Virus record (IMG/VR): IMGVR_UViG_3300042484_002457
Coordinates: 124,001-188,000 of that record
Strand: one strand, 5' to 3'
DNA: 64,000 nt
Shown here: positions 1 to 64,000 of the stretch, one piece after another
Layout: every line of letters starts with the position of its first letter
Numbering within the stretch: position 1 is the stretch's first letter
Translations under genes and position numbers: made by a program
The notes under the pieces: generated by a model
What the model was told of the DNA's origin: nothing
Databases searched by the model: none
The model's input: the letters and a program-made list of their open reading frames with translations, nothing else

Positions 1-1
1 T

Positions 2-256
2 GGTATTCGGCCCCGCTGGGGCCGTGTGTATGCAGTGGGCCCTGACCAGTCTGGAGTGCGTGTAGGCGAATGGGTTTGTATAGAACATGGTCGTTGGACT
101 CGAGGTCTTGAAGTTGAAGACGAAGCTGGCAAACATACACTGCGCAGAGTTGATCCCAAGGATATCTTGATGAGTGCAGATGAGCGGCCAGATGATGTGA
201 CTTTCTCATCAGCCATTCACGTAGAAGCCAAACCCAGCCACATGCAGCACAACTGA
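2..256 (+). CDS. groES: GroES/Cpn10-like co-chaperonin (5' truncated by window edge)
   Basis: Open frame from base 2: GIRPRWGRVYAVGPDQSGVRVGEWVCIEHGRW resembles the GroES G-x-V-x-AVG...V-x-VG-D/E-x-V pattern. Confidence 0.7.
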   Translation, partial: GIRPRWGRVYAVGPDQSGVRVGEWVCIEHGRWTRGLEVEDEAGKHTLRRVDPKDILMSADERPDDVTFSSAIHVEAKPSHMQHN

Positions 257-257
257 T

Positions 258-518
258 ATGATAATCAACTGGGACGTAAACAAAGTTATTAGCGACTGCC
301 AGAAGATGTATTATGGGGCAAATGACCCATATGTGACCGGTTGGAACAACTGGCCTTGCAAACAAGACTTATATCGTGTAAAATTTGCTGTAGACGAAAT
401 GCTCAAGAACACTAGCAAATTTGCTGGTGAACAAGAGTGGTTGGAAGAACATGATAAAGAACAAGTTTGGAAAAAACTCAATGAAGTGCAACACTTGTCG
501 AAAAGACATAGATTCTAA
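258..518 (+). CDS. hypothetical protein
   Basis: 86-aa ORF starting 1 nt after the groES stop. Confidence 0.6.
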   Translation: MIINWDVNKVISDCQKMYYGANDPYVTGWNNWPCKQDLYRVKFAVDEMLKNTSKFAGEQEWLEEHDKEQVWKKLNEVQHLSKRHRF

Positions 519-612
519 TTGCGACTGGCACCAAGGCCGATGTCCGCATCGTCCCAGCACCTGGGACGTTTTTATTACATGGTGGAGAAATAGAAATGAG
601 CAAAGGAAGTAG
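481..612 (+). CDS. small Cys-rich hypothetical protein
   Basis: ATG at 481, MKCNTC...CDWHQGRCPH; fills the gap between neighbours. Confidence 0.45.
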   Translation: MKCNTCRKDIDSNCDWHQGRCPHRPSTWDVFITWWRNRNEQRK

Positions 613-790
613 ACCTCGTCCTTTAAGTATTCCAATTGTGGAATTGAACAATAGACTAGATACAATCTTTGGTGAAAAGCCAAAGAAACAGCGTTGGATA
701 CCACCAGCATTGCCCGAAGACATGCAAGGTATCAAAAGCTCGTTTGAGCAGCAACTGGGTGTGAATAAACTTCCACCTGGGCGCACATGA
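596..790 (+). CDS. hypothetical protein
   Basis: GGAG upstream; overlaps next ORF by ATGA. Confidence 0.6.
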   Translation: MSKGSRPRPLSIPIVELNNRLDTIFGEKPKKQRWIPPALPEDMQGIKSSFEQQLGVNKLPPGRT

Positions 791-1005
791 AATTATTCAA
801 CCAGGTATATCTAGGAATGAATCCCACAATACAACAACTGATGCAACAGGCAGGCACTGACACCAGCGGCAAATGGATGAGTATAGACAATGCCGAAAAG
901 TTTGCTCAGTTGGTAATTGCAGCGTATAATAAAGAACTTGACGAGTCTTGTCAGGAAAGCAAAAGCAAACTTGGCTACAGCCGAATTGGATTGGAAAACG
1001 TATGA
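787..1005 (+). CDS. hypothetical protein
   Basis: ATGA overlaps with both neighbours. Confidence 0.55.
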   Translation: MKLFNQVYLGMNPTIQQLMQQAGTDTSGKWMSIDNAEKFAQLVIAAYNKELDESCQESKSKLGYSRIGLENV

Positions 1006-1925
1006 AAGAATTATGGGTAGAAAAATATCGTCCCAACACTGTGGATGGTTATGTGTTTGTTGACACTGCGCAACGTGAGCAGGTAACACAGTGGATCCGA
1101 GACGGAAGTATTCCTCACTTGATGTTGAGTGGTAGTGCTGGTACAGGTAAAACAACCCTGGCCAAACTGTTGATCAATGAACTAGGCGTAGACGAATATG
1201 ACGTGATGTACGCCAACGGTTCAAAGGAAGCTCGCAAGGTTGAGTGGGTGGACAAGCTGATCAGCTTTTGTCAAACCATGCCATTTGGTGCATTCAAAGT
1301 GGTGTTGATTGACGAAGCAGACTACATGAATCCCAACTCGGTACAGCCCGCACTACGCAACTTGATGGAAGACTACAGCCAAACTGTGCGGTTTATTCTT
1401 ACTTGTAACTATCCCAACAAGATTATCCCGGCCTTGCACTCACGTTGCCAAGGCTTTCACATCACCAAAACAGATCATACAGAGTTCACTGCTAGAGTGG
1501 CCACTGTGCTGGTGTCAGAAAATGTAGAATTTGATCTGGACACCTTGGATACTTATGTCAAGGCCACTTATCCAGATCTACGCAAGTGTTTGAACTTGGT
1601 ACAACCCAATTCAGTAACTGGAAAACTTGCACCCCCGGGCGAAAGCGATCGTGCTGTTCGAGACTGGAAGCTGGACTGTGTGGATCTGTTCAAACAAGGC
1701 AAGATTCGTGCAGCTCGTACTTTGCTGTGTCAAAGTGCCAGTGCCGAAGAATCAGATGAGATTTTTCGCTGGATGTACGACAACCTTGAACTGTTTGGTA
1801 AAACAGCTGAGCAGCAGGATCAAGCCATTGTGATTATTCGCAACGGCATTGCCAACATTCCCTTGGTCACAGATCAAGAAATCAACCTGAGTGCTACTTT
1901 AATTGAACTTGGCAACATCGCTTGA
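1002..1925 (+). CDS. clamp loader AAA+ subunit (RFC small subunit / T4 gp44-like)
   Basis: LWVEKYRP N-terminal motif, Walker A GSAGTGKT, Walker B VLIDEAD, LHSRC motif; start reassigned to ATG 1002. Confidence 0.95.
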   Translation: MKELWVEKYRPNTVDGYVFVDTAQREQVTQWIRDGSIPHLMLSGSAGTGKTTLAKLLINELGVDEYDVMYANGSKEARKVEWVDKLISFCQTMPFGAFKVVLIDEADYMNPNSVQPALRNLMEDYSQTVRFILTCNYPNKIIPALHSRCQGFHITKTDHTEFTARVATVLVSENVEFDLDTLDTYVKATYPDLRKCLNLVQPNSVTGKLAPPGESDRAVRDWKLDCVDLFKQGKIRAARTLLCQSASAEESDEIFRWMYDNLELFGKTAEQQDQAIVIIRNGIANIPLVTDQEINLSATLIELGNIA

Positions 1926-3024
1926 GCCTGTGATTGATCCCAACAACAGGATCACATTCCTGTTGGATTGGGAACTCACAATGAAATGCAATCTGGATTG
2001 CAGCTATTGTGAAACTGGTATCTACGGTGGTCATGACAACAGCACACGACACCCGCCCAGGGCTGAGTGCTTGAAAACCATAGACTTTATGTTTGAGTAC
2101 GCTGATGCGTACATGAGCACCAAGCCCCAGGGCATTCGATATGTGATCCTGAATGTTTATGGCGGCGAAGCTTTGCACCATCCACACATTGTGGAAATTT
2201 TATCGGTGCTGCGATCTCGTCATGAGCAATACAAACAGCAATGGCATTTAACTGTTACCACAACTACCAATGCCATAATTGCGCCACACCGCTTGGACAA
2301 AATCATTCCTTTGATTGACGAGTTTACAGTAAGTTATCACACTGACAACACTCCTGAACAAAAACATCAATTTCAAGATAACTTGTTAAAAATCAAATCT
2401 GCGGGTGGTAGACTAAAGTGTGTGGTGCTCATGCATTCTGAGCCGGACAAGTTTGCCGATGCGCAAAACATGATTGAATGGCTAAAGAAAAATGATATCA
2501 AACATCTTCCGAGACAATTGGATCATGCAATTGAGCATGATTTCAACTACAATCAACAACAGGTAATTTGGTTTGAAAAACTCTACAACAAATCCCTGGA
2601 TCATGCTGTGGTACGAGACAACAAAATGGACCTGGCTGACACAGGTCGTGCCTGCTGCGGGGGCAGAAGTTTGTGTGCGGATCAAAATCGTCGAGACCCG
2701 CAAAAGTTTGTGTCAAACAAATTCCCAGGTTGGTACTGTAGTGTAAATCATTTCTTTTTGTATATCAAGCAAGTCAACGGCGAAGTCTACGTGAACAAAG
2801 ATTGCAAAATGAATTTTGATGGCACCGTGGGACCAATTGGGCATTTATCAAACACTCAGCCCATGATTGATCAGGCTCAAGATCATGATCGTCCTGTGAT
2901 ACAGTGTGCCAAACAACGCTGCTATTGTGGACTTTGTGCACCCAAGGCAGCAGATCTAGATACATATAACCACATAATGAAAAAATATGAGATACCTAAT
3001 TCTAACCTACGTGACCAGGCCTAA
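1903..3024 (+). CDS. radical SAM protein with Cys-rich C-terminus
   Basis: CNLDCSYC (CxxxCxxC), YGGEA, TTTNA; C-terminal CYCGLC. Confidence 0.85.
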   Translation: MNLATSLEPVIDPNNRITFLLDWELTMKCNLDCSYCETGIYGGHDNSTRHPPRAECLKTIDFMFEYADAYMSTKPQGIRYVILNVYGGEALHHPHIVEILSVLRSRHEQYKQQWHLTVTTTTNAIIAPHRLDKIIPLIDEFTVSYHTDNTPEQKHQFQDNLLKIKSAGGRLKCVVLMHSEPDKFADAQNMIEWLKKNDIKHLPRQLDHAIEHDFNYNQQQVIWFEKLYNKSLDHAVVRDNKMDLADTGRACCGGRSLCADQNRRDPQKFVSNKFPGWYCSVNHFFLYIKQVNGEVYVNKDCKMNFDGTVGPIGHLSNTQPMIDQAQDHDRPVIQCAKQRCYCGLCAPKAADLDTYNHIMKKYEIPNSNLRDQA

Positions 3025-3292
3025 TGGCAAAATTGACGAGCAAATGCAACTGGCTCGAAATATCAAACGCAGAGATTTGCAAACAGGCAATGTTATTCTT
3101 GACTTTCGTGAGCTCAAGGTAGTAAAATCTAGCATGAGTGGGCAACAAGTACCAAAAGATTTTGATCGAATTGTTGCTTACTATTATCAACACTATGCCA
3201 ACACAATAGATCGGCTACTGAAAGAAAATGGATACGAAATTGTCAAATCTGAAGAACCCCAAGCACAACCCGCAGAAACTGATCCTAGTTGA
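2987..3292 (+). CDS. hypothetical protein
   Basis: 101-aa ORF overlapping the upstream gene. Confidence 0.65.
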   Translation: MRYLILTYVTRPNGKIDEQMQLARNIKRRDLQTGNVILDFRELKVVKSSMSGQQVPKDFDRIVAYYYQHYANTIDRLLKENGYEIVKSEEPQAQPAETDPS

Positions 3293-4154
3293 TTAGTTTC
3301 CAACCTTTGTAACTTTTATACAGTCCTTTAACTAGTTTGTATGCTTCGGAGCCACTGCTAAAATTATATGCGGTGGCAAGATCTCCAGTTGTTCCGCAAA
3401 ATGTACCGTGGTTAGGATGAACAAAGTTATATTTGATAGCACGACTTTTTGTAGCATGGCTAATTTTCTTTCTTGATTCTGAGGCCCAAGCATGAGTTTT
3501 AAAACTTTCAGGTCTTTCTAATCTCCTTTGTTTTTGAGACTCTGATAATTTTTGTCGCATATCGTCGGTCCATATACGCTTACTATTAGATTCTCTTATT
3601 TTTTGTTTTTGGTAATCTGATATTGGATGAGACACATTTCCTTTAAGTTTTGCAGAAATTTTTTGTCTTGACTCTATAGTATGTGTTTTTCCATACATTG
3701 GATTATTTGTGCCTGAATTTCTATTAGATATATCAGACTTGAATTGTTTGGCTCGTTCGTCTCCAAATAATTCTTCATACGTCTTGTTTTTTCTGTTTTT
3801 GGATAATTGTTCTTTAGTTTCATTAGACAATGTGTGATGTTCTCCCCCTTTGGAGATATTAGTAAGGATACCACCGTCTTTTCTTCTACCGTATAAATCT
3901 ATTAGATGTGTTTCTCGGTCAATTGCTTCTTCTTTAGTTAACGATTCAAATACAACCTTGACTTCGGGAACTAAGTTTGCAGATAAGATGTTGCTAATTT
4001 CGTTAACTTTTTCTAAATTTACTATTTTAGTTCTAGTCTCCCGTATATGTTCTTTATATCGGAGTTCTGCTGTTCTTGATGTAATCCCTACATAAAAAAC
4101 GGTTTGAGTTAGTGGATTCAAAATCTCATAAACATAAAAAATTTTACTTGACAT
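3285..4154 (-). CDS. GIY-YIG family homing endonuclease with NUMOD3-type repeats
   Basis: FYVYEI...FYVGIT...RYKEH, LTNISKGGE, NPMYGKTHTIESRQKIS repeats; AT-rich and antisense to neighbours. Confidence 0.85.
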   Translation of the reverse strand: MSSKIFYVYEILNPLTQTVFYVGITSRTAELRYKEHIRETRTKIVNLEKVNEISNILSANLVPEVKVVFESLTKEEAIDRETHLIDLYGRRKDGGILTNISKGGEHHTLSNETKEQLSKNRKNKTYEELFGDERAKQFKSDISNRNSGTNNPMYGKTHTIESRQKISAKLKGNVSHPISDYQKQKIRESNSKRIWTDDMRQKLSESQKQRRLERPESFKTHAWASESRKKISHATKSRAIKYNFVHPNHGTFCGTTGDLATAYNFSSGSEAYKLVKGLYKSYKGWKLIN

Positions 4155-4176
4155 ATACTATTCTTTCTATTATAAT
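4148..4176 (+). promoter_or_regulatory. sigma70-type early promoter
   Basis: TTGACA (4148-4153), 17 nt spacer, TATAAT (4171-4176); ATG follows at 4183. Confidence 0.8.
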
Positions 4177-4182
4177 CATACT

Positions 4183-4797
4183 ATGACTAAAGATATTTAT
4201 CAAAAACGCATAATTTTAACGGATATCGACGGTGTCGCGCTTGACTGGGAATATGCGTTTGATGTGTATATGCGGCAACACGGTTTCAACAAACAAGAAG
4301 GCGGCCAATTCAAATACAACATTGGCACACGCTACGGAATTGATACAGAACAAGGCAAAAAGCTGATCAAGATTTTTAATGAATCGGCACACATGGGATT
4401 TTTGCCACCCTTGCGTGATTCTATGTATTATATTAAACGTCTGCACGAAGAGCACGGATACGTGTTTCACGCAATTACTTCATTGAGCAAAGACGAAAAC
4501 GCACAAGAACTTCGCCGCATGAATATTAAGAAATTGTTTGGCGAATCAACATTTGAAAAATTTGTGTTTTTGGACACTGGAGCAGACAAAGATGAAGCCC
4601 TGGAGCCATATCGTGACTCAGGGCTATGGTGGATTGAGGACAAAATTGTCAATTGTGAAGTTGGATACAATCTTGGACTCTATCCCTTGTTAATGGAACA
4701 CGGGCACAACCTGGACTACGAAAATCCTGCTATTCCTCGTGTTCGTAATTGGCGTGAAATTTATTCAATAATTGCTCCTAGCGAGAATACAATTTAA
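4183..4797 (+). CDS. HAD-superfamily 5'(3')-deoxyribonucleotidase-like protein
   Basis: ILTDIDGVALDW (DxDG), AITS, WIEDK motifs. Confidence 0.8.
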   Translation: MTKDIYQKRIILTDIDGVALDWEYAFDVYMRQHGFNKQEGGQFKYNIGTRYGIDTEQGKKLIKIFNESAHMGFLPPLRDSMYYIKRLHEEHGYVFHAITSLSKDENAQELRRMNIKKLFGESTFEKFVFLDTGADKDEALEPYRDSGLWWIEDKIVNCEVGYNLGLYPLLMEHGHNLDYENPAIPRVRNWREIYSIIAPSENTI

Positions 4798-5515
4798 GAA
4801 CATCACCAATGATCTTGTGTCGCTGTACGTCCCTGGATTCTAGTGGGCATACAGCGATTCCTTTGACCGGATGTGCTTGCAATCGATCACAAAGATCCAT
4901 CAAGCCGTTGTCGCCATTGGCGCGATCAGCTTGTTCTACGTCTCCTGTGATAACAATGCGACTGTTGACTCCAATACGAGTCATTAACATTTTGGCCTGT
5001 GCTGGTGTTGCGTTTTGCATTTCGTCTGCGATGATCCACGAGTGTTTGAATGTCCTGCCGCGCATGTAGGCCAGTGGCGCAATTTCAATGACTTGATCTT
5101 CAATCATGGCCACAATGTCTTGTGGTCTATAGTGTTCACGTAGTACGTCTAGCAAAGGCCTAGTCCATGGTTCCATTTTGGCGACCAAGTTGCCGGGCAA
5201 GAATCCGTGTTGTTCGCCTTCAACACCCACTGCTGGGCGTGTCATAATGATTCGTTCGCAGTCTCCTTCTTTTAATGCTTTGATTGCTGCCAACATGGCC
5301 AAGTAAGTTTTACCTGTACCTGCTGGCCCTGCAGTAACTACAATGTGCTGCCCTGGGTCTTGCAGTGCCATTACCAACTGTTCCTGATTTCGTGTTCGAG
5401 GGATCAAGTCTATGCGGCGCTGTGCCGCCTTAGGTGCCGGGTTAAAGGCTATGGTGTTTTCTACAGTTTGATTCATTCTCTTGTTTTGTGCTTTCGCAGC
5501 GCGGTTTCTACTCAA
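4778..5515 (-). CDS. phoH: PhoH-like ATPase
   Basis: GPAGTGKTYLA, GFLPG, YMRGRTF, IADEMQN, ITGDVEQAD; likely TTG start at 5515 behind AAGGAG. Confidence 0.92.
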   Translation of the reverse strand: MSRNRAAKAQNKRMNQTVENTIAFNPAPKAAQRRIDLIPRTRNQEQLVMALQDPGQHIVVTAGPAGTGKTYLAMLAAIKALKEGDCERIIMTRPAVGVEGEQHGFLPGNLVAKMEPWTRPLLDVLREHYRPQDIVAMIEDQVIEIAPLAYMRGRTFKHSWIIADEMQNATPAQAKMLMTRIGVNSRIVITGDVEQADRANGDNGLMDLCDRLQAHPVKGIAVCPLESRDVQRHKIIGDVLKLYSR

Positions 5516-5669
5516 AGTATTTTCTCCTTTAGTCCTCTCGGACCTGTTATTTACGGGCCTGCGCAACATGATAACACAACATTGATTTAACAACACCTGA
5601 TCACTAAATACTGACCTGGCGGCGTATTCCACAAAAACCCTGCTCTTGGTCAATCGACTAAATATACGC

Positions 5670-6278
5670 ATGGACCGAGAACTCTTTAAAGACCACACTG
5701 ATTACTGGCAAGTTGCTGACAACATCCGCGACATCTACATGAGCGACGGCAGTTTGACCACGCTGTTGGATTTTGAGCGTGTGCTGGACGAAGTTGATAT
5801 CTACGCATTTAAAAACTGGGAAATTGGCGAGCTTGTGGCCGGTCCTGAAATTGGCCGATATCGTGTGAGCTGCACATTTATGTGGCCACTCAAACTCATG
5901 CCCGATCCACGTGGCGGACGCAGACTGTTGAACTACGACTGCGAAATAAGTTATCAACGCAAAGAAATAAAGATTCCTGTAAAGATCACAGACCCCAGTG
6001 ATTATCGCCCTGGCACCAAAAAAGCCAAGTTAATGACACAGGAAGTGTGGCTGGTGGAAATTGTCATGCCCAAGGCCTTGATGAATGATATTCGCACTGG
6101 ATCAATTGAAATGGAAGATGAGGATATTGATCTTGAAGAACTGGATCAGGCCTATGAGCAAGATCTAGATCAGGAAGCCAATCAGAGTGATGAGGCTGCC
6201 GATGATGCACAGGCCAGCCTGGACACACCCAACCCTGGAGGCGCACCAGCTGCTGCGCCAGGACAACCACAGATTTAA
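5670..6278 (+). CDS. hypothetical phage protein with acidic C-terminus
   Basis: ATG 5 nt downstream of TAAATA (5659-5664); 202-aa ORF. Confidence 0.75.
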   Translation: MDRELFKDHTDYWQVADNIRDIYMSDGSLTTLLDFERVLDEVDIYAFKNWEIGELVAGPEIGRYRVSCTFMWPLKLMPDPRGGRRLLNYDCEISYQRKEIKIPVKITDPSDYRPGTKKAKLMTQEVWLVEIVMPKALMNDIRTGSIEMEDEDIDLEELDQAYEQDLDQEANQSDEAADDAQASLDTPNPGGAPAAAPGQPQI

Positions 6279-6280
6279 TC

Positions 6281-6847
6281 ATGAATACTTTTAATCCTTT
6301 TGACCCTGCCCGCCCCTTGCTGCTGGAAGGCCTACAGTACAAAGATCTTGACGGCATCATGAAACCCACAGTGCACGTGGATGAATTTTCTGCCAAACTG
6401 GGCGAAGATGCTGATGTGATTGTACTCAGCTTTTTTGTGCGCGACAAGCAAGCAGCACGTGATCTAATGGGCTGGTTTGAAAAAGGCTATGATTTTGTAC
6501 TAGATGCTGATGTCAGCCCCGGTGAAATCAAGCCTGGCCGGTATCTGGTGTATGTGGAAATTCGTCGCCGCAGCGCAGTACCTCGCCATGTTCAAACCTT
6601 GTTGGATGATCTTTCTACCCTGACAGAATTTGAGCCTGAAGACTGGCAGTTTGTGTATGAGGATGGTGACTTTGGCTGGGACCAGGATGAATTTATCAAA
6701 CGCATTCCACTAACACCCGACGCATATAGAGCCAGAAATGAATCTGATCTAAATGAAATGAGAGCTGCTGCCGGCTTGAAGCCAGTGCAGATTCATACTC
6801 CGCGGAGTGATGTCAAGGCATTAATGGCCGCAGCAGGGATATTGTAA
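6281..6847 (+). CDS. hypothetical phage protein
   Basis: 188-aa ORF coupled to the next gene by TAATG. Confidence 0.75.
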   Translation: MNTFNPFDPARPLLLEGLQYKDLDGIMKPTVHVDEFSAKLGEDADVIVLSFFVRDKQAARDLMGWFEKGYDFVLDADVSPGEIKPGRYLVYVEIRRRSAVPRHVQTLLDDLSTLTEFEPEDWQFVYEDGDFGWDQDEFIKRIPLTPDAYRARNESDLNEMRAAAGLKPVQIHTPRSDVKALMAAAGIL

Positions 6848-9800
6848 TGTTACTAAACCACTTGTTTGAAAACCGCCCCGGGGGCACACTAAACGAATTT
6901 GCACCTGCAGGTGGTGGTGGCAATCGCATGGGTGGTGGTCGTATTGGCGGTGGCGGAGATGACGATGGTGCCGGTGATGATCCCTACAAGTATCCACAGC
7001 CAGACCACTATAGCCGTAGCATAGACTTCTTTGGACGGTTTGAAGCAGATCATTTTGACGACGAAGAGTTTGACAAAGCCACAGGCGAGTTCCGGGGCTA
7101 CTGGGACGATCAAGAGGGCCGTGATCAGATTGCCTATTTCAAGTTTGACAATCCCCGACGCACCGGAGACGACGACCCAGGCATGGGCTGGTACTACGAG
7201 CCACAAAATGAAAGCATGGCAGAAGCACAAACTGAACCTGAGCAGCAACAGATTGATGCTAACCGTCAAGCAGCACTGCGTCGTGAGCGTGAACCTGGTG
7301 GCAGCGAAAAGATTGATGCCCAGCTGGCACAACAAAATGCACAGCGCCAAGAATATGAACGCACTGGCAACTTCTGGCTCAAGCGCAAAGACACACAAGA
7401 ACACATCAGTGATGAGTTTGTGGGCAAAGCTGCCGCAGTGGCTGCTGCACAAGACTTGTTGAAACAACAACCTGATTTGCGTGGCAACATTGTGATCACA
7501 GCATACGGCCCAGGCGAAACTCAGGGTGTGGCGGAAGGCTTCAAGAACATGTACGCAGAGTTCTCTGGATACGGAAACTACATGCAAGGTCGTGCTGTCA
7601 ATGTATTCAACAAAGCTGGCTTGGAGATTGTCAGCAAAGATTACACAGAAGATGATGACATACAAACCTATGTTGTAAAGGGTGACCGCCAAGCTATCGA
7701 AAAAGCCGGCGAGTTCTTGGAACGCAATCCCGAACAGTTTGGCGGATATCACTTTGTCAAGCAAGGTGTGGCGGAAGGCGGATATCCTGAAGTTGACCAT
7801 ATGCCAGGTCCCACTATAAAGAGAACACAGACTGGTTGCAAAAGATGCCACGGCAAGGGCTATGTTTATAAAACACCAGACGGTGAAGTTCATCCTATGA
7901 ATCGTCCAGATGCCAAGAAATACAAATGTGGCAAATGTGATGGTATTGGGTTTGTCAAAGTAGCAGAGCAAGGTGTGGCGGAAGGCTCACAGGATAATGG
8001 AATTAGTTTTCGTGTACAAAAGGGTAAAAATAAATTTGTCACTACCATGACAGTTAATAACGAGCAGGTGGGTGTATACCAATATGATGCTACTACAGGT
8101 CGTAGCATAGCCGAGGTTTATCCAGAATTCAAGGGCAAAGGATTTGGTAAATTATTGGTTTTACATGCTATCTATACCGCGGCCAAATTAGGATTAGATT
8201 TCCAAGAAGATGAATCAAGAACTGCTGAGTATGATAATGTGTTAGACAGTTTGAGTAGCAACAGTTATATTGTAGATGATGATGGATATTGGTACGTTAC
8301 TGGTGAGGGCGAACAATACCTACAACAATCATTAAAACAAGGTGTGGCGGAAGGCAAGAGAATGAAAACTGCCAGCGGCATGTATCGTGACCAGCATACT
8401 GGAGTTGCCTACAGAGGAAAAACAGGACAAGATGGAAACGATAGTTATATGACTCCTGATTACTTGATTCAAAAGTATCAAGAGCGTTTAGCGCAAATTG
8501 CATCAGGTCCATACAAGCGTCCTAAAGAAGTAGCACAACTAAAATCTCGTATTGCTAAACTACAAGGTCAGCAAGGTGTGGCGGAAGGTGCTCCTATTGT
8601 AGTGGCACAGGCTCCTATTCATATTCGCAATCCTAAGAAACAACAAAGTCGTCAAGACAAGCCACTTACAGCATACCAACAAGGTGTTGCAGCACAGGGC
8701 AAGCCATACAAGAATCCGCATCCGTTTGATCCTAAAGCAGGCGCAGATGTGAACTACGACCATAATCAATATCGTGCTGGATATAAGAAGCAAGGTGTGG
8801 CGGAAGGCTCCTTGGAAGAAATAGACCGTAGAGGATTCTTAAAAGGCATGGGTGCAGCGGCAGTAGCAGGCACTGGACTATCACCTATGCCTGCGAAAGC
8901 CTGGTTTTTCTTTATAATACCATTACCTAACACTAACCCAGATGCAGCGGCAAATGCATGCATGCCTCCGACTGTCCAGGTCGGACAACAGGTAAATTTT
9001 CAAAACGAATTACAGGTCATACAAAAAATACACGGAGTCTCTAATAGATGCCAAAATCCAAATATGCCTGTGGCTGTCACTATTGGCAAACCTGAACCCG
9101 TTCAAGCACCAGTAGTAAAAGAACCTCCTAATCAAAAAACACCTCCGAATTACGCATCAAGAATTATAGCTAGAATAAGACCAAACATTCATTATTCTGG
9201 CGACACCTCAGGTAATCCACGTGCAGAAATTGAAGTTCGAGTATCTTCTGATGGTACAATTACCGGAGTAAAATTAGAAAAATCAAGCGGTAACTCAGAG
9301 TGGGACCAGGCTGTAATTGATGCTGTTAAAAAAACCCAAACAATGCCTTTAGATTCTACTGGTAATGTTCCATCTATTATGATAATGGGTTTTAGACCAA
9401 TGGATAATCAATCTTTACAAAGAGAAAGCGTTGACCAAGGTGTGGCGGAAGGCGGTGAGAAAGATCGTCAATGGTCCAACAAAGACATGGAGAGGCTGCG
9501 TGTTGCTACCAGAGACTTTGATGATATAATGGCATCTGATGGACCTGACCAAACCAAGCACGATTTAATTAAGAAGCGAATTCAAACAAAACCAATGGCA
9601 GGTCCTAAAGGCGTATTGCCGGAGGAAGGTGTGGCGGAAGGCGGATACAGCGGTATCGACGATACTGACACCGTGGGCTTTAGCGTCAACAGTGAACGGG
9701 CATACAATGCAGTAATGGCTCGCTTTGGCGACCAGATTGATCATGACGAAACTTCGGGTATTCTGTATGTGCCTGCACGTTTGTGGCCCAAAGTAGAAAT

Positions 9801-10014
9801 GGTAGCTTTTGATGCCGACGGCGAAGGTGCTACACAAACTGATGGCTTGGACGAAGGCGAGAAAGTTGGCAACATGGATGCTGATGCATTTGATGCTGCC
9901 ATGGCCCGCCTTAAAAAGCTAGCAGGCGCAGGACCAATGAAAACAGTTTATGACCCCAACAAACGTGTGTATCGTAATGTGCCCACAGCAGTTCAACCAG
10001 GTACCAAAAAATGA
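6847..10014 (+). CDS. modular polyprotein (putative packaged internal protein) with QGVAEG-linked modules including a CxxCxGxG zinc finger, a GNAT domain, and a Tat signal plus TolA/TonB C-terminal domain
   Basis: 1055-aa ORF; eight Q/E-GVAEG linkers; CKRCHGKG...CGKCDGIG; VYPEFKGKGFGKLL; DRRGFLKG; SSGNSEWDQAVIDAV. Confidence 0.8.
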   Translation: MLLNHLFENRPGGTLNEFAPAGGGGNRMGGGRIGGGGDDDGAGDDPYKYPQPDHYSRSIDFFGRFEADHFDDEEFDKATGEFRGYWDDQEGRDQIAYFKFDNPRRTGDDDPGMGWYYEPQNESMAEAQTEPEQQQIDANRQAALRREREPGGSEKIDAQLAQQNAQRQEYERTGNFWLKRKDTQEHISDEFVGKAAAVAAAQDLLKQQPDLRGNIVITAYGPGETQGVAEGFKNMYAEFSGYGNYMQGRAVNVFNKAGLEIVSKDYTEDDDIQTYVVKGDRQAIEKAGEFLERNPEQFGGYHFVKQGVAEGGYPEVDHMPGPTIKRTQTGCKRCHGKGYVYKTPDGEVHPMNRPDAKKYKCGKCDGIGFVKVAEQGVAEGSQDNGISFRVQKGKNKFVTTMTVNNEQVGVYQYDATTGRSIAEVYPEFKGKGFGKLLVLHAIYTAAKLGLDFQEDESRTAEYDNVLDSLSSNSYIVDDDGYWYVTGEGEQYLQQSLKQGVAEGKRMKTASGMYRDQHTGVAYRGKTGQDGNDSYMTPDYLIQKYQERLAQIASGPYKRPKEVAQLKSRIAKLQGQQGVAEGAPIVVAQAPIHIRNPKKQQSRQDKPLTAYQQGVAAQGKPYKNPHPFDPKAGADVNYDHNQYRAGYKKQGVAEGSLEEIDRRGFLKGMGAAAVAGTGLSPMPAKAWFFFIIPLPNTNPDAAANACMPPTVQVGQQVNFQNELQVIQKIHGVSNRCQNPNMPVAVTIGKPEPVQAPVVKEPPNQKTPPNYASRIIARIRPNIHYSGDTSGNPRAEIEVRVSSDGTITGVKLEKSSGNSEWDQAVIDAVKKTQTMPLDSTGNVPSIMIMGFRPMDNQSLQRESVDQGVAEGGEKDRQWSNKDMERLRVATRDFDDIMASDGPDQTKHDLIKKRIQTKPMAGPKGVLPEEGVAEGGYSGIDDTDTVGFSVNSERAYNAVMARFGDQIDHDETSGILYVPARLWPKVEMVAFDADGEGATQTDGLDEGEKVGNMDADAFDAAMARLKKLAGAGPMKTVYDPNKRVYRNVPTAVQPGTKK
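7522..9642 (+). repeat. eight dispersed in-frame direct repeats, consensus CAAGGTGTGGCGGAAGGC
   Basis: Copies start at 7522, 7762, 7969, 8338, 8572, 8791, 9436 and 9625; 14-nt core GGTGTGGCGGAAGG is invariant; periods 240/207/369/234/219/645/189 nt. Confidence 0.95.
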
Positions 10015-10166
10015 GAAGCACTGCTAACGGTCGTGTTATAAGAACACTGCCTGGCGCTACAAAACCTGAAGCTCCTGTACAACCTCAGCAGCCCCAGGCC
10101 CGGATCAAACGAGCTATGCCAATAGCAGCGCTACTACAAAGTCATAGATTCAGACTAAACCCATGA
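10011..10166 (+). CDS. small hypothetical protein (51 aa, not in ORF track)
   Basis: ATGA overlaps at both ends; MRSTANGRVIRTLPG... Confidence 0.5.
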   Translation: MRSTANGRVIRTLPGATKPEAPVQPQQPQARIKRAMPIAALLQSHRFRLNP

Positions 10167-10597
10167 GAAATTTTATCAATCTAATAGAAGCAGTGCAATC
10201 TGGTTGCCCACCAGCTACCCAGAGCATTGAATTGAATCTAAAAAATCGTCAAAAAGCCATTGAAGAATACCATTATGGTCCGTTGAATCCCAACGAGCCC
10301 AATCAAGAATACTGGGCTGAATTGGCTGACAAATGGAACACCAATGACATTGAATCAGTCAAAAACAACCGCTGCGGAAATTGTGCTGCATTTGATATCA
10401 CAGACAAAATGCTAGACTGTATTGCCAAAGGCATTGGCTCAGAGCCTGGGTCAGACCCACAAGGCACAATTGATGCTGGCGATTTAGGCTATTGTAAGTT
10501 TTTGAAATTCAAGTGTGCTGCACTGCGCACCTGTGATGCCTGGGTTGAAGGCGGCCCTGTAACAGATAAAAAAGATGAGAGCACAAGAATTCGTTGA
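10163..10597 (+). CDS. Cys-rich hypothetical protein
   Basis: CGNC...GYC...KC...TCDAW; N-terminus MRNFINLIE. Confidence 0.7.
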   Translation: MRNFINLIEAVQSGCPPATQSIELNLKNRQKAIEEYHYGPLNPNEPNQEYWAELADKWNTNDIESVKNNRCGNCAAFDITDKMLDCIAKGIGSEPGSDPQGTIDAGDLGYCKFLKFKCAALRTCDAWVEGGPVTDKKDESTRIR

Positions 10598-10871
10598 AGC
10601 TGATCTGGGTACTAACCCACGTAGAGCAGCCCGACAAGGGTCAAGACCTCCACGCGGGCACAACCCTGTGCCGCGCTATCGTAGTAAAAAAGCCGAGCCT
10701 GACCAGGAACAACTGGACGAGCTGATGTTCATGAACATGAGTCCCTGCAAAACTGACTGCTCGGGACACAGAGCAGGCTACAAATGGAGCAAGGATCGCG
10801 GCGGTGTCAGCACTGCGTCCTGGAGCGACAGCTTTAATCGCGGTGCTGAAATAGCCCGAGCAGGCTATTAA
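10575..10871 (+). CDS. hypothetical protein, putative internal head protein
   Basis: N-terminus MRAQEFVE; CKTDCSGHRAGYKW module after LDE. Confidence 0.7.
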   Translation: MRAQEFVEADLGTNPRRAARQGSRPPRGHNPVPRYRSKKAEPDQEQLDELMFMNMSPCKTDCSGHRAGYKWSKDRGGVSTASWSDSFNRGAEIARAGY

Positions 10872-11602
10872 CGTCGAGTATAAACAAAATACAACCTACC
10901 CAGTTCGGTAGGTTCTTTTTTGAATGTGTCTAGATTCAAGTTGTATTTTTCTGCAAACGCATTAACAACTTCAAAGCTCCAGGGAAAGATATCCACATAC
11001 GGGCCTGTTCGGTGTGGAATTCCTGGGTTGGCTCGCAAAAAGAATTTGCCACCTGGGCGCAAGAGATTCACACAGTGCGAGAATCTTTCTTCAATTTCAT
11101 CCTGTGAATTAAAGTTGATACTGCCCAGCGCAATGATCACGTCGTAGCTCTCAGGTTTTACTTTGTAATCCAGTATATCTACTTCATAATCAGCAGCGTC
11201 ATTGTAAGGATCAATGCCAACAATATTGTTGATACGCCCCTTGAATGGATGATAGCCGCAACCTACATCTAAGACTTTTTCTGGATTCAGCTTGTTAACT
11301 TCGTCAGCTAGTTCCCAGCCTGTGTGTTCGTAGTCGCCTGTACGCGGCTTCCAGATTTCTGCAAAAAATCGCAATATGTAACGCTCGCTAAGATCATCAA
11401 CAATGTCTTTTAGGGTGCCCACGTAATCACATGGCAGATGTAGCTCTGCTTCTACTGCGTCTTTGAATTTGCGATATCGAGCCGGAGTCCATGGCAACGA
11501 ATCTACAACAGTATTTGCATCGATTGCAATGTTTGCATACTTGGGTAAAGCAAATGCAGTCTGCAAATTTTTTATTAAGAGAGAAAAAATTTTGTTATTC
11601 AT
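10868..11602 (-). CDS. class I SAM-dependent methyltransferase
   Basis: VLDVGCG, GIDPY, YDVIIALGS, LLRPGG. Confidence 0.85.
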   Translation of the reverse strand: MNNKIFSLLIKNLQTAFALPKYANIAIDANTVVDSLPWTPARYRKFKDAVEAELHLPCDYVGTLKDIVDDLSERYILRFFAEIWKPRTGDYEHTGWELADEVNKLNPEKVLDVGCGYHPFKGRINNIVGIDPYNDAADYEVDILDYKVKPESYDVIIALGSINFNSQDEIEERFSHCVNLLRPGGKFFLRANPGIPHRTGPYVDIFPWSFEVVNAFAEKYNLNLDTFKKEPTELGRLYFVYTRR

Positions 11603-11692
11603 AAATATTTTGGTATATACAGTAGAAATTTTACAGGGAATAGTAAAAAATTATAACCTCCCTGGATAATTTATTATATTTAAGGAAACAAC

Positions 11693-12661
11693 ATGAACCT
11701 CAAAAAATTATTAGCAACATTTGCTGTTGCACTTCCGATGCTAGCATTAGCATTTACACCGCCCAAAGTGGTTAACGTCACTGTGGGATATGCACCCGGA
11801 TCTGGTAACGAAACCTCATTTAGGGGAGTTGCAGCCATTGTAGAAAAAGCCAACCCAAACATCACATTTGTAGTTACAAATCGCCCAGGCGCTGACGAAG
11901 TAGTAGCACTAAACCATTTTATGAAACTGCCTGGTGATGGACACAATCTGTATATTAGTAGTCAGCAAGGGGTTTTTACCACTATCGAACAGTGGTATCC
12001 GGATCAGATCAAATTCAACCCGCTGGACATGGAATTGGTCACAACTATTGCTAAATCTCCATTGGCTGTGATTGCCAATATTGATTCTCCTACTAACACT
12101 CCGCAAGAATTACTAGCACGTCTCAAGAACACTAACAAGCCTATTACATTTGGTCTAGGTGCTGGCGCTCACAAGCTGGTGTTTGAATACTTGATGGATC
12201 GAGGCCAAGGCAACCACAATCAAGTCAAGTCTGTGATGTATCGTGGTCCTGCACAAGCCGCACAGGACGTGGCTGGCAATCAGGTAGAGTTTGGAATCAT
12301 GCCTACAGCAGTGGCCTATGGTCTTTATAAAGCAGGAAAAATCAAGTATATTGCATTAGCATCAGAATTTAAACTGACTCAACTGCCTAACGTGCCACTG
12401 TGGAAAGATTCTGGCATGCCCGGTCTGAACATTTATGGTGCTTGGATGATTGCACTACCACCGGGAACTCCTAAGGAAATAGTAAAGTATTATCAGGACT
12501 TGTTTGTGCCAGCCATTAGATCAGCCGACGCCAAACAGTTTTTTGATTCAAACTTGATGTTTCCGGTACCTGCTGAGCAGAGTCCTGAAGGAGCTCGAAA
12601 GTTCATAATGAGTATTCGAGAAACCTGGATCCCATATGTGAAGAAAATGAAGTTAGATTAA
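11693..12661 (+). CDS. Bug/TctC tripartite tricarboxylate transporter substrate-binding protein
   Basis: Signal peptide; VGYAPGSG, VVTNRPGA, DGHNL, YRGPAQAAQDVAGNQV, LPNVP, PPGTPKEIV. Confidence 0.88.
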   Translation: MNLKKLLATFAVALPMLALAFTPPKVVNVTVGYAPGSGNETSFRGVAAIVEKANPNITFVVTNRPGADEVVALNHFMKLPGDGHNLYISSQQGVFTTIEQWYPDQIKFNPLDMELVTTIAKSPLAVIANIDSPTNTPQELLARLKNTNKPITFGLGAGAHKLVFEYLMDRGQGNHNQVKSVMYRGPAQAAQDVAGNQVEFGIMPTAVAYGLYKAGKIKYIALASEFKLTQLPNVPLWKDSGMPGLNIYGAWMIALPPGTPKEIVKYYQDLFVPAIRSADAKQFFDSNLMFPVPAEQSPEGARKFIMSIRETWIPYVKKMKLD

Positions 12662-13290
12662 TGAAATATATTTTTGTAGCCGGTGCACCAGGCAGTAAAT
12701 GGAGCAGTGTAGTTAAAAACATTTACTACAGTCCAGACATTGATCGCAGTGATTATAGAGATGAATGGACTTATTACCACGATGCATCAGGCAAAGAAGA
12801 GCTCATGCATTTAGGTGCATACTTTGATCCTGGTATGGCTTGCCCACTGCCTGATGATCTATCAGTGATGAGTAAAAAAGAAGCGGAGGCCAGTTTTGAT
12901 TATCCTTTTAACCTGAACTCTAAAGGAGTTAGAATTATCAAGAGTCATATTTTCTCGTATAAAGAAAACCTGGAATACCTTAGAAAACAATGGCCTGACT
13001 GTGCCATTGTACTGGTTCACCGCGGCGATGATTCTTGCCTGGGTTGGTGGGTAAAATGTGGACATTTTGACATTACCTATCCTGACTATTCAGAGTACTA
13101 TCAAGACCTGAAACACATGGCACAAATAATTAAAAAACAAAATGCTGGTATCTTATCAGCATGGTGGAAACACGAAGGCAAAGTAGTCACAGACAATCTT
13201 CAACTTGCCCAGGCATTACGAATTGAAGCGGCACCTACGGAATATTCCCAGGACTATGTGGTATCAAATGTGAGCGTAAAAGTAATATGA
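12661..13290 (+). CDS. P-loop/sulfotransferase-like protein
   Basis: YIFVAGAPGSKWS at N-terminus, IIKSH, IVLVHR. Confidence 0.5.
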   Translation: MKYIFVAGAPGSKWSSVVKNIYYSPDIDRSDYRDEWTYYHDASGKEELMHLGAYFDPGMACPLPDDLSVMSKKEAEASFDYPFNLNSKGVRIIKSHIFSYKENLEYLRKQWPDCAIVLVHRGDDSCLGWWVKCGHFDITYPDYSEYYQDLKHMAQIIKKQNAGILSAWWKHEGKVVTDNLQLAQALRIEAAPTEYSQDYVVSNVSVKVI

Positions 13291-13946
13291 TAACAGAAGA
13301 ATTCAAAAGCAGTTGGGACTTTACCAAGAGCTACAGTACATACCATTTTGACCCTACAGTTAAAGACACACAGCAATCAGCGTTCACACAGCTAGGGCGT
13401 ATAAACCCCACATGGCTGGATGACATTGCTGACGTAGTGGCTAACTCGCGGCCTGCCACCTGGGAAACACGTGGCTACAAAGGCGAGGGTGTGCCTCCAC
13501 CGCGTGAAGATTTAATTGCCGAAGAGTATGACATTGAGCGTGTGGGTGCAGATCCCAAAATGATCATTACGCATCTGAATTGGCGCATACCTGATTCATT
13601 GAAATGGATCACTGAAGCATTTGCATTAGATGACTGCATGGAACGCATACACGTACAACAGCCTGGCGAAGTGTGGAATCTGCATATAGATAAACTGCAA
13701 AAGTGGTCACCGGAAGATCCTTCTAAAGTAGGACGCTATTTTGTTCAGCTCACAGACTGGCAACCAGGACAGTTTTGGGAGTATGGTAACTATCACTGGA
13801 ATCAATGGCGTGCCGGAGATGTCAGCACATTTGACTGGGCCAACATGCCACACAGCACTGCCAATGCTGGACATCACCCCAGAGTTACATTTCAGTTAAC
13901 TGGGGTTATTACTGATCAGACTCGAGCCTTTTTAGCCACACTATGA
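13287..13946 (+). CDS. 2OG-Fe(II) oxygenase / cupin-like protein
   Basis: LHID (HxD), PHSTAN, RVTFQLT. Confidence 0.65.
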   Translation: MITEEFKSSWDFTKSYSTYHFDPTVKDTQQSAFTQLGRINPTWLDDIADVVANSRPATWETRGYKGEGVPPPREDLIAEEYDIERVGADPKMIITHLNWRIPDSLKWITEAFALDDCMERIHVQQPGEVWNLHIDKLQKWSPEDPSKVGRYFVQLTDWQPGQFWEYGNYHWNQWRAGDVSTFDWANMPHSTANAGHHPRVTFQLTGVITDQTRAFLATL

Positions 13947-14569
13947 AAACAATGTTGATTTTAACAGGCCCTCAGGGGTCAGGAAATCATTTGTGGAGCA
14001 AGATATTTGCCCTGCATCCTCAAGTACAAGGCTGGAGCGAACTCAACAGCACATACTGGATAGGGCATGATCAAGAACCTTTTGCAGACTGCTGGGCCGA
14101 TCCTGACTTGTTACAGCAACGGGATTGGAGTTCTAGCAATTATTATGTAACAGGCGTAAGCACACCCTACATGCTCAACGGTGAATGCACAGTGCCTGAC
14201 ATTGTGCGCTTTGCTGCCACTGTAATGGGCCAGGGTATCCGTGTAAAAATTGCTATTATTGGCCGTGACCGCAACATATTAACATACCAGGAAACTCGTG
14301 TGCGTGGTGAGACTACATTTGAAATTGCTCAAAAAGAATTTGAACTTTTGCGCACTTGGAGCCCAGTGTTTTTAAGTTATGAATTACTGCATCTTTATCG
14401 AGATCTTTATCTACAACAGTTAAGTGATCAATTGGAATTTCCTATTGATTATGACAATCCTGCTGTGGATATTATTCTGCAGGATGACACAAACAGTAAA
14501 TATTTTAAGCCAGTGCTACATCATGCCACTGATGATCTAGCAAGACATACTTCAAGAAAATGGCGATGA
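13943..14569 (+). CDS. sulfotransferase-like P-loop protein
   Basis: LILTGPQGSGNHLW, IIGRD, LSYE. Confidence 0.5.
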   Translation: MKTMLILTGPQGSGNHLWSKIFALHPQVQGWSELNSTYWIGHDQEPFADCWADPDLLQQRDWSSSNYYVTGVSTPYMLNGECTVPDIVRFAATVMGQGIRVKIAIIGRDRNILTYQETRVRGETTFEIAQKEFELLRTWSPVFLSYELLHLYRDLYLQQLSDQLEFPIDYDNPAVDIILQDDTNSKYFKPVLHHATDDLARHTSRKWR

Positions 14570-15438
14570 CTAAACCAACTTTTTTACCAGAGTTATATTT
14601 GCCTTCGAGAGTCGATCAGCACTGGAACGAGTCTGGAATAGACAACATTAAATGGTGCAGGGATCGTGAACATTTTTTGTCATACCCACACCAGGTTGAA
14701 TATCATTATAACAGTCGAGGATTCAGAGATGCGGAATGGCCCGATGATATGCTTGAACTCAAAGAAGCTGTTTGGTGTATAGGGGACAGTTTTACGGTTG
14801 GTATTGGTAGTCCGGTGGAATTTACTTGGCCCCATCGGTTGTCAGTTGCAATTAATAAACGCACTATAAATGTCAGCATGGATGGCGCCAGTAACCAGTG
14901 GATAGCAAGAATTGCACAACATATTATCTCGGCTGTTGACCCTAAGAAAATAGTAATCATGTGGAGTTATACTCACCGTCGAGAACACAGTAATATGCTA
15001 CTAGACGACGAACATCGTAGAACACAGTTTATAAAAGCAACTGTTCAAGAAGACCTGGACAATTTGTTAGCTTGTAAAAAGCAAGTTGATTTGGTGGCCA
15101 GCAATGCTGTTGTGAATTTTGCAATCCCCGGCGCACATTCGGGCGTGTTGTTTAGTGTAACAGAGTGTTGGAATAAAATTCGAGATCCCAGCTGGCCCGT
15201 TGACGCTCCTGCTACTGCGGCTGAATTTATGGCATTGCCTTCAGACATATTGCTAGAAATAAAAAATTTACATAAACTCCAGGATGATATTCAAAACACC
15301 CTGGAGTTTGCACACTTTTTAAAAACTCAACATAATATTATGCCGGTTCAGCGGCTGGATATTGCACGAGATGGTCATCATTTTGACAAAATCACTGCTG
15401 ACTGGGTGGCGCAACAAGCTGTGTATTGCCTGGAGTGA
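14560..15438 (+). CDS. SGNH/GDSL-like protein
   Basis: CIGDSFTVG, GASN, C-terminal RDGHH. Confidence 0.6.
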   Translation: MAMTKPTFLPELYLPSRVDQHWNESGIDNIKWCRDREHFLSYPHQVEYHYNSRGFRDAEWPDDMLELKEAVWCIGDSFTVGIGSPVEFTWPHRLSVAINKRTINVSMDGASNQWIARIAQHIISAVDPKKIVIMWSYTHRREHSNMLLDDEHRRTQFIKATVQEDLDNLLACKKQVDLVASNAVVNFAIPGAHSGVLFSVTECWNKIRDPSWPVDAPATAAEFMALPSDILLEIKNLHKLQDDIQNTLEFAHFLKTQHNIMPVQRLDIARDGHHFDKITADWVAQQAVYCLE

Positions 15439-16633
15439 TAATAGATTTCCAAAATTGATCTTCAGTTTGTGTGCAGTCTTCAAACGTCTGATCAGTCATA
15501 GGTGAGGCAATGTCTGTGTTACAGCTGGCCCATTTGTTGTAAACCTCGACTAGCGCATCAAAGTTTTTTATTATTTTTCTTTTTTCGGTCAATGTTTGTT
15601 TTTTAATAGGCGGACCGTTTATCATAATGCCCAGCTCAATCATTTGATTTATAGTTTTTTGAGCCAACGCATATCCAGGTTTATAAGGCTCCAAGCACTG
15701 TTGTGTTTCTTGACTTAGTACAGAAATTATTCCTTCTCGACGTACAATATCTTGTGTCCACTGTTGTTTAATAGTAGCCGGAAGATTATCAATATCAGTA
15801 GATGAATGAACTGCCGGCCACTGGGCATGAGCATGTTGTTGATAGTCATTGACTAGGTCTAGGTCTGACGATATGAGTTTGTTTGCGGTGCTGTTGGTAC
15901 CCAGTGGCAGGCTGTTTATATCACTGCGAACATAATGCATTTGATTCCAGGAATTAAAACTTATTCCAAAATTCTTTTGCCAGGTAATTTTATTGGATTG
16001 ACTCGAAAATATTGGAAGGTCCAATATAAACTGTTCTAGTCTAGGAACATCTTGTTCGTAATTAAAGTATGTTCCAACGTCAAAGTACTGATTACTCCAT
16101 TGGATATACTGTTTGTAAGCATTTAATTGAGTGACAAATACCTGAGGATCTAGTGTTACTCCTGACTTGTATATTTCGTAAAAAGCATCAATTTTTTCAT
16201 ACGCATCGTATACATTTAACTTTTTGGTAATTTTATTAAGTGTCATGCTGATTCCGTGCTCAAAAACATTGGCACGTTTGCAAGCAATTATATAAAAGTT
16301 TTCATTGATATACTTGTAAAATGGAATCTGTTGTTCAACGCTGTCGCCGCGTTGTTTAATATGATAATGTGCAAGTCTTGATGTTTTGTAGTGATCAACA
16401 GTGTCTAGTAGTTCAGCTATTTCTTGAAGACTCTGATGATACCCCCATTTGGTATGCTTTTTACCAATTAGCTCTCTATTGAATTCGGGGCTGTAGTATG
16501 TTGACAACCCGTTTGTTAATTCGTGTAAATTAATAGTTGGACGATCAAACTCATGAAATTGCATGTATATAGTGATCATTCGTTGAAGCAGTGTGCTGCC
16601 TACTGCGTCAGGGGTTAAAATTAATACGTTCAT
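15392..16633 (-). CDS. sulfotransferase-like protein
   Basis: VLILTPDAVGSTLL, KRANVFEHGIS, FNYE; start reassigned to ATG 16633. Confidence 0.5.
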   Translation of the reverse strand: MNVLILTPDAVGSTLLQRMITIYMQFHEFDRPTINLHELTNGLSTYYSPEFNRELIGKKHTKWGYHQSLQEIAELLDTVDHYKTSRLAHYHIKQRGDSVEQQIPFYKYINENFYIIACKRANVFEHGISMTLNKITKKLNVYDAYEKIDAFYEIYKSGVTLDPQVFVTQLNAYKQYIQWSNQYFDVGTYFNYEQDVPRLEQFILDLPIFSSQSNKITWQKNFGISFNSWNQMHYVRSDINSLPLGTNSTANKLISSDLDLVNDYQQHAHAQWPAVHSSTDIDNLPATIKQQWTQDIVRREGIISVLSQETQQCLEPYKPGYALAQKTINQMIELGIMINGPPIKKQTLTEKRKIIKNFDALVEVYNKWASCNTDIASPMTDQTFEDCTQTEDQFWKSIITPGNTQLVAPPSQQ

Positions 16634-16656
16634 AAAATTACTTAGTAAATAACAAT

Positions 16657-17451
16657 ATGACACAACGTATTTTAATCATGGGCCTTCCAGGGGCCGGCAA
16701 AACATATCTGGCACAACACATTGTGGACCATTTGCAAGCAGACAAGAAACGAGTGGGTTGGCTCAATGCTGATGATGTACGCAAAAAATACAACGACTGG
16801 GATTTTAGTTCCGAAGGTCGTATCAGACAAAGTCTGCGTATGCGTGAACTTGCAGACGCAATGACTGACTGTGATTACGTAATTTGCGACTTTGTTGCGC
16901 CTTTAGTTGAAATGCGTAATAACTTCAAAGCTGATTGGACTATTTGGGTTGACACTATCGACAAAGGCCGTTACGAAGATACTAACAAAGCCTTTATTCC
17001 ACCTGAAGTTTACGACTTCCGCATCACAGAACAGCATAGCGAAAAGTGGGGTGAATTTGTTGCCGCACATATTTTAGATAATCGTCGCAGACCTGTGTTT
17101 GATTGGCAAAAAGAAACTGTTCAGATGTTAGGGCGTTGGCAACCGTGGCATGCTGGGCATCGTGCGCTGTTTGAACGTGCTATTGCAAAGACAGGACAAG
17201 TTGTTATTCAGATCCGCGACTGTCAAGGTTGGCAGGGCAGTAACCCATTTGAAATTGAAAAAGTCAAATCATTTATTCGCCGTGATTTAGATATGGTTTA
17301 TCAAGGCCAATACGAAATTCAAGTTGTTCCTAATATTGTTAACATCACATATGGGCGTGATGTTGGCTATCGCATAGAGCAAGAAGTCTTTGATGCAGCC
17401 ACCCATGCTATCAGCGCCACACAAATCAGACGAGATCTTGGACTAGCCTAA
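16657..17451 (+). CDS. adenylylsulfate kinase (CysC-like) fused to a cytidylyltransferase-like HxGH domain
   Basis: GLPGAGKT, LNADDVR, DFSSEGRIRQ, DFVAP; C-terminal GRWQPWHAGH. Confidence 0.8.
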   Translation: MTQRILIMGLPGAGKTYLAQHIVDHLQADKKRVGWLNADDVRKKYNDWDFSSEGRIRQSLRMRELADAMTDCDYVICDFVAPLVEMRNNFKADWTIWVDTIDKGRYEDTNKAFIPPEVYDFRITEQHSEKWGEFVAAHILDNRRRPVFDWQKETVQMLGRWQPWHAGHRALFERAIAKTGQVVIQIRDCQGWQGSNPFEIEKVKSFIRRDLDMVYQGQYEIQVVPNIVNITYGRDVGYRIEQEVFDAATHAISATQIRRDLGLA

Positions 17452-17475
17452 TTGTAAGAAGTGCTAAATATCTCT

Positions 17476-17943
17476 ATGTGGATTTTGCACTTTCTTCCTG
17501 ACGCTGTAATACTGTGGTTCACCAACCTGTTGCTGTTTGCGGGTGTTGCACTCACAGTGGCTGGATTTTTTATTCATCGAATTCCGTCCCCGTTGATATA
17601 TCAGTATCAATTGCCATTCAAAATAGTAGGCGTTGTTCTGCTGGTACTGGGCGTGTATTTTCGTGGCGGCTATGCTATAGAAATAACCTGGCGCGAGCGT
17701 GTGGCAGAAGTAGAAGCCCAGTTGCGAGTTGCTGAACAACAATCAGCTCAAGAAAACACACGTATAGAAACTCGAGTAGTTAAAAAGACCGAATACATCA
17801 CACGTCGCGGATCAGATATTGTTCAGTATGTTGACCGTGAAATCGTCCGGTATGACACCAAGTTTGCTCCTGGCGGACAGTGTGAAATACCACGAGAATT
17901 TATCAAGGCCCACAATCAGGCCGCTGAGGCACCACCCAAATGA
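17476..17943 (+). CDS. putative inner-membrane spanin (Rz-like)
   Basis: N-terminal TM helices, coiled coil and C-terminal Cys; near endolysin and lipoprotein genes. Confidence 0.55.
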   Translation: MWILHFLPDAVILWFTNLLLFAGVALTVAGFFIHRIPSPLIYQYQLPFKIVGVVLLVLGVYFRGGYAIEITWRERVAEVEAQLRVAEQQSAQENTRIETRVVKKTEYITRRGSDIVQYVDREIVRYDTKFAPGGQCEIPREFIKAHNQAAEAPPK

Positions 17944-19118
17944 AATTCAAAGACTTTCGAACAGAAGAAAAAGTACGCTTGGATCCCAAGTGTTGGACAG
18001 GTAAAAAAATTGGCAACCCCAAGACCAAGGTCAAGGGTGGAGTTAGAGTCAACAACTGTGTGCCCGCTGAATCTGTTGAAGAGGCTGTAAATCCTGCACA
18101 ACAGGCTGCTATTGCTATTGCTAAAAAGAAAAAGAAACAAGGTCTGAAGGAAGGTACAGACAATCCCTACGGATATCGCAAAGGGCAAACTGTAAAACTT
18201 GGCAATGGTCAACAAGGTCGTGTCATTGATATTTTTGATGACAGCATTGAAGTTTTACTAGTTGGCGGCCGAACAGTCACAGTAGACTTCCGTGATGCAC
18301 GGGTAATCGACGAGCAAGGTGTGGCGGAAGATGCTGTGGCAGATTTCTTGGCTCGTGGTGGAGAAATACAAAAAGGCAAGCTACACAAACCACGCAAGGG
18401 TGAAACTTGGCAAGGATCATCACACATTGGTGCAGCAGGCGGAAAAGGTACCAAAGGCACAGTGTCGGGTCGAGCTGCTAACACCAATCCCAAAGGTGGC
18501 AAGCCAGTGGTCAGTGCTGAAGGTTTCAACCCTGAATACAACGACGAAGCAGGCATGGCCGACAACAATCTTGAAACCTTGGAACGTGCTGTGGCAGGTA
18601 TTGACGACCTAATTCAAACCGGTGATAACTTGCCAGAGTGGTGTCAAGAAAAGATCGCAGTGGCCAAGTCAATGTTGGTGGCTGTATGGGACTACATGGA
18701 AAGTGAAGAAGACTCTGAGGAAGTAGATCCTGAAGTGGACGAAATGTTTGAAGCCATGCAAGACCTGGTGTCAGAAATGGCCCAGAAAAATCGTGTGAGT
18801 GAAGATCTAGTGTGGGAACAGTTTGAAGCCATGCCGGATAACGTACTGTACGAAACAGCAGCTTGGCGTCGCAAAGAAGGCAAAAGCGCCAAAGGTGGAC
18901 TCAACGCCAAGGGTGTGGCCAGCTATCGCAGAGAGAATCCTGGTTCAAAACTACAAACAGCAGTCACAACCAAGCCCAGCAAACTCAAGCCAGGATCCAA
19001 AGCAGCCAAGCGCCGTAAATCATTCTGTGCAAGAATGGGCGGAGTCAAAGGACCAATGAAAAAGCCCAATGGCAAGCCCACACGCAAAGCTCTAGCCCTA
19101 CGTAAATGGAACTGCTAA
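17940..19118 (+). CDS. modular polyprotein, putative internal head protein
   Basis: MKFKDFRTE start; short modules bounded by x-x-E sites; QGVAED linker at 18315; basic C-terminal module ...RRKSFCARM...RKWNC. Confidence 0.75.
   Translation: MKFKDFRTEEKVRLDPKCWTGKKIGNPKTKVKGGVRVNNCVPAESVEEAVNPAQQAAIAIAKKKKKQGLKEGTDNPYGYRKGQTVKLGNGQQGRVIDIFDDSIEVLLVGGRTVTVDFRDARVIDEQGVAEDAVADFLARGGEIQKGKLHKPRKGETWQGSSHIGAAGGKGTKGTVSGRAANTNPKGGKPVVSAEGFNPEYNDEAGMADNNLETLERAVAGIDDLIQTGDNLPEWCQEKIAVAKSMLVAVWDYMESEEDSEEVDPEVDEMFEAMQDLVSEMAQKNRVSEDLVWEQFEAMPDNVLYETAAWRRKEGKSAKGGLNAKGVASYRRENPGSKLQTAVTTKPSKLKPGSKAAKRRKSFCARMGGVKGPMKKPNGKPTRKALALRKWNC
18315..18331 (+). repeat. ninth copy of the QGVAE linker repeat
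   Basis: CAAGGTGTGGCGGAAGA, in frame (QGVAED). Confidence 0.9.
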
Positions 19119-19119
19119 A

Positions 19120-19389
19120 ATGAAATATTGGGCTATTGCAATATTGTTGTGCCTGTCAGGATGTAGTACTGTGGTGCCTGTGGTTGCTAAGTTTCCCGAA
19201 GCACCGGGCCAACTGGTAAGTGAGCCTTGTCCCAATCTTAAAAAATTAAATGATGATGCGGCCTTGAGCAACATTGCACGTACCATTACTGAAAATTACA
19301 CCGCGTACTACGAATGCGCAGTCAAACTAGACGCATGGATTGAGTGGCACGCAAAACAAAAAATAATATTTGAAGGAGCCAACAAATGA
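19120..19389 (+). CDS. lipoprotein, putative outer-membrane spanin (Rz1-like)
   Basis: Lipobox LSGC after a hydrophobic signal; Pro-rich; two further Cys. Confidence 0.7.
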   Translation: MKYWAIAILLCLSGCSTVVPVVAKFPEAPGQLVSEPCPNLKKLNDDAALSNIARTITENYTAYYECAVKLDAWIEWHAKQKIIFEGANK

Positions 19390-20006
19390 GCATATTAACA
19401 CTGGAACAACTAAAACAACTGGTACCGGGAAACCCGTATATAGAAGACTGGCACGAGGCCCTGGACCAGTTGCTGGATGACTACGGTATCAACACACCAC
19501 AACGGGTGGCACACTTTGTTGCACAATGCGCCCACGAATCAGGTGGGTTCAAGTTCATCAAAGAAAACTTGAACTACAGTGCAGCCGGCCTCAACACCAC
19601 GTTCCGTAAGTATTTCCCCACACTGGAATCAGCTCGTTCCTATGAGCGCAAGCCAGAAAAGATTGCCAACCGGGTGTATGCCAACAGAATGGGCAACGGC
19701 GACGAAGCATCAGGTGATGGCTGGCGCTACTGCGGACGTGGGCTGATTCAGCTCACAGGCAAAGACAACTACACATTCTTTGCGGGCAGCCTAGGCATTC
19801 CCGTGGAAGAAGCTGCTGAATACTTGGCCACATTTGAAGGCGCAGCACAGTCAGCCTGTTTCTTCTGGGAACAAAACAACTTGAATCGCTTTGCTGACGT
19901 CAATGATGTGCGGGGACTAACTCGTGCCATCAATGGCGGCGCAATTGGCCTAGAAGACAGACAAAAACACACCGAACATGCACTACATGTGCTGACCGGA
20001 CACTAA
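19386..20006 (+). CDS. glycoside hydrolase family 19 endolysin
   Basis: FVAQCAHESGGF, ENLNYS, YCGRGLIQLTGKDNY, INGG. Confidence 0.93.
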   Translation: MSILTLEQLKQLVPGNPYIEDWHEALDQLLDDYGINTPQRVAHFVAQCAHESGGFKFIKENLNYSAAGLNTTFRKYFPTLESARSYERKPEKIANRVYANRMGNGDEASGDGWRYCGRGLIQLTGKDNYTFFAGSLGIPVEEAAEYLATFEGAAQSACFFWEQNNLNRFADVNDVRGLTRAINGGAIGLEDRQKHTEHALHVLTGH

Positions 20007-20023
20007 AATAACAGGAGCCAACC

Positions 20024-20530
20024 ATGAGCAAAAAACAATTACCTCCCGGCAAAATTACCAAATCAGAAGAAGACTGGATGACCAAGAAATGGCGTCCCAT
20101 GATGGCCATTATGTACATGACCGCATGTTTGTTTGACTTTGTGTTCTTCCCTATTATGTTTACTGCGGTACAGTTCTGGGAAGTCAGTGCAGCCAACGAT
20201 GCCTTCCGTCAGTGGGCACCAATAACACTGCAAGGCGGCGGCTTGTTCCACGTGGCCATGGGTGCTGTACTGGGCGTTAGTGCATGGAGTCGTGGACAAG
20301 AGAAAATGGCTGGTGTGACTGGTGGCTCAGCGCCAGCACCTGGCTGGGGGTCAATGCCTGTAGCCAACAACAGCTGGGGCAGCGCACCTGGTGCACAAAC
20401 TGCTGCATACACTCCAGCACCCAGCTGGGGATCAACACCTGTGGCCAGCAACAGCTGGGGCAGCGCACCTGTACAAACAGGTTGGGGAGGCAAAAAGGCT
20501 CCGCCTGAAGCCGAATTCCCTGTATTATAA
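20024..20530 (+). CDS. putative holin with low-complexity WG-repeat tail
   Basis: KWRPMMA followed by TM helices, LFHVAMGAVLGV...RGQEK; directly after the endolysin. Confidence 0.65.
   Translation: MSKKQLPPGKITKSEEDWMTKKWRPMMAIMYMTACLFDFVFFPIMFTAVQFWEVSAANDAFRQWAPITLQGGGLFHVAMGAVLGVSAWSRGQEKMAGVTGGSAPAPGWGSMPVANNSWGSAPGAQTAAYTPAPSWGSTPVASNSWGSAPVQTGWGGKKAPPEAEFPVL
20333..20471 (+). repeat. imperfect ~58-nt direct repeat, period 81 nt, in the holin tail
   Basis: PAPGWGSMPVANNSWGSAP / PAPSWGSTPVASNSWGSAP. Confidence 0.85.
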
Positions 20531-20539
20531 GGAAACATT

Positions 20540-20761
20540 ATGAAATCCATAATCTTAGCAATCACCCTGGCTCTAGGTACTTCGCTGGTGTTGGCCGAAG
20601 GGCCCCGAGAAACTGTCAAGGTCTGCGTTGACGTAAAAGACAAAGCAGGCCAAACAGTCATTGACCCCAAGACCAAGCAGCCCAAACAAAACTGCAAAGA
20701 AGTCAAAAAGCACAAGAAACTAGAAGGCGCTGAAAAAGTACCCGACGGCAAGAAGAAGTAA
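20540..20761 (+). CDS. small secreted protein
   Basis: Signal peptide, two Cys, Lys-rich. Confidence 0.65.
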   Translation: MKSIILAITLALGTSLVLAEGPRETVKVCVDVKDKAGQTVIDPKTKQPKQNCKEVKKHKKLEGAEKVPDGKKK

Positions 20762-20815
20762 CATTTGACCTTGTGCCCCTGGGTCCTGTATAATTAAATG
20801 TACAGGACCTTTTTC

Positions 20816-21577
20816 ATGACTGACTACTACGCCACCCTGGGTGTTGCAAAAACTGCCACTGCCGAGGAAATCAAACGAGCCTATCGTCGACTGGCTTCGC
20901 AACACCATCCTGATCGGGGTGGCAACACTGCCCAATTTCAACAGATTCAAGCGGCCTATGACACACTAGGCGATGCTGCCAAACGTGCCGCTTACGACAA
21001 CCCACAGCCGCAATTTGGTGGATTTGGTTTTCAACAAGGCCAAAACATCCATGACATTTTCAGTCAGATGTTTGGGCAACAACCACGTCGTGGCCACATA
21101 CGCATGACCATTGGAGTTGACTTAGTGGATGTGATCAATGGCAGCACAAGAACTGTGCAACTGGGCACAACACAGGGCTCCAACACAGTGGAAATTGCTA
21201 TACCCCGGGGTATTGACAACGGAGACACAGTGCAGTATGGCGGAATTGGTCCCGGGGGTTCAGACCTCATGGTACAGTTTAGAGTCAACCCCATGCCCAA
21301 TTGGCGCAGAGAAGGTATAAATCTGCACACCGAAGTTCAAGTGTCAATTTGGCAACTGATCCTGGGCAGTGAAATCACCATGACTGCACTCACAGGCAAT
21401 GAGCTTACTATTACAGTGCCCCCAATGACTCAACCCAATACTGTGATGCGCCTACGAGCACATGGAGTACATCATAGGTCTGGACAGCAGGGCGACATCA
21501 TGGTAAGAATTGTGGCCCAAATTCCCCAGAACATTCCCGCCGAAGTCATGGCAGCAATACAGCAACACTGCCCGTAA
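20816..21577 (+). CDS. dnaJ: DnaJ/CbpA-like co-chaperone
   Basis: DYYATLGV, HHPDRGG J-domain, G/F region and C-terminal domain; no zinc finger. Confidence 0.92.
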   Translation: MTDYYATLGVAKTATAEEIKRAYRRLASQHHPDRGGNTAQFQQIQAAYDTLGDAAKRAAYDNPQPQFGGFGFQQGQNIHDIFSQMFGQQPRRGHIRMTIGVDLVDVINGSTRTVQLGTTQGSNTVEIAIPRGIDNGDTVQYGGIGPGGSDLMVQFRVNPMPNWRREGINLHTEVQVSIWQLILGSEITMTALTGNELTITVPPMTQPNTVMRLRAHGVHHRSGQQGDIMVRIVAQIPQNIPAEVMAAIQQHCP

Positions 21578-21591
21578 TGTCAGTAGATCAC

Positions 21592-21620
21592 TTGACACCA
21601 ACGACTGTAAGTAGTATAAT
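21592..21620 (+). promoter_or_regulatory. sigma70-type promoter of clpA
   Basis: TTGACA, 17 nt spacer, TATAAT, then AAGGAG. Confidence 0.8.
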
Positions 21621-21644
21621 AATCACTGTAACTCAAGGAGCTTT

Positions 21645-23909
21645 ATGAATCCCACCGCCGAAATTGAACACATTGTTGAACAATCTGTAGCAATTGCTCA
21701 AACATTTCAACACGAATATGTCACAACCGAGCACCTGCTGCTGGCCATGGTTCGATATGCACCATTTCGAAAAACACTGGAGAATTTTGGTGTAGAAATT
21801 GACATGCTGGATCAAGACCTAACCAGTTATCTGAGTGGGTTACAAAATCTTGTTAAAGAAAATTCAGATCTAACACCCAAAAAGACCACGGCTCTGGAGC
21901 GTATTTTTAATCGTGCCAATGTGCAGGTGATGTTTACCGGGCGTAGACAAATGTCCCTGATTGATGTTTATCTTTCAATCATGGCTGAAGGCCACAGTCA
22001 CGCACAGTACTATCTCATGAGATACGGTGTGAAGAAAGTGGAATTTGTGGAGTTCTGGCAAAAGAACTATTCTGCCCAGGCCAGTGCCACTGGCATGAGT
22101 GTGAATCAAGCCAATGACATTCTCAACGAGTACTGCGTTGATCTCAGTGGTCGTGCTGCCAAGAACGAACTTGAGCCCATGATTGGTCGAGACACTGAAC
22201 TACAGGAAATGGTCACTGTGCTGGCACGACGCTTCAAGGCCAACGTGCTCATGGTAGGCGATCCTGGCGTGGGCAAGACTGCCATCATTGAAGGCCTGGC
22301 CCAGGAAATTCAAGCCGGTCGTGTGCCTGAGTTTCTCAAGGGTCACGAAGTATGGAGTTTGGAAATTGGCTCGCTGCTGGCAGGATCAAAGTATCGTGGT
22401 GATTTTGAGGAAAAGTTCAAGGCCGTGGTGTCAGCACTGGAAGCCAAGAAAAACTGTATCTTGTTTGTGGACGAAGCGCACACCATGAAGGGTGCTGGTG
22501 CAGGATCTAGCTCTAGCCTGGACTTTGCCAACATGCTGAAGCCGGCTATTACCAAGGGCAGTTTAAAAATCATTGCGTCAACCACCTGGGAAGAGTATTA
22601 CGAAAGCTTTGAAAAGGATCGTGCCCTGATGCGACGTTTCTATCGTCTCAGCATTGACGAACCTGATGCTGCGACCACAGAAAAGATTCTTATTGGACTC
22701 AGTCCACGCCTGGAACAGTTCCACAATGTGTTGATTGACACTGAAGCTATTACTGCTGCTGTGGACTTGGCCAATCGCTACATTCATGATCGCAAGAACC
22801 CTGACAAAAGTATTGACTTGATTGATGCTGCTTGTGCTCGGGAACGTGTGAAAGATGCAGGCTTGACAACCATCAACAAAGGCATGATTGAAGAACAGCT
22901 GAGCCGTGTGACCAGTGTGCCTGTAGACAAGTTACAGAACGAGCGCAGTGCCAAGATTGTGGAGCTAGAAGGCAATATCAAGCAACGGCTGTATGGACAG
23001 GATTCAGCTGTGGACACTGTGCTGGAACGTGTGTACATTAACTTTGCTGGTATTGGCAACGAGCGACGCCCCATGGCATCATTCCTGTTCTTGGGCCCCA
23101 CAGGCACAGGCAAAACTGAATTGGCTCGACTGCTGGCCGACAACTTGGACATGAAGCTGTTGAAATATGACATGAGCGAGTTCCAAGAGCGTCACAGTGT
23201 GAGTGGACTTATTGGTGCTCCCCCAGGTTACGTGGGCTTTGAAGACGGCAACATCGGCGGCGGCAAGCTGATTGCAGACATCAGCAAGAATCCTTTTTCA
23301 ATTATCTTGTTTGACGAGATTGAAAAGGCACACCCTGACGTTGCCAACATCATGCTGCAAATGCTAGACGATGGTGTGCTGACCAGTTCAAATGGCAAGA
23401 AAGTCAGCTGCAAGAACACCATTATCATCATGACGTCTAACCTGGGCGCACGTGATAGTGAAAGCAATGCAATTGGCTTTGGATCACAAGAAAAAACTGG
23501 TGAGGACGATCGTGCACTCAAAGAGCACTTCCGCCCCGAACTGCGAAATCGTATTGATGCTATCTGCAAGTTTGGGCGCCTGGACCAACTGGCCATTAAA
23601 AAGATTGTGCTGAAGTTTGTGGCTGAATTGCAAACCAGTCTTGGCAACAAAAACATACGACTCACTGTGACCGAAGCCATGGTAGAACACTTGGCCGAAA
23701 AAGGTTATGATCCCAAGATGGGTGCGAGGCCTCTGGGTCGCAAGATTGACGAGTTACTGCGTGTGCCACTCAGCAAGCGTATCTTGTTTGATCGCCTGGA
23801 CAACTGTGATATCACAGCTGACTTGGTGGAAGGTGGGGTCAAGTTTGATATTGCAACACACGAGACCAGCTTGCTAGACAGTGACGGAATTATTCGTTTC
23901 CCAGCATGA
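21645..23909 (+). CDS. clpA: ATP-dependent Clp protease ATP-binding subunit ClpA
   Basis: Clp N domain (EHLLLA), GDPGVGKT, LFVDEAH, GPTGTGKTE, GAPPGYVG, FDEIEKAHP, MGARPL. Confidence 0.95.
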   Translation: MNPTAEIEHIVEQSVAIAQTFQHEYVTTEHLLLAMVRYAPFRKTLENFGVEIDMLDQDLTSYLSGLQNLVKENSDLTPKKTTALERIFNRANVQVMFTGRRQMSLIDVYLSIMAEGHSHAQYYLMRYGVKKVEFVEFWQKNYSAQASATGMSVNQANDILNEYCVDLSGRAAKNELEPMIGRDTELQEMVTVLARRFKANVLMVGDPGVGKTAIIEGLAQEIQAGRVPEFLKGHEVWSLEIGSLLAGSKYRGDFEEKFKAVVSALEAKKNCILFVDEAHTMKGAGAGSSSSLDFANMLKPAITKGSLKIIASTTWEEYYESFEKDRALMRRFYRLSIDEPDAATTEKILIGLSPRLEQFHNVLIDTEAITAAVDLANRYIHDRKNPDKSIDLIDAACARERVKDAGLTTINKGMIEEQLSRVTSVPVDKLQNERSAKIVELEGNIKQRLYGQDSAVDTVLERVYINFAGIGNERRPMASFLFLGPTGTGKTELARLLADNLDMKLLKYDMSEFQERHSVSGLIGAPPGYVGFEDGNIGGGKLIADISKNPFSIILFDEIEKAHPDVANIMLQMLDDGVLTSSNGKKVSCKNTIIIMTSNLGARDSESNAIGFGSQEKTGEDDRALKEHFRPELRNRIDAICKFGRLDQLAIKKIVLKFVAELQTSLGNKNIRLTVTEAMVEHLAEKGYDPKMGARPLGRKIDELLRVPLSKRILFDRLDNCDITADLVEGGVKFDIATHETSLLDSDGIIRFPA

Positions 23910-24547
23910 CACTAGTATACCAACCACAGCCAAGAGACCGACTCTACTACGATCAGTATCAGTACTGCTTGACTTTTCAGCTCAGTCATTCTGGTCGCAG
24001 TCGCAGCCTGGACCCTGAAAAGATTCGCTCAGCTATTCATTTTGCCAATCTTTTGAAGTGGACCAATTCAAAAATCAGTGATGAACAAGAGAAAAATTTA
24101 CTAGAGTGCGCCAAAATATTTAGAGAATGTAACCAGCCACACAAACGAATTGTGTATGCCAACTGGCAGTATGTTTATACCAATCATGAAAGTCTACTGG
24201 CACAATTGCACAGTCTTGACTTTGTAAAACATTCCAAACTCACTGAAGCCGCAGTGACTCTGCCCCGGGATGTGGTAGTGCTTAAAAACAGCCAGTATCA
24301 GTTTAGAAGCTATTTCAGCAGTCGCTGGTTCAATCGAGAAGAAGTTGCTGCAATAAAGAACTTTCTGGTAAGCCGTGGCACTCAGTTTAGAACCACACTT
24401 GGTGTTCAGTCTCGATTAAATGGCCGATTCTTTTATCCCAACGACTGGATGTTTGTGGATCACAATGACGAAAAAGATGCATTGTTGCTCAATCTTGTAG
24501 CAAGTCAGTGTATTAGAAAAACGCTGCCCATACAGATTGCTAAATAA
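23906..24547 (+). CDS. hypothetical protein
   Basis: 213-aa ORF with ATGA overlap. Confidence 0.7.
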   Translation: MTLVYQPQPRDRLYYDQYQYCLTFQLSHSGRSRSLDPEKIRSAIHFANLLKWTNSKISDEQEKNLLECAKIFRECNQPHKRIVYANWQYVYTNHESLLAQLHSLDFVKHSKLTEAAVTLPRDVVVLKNSQYQFRSYFSSRWFNREEVAAIKNFLVSRGTQFRTTLGVQSRLNGRFFYPNDWMFVDHNDEKDALLLNLVASQCIRKTLPIQIAK

Positions 24548-24553
24548 TTTACT

Positions 24554-24721
24554 ATGGCAAAAATACACGAAGAAACAGTTGTGATCACACTGAGCAAGTT
24601 GATCAAAGAACGAGACACTGAAGAACAGTATCTTGCTACCAATGACATCTGCGATGCATTGCAATCAGTAGCAGAAGAACTCCTGGGTCAAGGTGTATTG
24701 GTTGAAGTTGTGAGAGCATAA
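24554..24721 (+). CDS. small hypothetical protein (55 aa, not in ORF track)
   Basis: MAKIHEETVVITLSKL...VEVVRA; TAAATA at 24541; TAATG coupling to the next gene. Confidence 0.7.
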   Translation: MAKIHEETVVITLSKLIKERDTEEQYLATNDICDALQSVAEELLGQGVLVEVVRA

Positions 24722-25089
24722 TGACCCCCACAACACAAACCATTCTGGGCACCACAATCTACGGTGAAGCTGCGGGCAACTACGACGGCAGCAGCCAGGA
24801 TTGGTTCAGTGTGGCTCGCAAAGCTGCTGACTACTATCGTGGATACGGTGGTGTTCAAACTGTGACAATATCAGTTGCTGGGTTTGAAGGCATCATGTAC
24901 ATCGAAGCCACTCTGGATTCTGACCCTGACTCTGCGGCCTGGTTTCCAACCTATACCTATGGTGACGGATCTAGCACACCTGTCACCGACTATCATCCTG
25001 CTACCATTACCGGAAACTTTACATGGATACGTGTAAGAGTTGAGGGATTTTCAGGTGGCACAATAAACTCAGTAACCATAACATACTAA
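24721..25089 (+). CDS. hypothetical beta-rich protein (possibly virion)
   Basis: 122-aa ORF coupled to both neighbours. Confidence 0.7.
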   Translation: MTPTTQTILGTTIYGEAAGNYDGSSQDWFSVARKAADYYRGYGGVQTVTISVAGFEGIMYIEATLDSDPDSAAWFPTYTYGDGSSTPVTDYHPATITGNFTWIRVRVEGFSGGTINSVTITY

Positions 25090-25523
25090 TGAACCCTGAC
25101 AAAATTTCTTTTGAATTTGATGTGGAGCGCACCCCTGCTGAGCCTGCCTTGGCTTTTCGTGTGCTGCATAACAATGTAGTGGTACACACCATGACGTCAG
25201 ATCAAGAGTCTGTGAAATTTGACATTGACGACAGTAATGGCGTGCATCAAATAACATTTGAATTGCAGGGCAAGACCCAGGTTCATACTCATGTTGATGA
25301 TCAAGGACAGATCACACAGGATGCAGTGATCAACATCAAAAACATCACAGTTGACGGGATTGAGGTTGGTCTTTTGATTTTTAATCATGCTGAATACACA
25401 CATGACTTTAATGGCAATGGGCAACCAGTTGTTGAAAAATTTTACGGTACCATGGGCTGTAATGGTTTGGCCACTGTGGAACTCACCACACCCATTTACC
25501 TGTGGCTTTTGGAAAACATGTAA
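25089..25523 (+). CDS. hypothetical protein
   Basis: 144-aa ORF with TAATG coupling. Confidence 0.7.
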   Translation: MNPDKISFEFDVERTPAEPALAFRVLHNNVVVHTMTSDQESVKFDIDDSNGVHQITFELQGKTQVHTHVDDQGQITQDAVINIKNITVDGIEVGLLIFNHAEYTHDFNGNGQPVVEKFYGTMGCNGLATVELTTPIYLWLLENM

Positions 25524-25524
25524 G

Positions 25525-26193
25525 TTATCTCGACTTGCAATGGTCCCCGTGCCATCTACCAAAGTGTCCGGGAGCAAATGATTTTTGGCAGTATACACAT
25601 GAGATTCGTTCAGAGTGAGCAAATGCGTATTTTTCTTTTTGCTCTGTGGTTCTATTCAACTGCTGCTGCCTGATTATTTCTCTACGTTCAGGAGTCATTT
25701 GATCAATAGTTTTTTGTCTCAGTATTTGTTTCAGCTCGTTACTAATTGGGCCACGCTTGTGTCCAGTATTGCCAGATGTTTTACCTCGGCGAGCAATAGC
25801 TGCTTGATGGTTTTTTCTAACCTCAGGATCGTGCATTGGGTTGTTTGTTTTTGTGTGTATTGATTTAATTCTACTATATTGCTGCCTTAATAACTCGTAT
25901 GTTCTTCCAGTTATTTTGTGTCGTTGTTGATTCTGGTTTTCTAAATTCGCCATAGTCCAGGCAGCATAGATCATCTTTTCTTTGTGAGGGCTAACAACCA
26001 TTTTAGTCAGTAACCAATGACAAACAAAGTGTTCTCGTGCAGTTAAATCCACCAAATTTTCTTTGAGATTTGACCCATCTAAACTTCGTGGTATAATATG
26101 ATGTCGTTCTTTGTATTCTGTTAGAGATCTTGTTTTTGCTCGTTGAACAATGTTGTTATACCATGTGGTATATTTGTTGTCAATAAATATCAT
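25525..26193 (-). CDS. HNH homing endonuclease
   Basis: ERHHIIPRSLDGSNLKENLVDLTAREHFVCHWLL; C-terminal CVYC...RWHGDHC; ATG 26193 behind AAGGAG. Confidence 0.88.
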   Translation of the reverse strand: MIFIDNKYTTWYNNIVQRAKTRSLTEYKERHHIIPRSLDGSNLKENLVDLTAREHFVCHWLLTKMVVSPHKEKMIYAAWTMANLENQNQQRHKITGRTYELLRQQYSRIKSIHTKTNNPMHDPEVRKNHQAAIARRGKTSGNTGHKRGPISNELKQILRQKTIDQMTPERREIIRQQQLNRTTEQKEKYAFAHSERISCVYCQKSFAPGHFGRWHGDHCKSR

Positions 26194-26262
26194 TGCTGGT
26201 GCTCCTTTCAAGCATTAGAGTAGTTGGATATGTCCAGTATCGCGAACTACACCTTTATTTAT
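26191..26262 (-). promoter_or_regulatory. conserved structured leader upstream of the HNH gene (copy A)
   Basis: Closely similar to 44653-44723 with compensatory stem changes. Confidence 0.75.
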
Positions 26263-26269
26263 AAATAAA
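26254..26269. promoter_or_regulatory. palindromic divergent T4-type late promoters
   Basis: TTTATTTATAAATAAA is a perfect palindrome carrying TATAAATA on both strands, between divergent genes. Confidence 0.7.
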
Positions 26270-26288
26270 CGAACAAAGATTTAACTAA

Positions 26289-27350
26289 ATGGGCAAAACA
26301 ATAGTGATTCAACCGGGTGGTTATCATCCCTTTCACGCGGGCCATCTCGCGCTTTATCAAAGTGCACGCCGTGCTTTTCCTGATGCCGAAGTGTTTGTGG
26401 CCGCCACCAACGACACATCAACACGACCTTTTCCGTTTGCTGTGAAAGAAAAACTGGCCAAGTTGGCCGGAGTTGAGCCTGGACATTTTGTGCAGGTCAA
26501 GTCGCCATTTAGAGCTGAAGAAATCACCAGCAGATTCAATCCTGAACAAGACGTCCTGATTTTTGTGCGCAGCGAAAAAGACGAAAATAAACCTCCGCAA
26601 GCTGGCGGCGTTAAAAAAGATGGTGCACCTGCATACTTGCAACGGCTGGAAGATGCGCAGAGGCTGGAACCATTTGCCCGGCATGCATACATGGCTTACT
26701 TGCCCACAGTGGAGTTTGGTCCCGGAATGACGTCAGCTACAGAGATTCGTGCAGCATGGCCCAAGCTGAATGAAAAGCGCAAGACAGCTCTTGTGATGAG
26801 CTTGTATCCTGACACACAGCGAAATCCAGCCTTGGCAGCAGTAGTGGTCAAGATGTTGGACACTGCCATTGGTAGCACAGTGGACGAAAATCAAGGCTGG
26901 GCTGCTACATACACCAATGAAGGTAACAAGAATAAAAATTACGAAGCTGATCCTGAACTAAAACAATCAAAACTATTTGCTAAACAGCATTATTCGCAAC
27001 ACACCAATGATCCTGATATGGCTTTTGACAAGTGGGTACAGCGCAGCCTCATGCACAGCAAGCAAGACGATGTACAGCAGGATCAAATATTAAAACGTCT
27101 AACACAAAAAGTGGACATTCTAGCACGTCGTCTACAACAAGCACAGTTGCCCGTGGGCGAAAATGCTGGACAAATGGCCGGAACACCAGCTGTGGGTGGT
27201 ATGTGGGCCGGTTATCAGCAGCGTGAAAATCAGCCCGTGGACGAAGACTACGTTGAAGAAAAATGGAGCGCAAAATACAAGAGCAGTATCAATTGTGCCA
27301 ATCCTAAGGGATTTAGTCAACAAGCTCACTGTGCAGGTCGCAAAAAATAA
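26289..27350 (+). CDS. cytidylyltransferase-like (HxGH) protein with C-terminal appended modules
   Basis: PGGYHPFHAGH, SATEIR; terminal module EEKWSAKYKSSINCANPKGFSQQAHC. Confidence 0.75.
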   Translation: MGKTIVIQPGGYHPFHAGHLALYQSARRAFPDAEVFVAATNDTSTRPFPFAVKEKLAKLAGVEPGHFVQVKSPFRAEEITSRFNPEQDVLIFVRSEKDENKPPQAGGVKKDGAPAYLQRLEDAQRLEPFARHAYMAYLPTVEFGPGMTSATEIRAAWPKLNEKRKTALVMSLYPDTQRNPALAAVVVKMLDTAIGSTVDENQGWAATYTNEGNKNKNYEADPELKQSKLFAKQHYSQHTNDPDMAFDKWVQRSLMHSKQDDVQQDQILKRLTQKVDILARRLQQAQLPVGENAGQMAGTPAVGGMWAGYQQRENQPVDEDYVEEKWSAKYKSSINCANPKGFSQQAHCAGRKK

Positions 27351-27398
27351 CACAGTCGTTTATAATCCGTAAATACTACATCTTATTACGGAGAAAAC

Positions 27399-28292
27399 AT
27401 GGCTGACGCCCAACCCACAACTACACCCCCAACAGATCCCAACGCACAAGAACAAATGAACATTCAAGTTGATTTGGACTATTTGCGTACAACTCGTGTG
27501 CACATCTGTATGCCCTGCTATGGCGGCCAGCTTACAGAATCAACATTCATGAGTTTTATCAAATGGGCCAACATGGCTCGTCAATTAAGCATTGACTGGA
27601 CCGTGGAAACCATGACCAACGAGAGCTTGATTTCACGTGCTAGAAACACGCTCACTGCCAAGTTCTTGCACACCGAAGGCTCCACACACTTGATGTTTAT
27701 TGACGCTGACATTGGCTGGGAACCCTGGCACTTGTTGGTGTTGTTGAACCGCAAGGTTGATGTAATTGGTGGACTTTACCCCATGAAGAGCATGCCCATC
27801 AAGTGGTGTGTAAACGGCATTCCCGGCAAAGAAGATGGCGAAGACAATCTTGTAGAAGTCACCAAAACTGGCACAGGCTTCTTGTTGATCAAGCGCGAGG
27901 TGTTTGACAAGCTAGACGCACACCCTGCTGTGCGAGCCTTTGCTAATGACATTGGTTTGCCCCCTGAACTCAACAAGTACATGAAAACCTACTTTGACAC
28001 TGCTGTGCGCGAAGGTCGTTACTACTCAGAAGACTGGACATTCTGCGAAAATTGGCGCGACATTGGTGGGCAAGTGTTTGTGGACAAACGTGTGTTGCTC
28101 AAGCACACAGGCACATATGTGTTTGACGCTACCACACAGGACAAACTGTACTTTGAACTTGATGCTATTGCCAAGGCCAATACACAAAAAATCACACAAA
28201 TGGTACCGCAGGGTGGACACGAAGTTGCTGCGGACATTCTTGTCCCGGCAGCTGAACCTGAAGTGCTGGCCAGTTCTGACAACAGCAAATAA
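27399..28292 (+). CDS. GT-A fold glycosyltransferase-like protein
   Basis: ICMPCYGG, ESLISRARN, FIDADI, GTGFLLIKR, YSEDWTFC. Confidence 0.75.
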   Translation: MADAQPTTTPPTDPNAQEQMNIQVDLDYLRTTRVHICMPCYGGQLTESTFMSFIKWANMARQLSIDWTVETMTNESLISRARNTLTAKFLHTEGSTHLMFIDADIGWEPWHLLVLLNRKVDVIGGLYPMKSMPIKWCVNGIPGKEDGEDNLVEVTKTGTGFLLIKREVFDKLDAHPAVRAFANDIGLPPELNKYMKTYFDTAVREGRYYSEDWTFCENWRDIGGQVFVDKRVLLKHTGTYVFDATTQDKLYFELDAIAKANTQKITQMVPQGGHEVAADILVPAAEPEVLASSDNSK

Positions 28293-28308
28293 CAGCACAA
28301 CAGCCACC

Positions 28309-28336
28309 AGCGCCGGTTCCGCCGGCGCTTTCATTT
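28309..28336 (+). terminator. rho-independent terminator
   Basis: AGCGCCGG-TTCCG-CCGGCGCT followed by TTCATTT. Confidence 0.7.
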
Positions 28337-28354
28337 GTCCGCTAAATACACATT

Positions 28355-31300
28355 ATGAATATCGAAGAGTTAGATTCCTTCAATCTTGCAGACGCTGTGA
28401 AGTTTCACAATCAGTTAAATCCCCGATTGTGGGATCAGCGTGAACATCTCAAGCCTGATGTGCACGCCAAGCTCATGGAAATTGCTAGAGATTTCCAAGA
28501 GTTTCTGGGCGTTCCTGACCTTGAAGTCAAGGACATCACAGTATCTGGCTCAAATGCTGCATACAATTACACACCGCACAGCGATGTAGATCTACACCTT
28601 GTGGTGGATATGCCTGACGCTAAAAACAGCGAAGTGTTTCGCGAGCTGTTTGACGCCAAGAAATTCCAGTACAACGCTGAACATGACATTCGTATTGGCG
28701 GCTATGATGTAGAACTGTATGTGCAAGATGCTGAACAAGAGCATCACTCACAGGGCATTTACAGCCTGTTGCAAAACCGTTGGATCAGTGTGCCCAAGAG
28801 ACGCAAACCTGATGTAGATGATATCAGTGTGAAAAGCAAATACCAAGATGTGGGACACAGAATTGAAGCTGCTATCCGTGGCGGTGACGCTGCACAAATG
28901 GAAGATGTTTGGAACAAACTACGTGTGATGCGCAAGCAGGGTCTTGAGCGTGAAGGCGAGTTTGCCCCAGAAAACATTGTGTTCAAGATGCTGCGCAACA
29001 ACGGCACCATTGGCAACCTCAAACAAGCAAGACAGGCTGTGCGTGATCGAGAGCTGAGTCTTGCTGAAGTCAACCGCCCCAAGCAACGTGTGCATTATGG
29101 CTTTGTAAGTGAAAGCCCCGATGGTGTAAATCCCAGTACCAAGATGTTTCTTGAAGAAGATGATGCCGAAAGTCTTGTAACTGAATTTATTTTTACCACG
29201 GCTGACAAGCTGGGCATTAAACGTATACCAAAAATTCATATACACACCAATGATGACTGGAGCAGAGAAAACAACAGTTTTGGAATGTTTGTTCCTGACA
29301 CATATGAACTGCATGTGAGTTTGATAAATCGCCATCCCATGGATGTGATGCGCACCATTGCGCACGAACTAGCACATGTCCGTCAACACGAGATCAAGCC
29401 GGTCAAACCCGGTGATGGAGAAACTGGAAGTGATGTTGAAAACGAAGCGCATGCCATAGCTGGTATTGTCATGCGAGACTTTGCCAGCAGCCATCCTGAA
29501 TATTTTGAAAAGCCTGCTGTGAGCGAAAGCTCGGGATACATTCCTACCCGAGCACAGGCTCAAGATCCTCGCTTTAAAATGGCCCTGACTGTGGACATCA
29601 AGCCAGGACAAACTGGTAAGGAAGCCAACAAGCTGGCCTTGCAAACAGATGCACAAGGCCGTCCAGCACTGTTGATGAAAACAGCAAACCTGCGTGAAGG
29701 CCGGATGCCGCAGCCCAGCCAAGGGCAGGGCCAGTATAGAGATTTAAACAAGCCCCTGGGTCCAGAAACACCTCCTACCATGCCCGCAGGCACTGTCAAG
29801 GTAGATGTGAGTGATGTGTATGACTGGTACAAGCTGGGCAGTCATATCAGCAACCTCAAAGGTCTGGGCAAACACGACTTTGGCGCAGGACCTCCTAGTA
29901 CTATCATCAGTTTTGGTGATGAGGAAACTGAACACAAGTACATCCAAGACCTTGAAAAAACTGGACTCACTACCACAGATATTGACCCCAAGGATCCCAA
30001 GCAGCCTCCAGGAATGAAACGTCAAAAGACTGATCCCACCTACAACGTGGCAGAAGATGACATTGTAGAAAGCCTGCGTCAAGAATTTGCTTTGCTGGAA
30101 GACGAGTACATCAGCGAAATCAAAATGACCGGAAAGAACCTGCGAGCCGAAGCTGCTCAAACAGGTGCGCAGGCTGGCATGGAATTTGAAATGATTGTGC
30201 CCAACGTTGAGACCGAAGAGCTAGACCCTGAATACGAACCAGACTGGGATCAGGATCAGCGTACTAGAAGCTTCAGTGACATTCGAGACTTTTTCCACGA
30301 TGGAGACTACAACGGTCGTCGCGAAGCAGACAACCTAATGGAAGAAATACAAAACGAGTATGAAGAATGGCAAGCAGAACAAACTGACGAAGCCTGGGCT
30401 CGAGATGGAGTAGATTACATGCGTGACTTTGTTGAAGTCAATGACTTGTTTGATCGTGAAGAAGCTATAGACACTGCTCGAGACGAGGTCATTGACGCTA
30501 ACCCTGACTTGCCACCTGAAAGCAAAGACTTCCAGGACCTGCTTCGTGCCAGACTCGATGAACTACAAGAACAGTTTGTGCTAGAATCGTTTGAAGATCA
30601 AGGCCGCATCTACAATGACGCATTGCAAGCGTTTGCAGAAGAGCAAAGAGACGAATACGACGAACGCAGTTTCTTGGATGACAAGTATCCCATGATGACA
30701 GATATTCAAAGCAACTTTGATATTTCATGGCCCCACTACTACAACATCAACGATGGTCAAGACAGTGGAGAAGTGGATGTAGATCAAGTAGCTGATGAGT
30801 TTGGCTCATACATGGGCAAACCTGTGAATGCCAGCAGACAATACCATGGCGGTCGTCGCGAAGCAGGAACCTATGTAGTAGAACCCGACGGCAGCTTAGA
30901 AGGTGACAACCCAGGTGATGGTGGCCTTGAGTTTGTTAGTCCGCCCATGCCCATAGATGAAATGATTTCAGACTTGAACAAGGTCAAGGCCTGGGCAGAC
31001 AAGACTGGTTGCTATACCAACGACTCTACAGGCTTGCACATCAATATCTCAGTGCCCAATTATTCAATTGACAAACTGGACTATGTAAAATTGGCCATCC
31101 TCATGGGCGACGAATACATTCTGGACTTGTTTGGTCGCTCAGGCAACACCTATGCCAAATCAGCCATGGGCAAGATCAAGTCAGCACTGAAACAAAAACC
31201 CGAAGCGTCAGCACAAATCATGGACTTGATGAAACAAGGACTGGACGGTGCTGCAACCAAGGCCATACACACAGGTATCACAGACAAGTACACGTCAATC

Positions 31301-32476
31301 AACACCAAGACTGGCTATATTGAATTCCGTAGCCCCGGTGGTGACTGGCTGGACAGCAATTTTGACAAGATTGAAAACACCCTGTTGCGTTTTACTGTGG
31401 CCCTGAGTGCTGCTATCAATCCAGAAGCATACCGCAAAGAATACTTGACCAAGCTGTACAAGTTGTTGTCCGAAGGCATGGCGGACAAGAGTGACGTAAA
31501 CATTATTCAGTTGTTCTCCAACTACTCAGCTGGTGAACTGGACAAAGCTGCTCTAATCCGTCAAGTGCGTCAAAAGCAACTGGCTCGCAATGTTGCCAAG
31601 GGCAAGGCCACAGGCAAGATGTGGTGGAATGTTTCTAGACCAGGATACATGGGCAGCATCGAAGTTGTTGCTAACAGCAAAGAAGAAGCCATTGATGTTG
31701 CATTACAGCCGAGCAATTATCCAAACTGGGCAAGTGCTAGAAATACATTACAGGCTAAACCATTACGTCCATACCAAGAAAAGCCAAGCGCACCTGCACA
31801 ACCTGCTGCGGACAATCAAGGCAACTGGGGTATCTGGTTGGATGCTGCAGAACGCTTTGTCCGAATACCTCGCACCGAAACTGGTGGCGACGGGCAAGCC
31901 TTGCGTAGATTCTCTAGCCAAGCGGCTGCAATGGCGTTCTTGGAGCGAACTCGAGAAGAGAATCCACTAATGAGAAGAGACATCAGCATTCGCGAAATCC
32001 CTGCAGACTATCAGTGGCCACCCGTTGCACCGGCTGTTAACCGCAATACGCTGACACCAACCGGTCCTGGACCTTGGGAAGTGTTTAGAATCAGTGACGG
32101 GTCAAGTGTAGCAGAGCTGGGGCAGACCAACCGCATGAGTGCTGAAGTAGAAGCTCGCGGAGTGATTGATCAACGTGGCGAAGCACCTGAACTGTATGGA
32201 GTAAGAACTCGTCAGTCTGACGCAGCACAAGGTGGCACAGTTGATGTAGGGGGAGAAACACCTGCAACAGCACCGCAGACACTGACTCGTCCCGGACAAG
32301 GCCAACAACAGTTCACAGGCACATGGCGAGTGTTAGATCCTGAAGACCGTGAGATCTATCGCTTTAGTGGTGTGGGCAACAACCAATCAGATGCCAATCG
32401 TGTGGCCCTGAACTGGATGCGTCAAAATCCTGGTCGCATGCAAGCAGGTGTCACAGTGGTCCCGGAGATGACCTAA
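28355..32476 (+). CDS. multidomain polyprotein: nucleotidyltransferase, HExxH metallopeptidase-like and putative amidoligase domains plus C-terminal modules
   Basis: GSNAAYNYTPHSDVDLH; AHELAHVRQ; GMEFEM...EPDGSL...LEFVSPP...TNDSTGLHINIS...IEFRSPGG. Confidence 0.75.
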   Translation: MNIEELDSFNLADAVKFHNQLNPRLWDQREHLKPDVHAKLMEIARDFQEFLGVPDLEVKDITVSGSNAAYNYTPHSDVDLHLVVDMPDAKNSEVFRELFDAKKFQYNAEHDIRIGGYDVELYVQDAEQEHHSQGIYSLLQNRWISVPKRRKPDVDDISVKSKYQDVGHRIEAAIRGGDAAQMEDVWNKLRVMRKQGLEREGEFAPENIVFKMLRNNGTIGNLKQARQAVRDRELSLAEVNRPKQRVHYGFVSESPDGVNPSTKMFLEEDDAESLVTEFIFTTADKLGIKRIPKIHIHTNDDWSRENNSFGMFVPDTYELHVSLINRHPMDVMRTIAHELAHVRQHEIKPVKPGDGETGSDVENEAHAIAGIVMRDFASSHPEYFEKPAVSESSGYIPTRAQAQDPRFKMALTVDIKPGQTGKEANKLALQTDAQGRPALLMKTANLREGRMPQPSQGQGQYRDLNKPLGPETPPTMPAGTVKVDVSDVYDWYKLGSHISNLKGLGKHDFGAGPPSTIISFGDEETEHKYIQDLEKTGLTTTDIDPKDPKQPPGMKRQKTDPTYNVAEDDIVESLRQEFALLEDEYISEIKMTGKNLRAEAAQTGAQAGMEFEMIVPNVETEELDPEYEPDWDQDQRTRSFSDIRDFFHDGDYNGRREADNLMEEIQNEYEEWQAEQTDEAWARDGVDYMRDFVEVNDLFDREEAIDTARDEVIDANPDLPPESKDFQDLLRARLDELQEQFVLESFEDQGRIYNDALQAFAEEQRDEYDERSFLDDKYPMMTDIQSNFDISWPHYYNINDGQDSGEVDVDQVADEFGSYMGKPVNASRQYHGGRREAGTYVVEPDGSLEGDNPGDGGLEFVSPPMPIDEMISDLNKVKAWADKTGCYTNDSTGLHINISVPNYSIDKLDYVKLAILMGDEYILDLFGRSGNTYAKSAMGKIKSALKQKPEASAQIMDLMKQGLDGAATKAIHTGITDKYTSINTKTGYIEFRSPGGDWLDSNFDKIENTLLRFTVALSAAINPEAYRKEYLTKLYKLLSEGMADKSDVNIIQLFSNYSAGELDKAALIRQVRQKQLARNVAKGKATGKMWWNVSRPGYMGSIEVVANSKEEAIDVALQPSNYPNWASARNTLQAKPLRPYQEKPSAPAQPAADNQGNWGIWLDAAERFVRIPRTETGGDGQALRRFSSQAAAMAFLERTREENPLMRRDISIREIPADYQWPPVAPAVNRNTLTPTGPGPWEVFRISDGSSVAELGQTNRMSAEVEARGVIDQRGEAPELYGVRTRQSDAAQGGTVDVGGETPATAPQTLTRPGQGQQQFTGTWRVLDPEDREIYRFSGVGNNQSDANRVALNWMRQNPGRMQAGVTVVPEMT

Positions 32477-33462
32477 TGAGAGCACAAGAATTTGTAACAG
32501 AACTGTTTGAGCCAGGCAAAAAGTGGCAGTGGAGTTTTACTGGCAGTGAAGAAGCAGTAGCAGTATTTCATGTTGGTGAAGTGCCTTACATGTTCCATGC
32601 ATATGGCGCCGTCGGTGAATGGGAAGCAGAGTTCAAGCGGTATGGTAACAAACTAGATCGATCGCAAAAGTTTGGACTAACTGGCACTGGTAACTCAGCA
32701 GAAGTCATGAGCACAGTGGTTGACATCATGCGAGCGTTCTTGGAAAAATACAAGGACAAGATACAAGTGCTGACATTCAGTGCCAAGGAAGATTCCCGTC
32801 AGGGTCTATATGCCCGAATGGTCAAACGACTGCTGCCCGACTGGACCATGAAACAATCCGGTGAGCACTTTGTTCTTGTGGCTCCCAAACAAGATGTCAC
32901 AGAAACATGGGGTGTTGAAAAGTATCCTATTCCGCTGCCAATTGGGCAGTACCTTGCTGTTGGTAGTGATGAGTTTGCTCCGCCGGGCAACTATGCCAGT
33001 GCAGACGATCTTGTGGATGATGTGTACGACTTGATAGATGCAGGTGTTGAGCCCACAGTGGTTGCAGTTGATCCCAAGACTCTGTTGGCCACACAAGACT
33101 GGCTTAGTAACGAAGGCGGCGGCGATCCCTTGTTTGACGAGTACCCGGACAAGCCTGTGATATACAAGAAGGCAGGCAAGCTGTACATCCTTGACGGGCA
33201 TCACAGAACCACACGAGCTTGGAAAGCTGGTAGACCTATTTCAGTATACCTGTTTGGGGACGATCAACAAAACGAACTGGACGAAAACTTTGCAGATGGC
33301 CGAAACCCACAAGACAAAGGTGATTCAAAGCGTCACGGTATCAATACCAAAGCATCAGTTAGTAGTCTACGCAAAACTGCCAAACAAGGCGGCCGCAAAG
33401 GACAACTGGCACACTGGCTGGCTAACATGAAGTCTGGTAGAGCAAAGGCCAAACGAAAATGA
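32476..33462 (+). CDS. modular putative internal protein with a ParB/Srx-like module
   Basis: MRAQEFVTE start; ATQDWL...YILDGHHR; basic terminal module after LDE. Confidence 0.7.
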   Translation: MRAQEFVTELFEPGKKWQWSFTGSEEAVAVFHVGEVPYMFHAYGAVGEWEAEFKRYGNKLDRSQKFGLTGTGNSAEVMSTVVDIMRAFLEKYKDKIQVLTFSAKEDSRQGLYARMVKRLLPDWTMKQSGEHFVLVAPKQDVTETWGVEKYPIPLPIGQYLAVGSDEFAPPGNYASADDLVDDVYDLIDAGVEPTVVAVDPKTLLATQDWLSNEGGGDPLFDEYPDKPVIYKKAGKLYILDGHHRTTRAWKAGRPISVYLFGDDQQNELDENFADGRNPQDKGDSKRHGINTKASVSSLRKTAKQGGRKGQLAHWLANMKSGRAKAKRK

Positions 33463-33920
33463 GCGCATATCGACTTGATCCTTTTTATGGCATTGGTGCT
33501 GTTTCCTTGAATGCAAACACCGCTAGAGCTCAGATAGAGCTGCGACCCAGTATGTTTTTGAATTTGGCACACAGACTTGATGCCAACAGTGAATGTGCAC
33601 TCCGTATAATACCCTACATCAGAACCAGATTGCAGTCAAGAGGTATTGGATATCCAATACTGCACATTGCGCCGCCTTTGGAATGGCGTAATAACGATTT
33701 TTCCAAACCTTGTCAAGTTATTGAAAGCAACGGACGCCATCGTATGCATGCAATTATGGAGGTTCAAGGCGATGAACCTATTCCAGTATTGTTGGTACCT
33801 TGGCAAGATATTACACAACAAGAGTTAAATACATGGCTACCTCGCATGCGTGAGCAAATGCTCAGTCAGGATGGCGAGTTGGTATCAGGTCAATTATGGG
33901 ATCAAACACATGAGAGCTAA
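33459..33920 (+). CDS. ParB/Srx-like hypothetical protein
   Basis: YPIL...VIESNGRHRM...IPV. Confidence 0.5.
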   Translation: MSAYRLDPFYGIGAVSLNANTARAQIELRPSMFLNLAHRLDANSECALRIIPYIRTRLQSRGIGYPILHIAPPLEWRNNDFSKPCQVIESNGRHRMHAIMEVQGDEPIPVLLVPWQDITQQELNTWLPRMREQMLSQDGELVSGQLWDQTHES

Positions 33921-34110
33921 AGAGTTTGTTAATGAAAGTGTTGCGCCGGGCTTTCACGTGTATCAAGCACGAGTCAAAGTCAACAATCCTCTTTACTCTA
34001 ACAGTATTGATGTTGCAGTGTTTGCCAAAGGTCCGGCTATGGCTCGCGCTCTGTTACAGGCACAGTACGGCAAAGATAGTGTTGTGACCAACGTTACACA
34101 AATTGCATAA
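33910..34110 (+). CDS. small putative internal protein
   Basis: ATG 33910, MRAKEFVNE. Confidence 0.65.
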   Translation: MRAKEFVNESVAPGFHVYQARVKVNNPLYSNSIDVAVFAKGPAMARALLQAQYGKDSVVTNVTQIA

Positions 34111-34144
34111 TTCTCTGTGGCGCAAAGCCACAGATACATAAGTG

Positions 34145-34984
34145 ATGATAGACATTGTTACTGTTGTTTTCCAAGAAGAAATTCCAATTTTAAAAGTACA
34201 AGCAGAGTCAGTTGCACGATACTGCCAAAATATTGGTATCCGTAATATCTATGTGGTAGTCAATGATGACGAAGACACCATACACAAAATTGATGCTGGT
34301 TGGTGGGGTGACTTGGCCAATCATGTGTTGGTAGTACCGCGTTCAGCGTTTAGCACACAGTTTATAGATAATGGTTGGGTCAGTCAGCAGGCTCTTAAAT
34401 TGCTAGCGGCTGCTATGAGCCATAACACCTGGAGCATGGTACTAGATGCCAAAACAGTATTTGTGCGTGAGCTGCAACTGACTGATTTATTGGACTGTGA
34501 TGGCCGTGCACGAGTAGGCACATTACCAGTGTTCCCAGTGTTTGAACCCACACGACTCATGATCAATGAGTTGTACAACATAGACATGAAAGATCAACTG
34601 GGGCCAGGCGGCGTGCCCTTTTTCTTTCAAAATGATGTAGTGCGACTCATGATTGCAGAAACAACATTCTTGGCCAAGAAAAGTTTTCCCATATGGTTTC
34701 AAGCAAAAGGACGCATCACTGAGTTTATGCTGTACTCAGGATACTTGCAATATAGATTTGGCGGATACGATACATTTTACTCGTCTGACTCAGCATTTGG
34801 TGCAGTGAACATCAGCCATGGCGAAGTTGATCAATTCAACACCAAGCTCAAGCAAATGCAAGATCCACGTACTCTTACAGTGAGTATACATCGTGGCGCC
34901 TGGAGTCAACTCAGCGCAGACCAACGCCAAGAATATCAGTTTAGATTAATTGAAGCAGGCCTAATAGGAGCACACAGTTTATGA
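34145..34984 (+). CDS. glycosyltransferase-like (DUF6492-type) protein
   Basis: GWVSQQALKL, VLDAKTVF, TEFMLY. Confidence 0.55.
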   Translation: MIDIVTVVFQEEIPILKVQAESVARYCQNIGIRNIYVVVNDDEDTIHKIDAGWWGDLANHVLVVPRSAFSTQFIDNGWVSQQALKLLAAAMSHNTWSMVLDAKTVFVRELQLTDLLDCDGRARVGTLPVFPVFEPTRLMINELYNIDMKDQLGPGGVPFFFQNDVVRLMIAETTFLAKKSFPIWFQAKGRITEFMLYSGYLQYRFGGYDTFYSSDSAFGAVNISHGEVDQFNTKLKQMQDPRTLTVSIHRGAWSQLSADQRQEYQFRLIEAGLIGAHSL

Positions 34985-35493
34985 AAGCCCTGTGCTTGGT
35001 TGCACATCCCGACGACTGTGTTATATTTGCCTACAGCTATATTCATAACCATCCTGAACTGGATTGGACGATTGGCTATTTGACCTACACTGCTGACAGT
35101 GAACGTGGTGTTGAGTTATCAGCATTTTGGCAACGACGAAACATACCTTGTGTGTTCCTTGGCTTTGTTGATGACTACCGAGATCAGGAGCAGCAACAAT
35201 TGTTACAATGGTACGGTATTGATGCCATGGCCGAGTGTGCCAATCTTGCCCGACAATACGACTTAGTTTTGACCCACGATGAACACGGTGATTACGGGCA
35301 CATACATCATCAAGTGGTGCACGATGCAGTAAAACTCCATCCACGTTTGATTACATTTGCCAAGCCTGGTCAAGGTACAACATACACAGTACCGCCAGGC
35401 ACATACACTCTTGATGAATTGCCCATGCACGGTGAAATTGTTGCCAGCTTTCATAGCCATGAACACAAAAACAGTTACAAGGAATCAAAATGA
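34981..35493 (+). CDS. PIG-L/LmbE family deacetylase
   Basis: VAHPDD, THDEHGDYGHIHH. Confidence 0.8.
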   Translation: MKALCLVAHPDDCVIFAYSYIHNHPELDWTIGYLTYTADSERGVELSAFWQRRNIPCVFLGFVDDYRDQEQQQLLQWYGIDAMAECANLARQYDLVLTHDEHGDYGHIHHQVVHDAVKLHPRLITFAKPGQGTTYTVPPGTYTLDELPMHGEIVASFHSHEHKNSYKESK

Positions 35494-36302
35494 AATTGAT
35501 GGTAGCAGGATGCAGCTTTAGTGCTGTGAGTCAAAAGCATCCAGGCACAGCCTGGAGCGAAGTTCTAGCACAACGCCTGGGCTGGGACTTGGAAAATCTA
35601 GCACGCCAAGGATGCAGCAATGGCGGTATCCGCGTGCAGATTGAAGAAATTATTAGACAACGACCAGACTTTGCAATTGTGACTCCTACGTTTTGGGACC
35701 GGATGGAAATCCCTGCAACTGCTGCACCATTTGACTGGAAGAAAAGCACAGGCGGTTGGAATCCTGAAATTCAAAAACACCTACAGGATCGCACATTAAA
35801 AAATGGGTATAATCGTGCTGATGGTATCAACAATGTCAACTATGGCAACAACAACTACAACATGATTTGCGAGACCATCTATACCTTGGCAGAGAACTTT
35901 AGTCACCCCTATCGGTCAGGCCTGATCAGCAAGGTATCACAAAACGCAGTGCGTTACTACATTGATGCCATCTATGATTCAGAATGGAAGAAGCAACAAG
36001 ACGAGTGGTTGATCAAAGAAGGTATATTTGAGCTGTATCATGCCGGCATAGACTTCTTGTTTGTGCCTGTACTGCTGTGGCCCTTTGATCCTGTACTGGG
36101 CCAACAACAGTGGCGCAACGTGATTACCACGGCTATACCTGATCGCAATGTGATGTTCAATGAACCAGAATCAGTACTGCCCATTTGTGGCAACAATCCG
36201 TTTACGGGCGAAGATCCTGGATATCATAGCGGTGCACAAGGGCAAAAGATCATTGCTGAAAACTACTATCGCAGAATCACTCAAGACTTTGGGCTGACTT
36301 AA
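35490..36302 (+). CDS. SGNH-like protein
   Basis: VAGCSFS, LARQGCSN, DPGYH. Confidence 0.55.
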   Translation: MKLMVAGCSFSAVSQKHPGTAWSEVLAQRLGWDLENLARQGCSNGGIRVQIEEIIRQRPDFAIVTPTFWDRMEIPATAAPFDWKKSTGGWNPEIQKHLQDRTLKNGYNRADGINNVNYGNNNYNMICETIYTLAENFSHPYRSGLISKVSQNAVRYYIDAIYDSEWKKQQDEWLIKEGIFELYHAGIDFLFVPVLLWPFDPVLGQQQWRNVITTAIPDRNVMFNEPESVLPICGNNPFTGEDPGYHSGAQGQKIIAENYYRRITQDFGLT

Positions 36303-37347
36303 ACAACTGCTGCATTTGGTGCTTGACTTCAGGCACCATTTCCAGCAACCTGGCATGATTGTGATCCAGTACTGACTGCAATTGATTTTGCACAGCCACA
36401 GGATCTTGTTGGCTGAGATACACCACTTGCTGCATAGCAAGATCAAACCGCTCAAAATCCAAGGGACTATTGTCGTAGCTTTCATCTATCACACTACCAA
36501 ACGTTTGGAATCCTTGATCTCTCAAACGTTTTAAATGATGCTGATTTCCGAACAGAACAAATATGCGTTTGGCAAACAAGGCTTTGATACTTTTTTCACT
36601 CATGAAGAATCCGCCACCAGTGCCTAGGGTTTCGGTCAAGATACTATAGTATGTGCGTTGATAAATGCGTTCAGGTACAATAAAACTTATTTGATTGTTG
36701 ATATTTTGCGCAACCTCCCACGCAGGATCAAGATGCGGACTCACATAAGGATACAGCAAAGGTGTGTCTTTAAATATTTCAGCAAACTCTTGATTTTGAT
36801 GATTGATCACACCACCTGGAAAACAATCACGATATGTAACAATGCACTGATCCAACAAGTTGTTTTTTGCTAGACCCAGTATCACATAGTCTCTGTTGGG
36901 CCTGCGAGCACCTAGCAGTGCATCAAACATATAGTGCTTGTGGTCATTGCGTGTGTCCACAAAGGTATTTGTATCAACAAAGCGTTCAATGTAAAAATTG
37001 CGATACAACATTCGACCAGGATCTAACACATTGTTTTGATGGGTGCCGCCCAGTGCAATCAAGTAGTTGTTGATGCGATTATCACGACACCACTGTTCAA
37101 TTTGCGGCTGCGAAAAATATTCAGGATCACTTATCAACACAAGATCAAACTGGTCAAGTTGGATATTGGCAATTAATGCATCGTAACTAAAGATCCAGGC
37201 ACAATTATAAAAGGGTCGTACTGCTGCTACACGATATGGTTGTGCTAGAGCTGTCTCTAAATCAGTTGTGGTTTGGTCAGGCGTAAAACCCCAGTCATGT
37301 GCACAGTTTACACTTTGCCAGCAGGGGTTATAAACTTTGAATTGCAT
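36277..37347 (-). CDS. hypothetical protein, glycosyltransferase-like
   Basis: SILTET...SEKSIK...GFQTFGSVIDESYD block. Confidence 0.5.
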   Translation of the reverse strand: MQFKVYNPCWQSVNCAHDWGFTPDQTTTDLETALAQPYRVAAVRPFYNCAWIFSYDALIANIQLDQFDLVLISDPEYFSQPQIEQWCRDNRINNYLIALGGTHQNNVLDPGRMLYRNFYIERFVDTNTFVDTRNDHKHYMFDALLGARRPNRDYVILGLAKNNLLDQCIVTYRDCFPGGVINHQNQEFAEIFKDTPLLYPYVSPHLDPAWEVAQNINNQISFIVPERIYQRTYYSILTETLGTGGGFFMSEKSIKALFAKRIFVLFGNQHHLKRLRDQGFQTFGSVIDESYDNSPLDFERFDLAMQQVVYLSQQDPVAVQNQLQSVLDHNHARLLEMVPEVKHQMQQLFKSAQSLE

Positions 37348-38209
37348 GACATTTCTCTTTTACTTTGGCAAGGTGCCGATTAAAGTTGGCTATGGTCAAG
37401 GTGTCCCAATCCATTTGCATACTGAGACTGAGATCAGGTATGGCATCGCATATGGAATTGTGCGCGGAACCAAATCCAGCAATGTTGCTCAAGGTATTGT
37501 ATTCGTAACGATGTTGTGCTTGGTATGTTACACTGCCCTGGGACACTGCCCAGTTACCCAGTAGCTCGTATTCACTGAACCATTTGATAATGTTGCCTGT
37601 ACCCCAAGGCGGAACTGTGGGCATCCCTGGTACCGCATCAATAATTGCATCCAACCAGTGCTTGTTGGGCCAACGCTGTTGCAGATGTTCACGAAGTTTT
37701 ACAAAATCTTTTTTTCTAACTGCACATAATTCAGTAACAAAGCAATGTGGTGATTGATGGCGCAACCCTGTGATGGCTTCAAACACCCCATTGTAACTGC
37801 CTTGGGTGGTGTTCATTAGTGACAACAAATTTAACTGATTGTTGGGATAGGGATTGTATGGCTCAAGCATAAATGTATCAGCATCGTGCATGAGAAAAAC
37901 ATCATGCTCCAATATGTCAAGATATGCTAACTTGATAGCTTGCTGGCGCAACCACCAGCCACGGTAGTCATCTGGAAACACCCAGTTGTTGACTTCAGGG
38001 TATTGTTTATATATTATGCTATCGTTAATGTATTCAAAGCGACTGCTGTCAATATTGTATTTGTGCCAGACTGGCTCAAGTTCGTCCCGTGTCATTGGAC
38101 TAGCAATCACTGTGGTATCAATACCTTTAAGGTTGTGATCCCACTGCATAGCAAATGCTGCATGAGGCACACGATACTTGGCCAAAAACAAAACTCTTGC
38201 AACTGTCAT
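37328..38209 (-). CDS. glycosyltransferase-like (DUF6492-type) protein
   Basis: GWWLRQQAIKL, MHDADTF, FSEYELLG; shares motifs with 34145-34984. Confidence 0.55.
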   Translation of the reverse strand: MTVARVLFLAKYRVPHAAFAMQWDHNLKGIDTTVIASPMTRDELEPVWHKYNIDSSRFEYINDSIIYKQYPEVNNWVFPDDYRGWWLRQQAIKLAYLDILEHDVFLMHDADTFMLEPYNPYPNNQLNLLSLMNTTQGSYNGVFEAITGLRHQSPHCFVTELCAVRKKDFVKLREHLQQRWPNKHWLDAIIDAVPGMPTVPPWGTGNIIKWFSEYELLGNWAVSQGSVTYQAQHRYEYNTLSNIAGFGSAHNSICDAIPDLSLSMQMDWDTLTIANFNRHLAKVKEKCHAIQSL

Positions 38210-39204
38210 GTTTGATTACAACTGTTGACACAGGCATATAACCTGCCTGTGGAAATACTAGTGTTTTGCCAAGATGCTTCCACCTGATCAAACCACTCCA
38301 TACAATGCTCTAGACTATGCTCAAGAGCATTGTTTTCACGAACCATGTCAGTTAATTGGCTGTTTCCTGGATGTGTCATTTGTCCAGGATAGAATCCCAA
38401 ATAGCAACAGGGATAAACAGATCCATCGGCGGCCAAATATATTTCTCTATTGACTTTGTGTTGACATCTCAAATTCAATTGCTCAGTATCTTTTTGTAGT
38501 TGTATTGTTTTGGCATCAAACCATGTGACATGACTGTGAAGCAAAGCGTCAATAGGTGGCGGTGTTGATGCAGGGCCCAACCAATGCGAAAAGGTGCCAT
38601 CTCGGGCATACACTGGCCCTGCATCGCGGCCATCATAGATGTTTTCAAACCGCGCAAACCCCCACTCCTGGGCCAATCTTTTGCATTCAGCTTCTTGGTG
38701 ACGATTGTGATCAAACGGTACAAATCTCCAAAGTGCTTGCCCCCCAGCATTGATATAGGCACGAGCATTTTCTGTTACTCGATTCCAATCTGTATCTTGA
38801 CGGTACAGTGCGTGGGTGTCAGCAAGGCCGTCCAGAGCAAAGCCTATAGTGACCAAGGGATGGGCCATCTGTGCCCACCAATCAGGGGTTCTTGCTCCCC
38901 CATTGGTGTTGATGTTTACTTGTATGCCCTGACTGCTCAACCACTGCACAATTTCTGCTCCGTCTCGGGCCAGTGCAAAATCTCCAAGATTGCCGTTGAA
39001 ATTTACAGCATAGTTGGAATTGAGTTTTAGTTGGGGTATCAAGGGCTCAATAATATGTTTAAACTCAGGTAGCCTAAGCTCGCATGTGGGATATCCTGAG
39101 TTGTAATCTACCCCGCGGTAGTTTCTTGGGCACATTGGACACCTGGCATTACACCGTGTTGTGAGTTCAACATGAACACGACGTATATCGCTAACTTTCA
39201 GCAT
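38206..39204 (-). CDS. radical SAM protein with SPASM/twitch-like domain
   Basis: CNARCPMC, NTNGG, ADGSVYPCCY; start reassigned to ATG 39204 just after minus-strand TATAAATA. Confidence 0.85.
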   Translation of the reverse strand: MLKVSDIRRVHVELTTRCNARCPMCPRNYRGVDYNSGYPTCELRLPEFKHIIEPLIPQLKLNSNYAVNFNGNLGDFALARDGAEIVQWLSSQGIQVNINTNGGARTPDWWAQMAHPLVTIGFALDGLADTHALYRQDTDWNRVTENARAYINAGGQALWRFVPFDHNRHQEAECKRLAQEWGFARFENIYDGRDAGPVYARDGTFSHWLGPASTPPPIDALLHSHVTWFDAKTIQLQKDTEQLNLRCQHKVNREIYLAADGSVYPCCYLGFYPGQMTHPGNSQLTDMVRENNALEHSLEHCMEWFDQVEASWQNTSISTGRLYACVNSCNQT

Positions 39205-39241
39205 TGGATATTTATAGGCATACATTTTGCTAAATATTATT

Positions 39242-39544
39242 ATGCAAGCTGAATTTATTATTGCCGTGGTAGATGTTTATTGCAAATGGACTGGCGAGCA
39301 CCCACGCTATCGCTGCTATGTTAATGATGAGCTATTTGCCGAGCGCACATGGATATGGCACAACGAGTACCTTGAAGAAGAATTTCAAATTCAAGCGCCA
39401 CCAGGTAACTATAAAATCAGATACGAGCTGGTTGATCCAGCCAATGCCAAGTTAAAAATTCGCAATGTTAGAGTGTGTGTGGGTCCAGCAGTGGTAGACC
39501 CAAATGGCATAGTTCAAATATACACGCCGGAGAAACCACAATGA
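39242..39544 (+). CDS. hypothetical protein
   Basis: ATG 5 nt after TAAATA (39231-39236). Confidence 0.65.
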   Translation: MQAEFIIAVVDVYCKWTGEHPRYRCYVNDELFAERTWIWHNEYLEEEFQIQAPPGNYKIRYELVDPANAKLKIRNVRVCVGPAVVDPNGIVQIYTPEKPQ

Positions 39545-39744
39545 GACTGCGGGAAATTACTGAAAACGTCAGCACTGTAGCAGGATCTTTTGCTCCAGTC
39601 GTTATGCCCATGGGCACTGTGTCAAGAAACGGCGGAGGCTTGCTTTCAGGTAAATATACAACTGATCCTACGCCTAACACGCCCAAGGAATACAAAAGGA
39701 ACAAAAATGCTCGCGGACGCTTTAAAAACTCTCCTGGCAACTGA
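39541..39744 (+). CDS. small putative internal protein
   Basis: MRLREITE start; GGAG upstream. Confidence 0.6.
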   Translation: MRLREITENVSTVAGSFAPVVMPMGTVSRNGGGLLSGKYTTDPTPNTPKEYKRNKNARGRFKNSPGN

Positions 39745-40150
39745 ATACGCATTCGTAATCAAGGCCCAGCTATTTCACTGGAATGTGGAGGGTCCAGACT
39801 TTGCTCAACTGCACAAGTTCTTTGGCAAGATCTACGACGAAGTGTACGAAAATTCTATAGATCAAACCGCAGAGTTTATCCGCATTTTAGATGACTACAC
39901 TCCTGGCAGCTTTGAACGTTTTGGTGAGCTGTCTACAATTTCTGGCCAAACCAAGATTCCGCGTGCTCGACTCATGATTGAAGAGTTGTATGCCAACAAC
40001 GATCAAATGATAGACTTACTGAACAAAACATTCCAAATTGCTGAACAAGAAAATCAGCAAGGCATCATGGACTTCCTGGCCGCTCGCATTGACGCACACG
40101 GCAAGCACGGTTGGATGTTGAGAAGTTTTTTGAAAGACGCTAGAGCATGA
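39707..40150 (+). CDS. dps: Dps/ferritin-like DNA starvation protein
   Basis: FHWNVEGPDFAQLHKFF...DQTAEFIR...HGWMLRS; start ATG 39707. Confidence 0.9.
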   Translation: MLADALKTLLATEYAFVIKAQLFHWNVEGPDFAQLHKFFGKIYDEVYENSIDQTAEFIRILDDYTPGSFERFGELSTISGQTKIPRARLMIEELYANNDQMIDLLNKTFQIAEQENQQGIMDFLAARIDAHGKHGWMLRSFLKDARA

Positions 40151-40884
40151 GTTCATCAGACATTAGAGATATACTAAGCCGACTGTCATCACTGGAGGAG
40201 TCTCAATTGACTCCAACTTCGGTTCGGCACGGATTAAATCCACAACAGAAAAAAGCAGGGCAACTACCTGCACTGTTCAAACCCAAGGATATAAGTCCCA
40301 CACTTACAAAGAAACCCTATCAAAAGCATCCCATGGACGGCAAGCTGGTTGGCGACAGTGTAGAGCCAAAAAAGAATCCGCTTGAAGAAGCCATGCAAGA
40401 AGTTGAAGAAGACATGCTCAGCAAGGTCAAATCAACTTTTGTTGATTATCTTGAGCAATTAGAAGATAAAAACAAAATTGACAGTCGCTTGGTGCGCAAA
40501 GCCAAGGCTGAACTCAACATTGATGACGATCCACAAACTGAAGAAGTTGATGGCGGCGCAACCTGGGACGCTGATGTGGCCCCCCCAAGTGATCCTGGTG
40601 ATACAGAAACTGCACACGGGCTGGAAGATCATATAGCCGCTGCGGTGAGTCAGCCAGCAGCACCTGTTGCAACCATGGAAATGGTTGCACAATTTGAAGG
40701 TCACGATGGTATCCCGTTTGAATGCTGGGGCGACAACGATCAAGGATACGAAATACGACGCCAAGACAAAGCATTACCCACACGCTTTAAATCGCCAGGC
40801 GAGGCAGAAGTAGCAGTAAAGTTGTTTCAACAAAGAAGAAAGAAGCAACAGGACTTGAGTCAAGATTATATAGAAGAACGCTGA
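40147..40884 (+). CDS. acidic hypothetical protein
   Basis: 245-aa ORF with ATGA overlap. Confidence 0.7.
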   Translation: MSSSDIRDILSRLSSLEESQLTPTSVRHGLNPQQKKAGQLPALFKPKDISPTLTKKPYQKHPMDGKLVGDSVEPKKNPLEEAMQEVEEDMLSKVKSTFVDYLEQLEDKNKIDSRLVRKAKAELNIDDDPQTEEVDGGATWDADVAPPSDPGDTETAHGLEDHIAAAVSQPAAPVATMEMVAQFEGHDGIPFECWGDNDQGYEIRRQDKALPTRFKSPGEAEVAVKLFQQRRKKQQDLSQDYIEER

Positions 40885-40885
40885 T

Positions 40886-43591
40886 ATGTACATTACACAA
40901 CTATTACCACAACAAACGTCTAGCATTCGTAGACTAGACGAAAGTGTCCTATTAGAAGATCCAGTATACCGCAAGTTCAAGACTGTGGGTCGTTACATTG
41001 CTGAACGCCGCATGAGCGAAAAAGAAATTCTACAAGTATTTGCAGACGCCGAAGCAGGCATGACTGACAAAGCTACCGGAGCCAACCGTACTATGTTAGG
41101 CCGTGGCAAAGATACCACCATGGACTTTGCTGGCGGTGTAAAAGACGCAGTGTCTAGTGTACTCAACAGCATACAGAATTCAGTTCCTGTTGCCGCAGTA
41201 GATGTTGCTTATGACCAAGCCACTGACGCTTTGGCCAATATGGCTGGCGGACAAAAAGGCAAAGTCATGCAGGCCATCAAAGGCTATCGCAACTTGGTCA
41301 AACAGTATCCTAAAACAGCAGGCTTTGCCAAAGCAGCCTTGGTTGCTATCGCTGGTCTAGCCACAGGCGGTGCAGGGTTGCCTGCTATTGCAGGTTTGAC
41401 CTATGCACTGGATTCGGCTATCCGTGGAGATAAACTATCCAGCGTTCTTGGCAAAGGTGCTGGCGCTACTGCTGTTACTTGGGGCGGTCAACAAGTGGCC
41501 GGTGCTTTGGGCGGTGGAGATGCTGCTACTCCTGATTCAAATTCTCAAGGTCCAAATGTTGATGATAGAATTGATGCTGCTAGAGCAAGAGTTGACGCAG
41601 CCAATTCCAAATTAGGAATAGACGGGTCTGCACAGAACTACGATGTTACAGGTAATGTCAGTCAGGCTGCCGGAGTTGATACACCTTTGCCACAAGGTGC
41701 CACAGTAAGATGCCCGTTGGGATCATGCAATGGTGATGCATGGCAAGTGAAGCCTGGCGAAACTTTTAGCGATATTGCACAACAAATTGGTGTGCCACCA
41801 GAAGAGCTAGTTAAACTGAATCCTGGGCTTGCTGGACCTGGCGGCACTTATACTGTGATGAAAGGTGACCAACTGGGATTTATTGCTCAAGCGCAAGGAA
41901 CAACACCCGAAGCAATTCGCGCAGCAAATCCAGATATTAATTTTTCCAAGGCATTGCAGCAAGGACAAGAAATCAATTTACCTGCTGCTGGTACTCCTGG
42001 TCAAGGCAGTGTGTGGGCAGATTACAAGGGCGGCATGTATGGAGACAAAGCAGCCGCGCAAACAGCAGGTTCTGGCACAGGATCTGTTGGACCAACAAAT
42101 CTTGGACCAAATTTTAATCCGGACAATGTTCCTGCAGGTTGGACAATGAAACAAGCACCTAGTCCAATAGACACAACTGCTGGAACTACTCAACGTTATA
42201 TTCCACAGTCTGATGGTACTTGGATTGATGCTAGCACGGGCAAAGTTGCAGATGCTGCTAAACTACAAGCATCGCAGGACGCTGTGAGAAATGCGTTGCG
42301 CACAGGATTTAAAGAATCTATCAAGTTTAAAACACTGCCAGTTGACAAATTAATTGATCACAAACTCACTGTAATGTCTTGGGCACTAAATGAAAGTGTA
42401 GGCAAACCACAAGGTCAAAGCGTACAGCTGACCACTGCTGGTACCTACACAGTGTTTGAAAACGTTGACCGATATCGCAAGGCCGTCATGGAACTCAAAG
42501 GTGTGCCAGGCAGCACACGCCCAGCTCAATATCGACCAGACATGTCCGGCGGCGCCGGCGTGAAATCCAAGCCAGGGATTGTTGGCAAAGGCCTTAACTG
42601 GTTAGACAAAACTGCAGGCAAAGTAGGCGGAGCACTGAGCAATTTTGGACATCAGTTTACTACTAACGTCACAAAAGAAAAACTCAAGATGAACTGGCAC
42701 CAGGCCGGCAAGCCCAGTGATTCAGATCAATTGGCTGCTTGGTTAGCCAAACAAGGTGTGCCACAAGACGTTGTTACCAGTGTGTATAGCAAGATGGGTA
42801 TTCCTGTTAGTGCGCCAAGTCCAGTCCCAACACCTGAGCCTGCGCCAATGGATACTAATCCCGCACCAACACCGTCTCCAACACCTGTATCGATAAATCG
42901 TTCAGGCATTGGAAGAATAGCAGGATCAACTGAAGTTGCGTCAGGCTTGATAAATCCCAAAACTAAAAAACCATACACTTATCAAGAACTCAGAGCCATG
43001 GGCAGCGAACCAGAGACTGCACCAACTACTCCAACTACGCCAAGTACAACACCAACAGTTGCCCCAGTAGGTTACAACGCCAAGAACGTTATGAACCTGC
43101 CAGGCATGGAAAAATATGCCAAGCAGCCTGCAGCGCCGGCCAAGACAGCCAACTTTGGCGTACCCAATGCATACAGCAAAACTACTACCACAGTTAAACC
43201 CATGGCTGGGGTACCTGGTGCCAAGACTGCTACACCAGCAGCACCTGTTGCACCAGCAGCACCTGCAGCGCCTGGCGTACCAGCAGCACCTACAATGAAA
43301 ATTGGTGGCCAGGCCTTGAATCCAAAGAATCCCGCCGATAAAAAGATCATTGACAAAGTACAAGCACAGGCTGAAAAAGTAGCAGAAGCTCTTGAAATAC
43401 CTGTGTCCAAAATGCTAGACCTAGTTGAGACAAAAGAAGATGTGCGCCAGATTAAAAATTTCATTGATCAGACCTTTGTAAAATATGGTATGATAGGCGA
43501 AAGTGCATTTGTTGTTCGTAACAAATTGATTGAGCACGTGACACATGTTGGCGCACAACGCCGTAGAGAGTTTGCCCGCAAGAACAGCTGA
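40886..43591 (+). CDS. large virion-type protein with a hydrophobic segment, two LysM domains and Pro/Ala/Thr-rich linkers
   Basis: WQVKPGETFSDIAQQIGV...LNP and YTVMKGDQLGFIAQAQGTT...ANPDI; ALVAIAGLATGGAGLPAIAGL. Confidence 0.75.
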   Translation: MYITQLLPQQTSSIRRLDESVLLEDPVYRKFKTVGRYIAERRMSEKEILQVFADAEAGMTDKATGANRTMLGRGKDTTMDFAGGVKDAVSSVLNSIQNSVPVAAVDVAYDQATDALANMAGGQKGKVMQAIKGYRNLVKQYPKTAGFAKAALVAIAGLATGGAGLPAIAGLTYALDSAIRGDKLSSVLGKGAGATAVTWGGQQVAGALGGGDAATPDSNSQGPNVDDRIDAARARVDAANSKLGIDGSAQNYDVTGNVSQAAGVDTPLPQGATVRCPLGSCNGDAWQVKPGETFSDIAQQIGVPPEELVKLNPGLAGPGGTYTVMKGDQLGFIAQAQGTTPEAIRAANPDINFSKALQQGQEINLPAAGTPGQGSVWADYKGGMYGDKAAAQTAGSGTGSVGPTNLGPNFNPDNVPAGWTMKQAPSPIDTTAGTTQRYIPQSDGTWIDASTGKVADAAKLQASQDAVRNALRTGFKESIKFKTLPVDKLIDHKLTVMSWALNESVGKPQGQSVQLTTAGTYTVFENVDRYRKAVMELKGVPGSTRPAQYRPDMSGGAGVKSKPGIVGKGLNWLDKTAGKVGGALSNFGHQFTTNVTKEKLKMNWHQAGKPSDSDQLAAWLAKQGVPQDVVTSVYSKMGIPVSAPSPVPTPEPAPMDTNPAPTPSPTPVSINRSGIGRIAGSTEVASGLINPKTKKPYTYQELRAMGSEPETAPTTPTTPSTTPTVAPVGYNAKNVMNLPGMEKYAKQPAAPAKTANFGVPNAYSKTTTTVKPMAGVPGAKTATPAAPVAPAAPAAPGVPAAPTMKIGGQALNPKNPADKKIIDKVQAQAEKVAEALEIPVSKMLDLVETKEDVRQIKNFIDQTFVKYGMIGESAFVVRNKLIEHVTHVGAQRRREFARKNS

Positions 43592-43686
43592 ACACACCTT
43601 AGGACCGGTACTTGTTACCGTAAGTGTGAGGCGGCTGCTGCCTTGGAATTGAACGATTCGCTACCTAGTAAATTCCTAAAACGAGC
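43592..43686. ncRNA. candidate structured intergenic RNA
   Basis: Four compact helices visible by eye in a ~95-nt intergenic stretch. Confidence 0.45.
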
Positions 43687-43697
43687 ATATACATCCC

Positions 43698-43725
43698 GCA
43701 GCGGCTTGACCAAGGCCGCTGTTTT
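43698..43725 (+). terminator. rho-independent terminator overlapping a TTGACC...TATACT promoter
   Basis: CAGCGGC-TTGACCAAG-GCCGCTG-TTTT; TATACT at 43730. Confidence 0.65.
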
Positions 43726-43758
43726 CATTTATACTAGTACTTTACAACAGGAGGTCCT

Positions 43759-44019
43759 ATGTCGGACAAAACTTTTAACGGCGATCAAAAAATCAAACTG
43801 ATAACTATCATCAATGAGGGCATGGCAGTCATGCACGAAATTGAAACACTGCAAGGTGGCCTCAATGACACCATCAAAGCTGTGGCCGAAGAACTGGAAG
43901 TCAAGCCAGCTATTCTCAAGAAGGCAATCAAACTTGCACACAAAGCTGAATTTGGCAAAGAGAAACAAGACCACGAAACTCTAGAAACTATTCTTGAAAC
44001 AGTGGGGCGCACATTGTAA
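43759..44019 (+). CDS. T4 DsbA/GapR-like dsDNA-binding protein
   Basis: 86 aa helical; DTIKAVAEELEVKPAILKKAIKLAHK; GGAGG RBS. Confidence 0.6.
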   Translation: MSDKTFNGDQKIKLITIINEGMAVMHEIETLQGGLNDTIKAVAEELEVKPAILKKAIKLAHKAEFGKEKQDHETLETILETVGRTL

Positions 44020-44655
44020 TTAATTTTTAGAAGCAGCTCTTCTCTGGTGTGCTAGTCTCATACGTTCTTTGGTCTCCGCAGAATGCGTTTTTCCTAGCAT
44101 GCCCGACACTTTAGGTTTTTTACTGTATGTCTCTCTAAGAGACTCTTTAATTTTCTTTTTTGTTTCTTCCGATCGCATCGATTTGCTACGCGAATTTCCA
44201 ATTAGTGATTTACTAATTTTTTCCTTAGTTTCATCACTGGTTATTTGCAAGGCTCGTTTATTGCGAATTTTTTGTTTGATTTTCTCAGATAGCATTTTGC
44301 CTGTTTGAGCAAGACGAATACTATTCTTGTGTTCTTCACTAAGTGATTCGCACTTGAATCGATTTTTTCCGTGAAAACAAGATCGATTCAATAGTAAATT
44401 GCTACCCCAGTTTTCAAATATCAATTGCTGTTCAAAATCGTATGCATCATTGCCAGTATAAAACTCTGCAATAATATACCATACATAATCATCAAAGTTG
44501 TTAGAAACAATAAGGGATGATGTTTTATAATACATAAAATCTACATTAGATGGTAATGTGTTGGCTTCTCTGTAGCCGATATAAAATTCTTTTGATTCTT
44601 TATGAATGCACATATAAACATACGGCATTGCCTTCGTTGATGGATAAGTATTCAT
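44020..44655 (-). CDS. GIY-YIG-like homing endonuclease with NUMOD3 repeats
   Basis: PYVYMC...FYIGYR, repeated SEETKKKI / GKTHSAETKERM; ATG 44655 behind AAGGAG. Confidence 0.8.
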   Translation of the reverse strand: MNTYPSTKAMPYVYMCIHKESKEFYIGYREANTLPSNVDFMYYKTSSLIVSNNFDDYVWYIIAEFYTGNDAYDFEQQLIFENWGSNLLLNRSCFHGKNRFKCESLSEEHKNSIRLAQTGKMLSEKIKQKIRNKRALQITSDETKEKISKSLIGNSRSKSMRSEETKKKIKESLRETYSKKPKVSGMLGKTHSAETKERMRLAHQRRAASKN

Positions 44656-44723
44656 GCTGATTGCTCCTTTTAGCATTAGAGCCGGTGGATGCGTCCAACA
44701 TCGCGACTGGCAACTTTATTTAT
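44653..44723 (-). promoter_or_regulatory. conserved structured leader upstream of the endonuclease gene (copy B)
   Basis: Closely similar to 26191-26262. Confidence 0.75.
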
Positions 44724-44785
44724 CTTTTAAATTGTATTTAGACTGCGTTTAGTTTATACTCTTAACTTAATATTGGAGAATTATC

Positions 44786-47449
44786 ATTAGCTACGTAGAC
44801 AGTTTATTTGATCGTGAGCACGATCGCATTCATGTTGTTGAGCGCCGTGATGGTGTTCGCAAATATCAAGAATACCCGGCCAATTATGTTTTTTATTACG
44901 ACGACCCACGTGGCAAGTTCAAAAGCATTTATAGTACGCCAGTATCAAGATTCAGCACACGCAACAACAAAGAGTTTCGCAAAGAAGTTCGCATGCATTC
45001 CGGCAAGCAACTTTACGAAAGCGACATCAACCCTATCTTTAGGTGCTTGGAAGAAAACTACAAAGATGTCGATGCTCCAGAACTGCACACAGCATTTTTC
45101 GACATTGAAGTAGATTTTGATAAAGTTCGGGGTTTTAGTCCTGTTGAAGATCCATTCAATCCTATCACTGCAATTTCTGTTTATCTAGATTGGTTGGATC
45201 AGTTAATAACCTTGGCGGTGCCGCCCAAGGGCCTGAGTTGGGAAACTGCGCAAGATTTGGTCAAAGAATTTGATAATACTATTCTGTTTGATAACGAAGC
45301 AGACATGATCAAAACTTTTCTTGATCTCATTGACGATGCAGACGTACTGTCAGGTTGGAACTCGGAAGGTTATGACATTCCGTACACTGTAAACAGAACC
45401 ATACGTATTCTCAGCAAAGACGATACTCGTAAGTTTTGTTTATGGGGGCAGTTGCCCAAGAAGCGCATGTTCGAACGCTTTGGTGCTGAACAAGAAACTT
45501 ATGACTTGGTGGGCCGTGTTCACATGGACTATATGCAGTTGTACCGCAAGTACACTTATGAAGAACGGCACAGCTACAGCTTGGACGCCATTGCTGAATA
45601 CGAGCTAGGTGAACGCAAAACACAGTTTGAAGGTACACTGGATTCCTTGTATAATCAACACTTCAAGACATTTATTGAATACAACCGTCAAGATACCTTG
45701 TTGTTAAACAAGCTGGACAAGAAATTGCGATTCCTGGAACTGGCCAGCGAACTGGCACATGCCAACACTGTGCTACTACAGACCACCATGGGCGCTGTGG
45801 CAGTTACCGAACAGGCCATTATCAACGAAGCACACGAACGTGGCATGGTTGTGCCCAATCGCAAACAGCGACTGGACAGTGAAGACACACAAGCAGCTGG
45901 AGCATATGTTGCATATCCCAAAAAAGGCATGCACGAGTGGGTGGGATCAGTAGACATTAACTCACTGTATCCGTCGGCCATTCGAGCCATGAACATGGGC
46001 CCCGAGACTGTGATTGGACAGTTGCGACCCATCATGACTGACAGGTATATTGCAGACAAAATGGCCAAGAACCGTGGCAACTTTGCTGACGCCTGGGAAG
46101 GCTTGTTTGGATCGCTTGAATACACTGCTGTGATGGAACAGAATCGTGGCACTGAAATCATCATCGACTGGGAGTCAGGCCAAGAAACCAAGCACAGTGC
46201 CGCTGAAGTTTGGAACTTGATGTTTGACAGTAACCAGCCTTGGATTTTGACTGCAAACGGTACTATTCTAAGTTTTGAGAAACGAGGTATCATTCCTGGT
46301 TTGCTGGAGCGTTGGTATAGTGAACGTAAAGAAATGCAGGCCAAGAAAAAAGATGCCACTGATCCCAAAGAGATTGCGTTCTGGGACAAGCGACAACTGG
46401 TCAAAAAGATTAACTTGAACAGCTTGTATGGTGCTATTTTGAATCCAGGTTGCAGATTCTTTGACAAACGCATTGGACAGTCAACCACACTCACTGGTCG
46501 AGCAATTGCTAGACACATGGATGCTTACATCAATGAATGTGTAACTGGCAAGTACGACCACCTGGGCGAAGCAGTGATTTATGGTGACACAGACTCATGC
46601 TATTTCTCAGCCTGGCCGGTGCTACAGAAGGAAGTTGAACAAGGACGTATGGAGTGGAGCAAGGAAACTTGTATTGCACTGTATGATTCAATTGCAGACC
46701 AAGTCAACGAAAGCTTTCCTACATTCATGGAACAGGCATTTCATTGTCCCAGAGACATGGGCTCATTGATCAAGTGTGGTCGAGAAATGGTTGCAGATCG
46801 CAGTTTGTTTATCACAAAGAAACGCTATGCCGTAAACATCATTGATCTAGAAGGCAAACGACTAGATGTCAATGGCAAGATTGGCAAGACCAAGGCCACT
46901 GGCTTGGACTTGAAACGTAGTGATACACCCAAAGTTATTCAAGACTTCTTGTTGGAAATTCTAAATAGTCTGTTGGCAGGCGCTGACAAAGATACTATTG
47001 TAGAAAAAATTCGTGAGTTCAAATACAAGTTTATGGAACGCCCGGGTTGGGAAAAAGGCTCACCCAAGCGTGTGAACAACTTGACCAAGTACGCTGCTGA
47101 CGAAGCACGTGAAGGCAAAGCAAACATGCCTGGTCATGTGCGAGCAGCACTGAACTGGAACAACCTGCGTAGAATGAACTCGGACAACTACAGTATGCAG
47201 ATTGTGGATGGTATGAAAACCATTGTGTGCAAGCTCAAGAGCAATGCACTGGGCTGGACGTCAATTGGTTATCCCACAGATGAACAACGTTTGCCTGCTT
47301 GGTTTACAGAATTGCCGTTTGATAACGACCTCATGGAAGCCACTGTTGTGGACAAAAAAGTTGACAACTTGTTGGGTGTACTAGAATGGGATCTAGCCTC
47401 AGCAACCAATACTGAAAATACATTTACATCATTGTTTAGCTTTGAATGA
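44786..47449 (+). CDS. family B DNA polymerase (T4 gp43-like), probable ATT start
   Basis: Exonuclease motifs FDIEVD, GWNSEGYDIPY, YNRQD; polymerase motifs DINSLYPS, KINLNSLYG, YGDTDS; frame open 69 codons upstream of ATG 44993 to an ATT 7 nt after GGAG. Confidence 0.93.
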   Translation: MSYVDSLFDREHDRIHVVERRDGVRKYQEYPANYVFYYDDPRGKFKSIYSTPVSRFSTRNNKEFRKEVRMHSGKQLYESDINPIFRCLEENYKDVDAPELHTAFFDIEVDFDKVRGFSPVEDPFNPITAISVYLDWLDQLITLAVPPKGLSWETAQDLVKEFDNTILFDNEADMIKTFLDLIDDADVLSGWNSEGYDIPYTVNRTIRILSKDDTRKFCLWGQLPKKRMFERFGAEQETYDLVGRVHMDYMQLYRKYTYEERHSYSLDAIAEYELGERKTQFEGTLDSLYNQHFKTFIEYNRQDTLLLNKLDKKLRFLELASELAHANTVLLQTTMGAVAVTEQAIINEAHERGMVVPNRKQRLDSEDTQAAGAYVAYPKKGMHEWVGSVDINSLYPSAIRAMNMGPETVIGQLRPIMTDRYIADKMAKNRGNFADAWEGLFGSLEYTAVMEQNRGTEIIIDWESGQETKHSAAEVWNLMFDSNQPWILTANGTILSFEKRGIIPGLLERWYSERKEMQAKKKDATDPKEIAFWDKRQLVKKINLNSLYGAILNPGCRFFDKRIGQSTTLTGRAIARHMDAYINECVTGKYDHLGEAVIYGDTDSCYFSAWPVLQKEVEQGRMEWSKETCIALYDSIADQVNESFPTFMEQAFHCPRDMGSLIKCGREMVADRSLFITKKRYAVNIIDLEGKRLDVNGKIGKTKATGLDLKRSDTPKVIQDFLLEILNSLLAGADKDTIVEKIREFKYKFMERPGWEKGSPKRVNNLTKYAADEAREGKANMPGHVRAALNWNNLRRMNSDNYSMQIVDGMKTIVCKLKSNALGWTSIGYPTDEQRLPAWFTELPFDNDLMEATVVDKKVDNLLGVLEWDLASATNTENTFTSLFSFE

Positions 47450-48390
47450 AATTAAGTGAAATAGTTGCATATCTAAACTTGCTGGACACCCTGGACGTTG
47501 AGGCCGAGGGTGCCGAAACTCTGCGTCGTTTACAAGCAATTGCTCATGTGATTGAGACTAATCAGATACAGATAAAAAGTCATACCAAGGACATGAAAGA
47601 CAGTATTGATTCCATCAACTACTATGTTGGTAAATTTTCAGAATCAATGCAACAACTCAAACAAGAACTAAAACAACAGGTTGCAGAACAAGAACCCAGT
47701 TACTTGCATGACAGTTACAGGGTGTTTGAACATGAAATGGTATTTGAGAACAACGATTACATTCTCAACCGTAGGCTCAAGATTGACGATGACAGCAATA
47801 TTTTGTTAAGAACAAAACTAAGAAATTTGTCTGATTGGCGGTTGCCTGGTTTAATTTTTAGACCAGGACTTGAAGACTTTGTTGAAGACCTAGTGCCACT
47901 TGATCCATTGTACCTGGTGGACCAACACCAAGATCTATTGGCGCCGTCAGTTCGCAAGTTTACCCCCGAATATCAACGACGGCTTCGCGAATATGTAGTT
48001 GATGACAGACAACCCAACGCCATATTAGAAAAACTGCCCAACAACCAATTTGGCTTTGTGTTTGCCTACAACTATTTTAATTACAAGCCCTTGGAAATTC
48101 TAAATAGGTATATTGCAGAACTTGCTGTAAAACTGAGACCAGGTGGAACACTGTTGATGACCTATAACAATTGTGATCAAGCACAGGGCGTGGGTCTTGC
48201 TGAACGGGCCTGGATGATGTATCAGCCTCAACGCTTGGTTGTTGCACAGGTTGAACAGTCGGGACTAGAAGTTGCTGGTGCCTATGATGGACCTGGCGAC
48301 ATAAGCTGGCTGGAAATACGCAAGCCTGGCAATATTGAAACACTTCGTGGTGGCCAGACTCTGGCCAAAATTGTTGCACTTTCGCAATAA
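47446..48390 (+). CDS. methyltransferase-fold protein with N-terminal coiled coil
   Basis: LPNNQFGFVFAYNYFNY, KLRPGGTLLMTY. Confidence 0.55.
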   Translation: MKLSEIVAYLNLLDTLDVEAEGAETLRRLQAIAHVIETNQIQIKSHTKDMKDSIDSINYYVGKFSESMQQLKQELKQQVAEQEPSYLHDSYRVFEHEMVFENNDYILNRRLKIDDDSNILLRTKLRNLSDWRLPGLIFRPGLEDFVEDLVPLDPLYLVDQHQDLLAPSVRKFTPEYQRRLREYVVDDRQPNAILEKLPNNQFGFVFAYNYFNYKPLEILNRYIAELAVKLRPGGTLLMTYNNCDQAQGVGLAERAWMMYQPQRLVVAQVEQSGLEVAGAYDGPGDISWLEIRKPGNIETLRGGQTLAKIVALSQ

Positions 48391-48402
48391 AATCTATATA
48401 AT
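48374..48402 (+). promoter_or_regulatory. sigma70-type promoter
   Basis: TTGCAC, 17 nt spacer, TATAAT, then AAGGAG. Confidence 0.6.
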
Positions 48403-48419
48403 GTATACAAGGAGCACTT

Positions 48420-49142
48420 ATGAGAGATCATCTTTTAGATTTAGTAGAACACACTTTTGACCTTGGTTGTATTGACCTAGTTAAAATTACCGGCGACGAT
48501 ACCAGTACACAAATTGCCGGCCTGGCCGAAGATTTAAGTGTGGTAATTCAAGCCAACTTCCACAATCCTGTGGCAGACTTTATTGGCACATTTGGCATGC
48601 CAAACTTGGCCAAACTCAAGACCTTGCTTAATCTGCAAGAGTACAAAGAACATGCCAAGCTTACCATTACACGCAAAGTCACAGGCGAACCTGATGGTAT
48701 CAATTTTGAAAACAAAGCTGGCGACTTTAAAAACAACTACAGATTCATGGCCAGTGAGATTGTAAACGACAAACTCAAAACTGCCAAGTTCAAAGGTGTT
48801 AACTGGCACATTGAATTTGAGCCCACAAACGCCAGTATCCAAAGACTCAAGTGGCAAATGAGCGCCAACACTGAAGAGCCTAACTTTCAAGCCAAGACTG
48901 AAAACGGTGATCTCAAGTTCTTCTTTGGTGATCACTCAACTCATGCTGGTAACTTTGTGTTCCAAGCTGGTGTTACAGGACAGTTGAAACGTGCATGGTC
49001 GTGGCCAGCAGCTCAGGTTGCTAGCATCCTGAGCCTTACAGGTGACAAAGTTGTGCGCATCAGCGACGACGGTGCTGCACAGATCACAGTGGATTCTGGC
49101 TTGGCCGTGTACAACTACATCTTACCAGCACAAAGCAAGTAA
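48420..49142 (+). CDS. probable DNA sliding clamp (gp45-like)
   Basis: 240 aa alternating beta/alpha pattern ending YNYILPA; near the polymerase, with a clamp loader in the window. Confidence 0.55.
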   Translation: MRDHLLDLVEHTFDLGCIDLVKITGDDTSTQIAGLAEDLSVVIQANFHNPVADFIGTFGMPNLAKLKTLLNLQEYKEHAKLTITRKVTGEPDGINFENKAGDFKNNYRFMASEIVNDKLKTAKFKGVNWHIEFEPTNASIQRLKWQMSANTEEPNFQAKTENGDLKFFFGDHSTHAGNFVFQAGVTGQLKRAWSWPAAQVASILSLTGDKVVRISDDGAAQITVDSGLAVYNYILPAQSK

Positions 49143-50776
49143 TGAGCGAACCAATCAGTCAAGATGATCTCACAGCCAAGCAGTTGACCTATGCTGTGTT
49201 CCTTCCGGCTATAAGTGGTTTCTATGCTACATTTGTGGGCCGCCAAAGAAATGAACCGTATGTGGATCCTGCAAGATTTCCACAGGGTCTTAAGGATATG
49301 GAACAGCTTAACTGGCTCAACTCTAGCAAGGCCCTGTTTCCTTATCGATGGAGCCTCTACTCAGGCGGTCATGCCAACTTGGATCTCTCAAAGCAGGATT
49401 GGTCAGAGGACATGGTACGAAGTCGGGAGCCTGGGAATTTTATACTGGGAGACTCGGGCGGCTTTCAGATTGCCAAGGGACTATGGGAAGGTGACTGGAA
49501 AGCCAACTCAGGTTGTGCCAAGGCACAGAAAAAACGAGACGGTGTCCTAAAGTGGTTGGATAACATTGCTGATTACGGCATGATTCTTGATATTCCCACC
49601 TGGGTTATTCATGACAAGAAGTCTAGCCAGGCTTGCGGAATTTCTACCTTGGATCAAGCATTTGAAGCCACCAAGTTCAACAACGAATATTTCATTGCCA
49701 ATCGCCGAGGCAAAGAAAATGGCGGTGCCAAATTCCTAAACGTGTTACAAGGTGATAATCATACCTCAGCAGAGATTTGGTATCAAGAGATGAAGAAATT
49801 TTGTGATCCTGCTCAATACCCTGGACGTCACTTTGATGGTTGGGCCATGGGCGGACAGAACATGTGCGATGTACACCTGGTGTTGAAACGCCTGGTGGCA
49901 TTGCGTTATGATAACTTGCTGCAAGAAGGTGTGCATGATTGGATGCACTTTTTGGGAACCAGCAAGCTAGAGTGGGCAGTTCTCTTAACTGTTATTCAAC
50001 GAGCCGTAAGGAAATATGTCAATCCAGCGTTTACCATCTCTTTTGATTGCGCCAGCCCATTCCTCGCAACAGCGAACGGACAGGTCTACTATGAAAATGT
50101 CTTCCCGCAAGACGGCAAATGGTCGTATCGCATGGCTCCTTCAGCCGATGACAAAAAATACTCCACTGACACACGAAAGTGGAATACAGGAGTAATTGCT
50201 GATGGTATCTATCCGCGTTGGCAAGATAGTCCCATAAGTGATATGTTGACCATGAAGGATGTTTGCATCTACAAAGATGGTATACCCAAGGCTGGTGTTA
50301 CTATTACCGAAGAAAATTTTAAAGATCCTGCGCTATACGATGTATTGCCAGATCAAAACAAAAATGGTAAATGGGGCAAAACAAGCTGGGATAGTTTTAG
50401 CTATGCCTTGCTCATGGGTCACAATGTGTACATGCACTTGACTGCTGTGCAAGAAGCCAATCGACGTTTTGATGCAGGAGAGCATCCTGCCATGATGCGT
50501 CGAGATGGTGGCAATTATGAGTATTTTGAACACATTGTAGAAGCCATTTTTGCTGCACCAGATAGGCAAACTGCTGATGCCATAATTGAACAATACAGTT
50601 CATACTGGATGCAAATTGTGGGCACACGCGGATTCAAAGGCAAAAAAGCCATGAATGCACGTACACAGTTCAACGCACTGTTTGATTTAGAAGAAACTGC
50701 GGTTGAAGACGAATTGGATGATAGTGTACAATTAGACAACAACAAACTTGATCAACTAGAACAGGACCAGCAATGA
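49142..50776 (+). CDS. TGT-fold transglycosylase, DpdA-like (7-deazaguanine insertion into DNA)
   Basis: LGDSGGFQ, MILDIP, NVLQG, GWAMGG, MHFLG, SFDCASP are TGT-family motifs; lies among folE/queD/queE genes. Confidence 0.75.
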   Translation: MSEPISQDDLTAKQLTYAVFLPAISGFYATFVGRQRNEPYVDPARFPQGLKDMEQLNWLNSSKALFPYRWSLYSGGHANLDLSKQDWSEDMVRSREPGNFILGDSGGFQIAKGLWEGDWKANSGCAKAQKKRDGVLKWLDNIADYGMILDIPTWVIHDKKSSQACGISTLDQAFEATKFNNEYFIANRRGKENGGAKFLNVLQGDNHTSAEIWYQEMKKFCDPAQYPGRHFDGWAMGGQNMCDVHLVLKRLVALRYDNLLQEGVHDWMHFLGTSKLEWAVLLTVIQRAVRKYVNPAFTISFDCASPFLATANGQVYYENVFPQDGKWSYRMAPSADDKKYSTDTRKWNTGVIADGIYPRWQDSPISDMLTMKDVCIYKDGIPKAGVTITEENFKDPALYDVLPDQNKNGKWGKTSWDSFSYALLMGHNVYMHLTAVQEANRRFDAGEHPAMMRRDGGNYEYFEHIVEAIFAAPDRQTADAIIEQYSSYWMQIVGTRGFKGKKAMNARTQFNALFDLEETAVEDELDDSVQLDNNKLDQLEQDQQ

Positions 50777-51300
50777 ATCGAGAAGGTCATGACAACGTCA
50801 ACTTTTTTGTGGGAACAGAAGTTGAGCGTACACCAGCATTTGGAAAGCGCACACTATTTGTGGTAGGAGTGCAACCGGTTGCAGAAATTCAAGACTGGCT
50901 GGATGACTTAAACAGCTACGAAGATCAATCCAAGCACGTCAAGCATATCTTCTTTGGTGCCAATCACAGTTTTTGCCCAGACAACAACTCAGAATGGGCA
51001 CAATGGGAAGGCATGATTGGGCACTTTCTTAAAAAAGGTCACATGTGCAGTCTTGATATTCCTGTCAAGTGTGTGGAAGAATTTAACGATTCGGGCTTGT
51101 GCGAGTATCGTAACTTTGTTCCGCAGATTCGAGTAAGCATTCCGTATGTGCGGCTATGGAACTACAACACCATGATCAAGATTGACGACAACAATTTTGA
51201 TGCAACCAACCCAGGAGTGTGGACTCACAGTTTGCACAGCCTGATGTCAAGACGAACATTCACTGACTGGGATCAGTACAACGAGGACAAACCTGTATGA
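50773..51300 (+). CDS. hypothetical protein
   Basis: 175-aa ORF coupled to both neighbours. Confidence 0.7.
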   Translation: MNREGHDNVNFFVGTEVERTPAFGKRTLFVVGVQPVAEIQDWLDDLNSYEDQSKHVKHIFFGANHSFCPDNNSEWAQWEGMIGHFLKKGHMCSLDIPVKCVEEFNDSGLCEYRNFVPQIRVSIPYVRLWNYNTMIKIDDNNFDATNPGVWTHSLHSLMSRRTFTDWDQYNEDKPV

Positions 51301-51725
51301 ATCAACAACAAAGAGAAACCGTGGAAAGAATTAAAAGTGCAGCAAAACGACAAATCTGGGTCACCTTTCAACGTGCCGGATTTCATCGTTATCCAGCAGC
51401 TAGCGAAGATCCAAAATTAAGTGACGTAAGCTATCTTGGATCTCGGCATAGACACCTGTTTAAATTTAAGGTAGAGATTGAAATTTTTCATAACGATCGT
51501 GAGTTAGAATTCCATCAGGTCCTAAATTATTGCGAATCTCTTTACAAAGACACCCATCTCGAAATAGATTACAAAAGTGTTGAAATGCTTGCAGATGATC
51601 TGTATCTACAATTAGCCAGTAGATATCCAGGAAGATTCATGTCCATTGAAGTAAGTGAAGACGGCGAGTGCGGATGTAGGATTGAATACAAAACTCAACA
51701 ACCAAATTTGATGGTCAAGATTTAA
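51297..51725 (+). CDS. QueD/PTPS-like T-fold protein
   Basis: GFHRYP, HRHLFKFKV, SVEMLA, IEVSEDGE. Confidence 0.65.
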   Translation: MNQQQRETVERIKSAAKRQIWVTFQRAGFHRYPAASEDPKLSDVSYLGSRHRHLFKFKVEIEIFHNDRELEFHQVLNYCESLYKDTHLEIDYKSVEMLADDLYLQLASRYPGRFMSIEVSEDGECGCRIEYKTQQPNLMVKI

Positions 51726-51768
51726 GATTGATATGGAATATATGCTAAATATCCGTAGAGGAAATGCT

Positions 51769-52485
51769 ATGAAATATTATGTGTATATACTATCTGACCC
51801 AAGAAACAACGTTCCTTTTTATATAGGTAAGGGCAAAGGCAAAAGATCTATGTCCCACCTTAAGGAAACAAAAGAAACTACAATCAACATTAGAAAATAT
51901 AATAAGATACAATCAATTTTCAGTGAAGGTCTGACACCCTTGATTTCTTACTATGCCACTGACTTGTCTGAGCAAGATGCTTATGAATTAGAAGCTTCTC
52001 TTATTAAACAATACGGACGCAAAGATTACGATGCTAACGGAATCTTACTTAACATTTGTGAAAACAATCGCCCTCCTGGGCACGATAATTTTTTAACCAA
52101 CAACCCTGGATTGAGGATGAAAGGGAAAACGTATGAGGAGATCTACGGTGAAGAAAAAGCCAAACAGTTAAAACTTCAAAGAACATTATCTTCTTCTGTA
52201 AGAGAAGTTACACAAGAGACTAAAGACAGAATGAAAGAATCTGCCCTTGTCAAGATGGCTAATGGATACAAAATGCCGTCAAGAAAAGGAAAGAGAGATT
52301 CTGAAGAGACACGTTTGAAAAAATCTTTGGCACACAGAGGCAAAATTAAGCCGTCGATGAGCGAAGAGACAAAGAAAAAAATTTCAGACACAAAGCGAAA
52401 AAATAGTAAAAAATTTTTAAACATTCAATATTTAAGGAAGTACCATGGCCAAGCCTACATTCAAACCCAACCAGCGCCTGACTGA
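51769..52485 (+). CDS. GIY-YIG family homing endonuclease with NUMOD3-type repeats
   Basis: YYVYILSDPR...FYIGKGKGKR, SEETRLKKS / SEETKKKIS; AT-rich; TAAATA at 51746. Confidence 0.82.
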   Translation: MKYYVYILSDPRNNVPFYIGKGKGKRSMSHLKETKETTINIRKYNKIQSIFSEGLTPLISYYATDLSEQDAYELEASLIKQYGRKDYDANGILLNICENNRPPGHDNFLTNNPGLRMKGKTYEEIYGEEKAKQLKLQRTLSSSVREVTQETKDRMKESALVKMANGYKMPSRKGKRDSEETRLKKSLAHRGKIKPSMSEETKKKISDTKRKNSKKFLNIQYLRKYHGQAYIQTQPAPD

Positions 52486-52672
52486 GATCTTTGAAGATCT
52501 TGAAGTGTTCTTGGAATTCTGCCAAGACTTTGGGTATCGTTACAACGAGAGCGATCTCTACAACTTCAAGAGCTATGCTTGGCAACAGTTTACCAAGCAT
52601 AGCACCGGCAAGAACGCCAAGAACATGTGGAGTGAAGACGCTCGACGCTTTGCAGGATACCGTCCAGCATGA
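52445..52672 (+). CDS. hypothetical protein
   Basis: AAGGAAG RBS; 75 aa. Confidence 0.65.
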   Translation: MAKPTFKPNQRLTEIFEDLEVFLEFCQDFGYRYNESDLYNFKSYAWQQFTKHSTGKNAKNMWSEDARRFAGYRPA

Positions 52673-52923
52673 GCGCCGCTCGAGAGAAAGACCAAGCGGA
52701 CTTTGATCTCGAGCGATTCGTTGACATGTTCGACGAGGCCCTGACCAGTCAGGATCCGCGAGTGATTGAAACGCTACGCAATCTCTTGATGATGGTAACA
52801 CTAACACGACCGGAAACTCGCGAGGAACACGGTCGTAGGTCTGGACCGCTGAGAAGATTGTTTGAGGACGTGAACGATCTAAATAGAAGCATGAGTCGCA
52901 TGCAGGAAGAAGTTTTACTATAA
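52669..52923 (+). CDS. hypothetical protein
   Basis: ATGA overlap; 84 aa. Confidence 0.65.
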   Translation: MSAAREKDQADFDLERFVDMFDEALTSQDPRVIETLRNLLMMVTLTRPETREEHGRRSGPLRRLFEDVNDLNRSMSRMQEEVLL

Positions 52924-52941
52924 TCAAACAAAGGAAGTTTT

Positions 52942-54156
52942 ATGCGAAAGTTAATTTATATGGGACTCGAACAACTGGAGTCAAGATACACACTACAGCT
53001 AACTGAGTGGAATCGACGGGTATTTGATCGTCGAGGGCTCGATGTTGTCTATGTCCCTGGGCTAAACATTGATAATACTAAACAGATTTCTGTTGGACAA
53101 GTTTTAGATGCTCATGGTCGAAGTTATTTTTCTATGAGCCAGATGATGAACTTAGTTCAGATGATGCGTAATGGAGAAATTACAAACGAAGATGTAGTGT
53201 ATTTCGAGGACATGTTTACTCCTGGCTTCGAAAGTCTTGGTTACATCATGAATCAGATTCCCCGCGAGCAGTGCCCACGCATCTATGTTCGCTGTCTAGC
53301 ACAAGCTATTGATCCTGATGACTTTGTGCATGTTTGGGGCATGGCTCGATGGATGAACTTGTATGAACAAATGGTCAATGAGATGGTGGTTTTCTCGGGG
53401 GGTGCAGTATTGGCAACCAATGAGGAAATGGTCGCGCACATGCGCATCGCTGGATGGACTGCTCCAATCTACAACATTTCTGGGTTGGCATTTGGAAAAA
53501 CAGAAGTACTGGAGCGGATCGGTGGGAAAGAAAACATCCGGCCGTTTGATTCGCGTCCGCGGAGGGTGGGTTTCGCAGCTAGGTTCGACCAAGAGAAACA
53601 GCCTGGTTTTTTCATGGACCTTATTGAAATGTACGGTGAGCTCACCAATGAACCATGTGAGTTTGCAATTTTCAGTGGGGGGCCACTCAGGTCTAATAAT
53701 CCAGAGTACGTGGAGAGAGCCCGCCGCATGGAATCCAAAGGCAAACTCCAGATTTACGAAAATCTAAACAAGAATCAGTATTATGATTTACTTAACAATA
53801 CTCGTGTTCTCTTTAATTGTGCTCTTCAAGACTGGGTATCTAACACTGTATCCGAAGCCGACACTGTGGGGTGCAATGTTCTTTACCCTGCATATCGTAG
53901 CTTTCCTGAAACTTTTGCAAATGATCCTAACCGACTATATGTTCCTTGGAGCATAGATGACGCTTATCATAAGATACAAAATTTATTGCGAGAACCGCAT
54001 CACAACATGGGTCTCATCTCGGATTGGAACAACGCCACTATTGACCGTATTGTTGATATTATTACTGGTCGAGGTGAGCAATGGAATCGGGCGGGCAATC
54101 GATATCGTGACCACGTTGCTCACGAAAAATATCAAGTTGTAAAGATTGAGGAATGA
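52942..54156 (+). CDS. GT-B fold glycosyltransferase
   Basis: ARFDQEKQPGFF, NTVSEADTVGCNVLYPAYRSFPE (GT4-like C-terminal domain). Confidence 0.75.
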   Translation: MRKLIYMGLEQLESRYTLQLTEWNRRVFDRRGLDVVYVPGLNIDNTKQISVGQVLDAHGRSYFSMSQMMNLVQMMRNGEITNEDVVYFEDMFTPGFESLGYIMNQIPREQCPRIYVRCLAQAIDPDDFVHVWGMARWMNLYEQMVNEMVVFSGGAVLATNEEMVAHMRIAGWTAPIYNISGLAFGKTEVLERIGGKENIRPFDSRPRRVGFAARFDQEKQPGFFMDLIEMYGELTNEPCEFAIFSGGPLRSNNPEYVERARRMESKGKLQIYENLNKNQYYDLLNNTRVLFNCALQDWVSNTVSEADTVGCNVLYPAYRSFPETFANDPNRLYVPWSIDDAYHKIQNLLREPHHNMGLISDWNNATIDRIVDIITGRGEQWNRAGNRYRDHVAHEKYQVVKIEE

Positions 54157-55097
54157 GCACCGTAGTTGTAACAGGAGCTTCTGGATATATTGGAGGGCAA
54201 TGTGCTCTCCAATTGCACGATGCTGGCCACCAGGTGGTTGGCATTGATCGCAGGCCGCTGCCTTTGCAGTTGAAGGGCATGATACAGTTTGTGCAGGCTG
54301 ACTTTGACAGTGACGAGTCGTTTAGAAAAATCATTGAGCTAAGACCCAGTGCCATAATTCACTGTGCCGGTACTAGTCTTGTGGGACCAAGCATCCGGCA
54401 TCCATCAGACTACTACAACAACAACGTGGTCAAGACCTTGCACCTGTTGGGTATAATTGTGTCAGCTGTGCCCCGGACTAGATTTATTTTTAGTAGCAGT
54501 GCAGCCACATACGGAGTTCCCGCAGCCAGCTTGCCCTGCCAAGAAACTGATGCGCTAAAGCCTATCAGTCCATACGGTGAAAGCAAGCAGATGGTAGAAC
54601 AAATCCTTAAATCATACCATCGTGCTTACAATTTAGACTATGTGGCATTTCGTTATTTCAATGCTTGCGGGGCTGATCCACAACAACGACATGGGCAAGA
54701 GCCTGGTGCCACACACATTATTGCTCGTGTGCTAGAAAGCATTAGAGACCAACAGGAGTTTACGTTGTATGGTAACGATTACGATACACGAGACGGGACT
54801 TGTGTTCGCGACTATGTTCATGTTGGTGATATTGCGCAGGCACATGTTGCAGCCCTGTCTAATAAAATTCCTGCGGGCATCTACAATCTCGGATCTAGCA
54901 CTGGAACCAGCAACCAAGAAATAATTGCTGCGGCTGAACGTATCACTGGGCAAAAGGTCCAGCTGCATCACAGTGCTAGGCGCGAGGGTGATCCTGACGT
55001 GTTAGTAGCTGATGCTGCTCGGTTTAATCAGCTGGTACACTGGCAACGTTTTGATCTAGATCACATGATTCAACATGCATGGAACTGGTATGTTTGA
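54153..55097 (+). CDS. galE: UDP-glucose 4-epimerase
   Basis: VTGASGYIG, FSSSAATYG, PYGESK, FRYFNACGA, RDYVHV. Confidence 0.92.
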   Translation: MSTVVVTGASGYIGGQCALQLHDAGHQVVGIDRRPLPLQLKGMIQFVQADFDSDESFRKIIELRPSAIIHCAGTSLVGPSIRHPSDYYNNNVVKTLHLLGIIVSAVPRTRFIFSSSAATYGVPAASLPCQETDALKPISPYGESKQMVEQILKSYHRAYNLDYVAFRYFNACGADPQQRHGQEPGATHIIARVLESIRDQQEFTLYGNDYDTRDGTCVRDYVHVGDIAQAHVAALSNKIPAGIYNLGSSTGTSNQEIIAAAERITGQKVQLHHSARREGDPDVLVADAARFNQLVHWQRFDLDHMIQHAWNWYV

Positions 55098-55677
55098 TAA
55101 AATTTTAAAATTTGAACAAGAGCTAGCAGAGTTTACAGGTGCGCCCTATGCCATCATGACTGACTGCTGCACTCATGCCATAGAATTGTGCCTGCGTCAT
55201 GAACGAGTGCAAGAAGTTGTAATGACTCCTTACACCTACTTGAGCATTCCTATGACCATGCACAAGTTGGACATTCGTTACTACTATCGAGAAGAAGAGT
55301 GGACTGGAGAATATCAGTTTCATGGCACACGCATCTGGGATTCAGCACGTAGACTGGAACCCAACATGTATCGAACTGGACAAATGCAATGCTTGAGTTT
55401 TGGGCATGACAAGCCTTTACACATAGGCCGTGGTGGTGCTATACTACTAGATAACGAGTCAGCATATCGTCGACTAATTCGTATGAGGTACGATGGTCGC
55501 GATCTAAATATATCGCCCTGGGCAACACAAAAGGAATTTGAGGTTGGATATCATTACAAGCCCACTCCCGAAGAAGCTGTGCAAGGACTTGCACAGCTGG
55601 AAGGTTTGCGTGAGTTTTGTGCTCCTCCGCGAGCAGTTGTGTATCCAGATTTAAGAACCATCACTATCAAGAACTAA
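55090..55677 (+). CDS. short DegT/DnrJ/EryC1/StrS-like aminotransferase
   Basis: FEQELAEFTG, CTHAIELCL, LSFGHDKPLHIGRGGAI; lacks the usual C-terminal domain. Confidence 0.7.
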   Translation: MFDKILKFEQELAEFTGAPYAIMTDCCTHAIELCLRHERVQEVVMTPYTYLSIPMTMHKLDIRYYYREEEWTGEYQFHGTRIWDSARRLEPNMYRTGQMQCLSFGHDKPLHIGRGGAILLDNESAYRRLIRMRYDGRDLNISPWATQKEFEVGYHYKPTPEEAVQGLAQLEGLREFCAPPRAVVYPDLRTITIKN

Positions 55678-55678
55678 T

Positions 55679-56380
55679 ATGACAGATACAAGCAAACACC
55701 TATCACAAGCAATCCGCGAGCGTATGAAATCCGACGGCAAGAGATTCTGGGCCGGGGACAACATTAGTGAATACATCAAACCAGAAGAACGCAGACTGCT
55801 AATCGACGAGGCTGCAGAAGCATTTGAAGTAGTACTGGACCGACTACTGATTGATCGAGAAACAGATCCCAACTCAAAGGGCACAGCCCGTAGGTTGGCC
55901 AAAATGTACTACAATGAAATAATGGCAGGTAGATATGAACAAGCACCAGATGCAACAGCATTTCCAAACGATTCGCAGGACCGCTACGAAGGTATGCTCG
56001 TGGTTCGCAGTGAACTTCGTAGTATGTGTAGTCATCATCACCAACCCGTTGCTGGGGTTGCTTATATTGGCATTATTGCGGCAGAGAAATTAATTGGCCT
56101 CAGCAAGTACACCCGAATCGCACAGTGGTGCGCCCGCCGTGGTACACTACAAGAAGAACTATGTAATGACATTGCTCGCGAGATTAGCAAGGCTACTGAA
56201 TCAGAAAACGTAGCAGTATATGTGCAGGCAATTCATGGTTGTTGTGAGAATCGTGGTATTATGGCTCACAGTAGTCTTACACAGACCACAGTTCTTAGAG
56301 GCGCTTTCAAAGAAGATCAAAGTGTCAAGAAAGAGTTCTTTGACAACATCAAGTTGCAGCAGGACTTTGCACCACGTTAA
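55679..56380 (+). CDS. folE: GTP cyclohydrolase I
   Basis: TARRLAKMY, SMCSHHHQP, IGLSKYTRI, LQEEL, HGCCENRG. Confidence 0.93.
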   Translation: MTDTSKHLSQAIRERMKSDGKRFWAGDNISEYIKPEERRLLIDEAAEAFEVVLDRLLIDRETDPNSKGTARRLAKMYYNEIMAGRYEQAPDATAFPNDSQDRYEGMLVVRSELRSMCSHHHQPVAGVAYIGIIAAEKLIGLSKYTRIAQWCARRGTLQEELCNDIAREISKATESENVAVYVQAIHGCCENRGIMAHSSLTQTTVLRGAFKEDQSVKKEFFDNIKLQQDFAPR

Positions 56381-56422
56381 ATTTATCTAACTAAATATAA
56401 TTTCAATCAAGATGATACACTA

Positions 56423-57241
56423 ATGTTTTTAGCGTTAGAACAAGATTTACCCAACAATAAAATTATTCCATTGCCCCAGTTTAACAATCAAGTCAGCATT
56501 GTTAACACTGAGCAATACCGCCTTATATCCAACATTTGTCCGCATCAGAACTCCAAAATTGCAAAATCTGCTACGGAGCATTTGCGCTGCCCTTATCATG
56601 GCATGACATTTGACTGTCAGGGCAAAGGTACCAACAACAACTATGAATTGAAAACATGGGACACCTATCGAACACAGACCATGTTGTTTGATAAGCCTGT
56701 TGACCATTTTCCAATTGCAACGCATAACATGACCTTGGTTGAACATCGACAAGATTATGTGAATGCATCAACGCACGTTATCATGGATGTGTTTCTTGAT
56801 ATTGATCATATACCTGTTGCGCATCAAGGTGTATATGACCAGGTGGGTATTCATAGCGTGGACAATGTATCGTGGACCATATTTGAGAATGGAAGCATAC
56901 AATATGTACCAGCACAAGATACTGATCACATACTTGAGTCAGACAAGATCTACAATCTTGGTGCAGTATGGATGGCTGTTTATCCCGGTAGCATGATTGA
57001 GTGGCAGCCTGGTGCATTGTTTGTAACCGTTGCATGCAAACGCGGTTTGGGCAGTGCTGTACAAGTCTACAAGTATCGGGATACCAGGTACGATCAGAAC
57101 AGTTGGGATCTTAATGAACAAGTATGGGAACTGGCTTGGTCACAAGATCGAGCACTGGCAGAAGGTATCTGCTTGCTGGCAGAAAACAACCTAGACGATT
57201 TAAAAAAACATTACAGAAACTGGATCAATCATGCTGTGTAA
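56423..57241 (+). CDS. Rieske 2Fe-2S oxygenase-like protein
   Basis: NICPHQ...RCPYHGMTF; mononuclear iron motif DIDHIPVAH. Confidence 0.85.
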   Translation: MFLALEQDLPNNKIIPLPQFNNQVSIVNTEQYRLISNICPHQNSKIAKSATEHLRCPYHGMTFDCQGKGTNNNYELKTWDTYRTQTMLFDKPVDHFPIATHNMTLVEHRQDYVNASTHVIMDVFLDIDHIPVAHQGVYDQVGIHSVDNVSWTIFENGSIQYVPAQDTDHILESDKIYNLGAVWMAVYPGSMIEWQPGALFVTVACKRGLGSAVQVYKYRDTRYDQNSWDLNEQVWELAWSQDRALAEGICLLAENNLDDLKKHYRNWINHAV

Positions 57242-58094
57242 AGATAACTGGATTGAGATGTCCTGGGACGGATTGCCTGCTAGACAAGGTCCTGAGAACC
57301 TGTCAGTCAATATCAATCGCAAGGCCAAAGAGCTTTTGCCCTTTGACACTGCTTGCAGTCGCGTAGCAGAAGAAATATATAGCACACATAAAAATTTATA
57401 CATTGCCATGAGTGGCGGCAGTGACAGTGAAAACGTTGCCAACACGTTTTTACGCATGGGTATTCCGTTTACCCCAATCATGATAACATACGATGTAACT
57501 CGCCACAATGATCAAAAATTAGAAATGTGGTGGGCGCAACAATGGTGCAAAAAACACAACATAGAACCTCTTGTAGTTGATGTGGGTAATTATGCCAACA
57601 GTAAAACAGAAAAACAATATACTTCAATTGTTAAACCGCGACTTGGCAATGGCACAGTAACTCATGGACTAATCTTAGACACTGTACAACAACTAAACGG
57701 GCATATAGTATCTGGTTTCCAACTTGAATACTATCCTGACCACGAACAGATGGAATACCTAACACCAGTGCTGGGAAACTACAATGGCTTTGTAATGGAA
57801 GAAGCTGACCTCTATGTAGAAACCTTGGTGCCAAATCAACATCCCTGGGCGTTTTATTATTGGAACGCCGAAGTCATGGCCAGTTTTGTGTCAGAGTGGG
57901 ATACTAATCTTACTATGCAGGAAAACAAAGCCAAAATTTACGGCACTGTGCATAGACCAAAATTTGTTTACCATCAAGATGTGTTTGAACCAACCATTAA
58001 AAAAATTCGAGACCGATGTAAACAGCATTGGGGAACCAGAGATTGTGCATTGTTGGGCTCTAGAGAACAACTACTTGCACAATTACTTGGGTAA
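57231..58094 (+). CDS. PP-loop (adenine nucleotide alpha hydrolase-like) protein
   Basis: IAMSGGSDSE. Confidence 0.55.
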   Translation: MLCKDNWIEMSWDGLPARQGPENLSVNINRKAKELLPFDTACSRVAEEIYSTHKNLYIAMSGGSDSENVANTFLRMGIPFTPIMITYDVTRHNDQKLEMWWAQQWCKKHNIEPLVVDVGNYANSKTEKQYTSIVKPRLGNGTVTHGLILDTVQQLNGHIVSGFQLEYYPDHEQMEYLTPVLGNYNGFVMEEADLYVETLVPNQHPWAFYYWNAEVMASFVSEWDTNLTMQENKAKIYGTVHRPKFVYHQDVFEPTIKKIRDRCKQHWGTRDCALLGSREQLLAQLLG

Positions 58095-58106
58095 ATAGTT
58101 CTTTAC

Positions 58107-58170
58107 AGCGGTCTTCGGTCATCATCCCGCTATACAAACTCTGCTGCCTATGCTACAATAACATAGGAGA
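58107..58170 (+). promoter_or_regulatory. preQ1-I-like riboswitch candidate plus an RBS-occluding hairpin
   Basis: AGCGG/CCGCT stem, loop ending CATC, tail ATACAAAC; CCTATG/CATAGG hairpin overlaps the GGAG of queD. Confidence 0.5.
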
Positions 58171-58175
58171 ATAAC

Positions 58176-58673
58176 ATGCAACCAGTAGTTTACAAATACA
58201 CAAGTACTAAAGAATATCACGATGCGTTTCCGTGTGCTTATCGACAATGGCGGGCCGACAGCCATTGCAATCTAATTCACGGATACAGCTTCTCAATGAA
58301 GTTCTATTTTGGCACCAACGATCTTGATGTTCGCAATTGGGCAGCTGATTACGGTGGCCTCAAGGAACTAAAGAAAATATTAGAAGACCAATTTGATCAT
58401 ACACTGATCGTGGCACAAGATGACCCTGAACTAGAAACCTTCAAGCTTTTACAAGAGCGCAAGATGGCCAAGATTGTTGTGTTGCCAAAGCTGGGCTGCG
58501 AAGGACTGGCTGACCAACTGTACAAGTTTGTGAACGGCATCTATATTCCTGAAAACTGGGGACCTGGAGAAGCCGAACGCTTGTGGTGCTATCGTGTGGA
58601 AGTTCGCGAAACACAGGCAAACATGGCTTTCCGTGAAGGCCACCGTGAATGGAACGAAGATTTATTTGCCTAA
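58176..58673 (+). CDS. queD: 6-carboxy-5,6,7,8-tetrahydropterin synthase
   Basis: HCNLIHGYS, DYGGLK, FDHTL, GCEGLA, VEVRET. Confidence 0.88.
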   Translation: MQPVVYKYTSTKEYHDAFPCAYRQWRADSHCNLIHGYSFSMKFYFGTNDLDVRNWAADYGGLKELKKILEDQFDHTLIVAQDDPELETFKLLQERKMAKIVVLPKLGCEGLADQLYKFVNGIYIPENWGPGEAERLWCYRVEVRETQANMAFREGHREWNEDLFA

Positions 58674-58674
58674 T

Positions 58675-59529
58675 ATGGAACAAACAGTACAAGAACCCAA
58701 ATTTGACATTGCAATATTGCTGGCCACACGTGGTCGCACAGACTCGGTAAGTCGCAGTATTCGCAGCCTAGTTGACCTTGCTGACAACATCAAAAGTGTA
58801 CAAATCATGTTTGCTTTTGACAAGGATGACAGTGTGGGCCCGTCACACTTTTTGACAGACATCAAACCCATGTTGGATCAGGCTGGTGTATCATACACTG
58901 CCATGAACTTTGAACCCATGGGTTATGTGAACTTGCACAAGTACAACAATGCCATGGCCGCAAGGACCAACAGCCGATGGTTGGTTATCTGGAATGACGA
59001 CGCTGTGATGCAGACCAAGGGCTGGGACAGCAAGATCATGGGTTATCATGAGCAATTCAAGTTGCTGGCATTTCGCACACACAATCTGCATCCGTATAGT
59101 ATTTTTCCAATTGTGCCAAGAAAGTGGTATGACTTGTTGGGTTACATCAGTCCGCACCCCACACAGGATGGTTGGGTAAGTCAACAAGCATATCTGTTGG
59201 ACATATATGAGCGCATTGACGTAGATGTATTGCACGACCGCTATGACTTGACTGGCAACAACAACGACGAAACATTCCGCAATCGCCCCATGCTAGAAGG
59301 CAAACCCAACGATCCCAATGATTTTCACAGTGAGAACATGATTGATTTACGGCACCGTGATGCTGCAAAACTGGCTACATGGATGCGGGGACAAAGTATC
59401 AGTACCAAGTTCTTTGAAGCGGTGTTTGCCGGAACACAAGACCCCTGGGAAAAACTAGCCCAGAACGATGTGAATCAGTTAATGGTACAATTTGCCAACC
59501 CACACAAGCACTTCTCTGACAGTAAATAA
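58675..59529 (+). CDS. GT-A fold (family 2-like) glycosyltransferase
   Basis: ILLATRGR, FDKDD, IWNDDA; start reassigned to ATG 58675. Confidence 0.7.
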   Translation: MEQTVQEPKFDIAILLATRGRTDSVSRSIRSLVDLADNIKSVQIMFAFDKDDSVGPSHFLTDIKPMLDQAGVSYTAMNFEPMGYVNLHKYNNAMAARTNSRWLVIWNDDAVMQTKGWDSKIMGYHEQFKLLAFRTHNLHPYSIFPIVPRKWYDLLGYISPHPTQDGWVSQQAYLLDIYERIDVDVLHDRYDLTGNNNDETFRNRPMLEGKPNDPNDFHSENMIDLRHRDAAKLATWMRGQSISTKFFEAVFAGTQDPWEKLAQNDVNQLMVQFANPHKHFSDSK

Positions 59530-59532
59530 CAA

Positions 59533-61533
59533 ATGAAAAACAAAATTGCCTGGGTTCAACCCAACTTTCAGCAAGGTCCCAAAGAGTTTAATGCTTATTA
59601 TCTTCCTTACTCTGCAGGTGTAGTATGGAGTTACAGTCTAGCTGATCCAGCCATACGTGAACGATTTGAAGCCACTGACTGGATCTGGCGCCGAGATGCA
59701 CTGGAGCCAACAGCACAACGCCTGGCACTCAATAACATTGTGACTTTCAGTACCTATGTATGGAATCACCGCTATAACTATGAGTTGGCCCGCCGAATCA
59801 AAGAAATCAATCCCACGGTATTGACTGTGTTCGGGGGTCCTGAGCCGGCAATAACTGACCCAGATCTGTTTCGCAAAGAACCTTTCATGGACCTGGTGAT
59901 CTGTTACGAAGGCGAAATCACATTCAAAAGAGTGCTGGAACACTTTGAAACTGCTGACTGGGAATCGGTGCCAGGACTGTTGATCAATCGCAACGGTGAG
60001 GCTGTGAAAACCCAAGACGCTGAACGTATTGAAAGTCTTGAGCAGGTAGCTAGTCCTTACTTGTCGGGCATATTTGATCAAATGATGGCGGACCATCCTG
60101 AAGTAACATGGCAAGGCACCCTGGAAACCAATCGTGGTTGTCCGTTTGCCTGTACTTTTTGTGACTGGGGTAGTCTAACTTACAACAAGGTCAAGCAGTT
60201 TGAACTCACTCGAGTGTTCCACGAACTTGAATGGATGGCCCAACGCAACTTCGATTGGATCTCAATCACCGATGCCAACTTTGGCATGTTTCCCGAACGT
60301 GATGGCATGATTGCAGACAAGATCATTGAGATGCAGGAAAAGTACGGATCACCGCGCACCTTCTCAGTGGCCTGGGCCAAGAATCAAAAGAAGGAAGTGA
60401 TTGACATTGTGAAAAAACTGCTGGATGCTCGAGGCTTCAATCAAGGTCTCACGCTGAGTGTACAGAGTCTTGACTTGGATGTGCTGGAAAATATTCGCAG
60501 AAAAAACATGGAAATGAACAAACTAAACGAAGTGTTTGAACTGTGTGATCAACGCAATATTCCTGCCTATACCGAGCTGATCCTTGGCTTGCCCGGGGAA
60601 ACGTTAGAGACCTGGAAGAAAAATTTCTATGCATTGTATGATCTAAATCAGCACACTGGTATCACTGTGTTCCAAGCCCAGCTGTTGGAAAATGCTGAGA
60701 TGAATCTACTACAGAAAAAACTGTTCAAGATCACTAGCCAACCAGTTACCGATTACTTTGCTGGCTCATACAGTGTGGAACACATTGAAGAAAGCATTGA
60801 CGTTATAACTGGCACCAAAGACATGCCCACCCCTGTGATGTTGGATGCACAGATTTTTTCGTGGTTCCAAACTACTATGCACATCAATGGATTTGCTACT
60901 ATAGTGGCCAGGTTTATCAACAAGTATCTAGGCATCAGTTACCACAACTACTATGAAGACCTGTTTGCATATGCCATGACTCATGACTGGTTGAAGAAAG
61001 AAGCAGACGAAGCTAGAACGTATTTTTCTAACTGGATGGATACTGGCCGGATCAACCATCCCAAGATTGGTGTGGAGATTCATGGTTGGAACATCATACA
61101 TCGTACATCAATGAACATGCACCAAGAAGACCGTGTGGATGACTTGTATGATTTCTTGGAAACTTTCTTAGAGCGTTACAACTTGCCCAAAAATCTATTA
61201 GCCAGCCTCATGCGTCTCCAACGCAGTTACTACATCAAGTATGATGACAGAAATGCCTATCCCATGAATTTGACTCTAGACTATAATATTTGGGAATACC
61301 TCAGTTTTAACCGACCCTTGGTCAATGAACCCACAGTGTATCGTTTGGATTTTCCTGAAGACAAGACCATGAGCCTCAATAGATTTTTGGAATTGTTTTA
61401 TTTTGCTCGACGTCGCAACTTTGGCAAAGCCACAGTTGATTTAGTAGGCAAAGTTGACAGCAAAGCAAGTCAGCGCGGCAAAGGTGCTGCCAAGGCACAA
61501 GGTTCATTCTCAATCAAACAACTAGCAGCCTAA
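59533..61533 (+). CDS. B12-binding domain radical SAM protein
   Basis: FSTYVWN, FGGPE, EGE, ETNRGCPFACTFCDWG, DANFG, ELILGLPGET. Confidence 0.9.
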   Translation: MKNKIAWVQPNFQQGPKEFNAYYLPYSAGVVWSYSLADPAIRERFEATDWIWRRDALEPTAQRLALNNIVTFSTYVWNHRYNYELARRIKEINPTVLTVFGGPEPAITDPDLFRKEPFMDLVICYEGEITFKRVLEHFETADWESVPGLLINRNGEAVKTQDAERIESLEQVASPYLSGIFDQMMADHPEVTWQGTLETNRGCPFACTFCDWGSLTYNKVKQFELTRVFHELEWMAQRNFDWISITDANFGMFPERDGMIADKIIEMQEKYGSPRTFSVAWAKNQKKEVIDIVKKLLDARGFNQGLTLSVQSLDLDVLENIRRKNMEMNKLNEVFELCDQRNIPAYTELILGLPGETLETWKKNFYALYDLNQHTGITVFQAQLLENAEMNLLQKKLFKITSQPVTDYFAGSYSVEHIEESIDVITGTKDMPTPVMLDAQIFSWFQTTMHINGFATIVARFINKYLGISYHNYYEDLFAYAMTHDWLKKEADEARTYFSNWMDTGRINHPKIGVEIHGWNIIHRTSMNMHQEDRVDDLYDFLETFLERYNLPKNLLASLMRLQRSYYIKYDDRNAYPMNLTLDYNIWEYLSFNRPLVNEPTVYRLDFPEDKTMSLNRFLELFYFARRRNFGKATVDLVGKVDSKASQRGKGAAKAQGSFSIKQLAA

Positions 61534-62213
61534 TGAAGAGACTGTTCACTTTTGGGTGTAGCTTCACTAACTACAGATGGAGCACCTGGGCTGACTGTCT
61601 AGCACCCGAATTTGACTACTTTGAAAATTGGGGTCAGAGCGGCGGTGGCAACGGCTATATCATGAACTCAGTGATGGAAGCCGATCAACGCAATCGATTT
61701 GGTCCAAATGACACTGTGGTTGTGTGCTGGACCAGTCACACGCGAGATGATCGATATGCCAATCGAAAGTGGCAGACTTTGGGAAATATTTTTACTTGCC
61801 CCATATACGATCCTGCGTATTTGAAAACTCATGTTGATGATCGTGGTTACATGATACGTGATCTTGCGTATGTCAAGGCTGTAAAAACTTTATTGGAATC
61901 TCGGCCTGGACTGACCTGGAGATTTATCAGCATGACCACCTGGGGGTCAGTATCATTTTATAGTGACGCTGTTGAGCTGTATAAAGATTGTGTTGATATT
62001 ATTTCCAAAGGCTACGATCAAGTGCTTTACCCCAACGGCTGGCCCAATCGAGAAGATCCACACCCTAGCCCTGCTGAGCATTTGGCCTATTTGGATGCAG
62101 TATTGCCTGGTTGGGTTACAAAACAATCTACTCGTGTTATAATGCATGATGAAAGCGTCAATCTAAATAAAGATCCCCGTAAGTCGGGTATGGCAAAAGT
62201 AACAAGACTATGA
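61533..62213 (+). CDS. SGNH-like protein
   Basis: FGCSFT, GQSGGGN, DPHPSPAEH. Confidence 0.55.
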   Translation: MKRLFTFGCSFTNYRWSTWADCLAPEFDYFENWGQSGGGNGYIMNSVMEADQRNRFGPNDTVVVCWTSHTRDDRYANRKWQTLGNIFTCPIYDPAYLKTHVDDRGYMIRDLAYVKAVKTLLESRPGLTWRFISMTTWGSVSFYSDAVELYKDCVDIISKGYDQVLYPNGWPNREDPHPSPAEHLAYLDAVLPGWVTKQSTRVIMHDESVNLNKDPRKSGMAKVTRL

Positions 62214-62485
62214 CACCACAACACAAAGAGATTCTAGATATCACACAAGAAGAGTGTGCTGAGGTAATTGTTGCCGTCAGCAAAATTAACCGTTTTGGTC
62301 TAGACAATGTCAAGCCTGGCAAACCATTGACCAATAGGCAACACCTGGCAGAAGAACTAGGGGACTTGCAGGCCATGATTGATTTGTGCACTGACTTCGA
62401 CCTTGTGAGTCGCGAGGAGGTGCTTGCTGCTGCCAGCAACAAGATTACCAAACTAAAACAGTGGTCAAACATTTTTAAGGACTAA
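62210..62485 (+). CDS. MazG-like NTP pyrophosphohydrolase
   Basis: QEECAEV...LAEELGDL. Confidence 0.8.
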   Translation: MTPQHKEILDITQEECAEVIVAVSKINRFGLDNVKPGKPLTNRQHLAEELGDLQAMIDLCTDFDLVSREEVLAAASNKITKLKQWSNIFKD

Positions 62486-62486
62486 C

Positions 62487-63332
62487 ATGAAATTAAAAGT
62501 AAGTGAACTATTTTATTCTGCACAAGGCGAAGGCCGCTATGTAGGCGTTCCTTCAATTTTCCTCCGCACATTTGGTTGTAACTTCACCTGTTCAGGCTTT
62601 GGTTGTAAGCCTGGAGAAAAAAGCACAGGTGCTGACGAAGTTGCCAAGACTGTGCATTTATACAAGACTTTTGAAGAACTGCCATTAGTAGATACTGGCT
62701 GCGACAGCTATGCTAGTTGGCATCCAGACTTCAAACATCTAAGCCCCACATACACTCCTGAAGAACTTGTGGAAAAGATGGCAGCATTGTTGCCTAACAA
62801 TAACTGGCAACAACCCAACGGCAACCCTGTACACTTGGTTATCACTGGTGGCGAGCCATTGCTGGGCTGGCAGCGAGCATATCCTGAGTTGTTGGACCTG
62901 TTGCACGAACGTGGTTTGCGACACATTACATTTGAAACCAATGGTACTCAAGAACTCACACGTGACTTCAAACAGTATCTGGCAAACTGGCACGGTGAGA
63001 TCACATTCTCAGTAAGCCCCAAGCTGAGTGTATCAGGTGAGACTTGGGCAGATGCAATCAAGCCAGATATTGTATGGGATTACGAAACACATGGCATCAC
63101 TTACTTGAAGTTTGTGGTAGACAAGATTGAAGACTTCGACGAGCTGGATCGTGCTGTGGATGAGTATCGACTGCGTGGTTTCAGTGGCCCCGTGTTCGTG
63201 ATGCCAGTGGGCGGTGTGGTTAGCGTATATGACAGCAATAGAATTCATGTTGCAGACGAAGCACTCAAACGCGGTTACTGGTATACCCCAAGATTGCATG
63301 TGGATCTTTGGGGCAATGGCTGGGGGAAATAA
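62487..63332 (+). CDS. queE: 7-carboxy-7-deazaguanine synthase (radical SAM)
   Basis: SELFYSAQGEG, FLRTFGCNFTC...GCDS, VITGGEPLL, FETNGT, SVSPKL, PRLHVDLW. Confidence 0.9.
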   Translation: MKLKVSELFYSAQGEGRYVGVPSIFLRTFGCNFTCSGFGCKPGEKSTGADEVAKTVHLYKTFEELPLVDTGCDSYASWHPDFKHLSPTYTPEELVEKMAALLPNNNWQQPNGNPVHLVITGGEPLLGWQRAYPELLDLLHERGLRHITFETNGTQELTRDFKQYLANWHGEITFSVSPKLSVSGETWADAIKPDIVWDYETHGITYLKFVVDKIEDFDELDRAVDEYRLRGFSGPVFVMPVGGVVSVYDSNRIHVADEALKRGYWYTPRLHVDLWGNGWGK

Positions 63333-63333
63333 C

Positions 63334-64000
63334 ATGTTTGATTGTGTACTGGTTAATGGTGACAGCTATTCTGCAAAGAACAGCTCGACTCATGTTTACA
63401 GCGATTTTTTAAAAAAAGAGCTAGACTTACCAGTACACAACATAGCAGCAATTGGTGCAAACAATCAAAGAATTATAAGAAGTACGATAGAAAAAGCACT
63501 AGAGTTAAAATATCAAGGTAACATGCCATTGATATTGATTGGTTGGAGTTTTATTCGGCGTATAGAAGTTTGGTATTATGGCAACAAACCTGGAGTGTTA
63601 AATCGAATTCCAGATTCTCTAGTAGGTAACGAACATAAAAATCCAAAGTTTGTTACACTCGATGTGTTGTTGAAGGAGAACGAAGCTACCTTAGAACAGA
63701 AATGTTTAATCAACAACGACATGTTTGTACACTCACAATTGACTAATTTTTATACCAGTCTTTTTATGCTTGCAAACACCTTAGAAGCATTGGGGCTTGA
63801 ATATCGATTTTTTTCTGCTGCTAAAAACACTGAGATCCCAGTAAATAGTTTTCCCTACATTGAATCTTTACAACAAGTGCAATGGTGTATTAACAATAAG
63901 AATTTTTATCAGTTGCATAATTTTTGTGTGCTAGATTGGGCCAAAGACAATGATCCTAATGCTCATCAAGTCACTGGGCATCTAAGTACAGAAGGGCACA
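63334..64000 (+). CDS. SGNH-like protein (3' truncated by window edge)
   Basis: MFDCVLVNGDSYS...IGANNQRI...TGH; open to the end of the window. Confidence 0.55.
   Translation, partial: MFDCVLVNGDSYSAKNSSTHVYSDFLKKELDLPVHNIAAIGANNQRIIRSTIEKALELKYQGNMPLILIGWSFIRRIEVWYYGNKPGVLNRIPDSLVGNEHKNPKFVTLDVLLKENEATLEQKCLINNDMFVHSQLTNFYTSLFMLANTLEALGLEYRFFSAAKNTEIPVNSFPYIESLQQVQWCINNKNFYQLHNFCVLDWAKDNDPNAHQVTGHLSTEGH

What the first reader, a model, noticed from the sequence alone, without database searches (positions are those of the whole stretch)
10163..39744. Family of N-terminal peptides resembling the T4 internal-protein capsid targeting sequence
Seen: otherwise unrelated ORFs begin MRAQEFVE (10575), MRAQEFVTE (32476), MRAKEFVNE (33910), MRLREITE (39541), MKFKDFRTE (17940) and MRNFINLIE (10163); the 6847 polyprotein begins MLLNHLFE. 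ORFs 10575 and 32476 share ATGAGAGCACAAGAATT. Established: T4 IPII/IPIII use the N-terminal MKTYQEFIAE for head packaging, and it is removed after the Glu. Inference: this phage addresses many cargo proteins to the capsid with a portable leader, which complements the linker system.
Basis: partly seen in the sequence, partly recalled or inferred. Interest (0 to 1): 0.78.

Follow-up and report, generated by a model that had tools for sequence, protein, structure and literature searches.

The report
Portable capsid-targeting-like leader in jumbo phage
Many unrelated proteins of this uncultivated T4-related jumbo phage start with the same nine-residue tag, which looks and behaves like the T4 signal that loads proteins into the phage head and is then cut off, so the phage's injected protein cargo could be read from sequence alone.

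Summary
M-R-x-[QKR]-E-[FIL] starts four window genes (10575, 32476, 33910, 39541), against 0.006 expected. Orthologues of 17940 carry the canonical tag. 10163 and 6847 belong to two other conserved N-terminal classes.

The tag, consensus M-R-A-x-E-F-[IVL]-x-E, is portable. In IMG/VR it precedes at least 32 unrelated protein families, and the same mature domain occurs behind the tag or inside a fusion protein. Synonymous codons vary freely, so selection acts on the peptide.

Its last three residues, [IVL]-x-E, also precede these domains when they are internal, and they match the QGVAEG linkers. That is the T4 gp21 cleavage motif.

A 349-kb relative carrying the tag has the T4 head module: portal, Peptidase_S77 protease, scaffold and Gp23 capsid protein. 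Its predicted capsid maturation junction (KYLKE|NAS) aligns with leader-plus-mature start of one tagged family.

In the isolate PA5oct, the small protein between portal and protease starts MKINDIITE and was detected in virions.

Tagged proteins are unusually basic or carry effector-type domains.

The best reading is a T4-type capsid-targeting propeptide, greatly expanded (confidence about 0.6). Encapsidation and cleavage of these proteins are untested.

The parts
10575..10871 (+). Gene for a 98-aa basic protein. Leader MRAQEFVE is 10575-10598 (8-residue variant ending F-V-E). Mature part pI 9.8.
   Evidence: homologues begin MRAQEFVTE or MRAQEFVVE
32476..33462 (+). Gene for a 328-aa two-domain protein. 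Leader MRAQEFVTE is 32476-32502. Domain A is DUF6934-like. The internal junction QDVTE|TWG is 32890-32904. Domain B is ParB-like (DGHHR).
   Evidence: AF2 gives pLDDT below 50 for residues 1-23 and 139-150
33910..34110 (+). Gene for a 66-aa basic protein. Leader MRAKEFVNE is 33910-33936. Mature pI 9.7.
   Evidence: orthologues begin MRAQEFIAE|SVAPGF and MRSHEFIKE|SVAPGF
39541..39744 (+). Gene for a 67-aa very basic protein. Leader MRLREITE is 39541-39564. Mature pI 10.7. Its 3' end overlaps the start of a Dps/ferritin-like gene.
   Evidence: orthologues begin MRAQEFIKE|NASVGATSSG, which aligns to the capsid-protein junction at E=2e-6; the window copy itself does not align significantly
17940..19118 (+). 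Gene for a 392-aa basic protein with a C-terminal DUF6321 domain. The diverged leader MKFKDFRTE is 17940-17966. One linker, QGVAE, is at 18315-18329.
10163..10597 (+). Gene for a 144-aa Cys-rich acidic protein with the variant N-terminus MRNFINLIE (10163-10189). It ends in L-I-E but lacks the E-F core.
   Evidence: orthologues begin MRNYINLME, MRDLINIME, MRELINFIE; the same domain occurs internally in fusion proteins
6847..10014 (+). Gene for a 1055-aa multi-module protein with the class-2 N-terminus MLLNHLFE (6847-6870). It has eight QGVAEG linkers, with the G codon of GVAE at 7525, 7765, 7972, 8341, 8575, 8794, 9439 and 9628. One module is a TonB_C domain.

Best explanation
The nine-residue N-terminus, consensus M-R-A-x-E-F-[I/V/L]-x-E, is proposed to be a capsid-targeting propeptide of the T4 type.

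Inferred mechanism:
- The front part (R2, A3, E5, F6) docks the newly made protein onto the scaffolding core of the assembling prohead.
- The last three residues, [I/V/L]-x-E, are the site where the T4-like prohead serine protease (Peptidase_S77) cuts after Glu. This releases the mature protein inside the head, from where it would be ejected with the DNA.
- The same scissile motif joins the modules of fusion proteins (QDVTE|T, QGVAE|G), so multi-domain precursors would be cut into separate cargo proteins by the same enzyme.

Shown here: the motif, its portability, peptide-level selection, the equivalence of leader end and internal junctions, the T4-type head module in a close relative, and the properties of the tagged proteins.

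Inferred, not shown: binding to the core, cleavage, encapsidation and ejection.
For: 1. Non-random and portable.
- 4 of 76 window N-termini match, against 0.006 expected.
- The 32476 protein has 2884 homologues in which the same leader precedes different domains.
The broader set of leader-type proteins in the fetched loci falls into at least 32 single-linkage families.
- The same pattern gives only 28 hits in 596 Gb of cellular genomes, about the chance level.

2. Selection on the peptide.
- In 147 non-redundant leader-type starts, R2, E5 and E9 are fixed by the selecting pattern. A3 (141/147), F6 (143/147) and I/V/L7 (146/147) are nearly invariant on their own.
- Ala uses all four codons, and Glu and Phe use both.
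- Nothing beyond a ribosome-binding site is conserved upstream.

3. Leader end equals domain junction.
- Domains A and B and the KWSxKYK and RLDxKCW modules are preceded by [I/V/L]-x-E when N-terminal. Internally, domains A and B almost always are (one domain-B junction needs a one-residue shift). The KWSxKYK module does so in only some cases.
- QGVAEG linkers occur in 52 of 1461 proteins of the related loci. In the window they are concentrated in 6847, 17940 and 32476.

4. Fit to T4.
- The T4 CTS is MKTYQEFIAE and is cut once (PMC8442874).
- gp21 cuts after L/I-X-E. Targeting depends on residues 4 and 7, processing on residues 8 and 10 (PMC9026906).
- T4 F7, I8 and E10 correspond to the conserved F6, [IVL]7 and E9 here.

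5. The machinery exists.
- The window's PolB and the related contigs' sheath, TerL, gp4 and gp15 homologues are T4-like.
- The 349-kb contig that holds tagged genes and a PolB region 77% identical in DNA to the window encodes Portal_T4, Peptidase_S77 (80.9 bits), a scaffold protein and a Gp23 capsid protein, in T4 order.

6. Link to the capsid protein.
- The predicted junction KYLKE|NASAGSTSAG aligns with QEFIKE|NASVGATSSG of a tagged 66-aa family at E=2e-6.

7. Head-core position and virion detection.
- The small gene after the portal starts M-[RNKQ]-[AF]-x-[ED]-[LFI] in 28 PA5oct-like loci.
- In PA5oct it is gp333, MKINDIITE, flagged as detected in virions by ESI-MS/MS.

8. Cargo properties.
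- 92% of tagged 50-100 aa proteins have pI above 9, against 37% of other proteins.
- Larger tagged proteins carry ParB, NUDIX, GNAT, nucleotidyltransferase, deaminase or GH19 domains, as in capsid-packaged polyvalent proteins (PMC5512222).

9. Accessibility.
- The leader and the A/B junction are predicted to be flexible.
Against: - There are no virion proteomics or N-terminal mapping for any tagged protein of this clade.
- The window's leader proteins have no detectable homologue in PA5oct.
- PA5oct has only about four leader-like starts, and only two are flagged as detected by mass spectrometry. Its flags also include obvious non-structural enzymes.
- Some family members keep MRAxEF but lack Glu9, so cleavage cannot be universal.
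- The head module was found on a relative, not on the window's own contig.
- The capsid-protein cleavage site is inferred by analogy. The multiple alignment with T4 gp23 is gapped there.
- The window's own 39541 protein does not align significantly to the capsid protein.
- Tagged genes sit among replication and metabolic genes, and no late promoter could be assigned to them.
Confidence: 0.6

Rival explanations
1. The motif is only a processing site. The leader and linkers are cut by a phage or host protease in the cytoplasm, as with viral polyproteins. The products act inside the infected cell and never enter the capsid.
For: [I/V/L]-x-E sits at module boundaries and in flexible segments. Tagged genes lie in a replication and metabolism region. 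There is no virion evidence for them.
Against: A pure cleavage site does not explain the conserved M-R-A-x-E-F part in front of it, nor family members that keep this part without Glu9. The only protease with this specificity seen in the lineage is the prohead protease, encoded inside the head module. In T4 that enzyme is incorporated into the prohead core (PMC9026906).
Confidence: 0.15
2. The leader is a recognition tag for another machine. One candidate is the phage-encoded ClpA/B-like unfoldase with DnaJ (21645-23909, 20798-21577). Another is a membrane or secretion route. It would then control folding, turnover or localisation rather than packaging.
For: The phage encodes a Clp_N-containing AAA+ protein and DnaJ next to the tagged genes. 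PA5oct has ClpA, ClpX, ClpS and FtsH homologues. Cleavage after Glu9 would often expose Leu, a classical N-degron residue (own knowledge).
Against: Nothing specific links the tag to Clp. The tag is hydrophilic and is not a Sec or Tat signal. Its similarity to the T4 CTS, to the post-portal head protein and to the capsid-protein junction points to the head.
Confidence: 0.08
3. The conserved element acts at the nucleic-acid level. It could be a translation-initiation enhancer, a binding site for a translational regulator, or a recombination hotspot that shuffles gene cassettes.
For: Two window genes share 17 identical bases. Arg2 is strongly biased to AGA/CGA. In T-even phages the internal-protein loci are hyperplastic (PMC12373910, citing Repoila 1994).
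Against: Synonymous sites of Ala3, Glu5, Phe6 and Glu9 vary at or near background usage, and the upstream DNA is not conserved. The tag persists across head-module loci with GC content from 0.35 to 0.54. The highly expressed structural genes do not carry it.
Confidence: 0.05
4. The shared N-terminus is just inherited from a common ancestor of paralogous genes and has no function of its own.
For: Several tagged proteins share modules such as DUF6321, DUF6934 and the ParB-like domain.
Against: Mature parts fall into at least 32 families with no detectable similarity. The same domain is found with and without the leader, depending only on whether it is N-terminal. The leader is far better conserved than the sequence that follows it.
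Confidence: 0.03

Closest known systems
[quoted passage not shown]
   Same: Both are short N-terminal peptides directly after Met and are placed on otherwise unrelated, mostly basic proteins. Both have a Q-E-F-[I/V]-x-E core and end in a hydrophobic-x-Glu site. Both lineages have a T4-type Peptidase_S77 protease, scaffold and Gp23 capsid protein.
   Different: The leader here is one residue shorter, with R-A in place of K-T-Y. Val is common at the position where T4 has Leu or Ile. It is used by dozens of families per clade rather than about three per genome, and on large enzyme-bearing proteins as well as small ones. It is combined with internal linkers carrying the same site. No experiment has been done.
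Polyvalent proteins of phages and conjugative elements (Iyer et al. 2017, PMC5512222)
   Same: Both are multi-domain proteins combining ParB-like, Pol-beta nucleotidyltransferase, GNAT, NUDIX-type and lysozyme-type domains. Both are proposed to travel with the DNA and to be processed.
   Different: In those proteins, processing is ascribed to an in-built zincin-like metallopeptidase domain. Here no such domain was seen. Modules are separated by [V/I]-x-E linkers that fit the prohead protease, and an N-terminal tag is present.
Long propeptides of ejection and inner-body proteins in phiKZ, 201phi2-1 and SPN3US (PMC5694885)
   Same: These are jumbo phages with many head-internal proteins cut after Glu by a gp21-related protease. 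Their propeptides are thought to target proteins to the prohead.
   Different: Their motif is S/A/G-x-E or A-x-E. Most propeptides are 80-130 residues long and are not a shared portable tag. The lineage (Chimalliviridae-like) is different.
Pseudomonas jumbo phage PA5oct (Arenbergviridae), the closest isolate found
   Same: TerL is 52.6% identical. The tail, head and DnaJ-ClpA-PolB regions are collinear. It has a T4-type head module, and the post-portal protein gp333 starts MKINDIITE and is flagged as virion-detected.
   Different: It has only about four leader-like starts. No QGVAEG linker system was looked for or seen. None of the window's tagged proteins has a homologue there.

Membership tests
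T4-type capsid targeting sequence | Short (about 10 aa) peptide at the extreme N-terminus | tested here: met
   The leader is 8-9 residues, directly after Met, at gene starts only.
T4-type capsid targeting sequence | Ends in the gp21 cleavage motif L/I-x-E | tested here: met
   Position 7 is I 87, V 47, L 12 of 147. Glu9 was fixed by the selection pattern, and Glu also precedes the internal domain junctions, which were not selected that way. Val is a conservative extension of the T4 motif (PMC9026906).
T4-type capsid targeting sequence | Targeting residues in the front half (T4 residues 4 and 7) | tested here: inconclusive
   Phe equivalent to T4 F7 is present in 143 of 147 leaders. The residue equivalent to T4 Y4 is Ala. 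The function of either is untested (PMC9026906).
T4-type capsid targeting sequence | The same leader occurs on mature proteins that are otherwise unrelated | tested here: met
   There are at least 32 single-linkage families. The same domains occur with or without the leader, depending on their position.
T4-type capsid targeting sequence | The genome encodes a gp21-type prohead protease with a scaffold core | tested here: met
   Met for a close relative: Peptidase_S77 scores 80.9 bits between the portal and the scaffold/Gp23 genes on the 349-kb contig that also holds tagged genes. The window's own contig outside the window could not be read.
T4-type capsid targeting sequence | Tagged proteins are in the virion, and the leader is removed | not testable with these tools
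   The only indirect evidence is that PA5oct gp333 (MKINDIITE) carries the ESI-MS/MS flag. No N-terminal mapping is available.
Polyvalent proteins (Iyer 2017) | Several effector-type domains in one polypeptide of a phage or plasmid | tested here: met
   The 28355 protein has nucleotidyltransferase and amidoligase domains. The 32476 protein has DUF6934 and a ParB-like domain. Homologues are fused to NUDIX, GNAT, deaminase and GH19 domains.
Polyvalent proteins (Iyer 2017) | In-built zincin-like metallopeptidase for processing | tested here: not met
   No peptidase family was found in the scanned tagged proteins. Not all of them were scanned.

The most novel reading that the evidence does not exclude
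This abundant freshwater jumbo-phage clade may write a two-part code into a large share of its accessory proteome: MRAxEF for 'load into the head' and [V/I]-x-E for 'cut here'. Dozens of enzymes and small basic proteins per genome, including modules released from QGVAEG-linked polyproteins, would then be packaged and injected as a programmable effector set. The tag itself appears to derive from the end of the capsid-protein propeptide. Small tagged proteins that copy the capsid maturation junction could act as competing substrates or regulators of the head protease.
Probability: 0.3. Interest if true: 0.8.

Novelty: new variant of a known kind. Interest (0 to 1): 0.62.

Why it matters
If the tag works like the T4 CTS, the packaged and injected proteins of a whole uncultivated jumbo-phage clade can be listed from sequence alone. 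That clade has hundreds of contigs in IMG/VR. The list would give a ready catalogue of candidate early effectors and anti-defence enzymes.

It would also show that the T4 head-loading device is old and scalable. It is linked here to polyprotein-like precursors cut by the head protease, which has not been described for T4 relatives.

The 9-residue tag and the 6-residue linker would be simple handles for loading foreign proteins into large capsids.

No paper in the searchable library mentions these motifs in phages.

Tried and rejected
- Megablast and tblastn of the tagged proteins against isolated phages gave no match, so there is no direct experimental relative.
- The T4 late promoter TATAAATA and an enriched GGTAAATA motif are not enriched in the window. 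Only 16 of 243 tagged genes have an upstream gap of at least 50 nt, so expression timing could not be inferred.
- T4 head proteins used as queries found no head genes in the loci fetched up. The head module is neither next to the sheath nor next to TerL. It was reached only through PA5oct and by walking upstream past the tail-fibre genes.
- One exact-protein look-up failed, probably because of a different start call.
- The PA5oct-like portal loci first found mostly belong to other lineages and were used only for the post-portal protein.
- A PA5oct-wide scan found few leader-like starts, so its proteome cannot test the hypothesis statistically.
- The AlphaFold model of the 32476 protein has mean pLDDT 64. 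It was used only to note flexible segments, and no fold search was run.
- The multiple alignment of T4 gp23 with the clade's capsid proteins is gapped at the cleavage region, so equivalence of the sites is an inference.
- The chance-paralogy and DNA-level explanations were considered and rejected on the codon and family counts.


Full report
**Observation**

The core pattern M-R-x-[QKR]-E-[FIL] occurs four times in the six-frame translation. Each occurrence is a + strand gene start: 10575, 32476, 33910 and 39541. Base-shuffled windows give 0.15 matches on average (maximum 2 in 100). Composition-matched random N-termini give 0.006 matches for 76 proteins, against 4 observed. The pattern is therefore real and not due to chance.

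The list is not uniform:
- 17940 (MKFKDFRTE) is a diverged copy. Its orthologues begin MRAQEFITE, MRANEFIVE or MRINDIINE.
- 10163 (MRNFINLIE) is a separate variant, conserved among its own orthologues.
- 6847 (MLLNHLFE) belongs to a second class, M-x-[LI]-N-[DEQ]-L-[FY]-E, found on large linker-containing proteins.

**Source of the window**

The window is bases 124,001-188,000 of IMG/VR contig IMGVR_UViG_3300042484_002457, which is 209.5 kb long. Locus L032 is 100% identical to it over 9.2 kb. No isolated phage matches at the DNA level.

The family B polymerase is of the T4 gp43 type. The best matches among isolates are Sinorhizobium phage Phosso, Agrobacterium phage Atu_ph07 and the Rak2-like jumbo phages. 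Related contigs reach 300-370 kb. They carry T4-like sheath, tube, gp15-like, gp4-like and TerL genes.

By TerL, the closest isolate is Pseudomonas jumbo phage PA5oct, at 52.6% identity. The window is collinear with PA5oct from the clamp loader through DnaJ, ClpA and PolB to QueE.

**The leader is portable**

The 32476 protein has 2884 homologues in metagenomes. In these, the same leader precedes different mature sequences. It precedes domain A (LFxPGKxW), domain B (xWGVEK..IPLP, ParB-like) and several others. Some proteins have two leader-like segments in tandem.

It gave 131 matches in 120 loci, and every match is followed by an open frame. The shortest complete frame is 64 aa, and some frames run off the end of a locus. 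The wider set of leader-type proteins in the fetched loci falls into at least 32 single-linkage families.

The same pattern gives 28 hits in 596 Gb of bacterial and archaeal genomes. By my arithmetic about 17 are expected by chance, so the leader is essentially confined to viral contigs.

**Selection is on the peptide**

I examined 147 non-redundant leader-type starts.
- R2, E5 and E9 were fixed by the selecting pattern.
- A3 is present in 141 of 147.
- F6 is present in 143 of 147.
- Position 7 is I, V or L in 146 of 147.
- Positions 4, 8 and 10 onwards vary.

Ala uses all four codons. Glu5 is split 59/41 between GAA and GAG. Phe6 and Glu9 follow background codon usage. Only Arg2 is biased, towards AGA and CGA. 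Upstream DNA shows only a purine-rich ribosome-binding region. This argues against a DNA- or RNA-level element.

**Anatomy: a docking part and a cutting part**

The last three leader residues form [I/V/L]-x-E. The same triplet precedes the same domains when they are internal to a fusion protein:
- Domain A follows SITE, VVKE or PVNE.
- Domain B follows QDVTE, QGVTE, QNVAE, LGVAE and similar sequences in all but one of 37 distinct contexts. The one exception fits after a one-residue shift.
- The RLDxKCW module follows the rule in its single internal case.
- The KWSxKYK module does so in only some internal cases.

In the window's own 32476 protein, the A/B junction reads QDVTE|TWG. The QGVAEG linkers are the same kind of site. 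There are eight in 6847 and one in 17940, and 52 of 1461 proteins in the related loci carry one. One relative reads MRAQEFIVE-GVAEG directly.

AlphaFold2 gives a low-confidence model of the 32476 protein, with mean pLDDT 64. Residues 1-23 and 139-150, the leader and the junction, score below 50. That fits flexible, accessible segments.

**Fit to T4**

The T4 CTS is MKTYQEFIAE. It is cut once, next to the CTS, and foreign proteins fused to it are packaged (PMC8442874, PMC3012670). The protease gp21 cuts after L/I-X-E. Targeting depends mainly on CTS residues 4 and 7, and processing on residues 8 and 10 (PMC9026906).

Aligned on Q-E-F, T4 F7, I8 and E10 correspond to F6, [IVL]7 and E9 here. T4 head proteins read from the T4 genome show the same kind of start: gp22 MLKEQLIAE, gp21 MNEPQLLIE and gp24 MAKINELLRE. 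The gp23 maturation site is SFLTE|A at residue 65.

**The head machinery exists in this clade**

PA5oct has the following gene order:
- portal;
- gp333;
- gp332;
- head maturation protease;
- a scaffold-like protein;
- major head protein.

By walking upstream from the tail genes, I reached the head module of IMGVR_UViG_3300034104_005687, a 349-kb contig. This contig also holds tagged genes (L060, L084). Its PolB region is 77% identical in DNA to the window. Its head module contains, in order:
- Portal_T4 (E = 4.6e-104);
- a 72-aa protein starting MLLQEFW;
- an acidic 286-aa protein;
- Peptidase_S77 (80.9 bits, cut-off 27);
- a scaffold protein;
- a Gp23-type capsid protein (E = 1.9e-96).

The scaffold gene has more than 600 relatives in IMG/VR, like the clade's TerL.

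**Links between the leader and the head**

- The capsid protein reads ..NTRKYLKE|NASAGSTSAGNIATLN. The 66-aa tagged family orthologous to window gene 39541 reads MRAQEFIKE|NASVGATSSGSVAT. The two align at E = 2e-6. The window copy itself is too diverged to align significantly. The leader thus resembles the end of the capsid propeptide, as the T4 CTS (QEFIAE|A) resembles gp23 (SFLTE|A).
- In 28 PA5oct-like portal loci, the small gene after the portal starts M-[RNKQ]-[AF]-x-[ED]-[LFI]. This is the position of T4 core genes 67 and 68.
- In PA5oct that protein, gp333 (MKINDIITE), carries the ESI-MS/MS virion flag. The published study lists 93 virion-linked proteins (PMC7318152).
- Two tandem tagged genes of 121-128 aa lie inside the structural gene cluster of the clade, between the tail genes and TerL.

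**The tagged proteins**

Mature tagged proteins are unusually basic.

| Size class | Tagged, pI above 9 | Other proteins, pI above 9 |
|---|---|---|
| 50-100 aa | 92% | 37% |
| 200-400 aa | 46% | 12% |
| 400 aa or more | 36% | 2.5% |

In the window, the mature parts have these pI values:

| Gene | Mature pI |
|---|---|
| 10575 | 9.8 |
| 17940 | 9.2 |
| 33910 | 9.7 |
| 39541 | 10.7 |

T4 internal proteins are likewise highly basic (PMC8442874).

Larger tagged proteins carry DUF6934, ParB_N, DUF6886, GP88 or GH19 domains. In homologues they also carry NUDIX, GNAT, nucleotidyltransferase and deaminase domains. This repertoire resembles the polyvalent proteins proposed to be packaged and delivered with DNA (PMC5512222). 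None of the window's recognisable replication or housekeeping genes carries the tag. These include PolB, the clamp loader, ClpB-like, DnaJ and PhoH.

**Weak points**

- No experiment shows packaging or cleavage of any tagged protein of this clade.
- The window's tagged proteins have no PA5oct homologue.
- PA5oct has only about four leader-like starts, two of them with the mass-spectrometry flag. Its flags include enzymes such as ribonucleotide reductase.
- Some relatives keep MRAxEF without Glu9.
- The capsid cleavage site is inferred, because the alignment with T4 gp23 is gapped there.
- The head module is on a relative, not on the window's contig.
- Expression timing could not be assessed.

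**Verdict**

The finding is a real, strongly non-random, portable N-terminal peptide. The best explanation is a T4-type capsid-targeting propeptide whose scissile end is shared with the inter-module linkers (confidence about 0.6).

The main rival is cleavage without encapsidation. Clp or other targeting, a nucleic-acid element and plain paralogy are less likely.

The principle is known from T4 and its close relatives. What is new is its scale, its use on enzyme-bearing proteins, its coupling to polyprotein-like linkers and its apparent origin from the capsid propeptide. No paper in the searchable library mentions MRAQEF or QGVAEG in phages.

Noticed in passing
window 6847-10014: This 1055-aa protein is built of about nine short modules separated by eight near-identical QGVAEG linkers. 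One module is a TonB C-terminal domain (E = 2e-17), preceded by a twin-arginine-signal-like stretch. The N-terminal region is rich in Gly.
   Followed up: partly
window 39541-39744; L015:11638-11838; L493:1187-2383: The small tagged 66-67 aa proteins copy the capsid protein's predicted propeptide-to-mature junction (E|NASxGxTSSGxxAT). The match is E = 2e-6 for an orthologue and not significant for the window copy. They might be decoy substrates or regulators of the head protease.
   Followed up: partly
window 39707-40150: A Dps/ferritin-like gene (PF00210 in the orthologues) starts inside the 3' end of the tagged gene 39541. The pair is conserved in related contigs.
   Followed up: no
window 20798-23909: The phage encodes DnaJ and a 754-aa ClpA/B-like double AAA+ protein with a Clp_N domain. 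They are collinear with PA5oct gp187 and gp186. PA5oct also has ClpX, ClpS, FtsH and Hsp20 homologues.
   Followed up: partly
window 5670-6847, 20024-20530, 24721-25089, 43759-44019, 48420-49142: These untagged genes are homologues of PA5oct proteins annotated as virion structural proteins: gp189, gp188, gp178, gp185, gp174 and gp170. All but gp188 carry the ESI-MS/MS flag. They lie in a region that otherwise looks like replication and metabolism.
   Followed up: partly
window 28355-32476: This 1373-aa polyvalent-type protein has a nucleotidyltransferase domain, shared with cyanophages, and an amidoligase domain. Its stop overlaps the start of the tagged gene 32476 (ATGA). Orthologues start MNxxELDSY, a possible very short propeptide.
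   Followed up: no
window 11693-12661: This gene encodes a TctC-family periplasmic solute-binding protein with a signal-peptide-like N-terminus. That is unusual cargo for a phage.
   Followed up: no
L131, L134, L207, L272 and other tail-module loci: Two tandem tagged genes of 121-128 aa lie between the tail genes and TerL. One family contains NRVMMAVAMA and the other LPGLSxxDPY. A staphylococcal-nuclease-like gene and a radical SAM gene lie nearby.
   Followed up: partly
PA5oct 179881-181020 (L366): A second 'head maturation protease' paralogue, gp212, carries the mass-spectrometry flag. It sits next to gp213, whose internal Met gives MKIKEIILE, a leader-like start.
   Followed up: no
related loci, upstream regions: The 8-mer GGTAAATA, often as AGGTAAATAAA, is found upstream of 5% of genes that have an intergenic gap, against 0.1% in the coding background. 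It is a possible late-promoter-like motif of the clade. It is not enriched in the window.
   Followed up: partly
Genome-contig hits L593, L595, L596, L578: Short contigs binned into Legionella, Polynucleobacter, Chitinophagaceae and Accumulibacter MAGs carry the exact leader pattern. They are probably mis-binned phage fragments and give at most weak hints about the host.
   Followed up: no

What the first reader, a model, noticed from the sequence alone, without database searches (positions are those of the whole stretch)
17940..19118. Second linker-bearing polyprotein sits inside the lysis cassette between the two spanin genes
Seen: the same nucleotide linker (CAAGGTGTGGCGGAAGA, 18315) occurs about 8.7 kb from the main array, in a protein made of short modules bounded by TEE, VEE, LKE, VAE, SAE and LYE. 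The gene separates the Rz-like gene from the lipoprotein, GH19 and holin genes. Established: spanin pairs are normally adjacent or nested. Inference: the linker is a genome-wide joint that allows module exchange between different polyprotein genes.
Basis: partly seen in the sequence, partly recalled or inferred. Interest (0 to 1): 0.66.

Follow-up and report, generated by a model that had tools for sequence, protein, structure and literature searches.

The report
Modular phage head protein with cleavable linkers
The gene between the two spanin genes most likely encodes a T4-style internal head protein built from exchangeable modules, and its repeated QGVAE joint looks like both a head-protease cutting site and the point where modules are swapped between genes and phages.

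Summary
Observation confirmed. The 16-nt linker CAAGGTGTGGCGGAAG lies at 18315 in a 392-aa ORF (17940-19118). The ORF is packed tightly between an Rz-like gene and a lipoprotein/GH19/holin set. The same 16-mer occurs 8 times in the 1055-aa polyprotein (6847-10014) and twice more elsewhere in the 209-kb phage record; chance expects about 0.

Interpretation partly supported. Module exchange is real. The small beta-barrel module (18153-18314) sits in five different polyproteins of other lake phages. Nucleotide homology to different relatives switches exactly at the linker. The linker keeps a rare GCG codon far beyond synonymous saturation.

The main role of the linker is probably proteolytic. The clade is T4-like: near-complete 320-349 kb relatives encode gp21 protease, gp22 and gp23. 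Every module ends in hydrophobic-x-Glu. The N-terminus MKFKDFRTEE belongs to a leader family resembling the T4 capsid-targeting sequence MKTYQEFIAE. The C-terminal DUF6321 domain occurs in a cyanophage protein annotated as a virion protein in a record whose paper identified virion proteins by mass spectrometry.

The position between the spanins is a derived rearrangement. Relatives place the gene before, between or after adjacent spanins, and T4 itself has e-ipIII-ipII. This is a new variant of known kinds. Cleavage and packaging are inferred, not shown.

The parts
17940..19118 (+). Gene for the 392-aa modular DUF6321 polyprotein (P0004), the subject of the finding
   Evidence: ORF. Pfam DUF6321 77.6 bits against a cut-off of 28.5. 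An identical copy lies on a second IMG/VR contig, L011.
17940..17969 (+). N-terminal leader MKFKDFRTEE, resembling the T4 capsid-targeting sequence; predicted to be removed after Glu9 or Glu10
   Evidence: 41 of 58 full-length family members start M[KR]..(E/D)(F/I)(I/L).E. T4 IPIII and IPII start MKTYQEFIAE. A cyanophage NMNAT annotated as a virion protein starts MKSFLQFLKE.
17970..18083 (+). Module A, a basic Cys-pair module (..DPKCW..VNNCVP..) ending SVEE48
   Evidence: Present or absent among relatives. A related module occurs in S-SCSM1 virion protein ORF29. A contig variant has a breakpoint near 18093.
18084..18152 (+). Module B, a short basic helix (NPAQQAAIAIAKKKK) ending LKE71
   Evidence: Recurs in many relatives bracketed by x-x-E sites. 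Helix 52-67 in the model.
18153..18314 (+). Module C, a small five-stranded SH3/KOW-like beta-barrel
   Evidence: pLDDT 91-94. Weak KOW/SH3 fold matches. Found in five other polyproteins, with homology bounded by the joints.
18315..18331 (+). Linker CAAGGTGTGGCGGAAGA, encoding QGVAE|D: predicted prohead-protease site and mosaic junction
18330..18521 (+). Module D, basic, Gly/Lys-rich and predicted disordered, ending VSAE194
   Evidence: pLDDT below 50. Shared with L012/L013 after a different upstream module. Absent in co-occurring variants. Weak SutA-RBD hit below the cut-off.
18522..18722 (+). Module E, an acidic helical hairpin (NPEYNDEAGMADNNLE...)
   Evidence: Helices 203-258. Present in a subset of relatives, starting right after a joint.
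18723..19115 (+). Module F, acidic helices plus the very basic DUF6321 domain (Pfam match 18879-19109); the constant C-terminal unit of the family
   Evidence: 26 K+R against 3 D+E in residues 305-392.
17461..17943 (+). Rz-like i-spanin candidate, with a 4-nt overlap onto the polyprotein start
   Evidence: phrog_4952 7.6e-10; Rz-like phrogs weak. Adjacent to the o-spanin homologue in relatives L012, L027, L063 and L069.
19120..19389 (+). o-spanin candidate, a lipoprotein with lipobox LSGC
   Evidence: Pfam LysC 23.9 bits (cut-off 27); phrog_456 1.2e-5.
19386..20006 (+). GH19-type endolysin
   Evidence: phrog_181 1.7e-78.
20024..20530 (+). Holin-like membrane protein
   Evidence: GTA_holin_3TM 1.5e-4, below the cut-off; phrog_3427 1e-4.
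6847..10014 (+). Main 1055-aa polyprotein (P0003) carrying eight copies of the same linker (7522-9641)
   Evidence: TonB_2 C-terminal domain in one module. Its N-terminal module is internal in the L099 polyprotein, preceded by QQGVAEG.

Best explanation
The gene encodes a T4-type internal head protein in polyprotein form.

Proposed mechanism:
- It is expressed late, in one tightly coupled operon with the spanin, endolysin and holin genes.
- Its roughly 10-residue N-terminal leader targets the precursor to the scaffolding core of the prohead.
- The gp21-type prohead protease then cuts after Glu at the leader and at the inter-module joints SVEE48, LKE71, QGVAE130 and VSAE194, and possibly at later sites.
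- This releases about six small products. They are two basic peptides, an SH3-like barrel, a basic disordered piece, an acidic helical piece and the very basic DUF6321 unit.
- The basic products stay with the packaged DNA and enter the host with it.

QGVAE(G/D) is this clade's preferred cleavage joint. It is always encoded in the same frame by a nearly invariant 16-mer. Any crossover between two joints therefore gives an in-frame, cleavable fusion, so modules move between polyprotein genes and between phages.

Shown here: the sequence anatomy, the protease gene in relatives, module mosaicism at the joint, nucleotide over-conservation, and a virion-protein annotation on a DUF6321 homologue in a mass-spectrometry-annotated cyanophage record.

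Inferred: targeting, cleavage, packaging, injection and the activities of the modules.
For: 1. T4-like clade. Near-complete relatives G001 (349 kb, 97%) and G002 (320 kb, 92%) encode Peptidase_S77 gp21 (80-81 bits) next to a scaffold protein and gp23 MCP (324 bits).
2. Cleavage rule. T4 gp21 cuts after Glu, at ITE-6 and LTE-619 in Alt (PMC5694885). T4 gp23 reads FLTE at residues 62-65; that this is its cleavage site is from my memory. IPIII/IPII start MKTYQEFIAE followed by A.
3. Leader. 41 of 58 family members start M[KR]..(E/D)(F/I)(I/L).E. So do 85 of 677 neighbouring ORFs in the same contigs, against 1 of 1943 internal Met positions in the own genome. The S-SCSM1 NMNAT, annotated as a virion protein, starts MKSFLQFLKE (PMC9602691).
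4. Virion association. DUF6321 lies in S-SCSM1 ORF29, annotated 'virion protein'. The S-P4 homologue is annotated 'T4-like structural protein'. In a Pelagibacter podophage the domain is a stand-alone gene between the scaffold and capsid genes. In cyanophage ACG-2014f it lies between gp16 and gp17.
5. Peptide-level selection on the joint. One QGVAE site in the own genome uses GGC GTG GCC. Relatives carry synonymous variants and QGMAE/SVAE forms.
6. Structure. The joint falls in low-confidence segments between confident folded units.
7. Module exchange at the joint.
8. Nucleotide over-conservation. GCG is 7% of Ala codons genome-wide and 3% at invariant DUF6321 alanines. It is used in 11 of 12 own joints and about 62% of joints in relatives.
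9. T4 precedent for position: the order e (endolysin), ipIII, ipII is contiguous.
Against: - No protease, MCP or portal gene lies on the window's own record, which is a 58% fragment. The protease is inferred from relatives.
- P0004's own leader has Arg or Thr at P3 (FRTE/TEE) rather than the Ile/Leu that T4 processing needs.
- No proteomic or cleavage data exist for this phage group.
- QGVAEG is far more specific than the loose gp21 motif, so another protease or another role is possible.
- DUF6321 also occurs in T7-like podophages, which to my knowledge lack a prohead protease (not tested here), so the domain does not depend on cleavage.
- The gene is persistently linked to lysis genes in at least 12 lineages, which could reflect a lysis role.
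- Some [VILM]xE motifs also lie inside predicted helices of modules E and F, so the motif alone does not define the borders.
Confidence: 0.6

Rival explanations
1. The linker is primarily a DNA-level recombination joint, or a translational pause, between domains of an uncleaved multidomain late protein. The protein is not processed and need not be in the virion.
For: The 16-mer is conserved far beyond synonymous saturation and uses a rare Ala codon. Mosaic junctions coincide with it. Rare codons at domain borders are a known way to slow translation (my knowledge).
Against: The peptide is kept under synonymous change and in QGMAE/SVAE variants. Other module borders lack the 16-mer yet still end in hydrophobic-x-Glu. 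The leader and the virion evidence are left unexplained.
Confidence: 0.13
2. The protein has a lysis-related role, for example a cationic outer-membrane-active or regulatory partner of the spanin and endolysin. That would explain why it stays in the lysis cassette.
For: The gene lies beside spanin or GH19 genes in at least 12 distinct relatives, at three different positions. It is translationally coupled to them. The C-terminus is very cationic.
Against: There is no signal peptide or transmembrane segment. Most family members in other contigs have no lysis gene within 6 kb. DUF6321 sits in head or packaging modules in cyanophages and pelagiphages, and a homologue is annotated as a virion protein. 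T4 shows the same endolysin-to-internal-protein adjacency without a functional link.
Confidence: 0.1
3. The joints are cut by a protease other than the prohead protease, either host-encoded or another phage protease. Cutting happens in the cytoplasm or after injection, as proposed for polyvalent proteins.
For: QGVAEG is much more specific than known gp21 logos. Polyvalent proteins are thought to be processed after delivery (PMC5512222). The window encodes a ClpA-like ATPase just downstream.
Against: No peptidase domain was found in the four linker-bearing proteins. The motif matches the Glu-P1 rule of the protease the clade does encode.
Confidence: 0.12
4. The single linker copy in this gene is a chance match or an assembly chimera.
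For: None found.
Against: 0.14 matches expected against 11 observed. An identical gene lies on an independent IMG/VR contig. Contigs from four lake metagenomes cover 17904-18402 or more with no differences.
Confidence: 0.01

Closest known systems
T4 internal proteins IPI, IPII, IPIII and Alt (capsid-targeting sequence plus gp21 processing)
   Same: A short N-terminal leader of the MK...F(I/L)xE type. Predicted cleavage after Glu. Basic products. A highly variable, recombining gene set in T4-like phages. The genes lie next to the endolysin gene in T4 (e-ipIII-ipII).
   Different: T4 IPs are single-unit proteins with one N-terminal cut. Here several unrelated modules are strung together and separated by iterated, near-identical joints, up to 8 per protein, conserved at the DNA level. 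There is no sequence homology to the IP bodies.
Polyvalent proteins of phages and conjugative elements (Iyer et al. 2017, PMC5512222)
   Same: Many unrelated small domains and enzymes in one polypeptide. Mosaic shuffling between elements. Proposed delivery with the DNA and proteolytic release of units.
   Different: Those proteins are defined by signature domains and are thought to be self-processed by an in-cis zincin-like peptidase. No such domain was found here. Processing would be in trans, by the prohead protease, at a uniform joint.
Processed head and ejection proteins of giant phages (phiKZ, 201phi2-1, SPN3US)
   Same: Many head proteins are cut after Glu at a short motif by a gp21-related protease. 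Propeptides carry multiple sites.
   Different: The motif there is (A/S/G)-x-E. The substrates are not arrays of exchangeable modules with a repeated nucleotide-conserved linker.
Pfam DUF6321 proteins of cyanomyoviruses and pelagiphages
   Same: The same C-terminal basic domain, with 534 phage records matching. Location in head or packaging modules. Co-occurrence with the KCW..NCV and VWPSAYA modules.
   Different: The cyanophage versions examined lack the QGVAE joints. The pelagiphage version is a stand-alone 81-aa protein without a leader.
Separated two-component spanins (Kongari et al. 2018, PMC6139136)
   Same: i-spanin and o-spanin as non-overlapping genes in one cassette. A foreign gene can sit between them, as with the homing endonuclease in Shivani and phiR201.
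   Different: The gap here is 1,176 bp, and about 4.7 kb in relative L030. That exceeds the roughly 1 kb maximum reported in that survey. The insert is a structural-type gene, not a homing endonuclease.

Membership tests
Pfam DUF6321 | Match to the PF19846 profile above the gathering score | tested here: met
   77.6 bits against a cut-off of 28.5, residues 314-390, full profile 1-72. Confirmed on the genome.
T4-type internal head proteins | N-terminal capsid-targeting sequence of about 10 residues ending in a processing Glu | tested here: met
   MKFKDFRTEE compared with T4 MKTYQEFIAE. The family consensus M[KR]..(E/D)(F/I)(I/L).E holds in 41 of 58 members. P3 in this particular copy is non-canonical (R/T).
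T4-type internal head proteins | Phage encodes a gp21-type prohead protease (Peptidase_S77) | tested here: inconclusive
   Absent from the own 58%-complete record. Present above the cut-off in both near-complete relatives, G001 and G002.
T4-type internal head proteins | Actual cleavage by the protease and presence inside mature heads | not testable with these tools
   Indirect only. S-SCSM1 ORF29, which carries DUF6321, is annotated 'virion protein' in a record whose paper marks mass-spectrometry-detected virion proteins (PMC9602691).
Polyvalent proteins (Iyer et al. 2017) | Signature domains such as the MPTase zincin peptidase or the LPD families in the same polypeptide | tested here: not met
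   Pfam scans of P0001-P0004 and six related polyproteins gave only DUF6321, DUF5872 (weak), DUF6267 and TonB_2.
Polyvalent proteins (Iyer et al. 2017) | Several unrelated domains in one chain with mosaic architectures across elements | tested here: met
Two-component spanin (flanking genes) | i-spanin: N-terminal membrane anchor plus a periplasmic coiled-coil domain | tested here: inconclusive
   Hydrophobic N-terminal segments and a coiled-coil-like stretch by eye. phrog_4952 7.6e-10; Rz-like phrogs only 0.005-0.02.
Two-component spanin (flanking genes) | o-spanin: lipobox-bearing small lipoprotein adjacent to or nested in the i-spanin gene | tested here: inconclusive
   Lipobox LSGC is present. 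Pfam LysC scores 23.9 bits, below the cut-off of 27. phrog_456 1.2e-5. The gene is not adjacent here, but its homologues are adjacent in L012, L027, L063 and L069.

The most novel reading that the evidence does not exclude
The in-frame 16-nt joint is an evolved, DNA-level-maintained exchange site. It lets T4-like jumbo phages of lakes reshuffle injected effector modules among several polyprotein genes and between co-infecting phages. The five residues it encodes ensure that every new fusion is cut apart by the head protease. On this reading it is a built-in cassette system for virion-delivered proteins, not just a cleavage motif.
Probability: 0.35. Interest if true: 0.8.

Novelty: new variant of a known kind. 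Interest (0 to 1): 0.66.

Why it matters
If correct, this clade of abundant lake jumbo phages packages many small proteins and enzymes as bead-on-a-string precursors. The uniform joints would serve two purposes, protease site and in-frame recombination point.

That would extend the T4 internal-protein and capsid-targeting paradigm to a combinatorial system. It would give a first functional context to DUF6321, which matches 534 phage records and has no literature. It would also provide a simple sequence rule, leader plus joints, for predicting virion-delivered effectors, likely counter-defence or takeover factors, in uncultured T4-like phages.

It also documents spanin genes split by more than the largest gap in the 2018 spanin survey.

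Tried and rejected
- **Chance or assembly artefact:** rejected.
- **Codon bias as the cause of the identical 16-mers:** rejected. GCG is 7% of Ala codons genome-wide and 3% at invariant DUF6321 alanines.
- **Close relatives in cultured phages:** none found. Only the DUF6321 domain and the GH19 core match.
- **T4 late promoter TATAAATA near the cassette:** no copy within 16-21 kb, and 3 in the window is not above chance.
- **Fold search of the whole model:** no PDB match at E<=0.001, only generic KOW/SH3-like hits for module C. BFVD returned other DUF6321 proteins.
- **Pfam SutA-RBD hit in module D:** 18 bits against a cut-off of 29.3, kept only as a lead.
- **Literature:** DUF6321 returned 0 papers and 'QGVAE' returned only alpha-synuclein papers.
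- **First guess at the S-SCSM1 DUF6321 protein (ORF92):** wrong. The right one is ORF29.
- **CTS control set:** it was not a clean negative. 85 of 677 neighbouring ORFs carry the same leader. I read this as showing the leader is widely used, not as a failed test; the internal-Met control is 1 of 1943.
- **Alignment A1:** it misplaced the module C rows, so module C in the model rests mainly on the single sequence.
- **Joint 18331->18531:** it has only 23 letters on its short side and may come from a related phage.
- **Not run:** Complex prediction (protease with substrate) and the large protein searches were judged not decisive.
Full report
**1. What is there**

The window is bases 124,001-188,000 of a 209,543-bp IMG/VR virus record. 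CheckV puts the record at 58% complete; GC is 44.6%. The ORF 17940-19118 (+, 392 aa, P0004) contains the 17-mer CAAGGTGTGGCGGAAGA at 18315.

Its first 16 nt recur eight times, exact or with one change, in the 1055-aa ORF 6847-10014 (P0003). Shuffles expect 0.14 matches.

Genome-wide there are two further copies in an 829-aa ORF at C1:982-3471 (P0001). A twelfth QGVAE lies in a 634-aa nucleotidyltransferase plus ligase-like protein at C1:32097-34001 (P0002). That one is written with other codons, GGC GTG GCC. Sequence flanking the 16-mer is not conserved.

**2. The flanking genes**

- 17461-17943 is Rz-like (phrog_4952 7.6e-10).
- 19120-19389 is a lipoprotein with lipobox LSGC and weak Rz1/LysC matches.
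- 19386-20006 is a GH19-type endolysin (phrog_181 1.7e-78).
- 20024-20530 is holin-like.

The five genes abut or overlap by 4 nt, so they form one operon.

The spanin genes are 1,176 bp apart. The 2018 spanin survey reports about 1 kb as the extreme case. It also describes a homing-endonuclease gene inserted between the spanins of T5-like phages (PMC6139136).

**3. The phage**

The own record lacks head genes. Two near-complete relatives carrying the same gene family are G001 (349 kb, 97% complete) and G002 (320 kb, 92% complete). Each encodes the T4 head module in order: an acidic core protein, the gp21 protease (Peptidase_S77, 80-81 bits), a gp22-like scaffold, and the gp23 MCP (324 bits).

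The MCP N-terminus aligns with T4 gp23 such that ILE34 or LKE42 corresponds to T4's FLTE65; that FLTE65 is the gp23 cleavage site is from my memory. The clade is thus T4-like jumbo phage. It is common in lakes: at least 24 lake-water runs hold this stretch.

**4. Anatomy of the protein**

Comparison with 65 distinct family members from IMG/VR, an AlphaFold model and motif positions together give these units:

| Unit | Residues | Description | Ends in |
|---|---|---|---|
| Leader | 1-10 | MKFKDFRTEE | TEE10 |
| A | 11-48 | basic Cys-pair module | SVEE48 |
| B | 49-71 | basic helix | LKE71 |
| C | 72-125 | five-stranded SH3/KOW-like barrel, pLDDT above 90 | joint follows |
| Joint | 126-130 | QGVAE | VAE130 |
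| D | 131-194 | basic, predicted disordered | VSAE194 |
| E | 195-261 | acidic helical hairpin | — |
| F + DUF6321 | 262-392 | acidic helices plus very basic domain (26 K+R, 3 D+E in 305-392) | — |

Only the last unit is constant in the family. The others come and go, always at borders of the type (V/I/L/M/S)-x-E.

**5. Why a protease site**

T4 gp21 cuts after Glu. Examples are ITE-6 and LTE-619 in Alt (PMC5694885). From my memory, gp23 is cut at FLTE65 and the IPIII/IPII leader after FIAE10; the sequences are.

The joints here are QGVAE|G/D, QGMAE|G, SVAE|A, SVEE|A and SITE|D. All fit that rule, with a small P1' residue.

The peptide is maintained under synonymous change. One own-genome site and many sites in relatives show this. 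So selection acts on the peptide and not only on the DNA. In the model the joint lies in low-confidence segments between confident domains.

**6. Why a head protein**

- *The leader.* 41 of 58 full-length family members begin M[KR]..(E/D)(F/I)(I/L).E, for example MKSHEFITE, MKINEIITE and MKTFKQFLNE. These closely resemble T4's MKTYQEFIAE. In T4 the first 10 residues suffice for encapsidation, and residues 8 and 10 govern processing (PMC9026906).
- *Spread of the leader.* The same leader starts 85 of 677 other ORFs in these contigs, including NMNAT-like enzymes. It fits only 1 of 1943 internal Met positions in the own genome.
- *Cyanophage S-SCSM1.* In this cyanophage the NMNAT annotated as a virion protein starts MKSFLQFLKE. 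ORF29, annotated 'virion protein', carries DUF6321 together with the KCW..NCV and VWPSAYA modules. The paper reports that virion proteins were identified by mass spectrometry (PMC9602691).
- *Other phages.* The S-P4 homologue is labelled 'T4-like structural protein'. In a Pelagibacter podophage, DUF6321 is an 81-aa gene between the scaffold and capsid genes. In ACG-2014f it ends an 839-aa protein between gp16 and gp17.

**7. Module exchange**

Module C occurs in five other polyproteins of 483-1368 aa, at residues 140 to 607. Homology starts just after an x-x-E and stops at the (V/M)AE joint.

At the nucleotide level the window gene matches L096/L097 up to and including the 16-mer, then diverges. 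It matches L012 only from the 16-mer onward. L014 shares only the 16-mer.

Contigs from lake metagenomes show co-occurring forms:
- One lacks modules C and D (18131->18527, with EAGVDENY in between).
- One lacks D (18331->18531). This is weak, with only 23 nt on its short side.
- One has the N-terminal part replaced (17900->18093).

Modules of P0001 and P0003 likewise reappear in other contexts in relatives.

**8. DNA-level conservation**

In 63 distinct DUF6321 genes, thirteen invariant four-fold-degenerate codons are near saturation. The commonest third base averages 0.53, and Ala GCG is 3%. GCG is 7% of Ala codons genome-wide.

The joint, by contrast, reads GGT GTG GCG in 11 of 12 own sites and in most sites of relatives: GCG 30 of 48, GGT 38 of 48. 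Relatives G001-G004 carry 2-6 strict copies each, always on the gene strand, and none in the reversed control.

So the 16-mer is either homogenised by repeated exchange or selected as DNA or RNA. Because it is always in the same frame, any joint-to-joint crossover is in-frame.

**9. Position in the lysis cassette**

Relatives show three orders:
- i-spanin, gene, o-spanin, GH19: own record, L014-18, and L030 with 4.7 kb between the spanins.
- i-spanin, o-spanin, gene, GH19: L012/13.
- gene, i-spanin, o-spanin, GH19: L027, L063, L069.

Most other family members have no lysis gene nearby. The split-spanin order is thus a derived rearrangement within a mobile neighbourhood.

T4 has the contiguous order e (endolysin), ipIII, ipII. 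Linkage of internal-protein and endolysin genes therefore has a precedent without implying a lysis role.

**10. Verdict**

The best model is a leader-targeted, gp21-processed internal head polyprotein whose joint doubles as an in-frame exchange point (confidence about 0.6).

It differs from T4 internal proteins in its multi-module arrays and its iterated, DNA-conserved joint. It differs from polyvalent proteins in having no signature or self-processing peptidase domains (PMC5512222).

No paper in the library mentions DUF6321. Cleavage, packaging, injection and module functions remain untested.

Noticed in passing
window 6847-10014: One module of the main polyprotein is a TonB_2/TolA-like C-terminal domain (residues 768-845, 2e-17). 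It is preceded by a TAT-signal-like RRGFLKG motif and a hydrophobic stretch. This is an envelope-type domain inside a putative head-delivered precursor.
   Followed up: partly
G000:C1:32097-34001 (L010:2098-3999): A 634-aa protein joins a Pol-beta-type nucleotidyltransferase-like N-terminus to a DUF6267 ligase-like domain (KWDG motif) through QGVAE. That joint is written with different codons (GGC GTG GCC), so it is conserved at the peptide level only.
   Followed up: partly
G000:C1:982-3471 (L009:982-3468): An 829-aa protein with two 16-mer joints plus a QGMAEG. It carries a conserved module (ITRRILMQRTDLL..YGP..DEIGSSDVSGWV). The same module recurs in the polyproteins of L047 and L096, twice in L096.
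   Followed up: partly
window 32476-33462 and 10575-10871; G000:C1:81449-82093 (-): Further ORFs start with the same leader type (MRAQEFVTEL, MRAQEFVEAD, MKIQDIITES). They are candidate additional head-targeted proteins.
   Followed up: no
L011-L090 neighbourhoods: About one in eight ORFs of 100 aa or more near DUF6321 genes in related contigs starts M[KR]..EF(I/L/V).E. Several are NMNAT-like enzymes (..FGRMNPPTTGHLKLIDK..), matching the virion-annotated NMNAT of cyanophage S-SCSM1.
   Followed up: partly
window 17461-17620: The Rz-like protein has about 50 extra N-terminal residues with additional hydrophobic segments upstream of the part that matches spanin profiles. These residues are conserved in relatives.
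   Followed up: no
window 18330-18380: The start of module D (DAVADFLARGGEIQKGK) gives a weak hit to the SutA RNA-polymerase-binding domain, at 18 bits against a cut-off of 29.3. It is a lead for a host-takeover role, not a finding.
   Followed up: no
window 20330-20500: The holin-like protein ends in a repeated SWGS(A/T)P(V/G) motif region.
   Followed up: no
window 20798-23909: A DnaJ-like protein and a 754-aa ClpA/ClpB-like AAA+ ATPase follow the lysis cassette. They are conserved in the same order in relatives L012 and L018.
   Followed up: no
L030 (G003) 3531-8957: [quoted passage not shown] A 658-aa, six-joint DUF6321 polyprotein and further genes lie between them.
   Followed up: partly

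Follow-up and report, generated by a model that had tools for sequence, protein, structure and literature searches.

How free-standing homing endonuclease genes keep their nucleases in check is known only for a handful of T-even cases, each with its own hairpin. In the genes for I-TevI, I-TevII, I-TevIII, segB and Aeh1 mobE, a late promoter lies close to a hairpin that sequesters the ribosome binding site; the hairpin includes sequence upstream of the late start, so that it forms on early or middle read-through transcripts but is cut off in late ones, and the genes sit inside co-oriented early or middle units (PMC2988022). The gp55-dependent late promoters of T4/KVP40 and of cyanomyoviruses are TATAAATA and NATAAATA, respectively (PMC2984593). 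Other selfish nucleases and toxins are controlled by cis-antisense RNAs, as in IS10 RNA-OUT/RNA-IN, hok/Sok and CopA/CopT, where a short (about 70 nt), highly structured RNA is made from a promoter inside the 5' end of the target gene, is complementary to its 5' UTR and ribosome binding site, and ends in a hairpin plus U-run. Bulged stems are reported to be typical of antisense RNAs (Hjalt and Wagner 1995). In the T4-like cyanophage S-PM2, the antisense RNA CfrI, of about 225 nt, spans a homing endonuclease gene and psbA (Millard et al. 2010, cited in PMC2984593). Finally, the PeSL cassettes of T4-type phages are short repeated units of promoter plus stem-loop scattered through the genome (PMC2839356, PMC4122927).

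We examined a 64-kb stretch (64,000 nt, hereafter the window) of a 209,543-bp IMG/VR virus record from lake water, estimated to be 58% complete, for which a covarying RNA leader had been proposed in front of two unrelated homing endonuclease genes. The observation is confirmed, and the element is far more widespread than the two copies first seen. Copy A (26191-26262, minus strand) and copy B (44653-44723, minus strand) read exactly as originally transcribed, each ending at the ATG of an ORF. The core TCGCGATNNTGGACNNATCCA occurs twice in the window against 0.10 expected, and ATAAATAAAG twice against 0.16 expected; the conserved cores occur only at these two places in the window, against 0.1-0.3 expected. 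A covariance model finds exactly five copies in the record, the three others lying outside the window at genome positions of about 21261, 46757 and 53104, all on the minus strand and all just upstream of an ATG. These five copies already show compensating changes in all stems. The features of copies A and B are listed in the table.

Features of copies A and B, with positions and strands given for the window
Position	Strand	Feature	Supporting observation
26256..26262	-	Copy A: ATAAATA box, predicted late promoter of endonuclease gene A; predicted mRNA start at the invariant G at 26250	In the genome, 25 of 29 ATAAATA sites have a same-strand ORF start within 120 nt; TAAATA-to-G spacing 5 nt in 90 of 105 copies
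26220..26250	+	Copy A: main hairpin (P1/P2 of the original prediction); on the + strand, 11 pairs with two bulged G flanking a paired C (GCG); would be the 3' hairpin of the predicted antisense RNA	Nine of its 11 pairs show changes on both sides
26196..26218	+	Copy A: 5' hairpin of the predicted antisense RNA; CUGG-UGCU pairs with AGCA-UUAG, including G.U pairs; loop CCUUUCA carries the complement of the Shine-Dalgarno; on the mRNA strand this stretch is TCTAA, the small TGCT/AGCA hairpin and CCAGC	G.U at the third pair invariant in 103 of 103 sequences
26183..26189	+	Copy A: ATAAATA box inside codons 2-4 of endonuclease gene A; predicted promoter of the antisense RNA, predicted start at G 26195	Box kept in all three reading frames; spacing from CAGC 5 nt in 77 of 110 copies
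26251..26262	+	Copy A: U-rich tract ACCUUUAUUUAU directly after the 3' hairpin; reverse complement of the mRNA-side promoter	Mean 6.9 U in 12 nt over 118 copies
25525..26193	-	Endonuclease gene A: HNH with NUMOD3-type repeats, 222 aa counted from the ATG at 26193	Pfam HNH, E 6.7e-4; phrog_655 homing endonuclease, E 1.8e-40
44717..44723	-	Copy B: ATAAATA box; predicted mRNA start at G 44711	
44681..44711	+	Copy B: main hairpin	The one mismatch originally noted (A.C on the mRNA strand) is a G.U pair on the + strand
44657..44679	+	Copy B: 5' hairpin of the predicted antisense RNA, loop CCUUUU	
44644..44650	+	Copy B: variant box ATAAGTA in codons 2-4 of endonuclease gene B; predicted antisense start at G 44656	TACTTAT variant in 13 of 110 copies
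44712..44723	+	Copy B: U-rich tract AACUUUAUUUAU after the 3' hairpin	
44020..44655	-	Endonuclease gene B: 211 aa with NUMOD3, phrog_314	GIY-YIG assignment rests on motif reading only
44020..44790	.	Approximate extent of the inserted cassette at copy B: endonuclease gene, 68-nt module and about 60 nt beyond it, between an 86-aa gene and the DNA polymerase gene	In the complete relative G003 the same two genes overlap as TAATG with nothing between them

Two pattern scans of IMG/VR, one without the ATAAATA part, each returned at least 120 loci. Of 187 unique pattern matches, 148 had an outer stem with at least 5 of 6 pairs, and 42 different arm combinations of the outer stem were found, the same number being counted among 119 unique copies. 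A model built from 60 diverse copies found 114 copies in 100 loci that had not been used to build it. Complete relatives of 360 kb (with terminal repeats) and 333 kb carry 13 copies each, and a 524-kb record carries two; the DNA polymerases of these relatives are 62-72% identical to that of the window. The nearest cultured phages, Sinorhizobium phage Phosso and Agrobacterium phage Atu_ph07, are at 52% and 47%, and the model found no copy in them, nor in Vibrio phage 2.275.O or T4. A blastn search of 50,697 phage records with two copies found nothing credible. A pattern scan of prokaryote genomes returned at least 120 loci, of which the 80 examined were all chance matches without a model hit. 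A match to a described RNA family would have removed the novelty, but Rfam 15 gave no hit in the window at gathering thresholds and only two chance-level hits around copy A at E up to 10; no tRNA or tmRNA was found either. The text of a 2023 catalogue of more than 10,000 candidate structured RNAs from IMG/VR (PMC10690425) does not mention endonuclease-associated motifs, although the catalogue may include this motif.

At least 120 IMG/VR contigs carry the motif, which lies nearly always in front of HNH, GIY-YIG or NUMOD3 homing endonuclease genes. Of 100 complete downstream ORFs, 45 carry NUMOD3, while HNH, HNH_3 and HNH_5 match 14, 12 and 10 ORFs, and GIY-YIG and SegE_GIY-YIG match 4 each. In this genome (genes lettered as their copies), A and D fall in phrog_655 (HNH), B and F in phrog_314 'homing endonuclease', and C matches only PHROGs of unknown function. 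A and B resemble each other only in their C-terminal NUMOD3-type repeats. The link to endonuclease genes with unrelated catalytic domains therefore holds, but the GIY-YIG label originally given to gene B is not confirmed: Pfam and PDB sequence searches gave no hit for it, and it rests only on the YVY...YIGY reading and the PHROG hit. At least nine copies with short ORFs are frameshifted endonuclease genes with an intact module, which could be recent decay or assembly errors.

Covariation is strong. On non-seed sequences, 98.4% of the cells of the whole structure are paired and 13 of 17 pairs show changes on both sides; none of 500 shuffles reached any of the five measures, and slid controls fell to 31-52% paired. 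As related sequences are not independent, the shuffle counts overstate significance. A mutual-information scan of 103 sequences gave no pseudoknot signal, only the nested pairs and one further inner pair of the 5' hairpin.

The main result concerns the strand on which the fold is found. In the outer stem of 119 unique copies there are 677 Watson-Crick cells, 34 A.C or C.A cells and no G.U cell on the mRNA strand; on the opposite strand all of these 34 are G.U. They occur in more than a dozen different stem variants and at four positions, so they are not one inherited event. On 103 distinct non-seed sequences, the main hairpin read on the opposite strand is 98.7% paired, with about 26 G.U cells that are unpaired on the mRNA strand. 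RNAalifold on the same 60 sequences gave -17.15 kcal/mol with 17 pairs for the antisense strand, against -13.24 kcal/mol with 11 pairs for the sense strand. The extra pairs form a second hairpin, in which CUGA(U) pairs with (R)UUAG through an invariant G.U and whose inner pairs covary. This accounts for the TCTAA and ATCAGC that had been described as conserved but unpaired, as they pair with each other only on the opposite strand. The shared 56-nt stretch folds at a mean of -16.9 kcal/mol on the opposite strand against -11.8 kcal/mol on the mRNA strand, and is better in 111 of 118 copies. Covariance-model scores are nearly equal between strands for consensus copies, and up to about 14 bits higher for the antisense model on some diverged copies, which is suggestive only. 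More generally, this is a clear case where strand assignment by counts of G.U against A.C reverses a plausible reading.

The interpretation first offered, a regulatory leader of the endonuclease mRNA, is thus only partly supported: the element is real, portable, endonuclease-linked and part of an inserted cassette, but the original prediction is probably wrong about the strand and the mechanism. It remains possible, though we consider it unlikely, that the functional RNA is the mRNA leader, whose 5'-terminal stem-loop would start at +1 and stabilise the late mRNA or bind a protein, the small hairpin partly masking the Shine-Dalgarno. In the main hairpin 96.7% of cells pair on the mRNA strand as well, so the leader folds too and could carry a function of its own, and the predicted +1 is exactly the first base of the stem, which is the layout of 5' hairpins that protect against RNase E. 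Hairpin control of the ribosome binding site is moreover the established scheme for T4 I-TevI, segB and Aeh1 mobE (PMC2988022). However, all 34 non-Watson-Crick cells of the outer stem are A.C and none is G.U, the conservation of TCTAA and ATCAGC and a TATTTA box that is independent of reading frame (see below) remain unexplained on this strand, and single-sequence folds of the mRNA strand are no better than shuffles (z-scores of -0.1 to -0.8). The small TGCT/AGCA hairpin has only 3-5 pairs and lies wholly downstream of the predicted start, so late transcripts would keep it, unlike in the T4 scheme. The only helix that could span the promoter pairs ATAAATA with TATTTAT, closing a three-way junction in some single folds; it shows no covariation, and its partners fail to co-vary in the CTAAATA and GTCAAC variants, so we did not adopt it. 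Nothing points to the ligand sensing that had also been suggested.

We read ATAAATA as a putative T4-type late-promoter box, and ATAAATAAAG is most likely such a box rather than transcribed leader; on the opposite strand it forms the U-tract. The ORFs that follow ATAAATA sites in this genome include virion structural proteins (phrog_13484, phrog_11591) and five further NUMOD3 endonuclease genes that lack the hairpins. The two complete relatives encode a T4 gp55-like ORF (E 1.5e-6 and 2e-5), although none was found in the window's own incomplete record. With T4 geometry, the start falls on the invariant G that opens the main stem. Directly after the ATG lies TAYTTA(T), the same box on the other strand, present in 110 of 119 copies and in all three reading frames (79, 18 and 11 copies; for example MTIY, MYL, MIFI). 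When it directly follows the ATG, one or two extra bases appear before the ATG, so that its distance from CAGC is mostly that given in the table, with a range of 3-6 nt. It is often not the full consensus, the variants GTAAATA, ATAAGTA and CTAAATA occurring in about 40% of copies, but it is kept whether the neighbouring genes are opposite (44 of 50) or co-oriented (19 of 21). A constraint that ignores the reading frame and mirrors the spacing of the forward box is most simply a second promoter pointing backwards, as inferred from sequence alone.

The features of the opposite strand downstream of the main hairpin are those of a possible terminator. The hairpin is followed by ACUUUUAUUUAU, and a strong terminator-like site elsewhere in the window has the similar tail TTTCATTTAT. 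Copies that lack the mRNA-side ATAAATA (at three loci, L142, L145 and L156) still keep a U-run there. On the other hand, the hairpin is separated from the U-run by AC and is only moderately stable, and a simple terminator scan did not flag it. The predicted 68-nt RNAs of copies A and B fold as two clean hairpins, at -17.5 and -18.2 kcal/mol with z-scores of -2.05 and -1.6, whereas the corresponding 5' UTRs give -11.0 and -12.9 kcal/mol with z-scores of -0.8 and -0.2.

Our best explanation, which we hold with about even confidence, is a regulatory cassette of roughly 90 bases carried at the 5' end of free-standing homing endonuclease genes in one clade of freshwater jumbo phages. It would hold two promoters, TAAATA boxes of the T4 gp55 late type, that face each other, each box 5 nt from a G, with the two predicted starts about 60 nt apart. 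The outer box would drive the endonuclease mRNA, with a 5' UTR of about 57 nt beginning at the first base of the main hairpin. The inner box would drive a structured cis-antisense RNA of about 65-70 nt, starting at the G of GCUGAU and covering the whole 5' UTR from +1 to within 0-2 nt of the AUG. It would form a 5' hairpin of about 8 pairs with CCUU or CUCC, the complement of the Shine-Dalgarno, in its loop, then the 3' hairpin of 11 pairs with two bulged G, and end in the U-rich tail, so that it looks like a self-contained small RNA gene with an intrinsic terminator. Pairing of the two RNAs, and possibly collision of the two polymerases, would hold endonuclease translation down. The motif, its spread, its association with endonuclease genes, the covariation, the strand asymmetry of the fold and the two equally spaced boxes are shown by our data; that the boxes are promoters, that the antisense RNA is made and ends at the U-tract, and that it represses, are inferences made without transcript evidence, as the only runs labelled RNA, from wastewater, are probably DNA and hold only a relative's copy of the module. 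Two late promoters firing at the same time give no obvious temporal logic, and the invariant GCG bulge and CCA are not explained by an antisense mechanism alone, suggesting a partner that reads them.

A second, unlikely alternative is that the fold acts on the opposite strand but within longer transcripts, as a terminator, attenuator, processing site or 5' leader, either of host-gene transcripts reading antisense through the endonuclease gene or of outward late transcripts from the inner box into the neighbouring host gene. The endonuclease gene lies opposite to both neighbours in 49 of 92 loci, and in all five copies of this genome, and the start of the divergent neighbour is typically 12-70 nt beyond the module. 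T4 endonuclease genes carry embedded promoters for downstream host genes (PMC2988022), and at copy A a TATAAATA on the + strand overlaps the U-tract and precedes the next gene. However, in 21 of 92 loci both neighbours are co-oriented with the endonuclease gene, and the box and fold are kept equally well there. When the upstream gene is co-oriented, its stop codon usually lies within ATAAATA (24 of 37 loci have gaps of -8 to +9 nt), so outward transcripts would run antisense into that gene. A plain terminator or promoter does not need an invariant bulge and two covarying hairpins, and a terminator at the far end of the gene does not shield it from antisense read-through.

The module is part of a mobile insertion at an endonuclease hot spot. 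At copy B the window has about 770 bp inserted exactly at the junction that is empty in G003, and another relative, G002, has a different, co-oriented HNH-type ORF without the module at the same junction. This brings in a third reading, close to the mobility-associated end that had been proposed as an alternative, in which conservation is mainly at the DNA level, the module being a repeated recombination or mobility end of the cassettes, like the PeSLs, or a single-stranded DNA hairpin, and the fold being incidental. The number of copies per genome, up to 13, and the occurrence of the same leader subtype in front of different endonuclease families, which implies shuffling at the boundary, would fit. 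We consider it very unlikely, as duplex DNA has no reason to keep pairing through double changes or to tolerate G.T on one strand only, and as conservation stops abruptly outside the two boxes while the cassette at copy B extends further.

One might speculate, at somewhat less than even probability, that this is a previously undescribed, widespread family of structured cis-antisense small RNAs, each made from a gp55-type promoter facing the endonuclease promoter, which would set a threshold on homing endonuclease expression. Because the single-stranded parts are shared between copies while the stems differ, the RNAs may also act in trans, on other copies in the same genome or on the endonuclease genes of a co-infecting relative, giving a form of copy-number control or immunity for selfish nuclease genes. 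A dedicated protein partner may recognise the invariant GCG bulge. If the antisense reading is right, one conserved, portable control module would travel with hundreds of endonuclease genes from at least two nuclease superfamilies, using the antisense logic of transposons and toxin-antitoxin loci rather than that of T4. The motif also gives a testable RNA family for Rfam, a probable late-promoter consensus for an uncultured clade of freshwater jumbo phages, and a marker for finding endonuclease cassettes and their insertion sites in metagenomes.

Compared with the T-even endonuclease genes, the module shares a T4-type late-promoter box, here predicted, directly upstream of the gene, a hairpin that touches the Shine-Dalgarno, and the inferred purpose of tightly limiting nuclease translation. 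It differs in that all supported helices lie downstream of the predicted start, about half of the genes lie antisense to their neighbours, the selected fold is on the opposite strand, and one conserved module, without sequence similarity to the T-even cases, is shared by hundreds of genes. PeSLs likewise flank variable genes and plausibly promote modular shuffling, but they carry sigma-70-type early (or Mot middle) promoters with a simple stem-loop placed before the promoter, whereas no sigma-70-like hexamer pair lies in the module, which has late-type boxes on both strands, two covarying hairpins and a strict link to endonuclease genes. CfrI is also an antisense RNA opposite a homing endonuclease gene in a T4-like phage, but it is longer, is a single locus of unknown function, and no conserved two-hairpin module is described for it. 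The predicted layout resembles IS10 RNA-OUT acting on the transposase mRNA, and the other cis-antisense systems, in the size and structure of the predicted RNA, its bulged stems, its complementarity to the 5' UTR and ribosome binding site, its terminator-like end and the position of its putative promoter; it differs from them in being unrelated in sequence, in sitting on phage homing endonuclease genes with predicted phage late-type promoters on both sides, in its invariant GCG bulge, and in being so far a prediction from sequence.

In relative G002, a complete relative of this phage, the junction that holds copy B of the two-hairpin module in the window is occupied by a different, co-oriented HNH-type ORF without the module, whereas in G003, a second complete relative, the junction is empty. 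This makes it a hot spot for endonuclease gene insertion next to the DNA polymerase gene. In the window, the polymerase keeps about 70 conserved N-terminal residues upstream of its first ATG, but there is no ATG, GTG or TTG in frame after the preceding TAA. The candidates are an AUU or AUC start after GGAGA, or an N-truncated polymerase, and the original TAATG start seems to have been displaced by the cassette insertion. In G001 (the 524,565-bp record behind locus L057), the polymerase gene is present twice, on opposite strands near the two ends, and two motif copies have identical scores, which may reflect an inverted duplication or an assembly artefact.

Coordinates of the features (window positions unless another record is named)
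Feature	Position	Strand
ATAAATA box close to an ATG, in-window case	39204-39215	minus
Radical SAM/SPASM gene following it	38209-39204	
Other ATAAATA boxes close to an ATG	genome 968, 37697, 54864, 68585, 108963	+
Other ATAAATA boxes close to an ATG	genome 25476, 67233	minus
DNA polymerase 5' region	44771-44995	+
TAA preceding the conserved residues	44771-44773	
AUU or AUC start after GGAGA (candidate)	44775-44788	
First ATG of the polymerase	44993	
NUMOD3 endonuclease gene without the module	3288-4200	minus
NUMOD3 endonuclease genes without the module	genome 37697, 68585, 191919	+
NUMOD3 endonuclease gene without the module, apparent deletion of the main hairpin	genome 193526	minus
Palindrome at copy A	26253-26268	
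Gene beyond copy A	26289	+
Region of copy A compared with wastewater runs X23-X25	26102-26271	
HNH-type ORF at the G002 junction	2164-2793 of locus L342 (G002:C1:317300-320500, reverse complement)	
DNA polymerase gene in G001, first	18929-21430	+
DNA polymerase gene in G001, second	508482-510983	minus

At copy A, the sequence TTTATTTATAAATAAA is palindromic and gives TATAAATA on both strands, one copy for endonuclease gene A and one 21 nt before the gene on the + strand. Wastewater runs labelled RNA-Seq, which are probably DNA, hold a relative's copy of module A joined to a homologue of this same + strand gene with a shorter spacer; relatives of this phage are therefore not confined to lakes.

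At least nine copies of the module (loci L050, L080, L092, L111, L169 and others) precede frameshifted endonuclease ORFs while the module itself is intact, as a result of either recent decay of the gene or assembly errors. Five further NUMOD3 endonuclease genes are preceded by ATAAATA but lack the two-hairpin module. One of them (genome -193526) keeps the box, a short SD-bearing stretch and ATG-TATTTA, and looks like a natural deletion of the main hairpin.

At least eight ATAAATA boxes lie only 4-7 nt before an ATG, with no Shine-Dalgarno between. These may be leaderless late mRNAs, as with T4-type geometry the late transcript would start at or next to the AUG.
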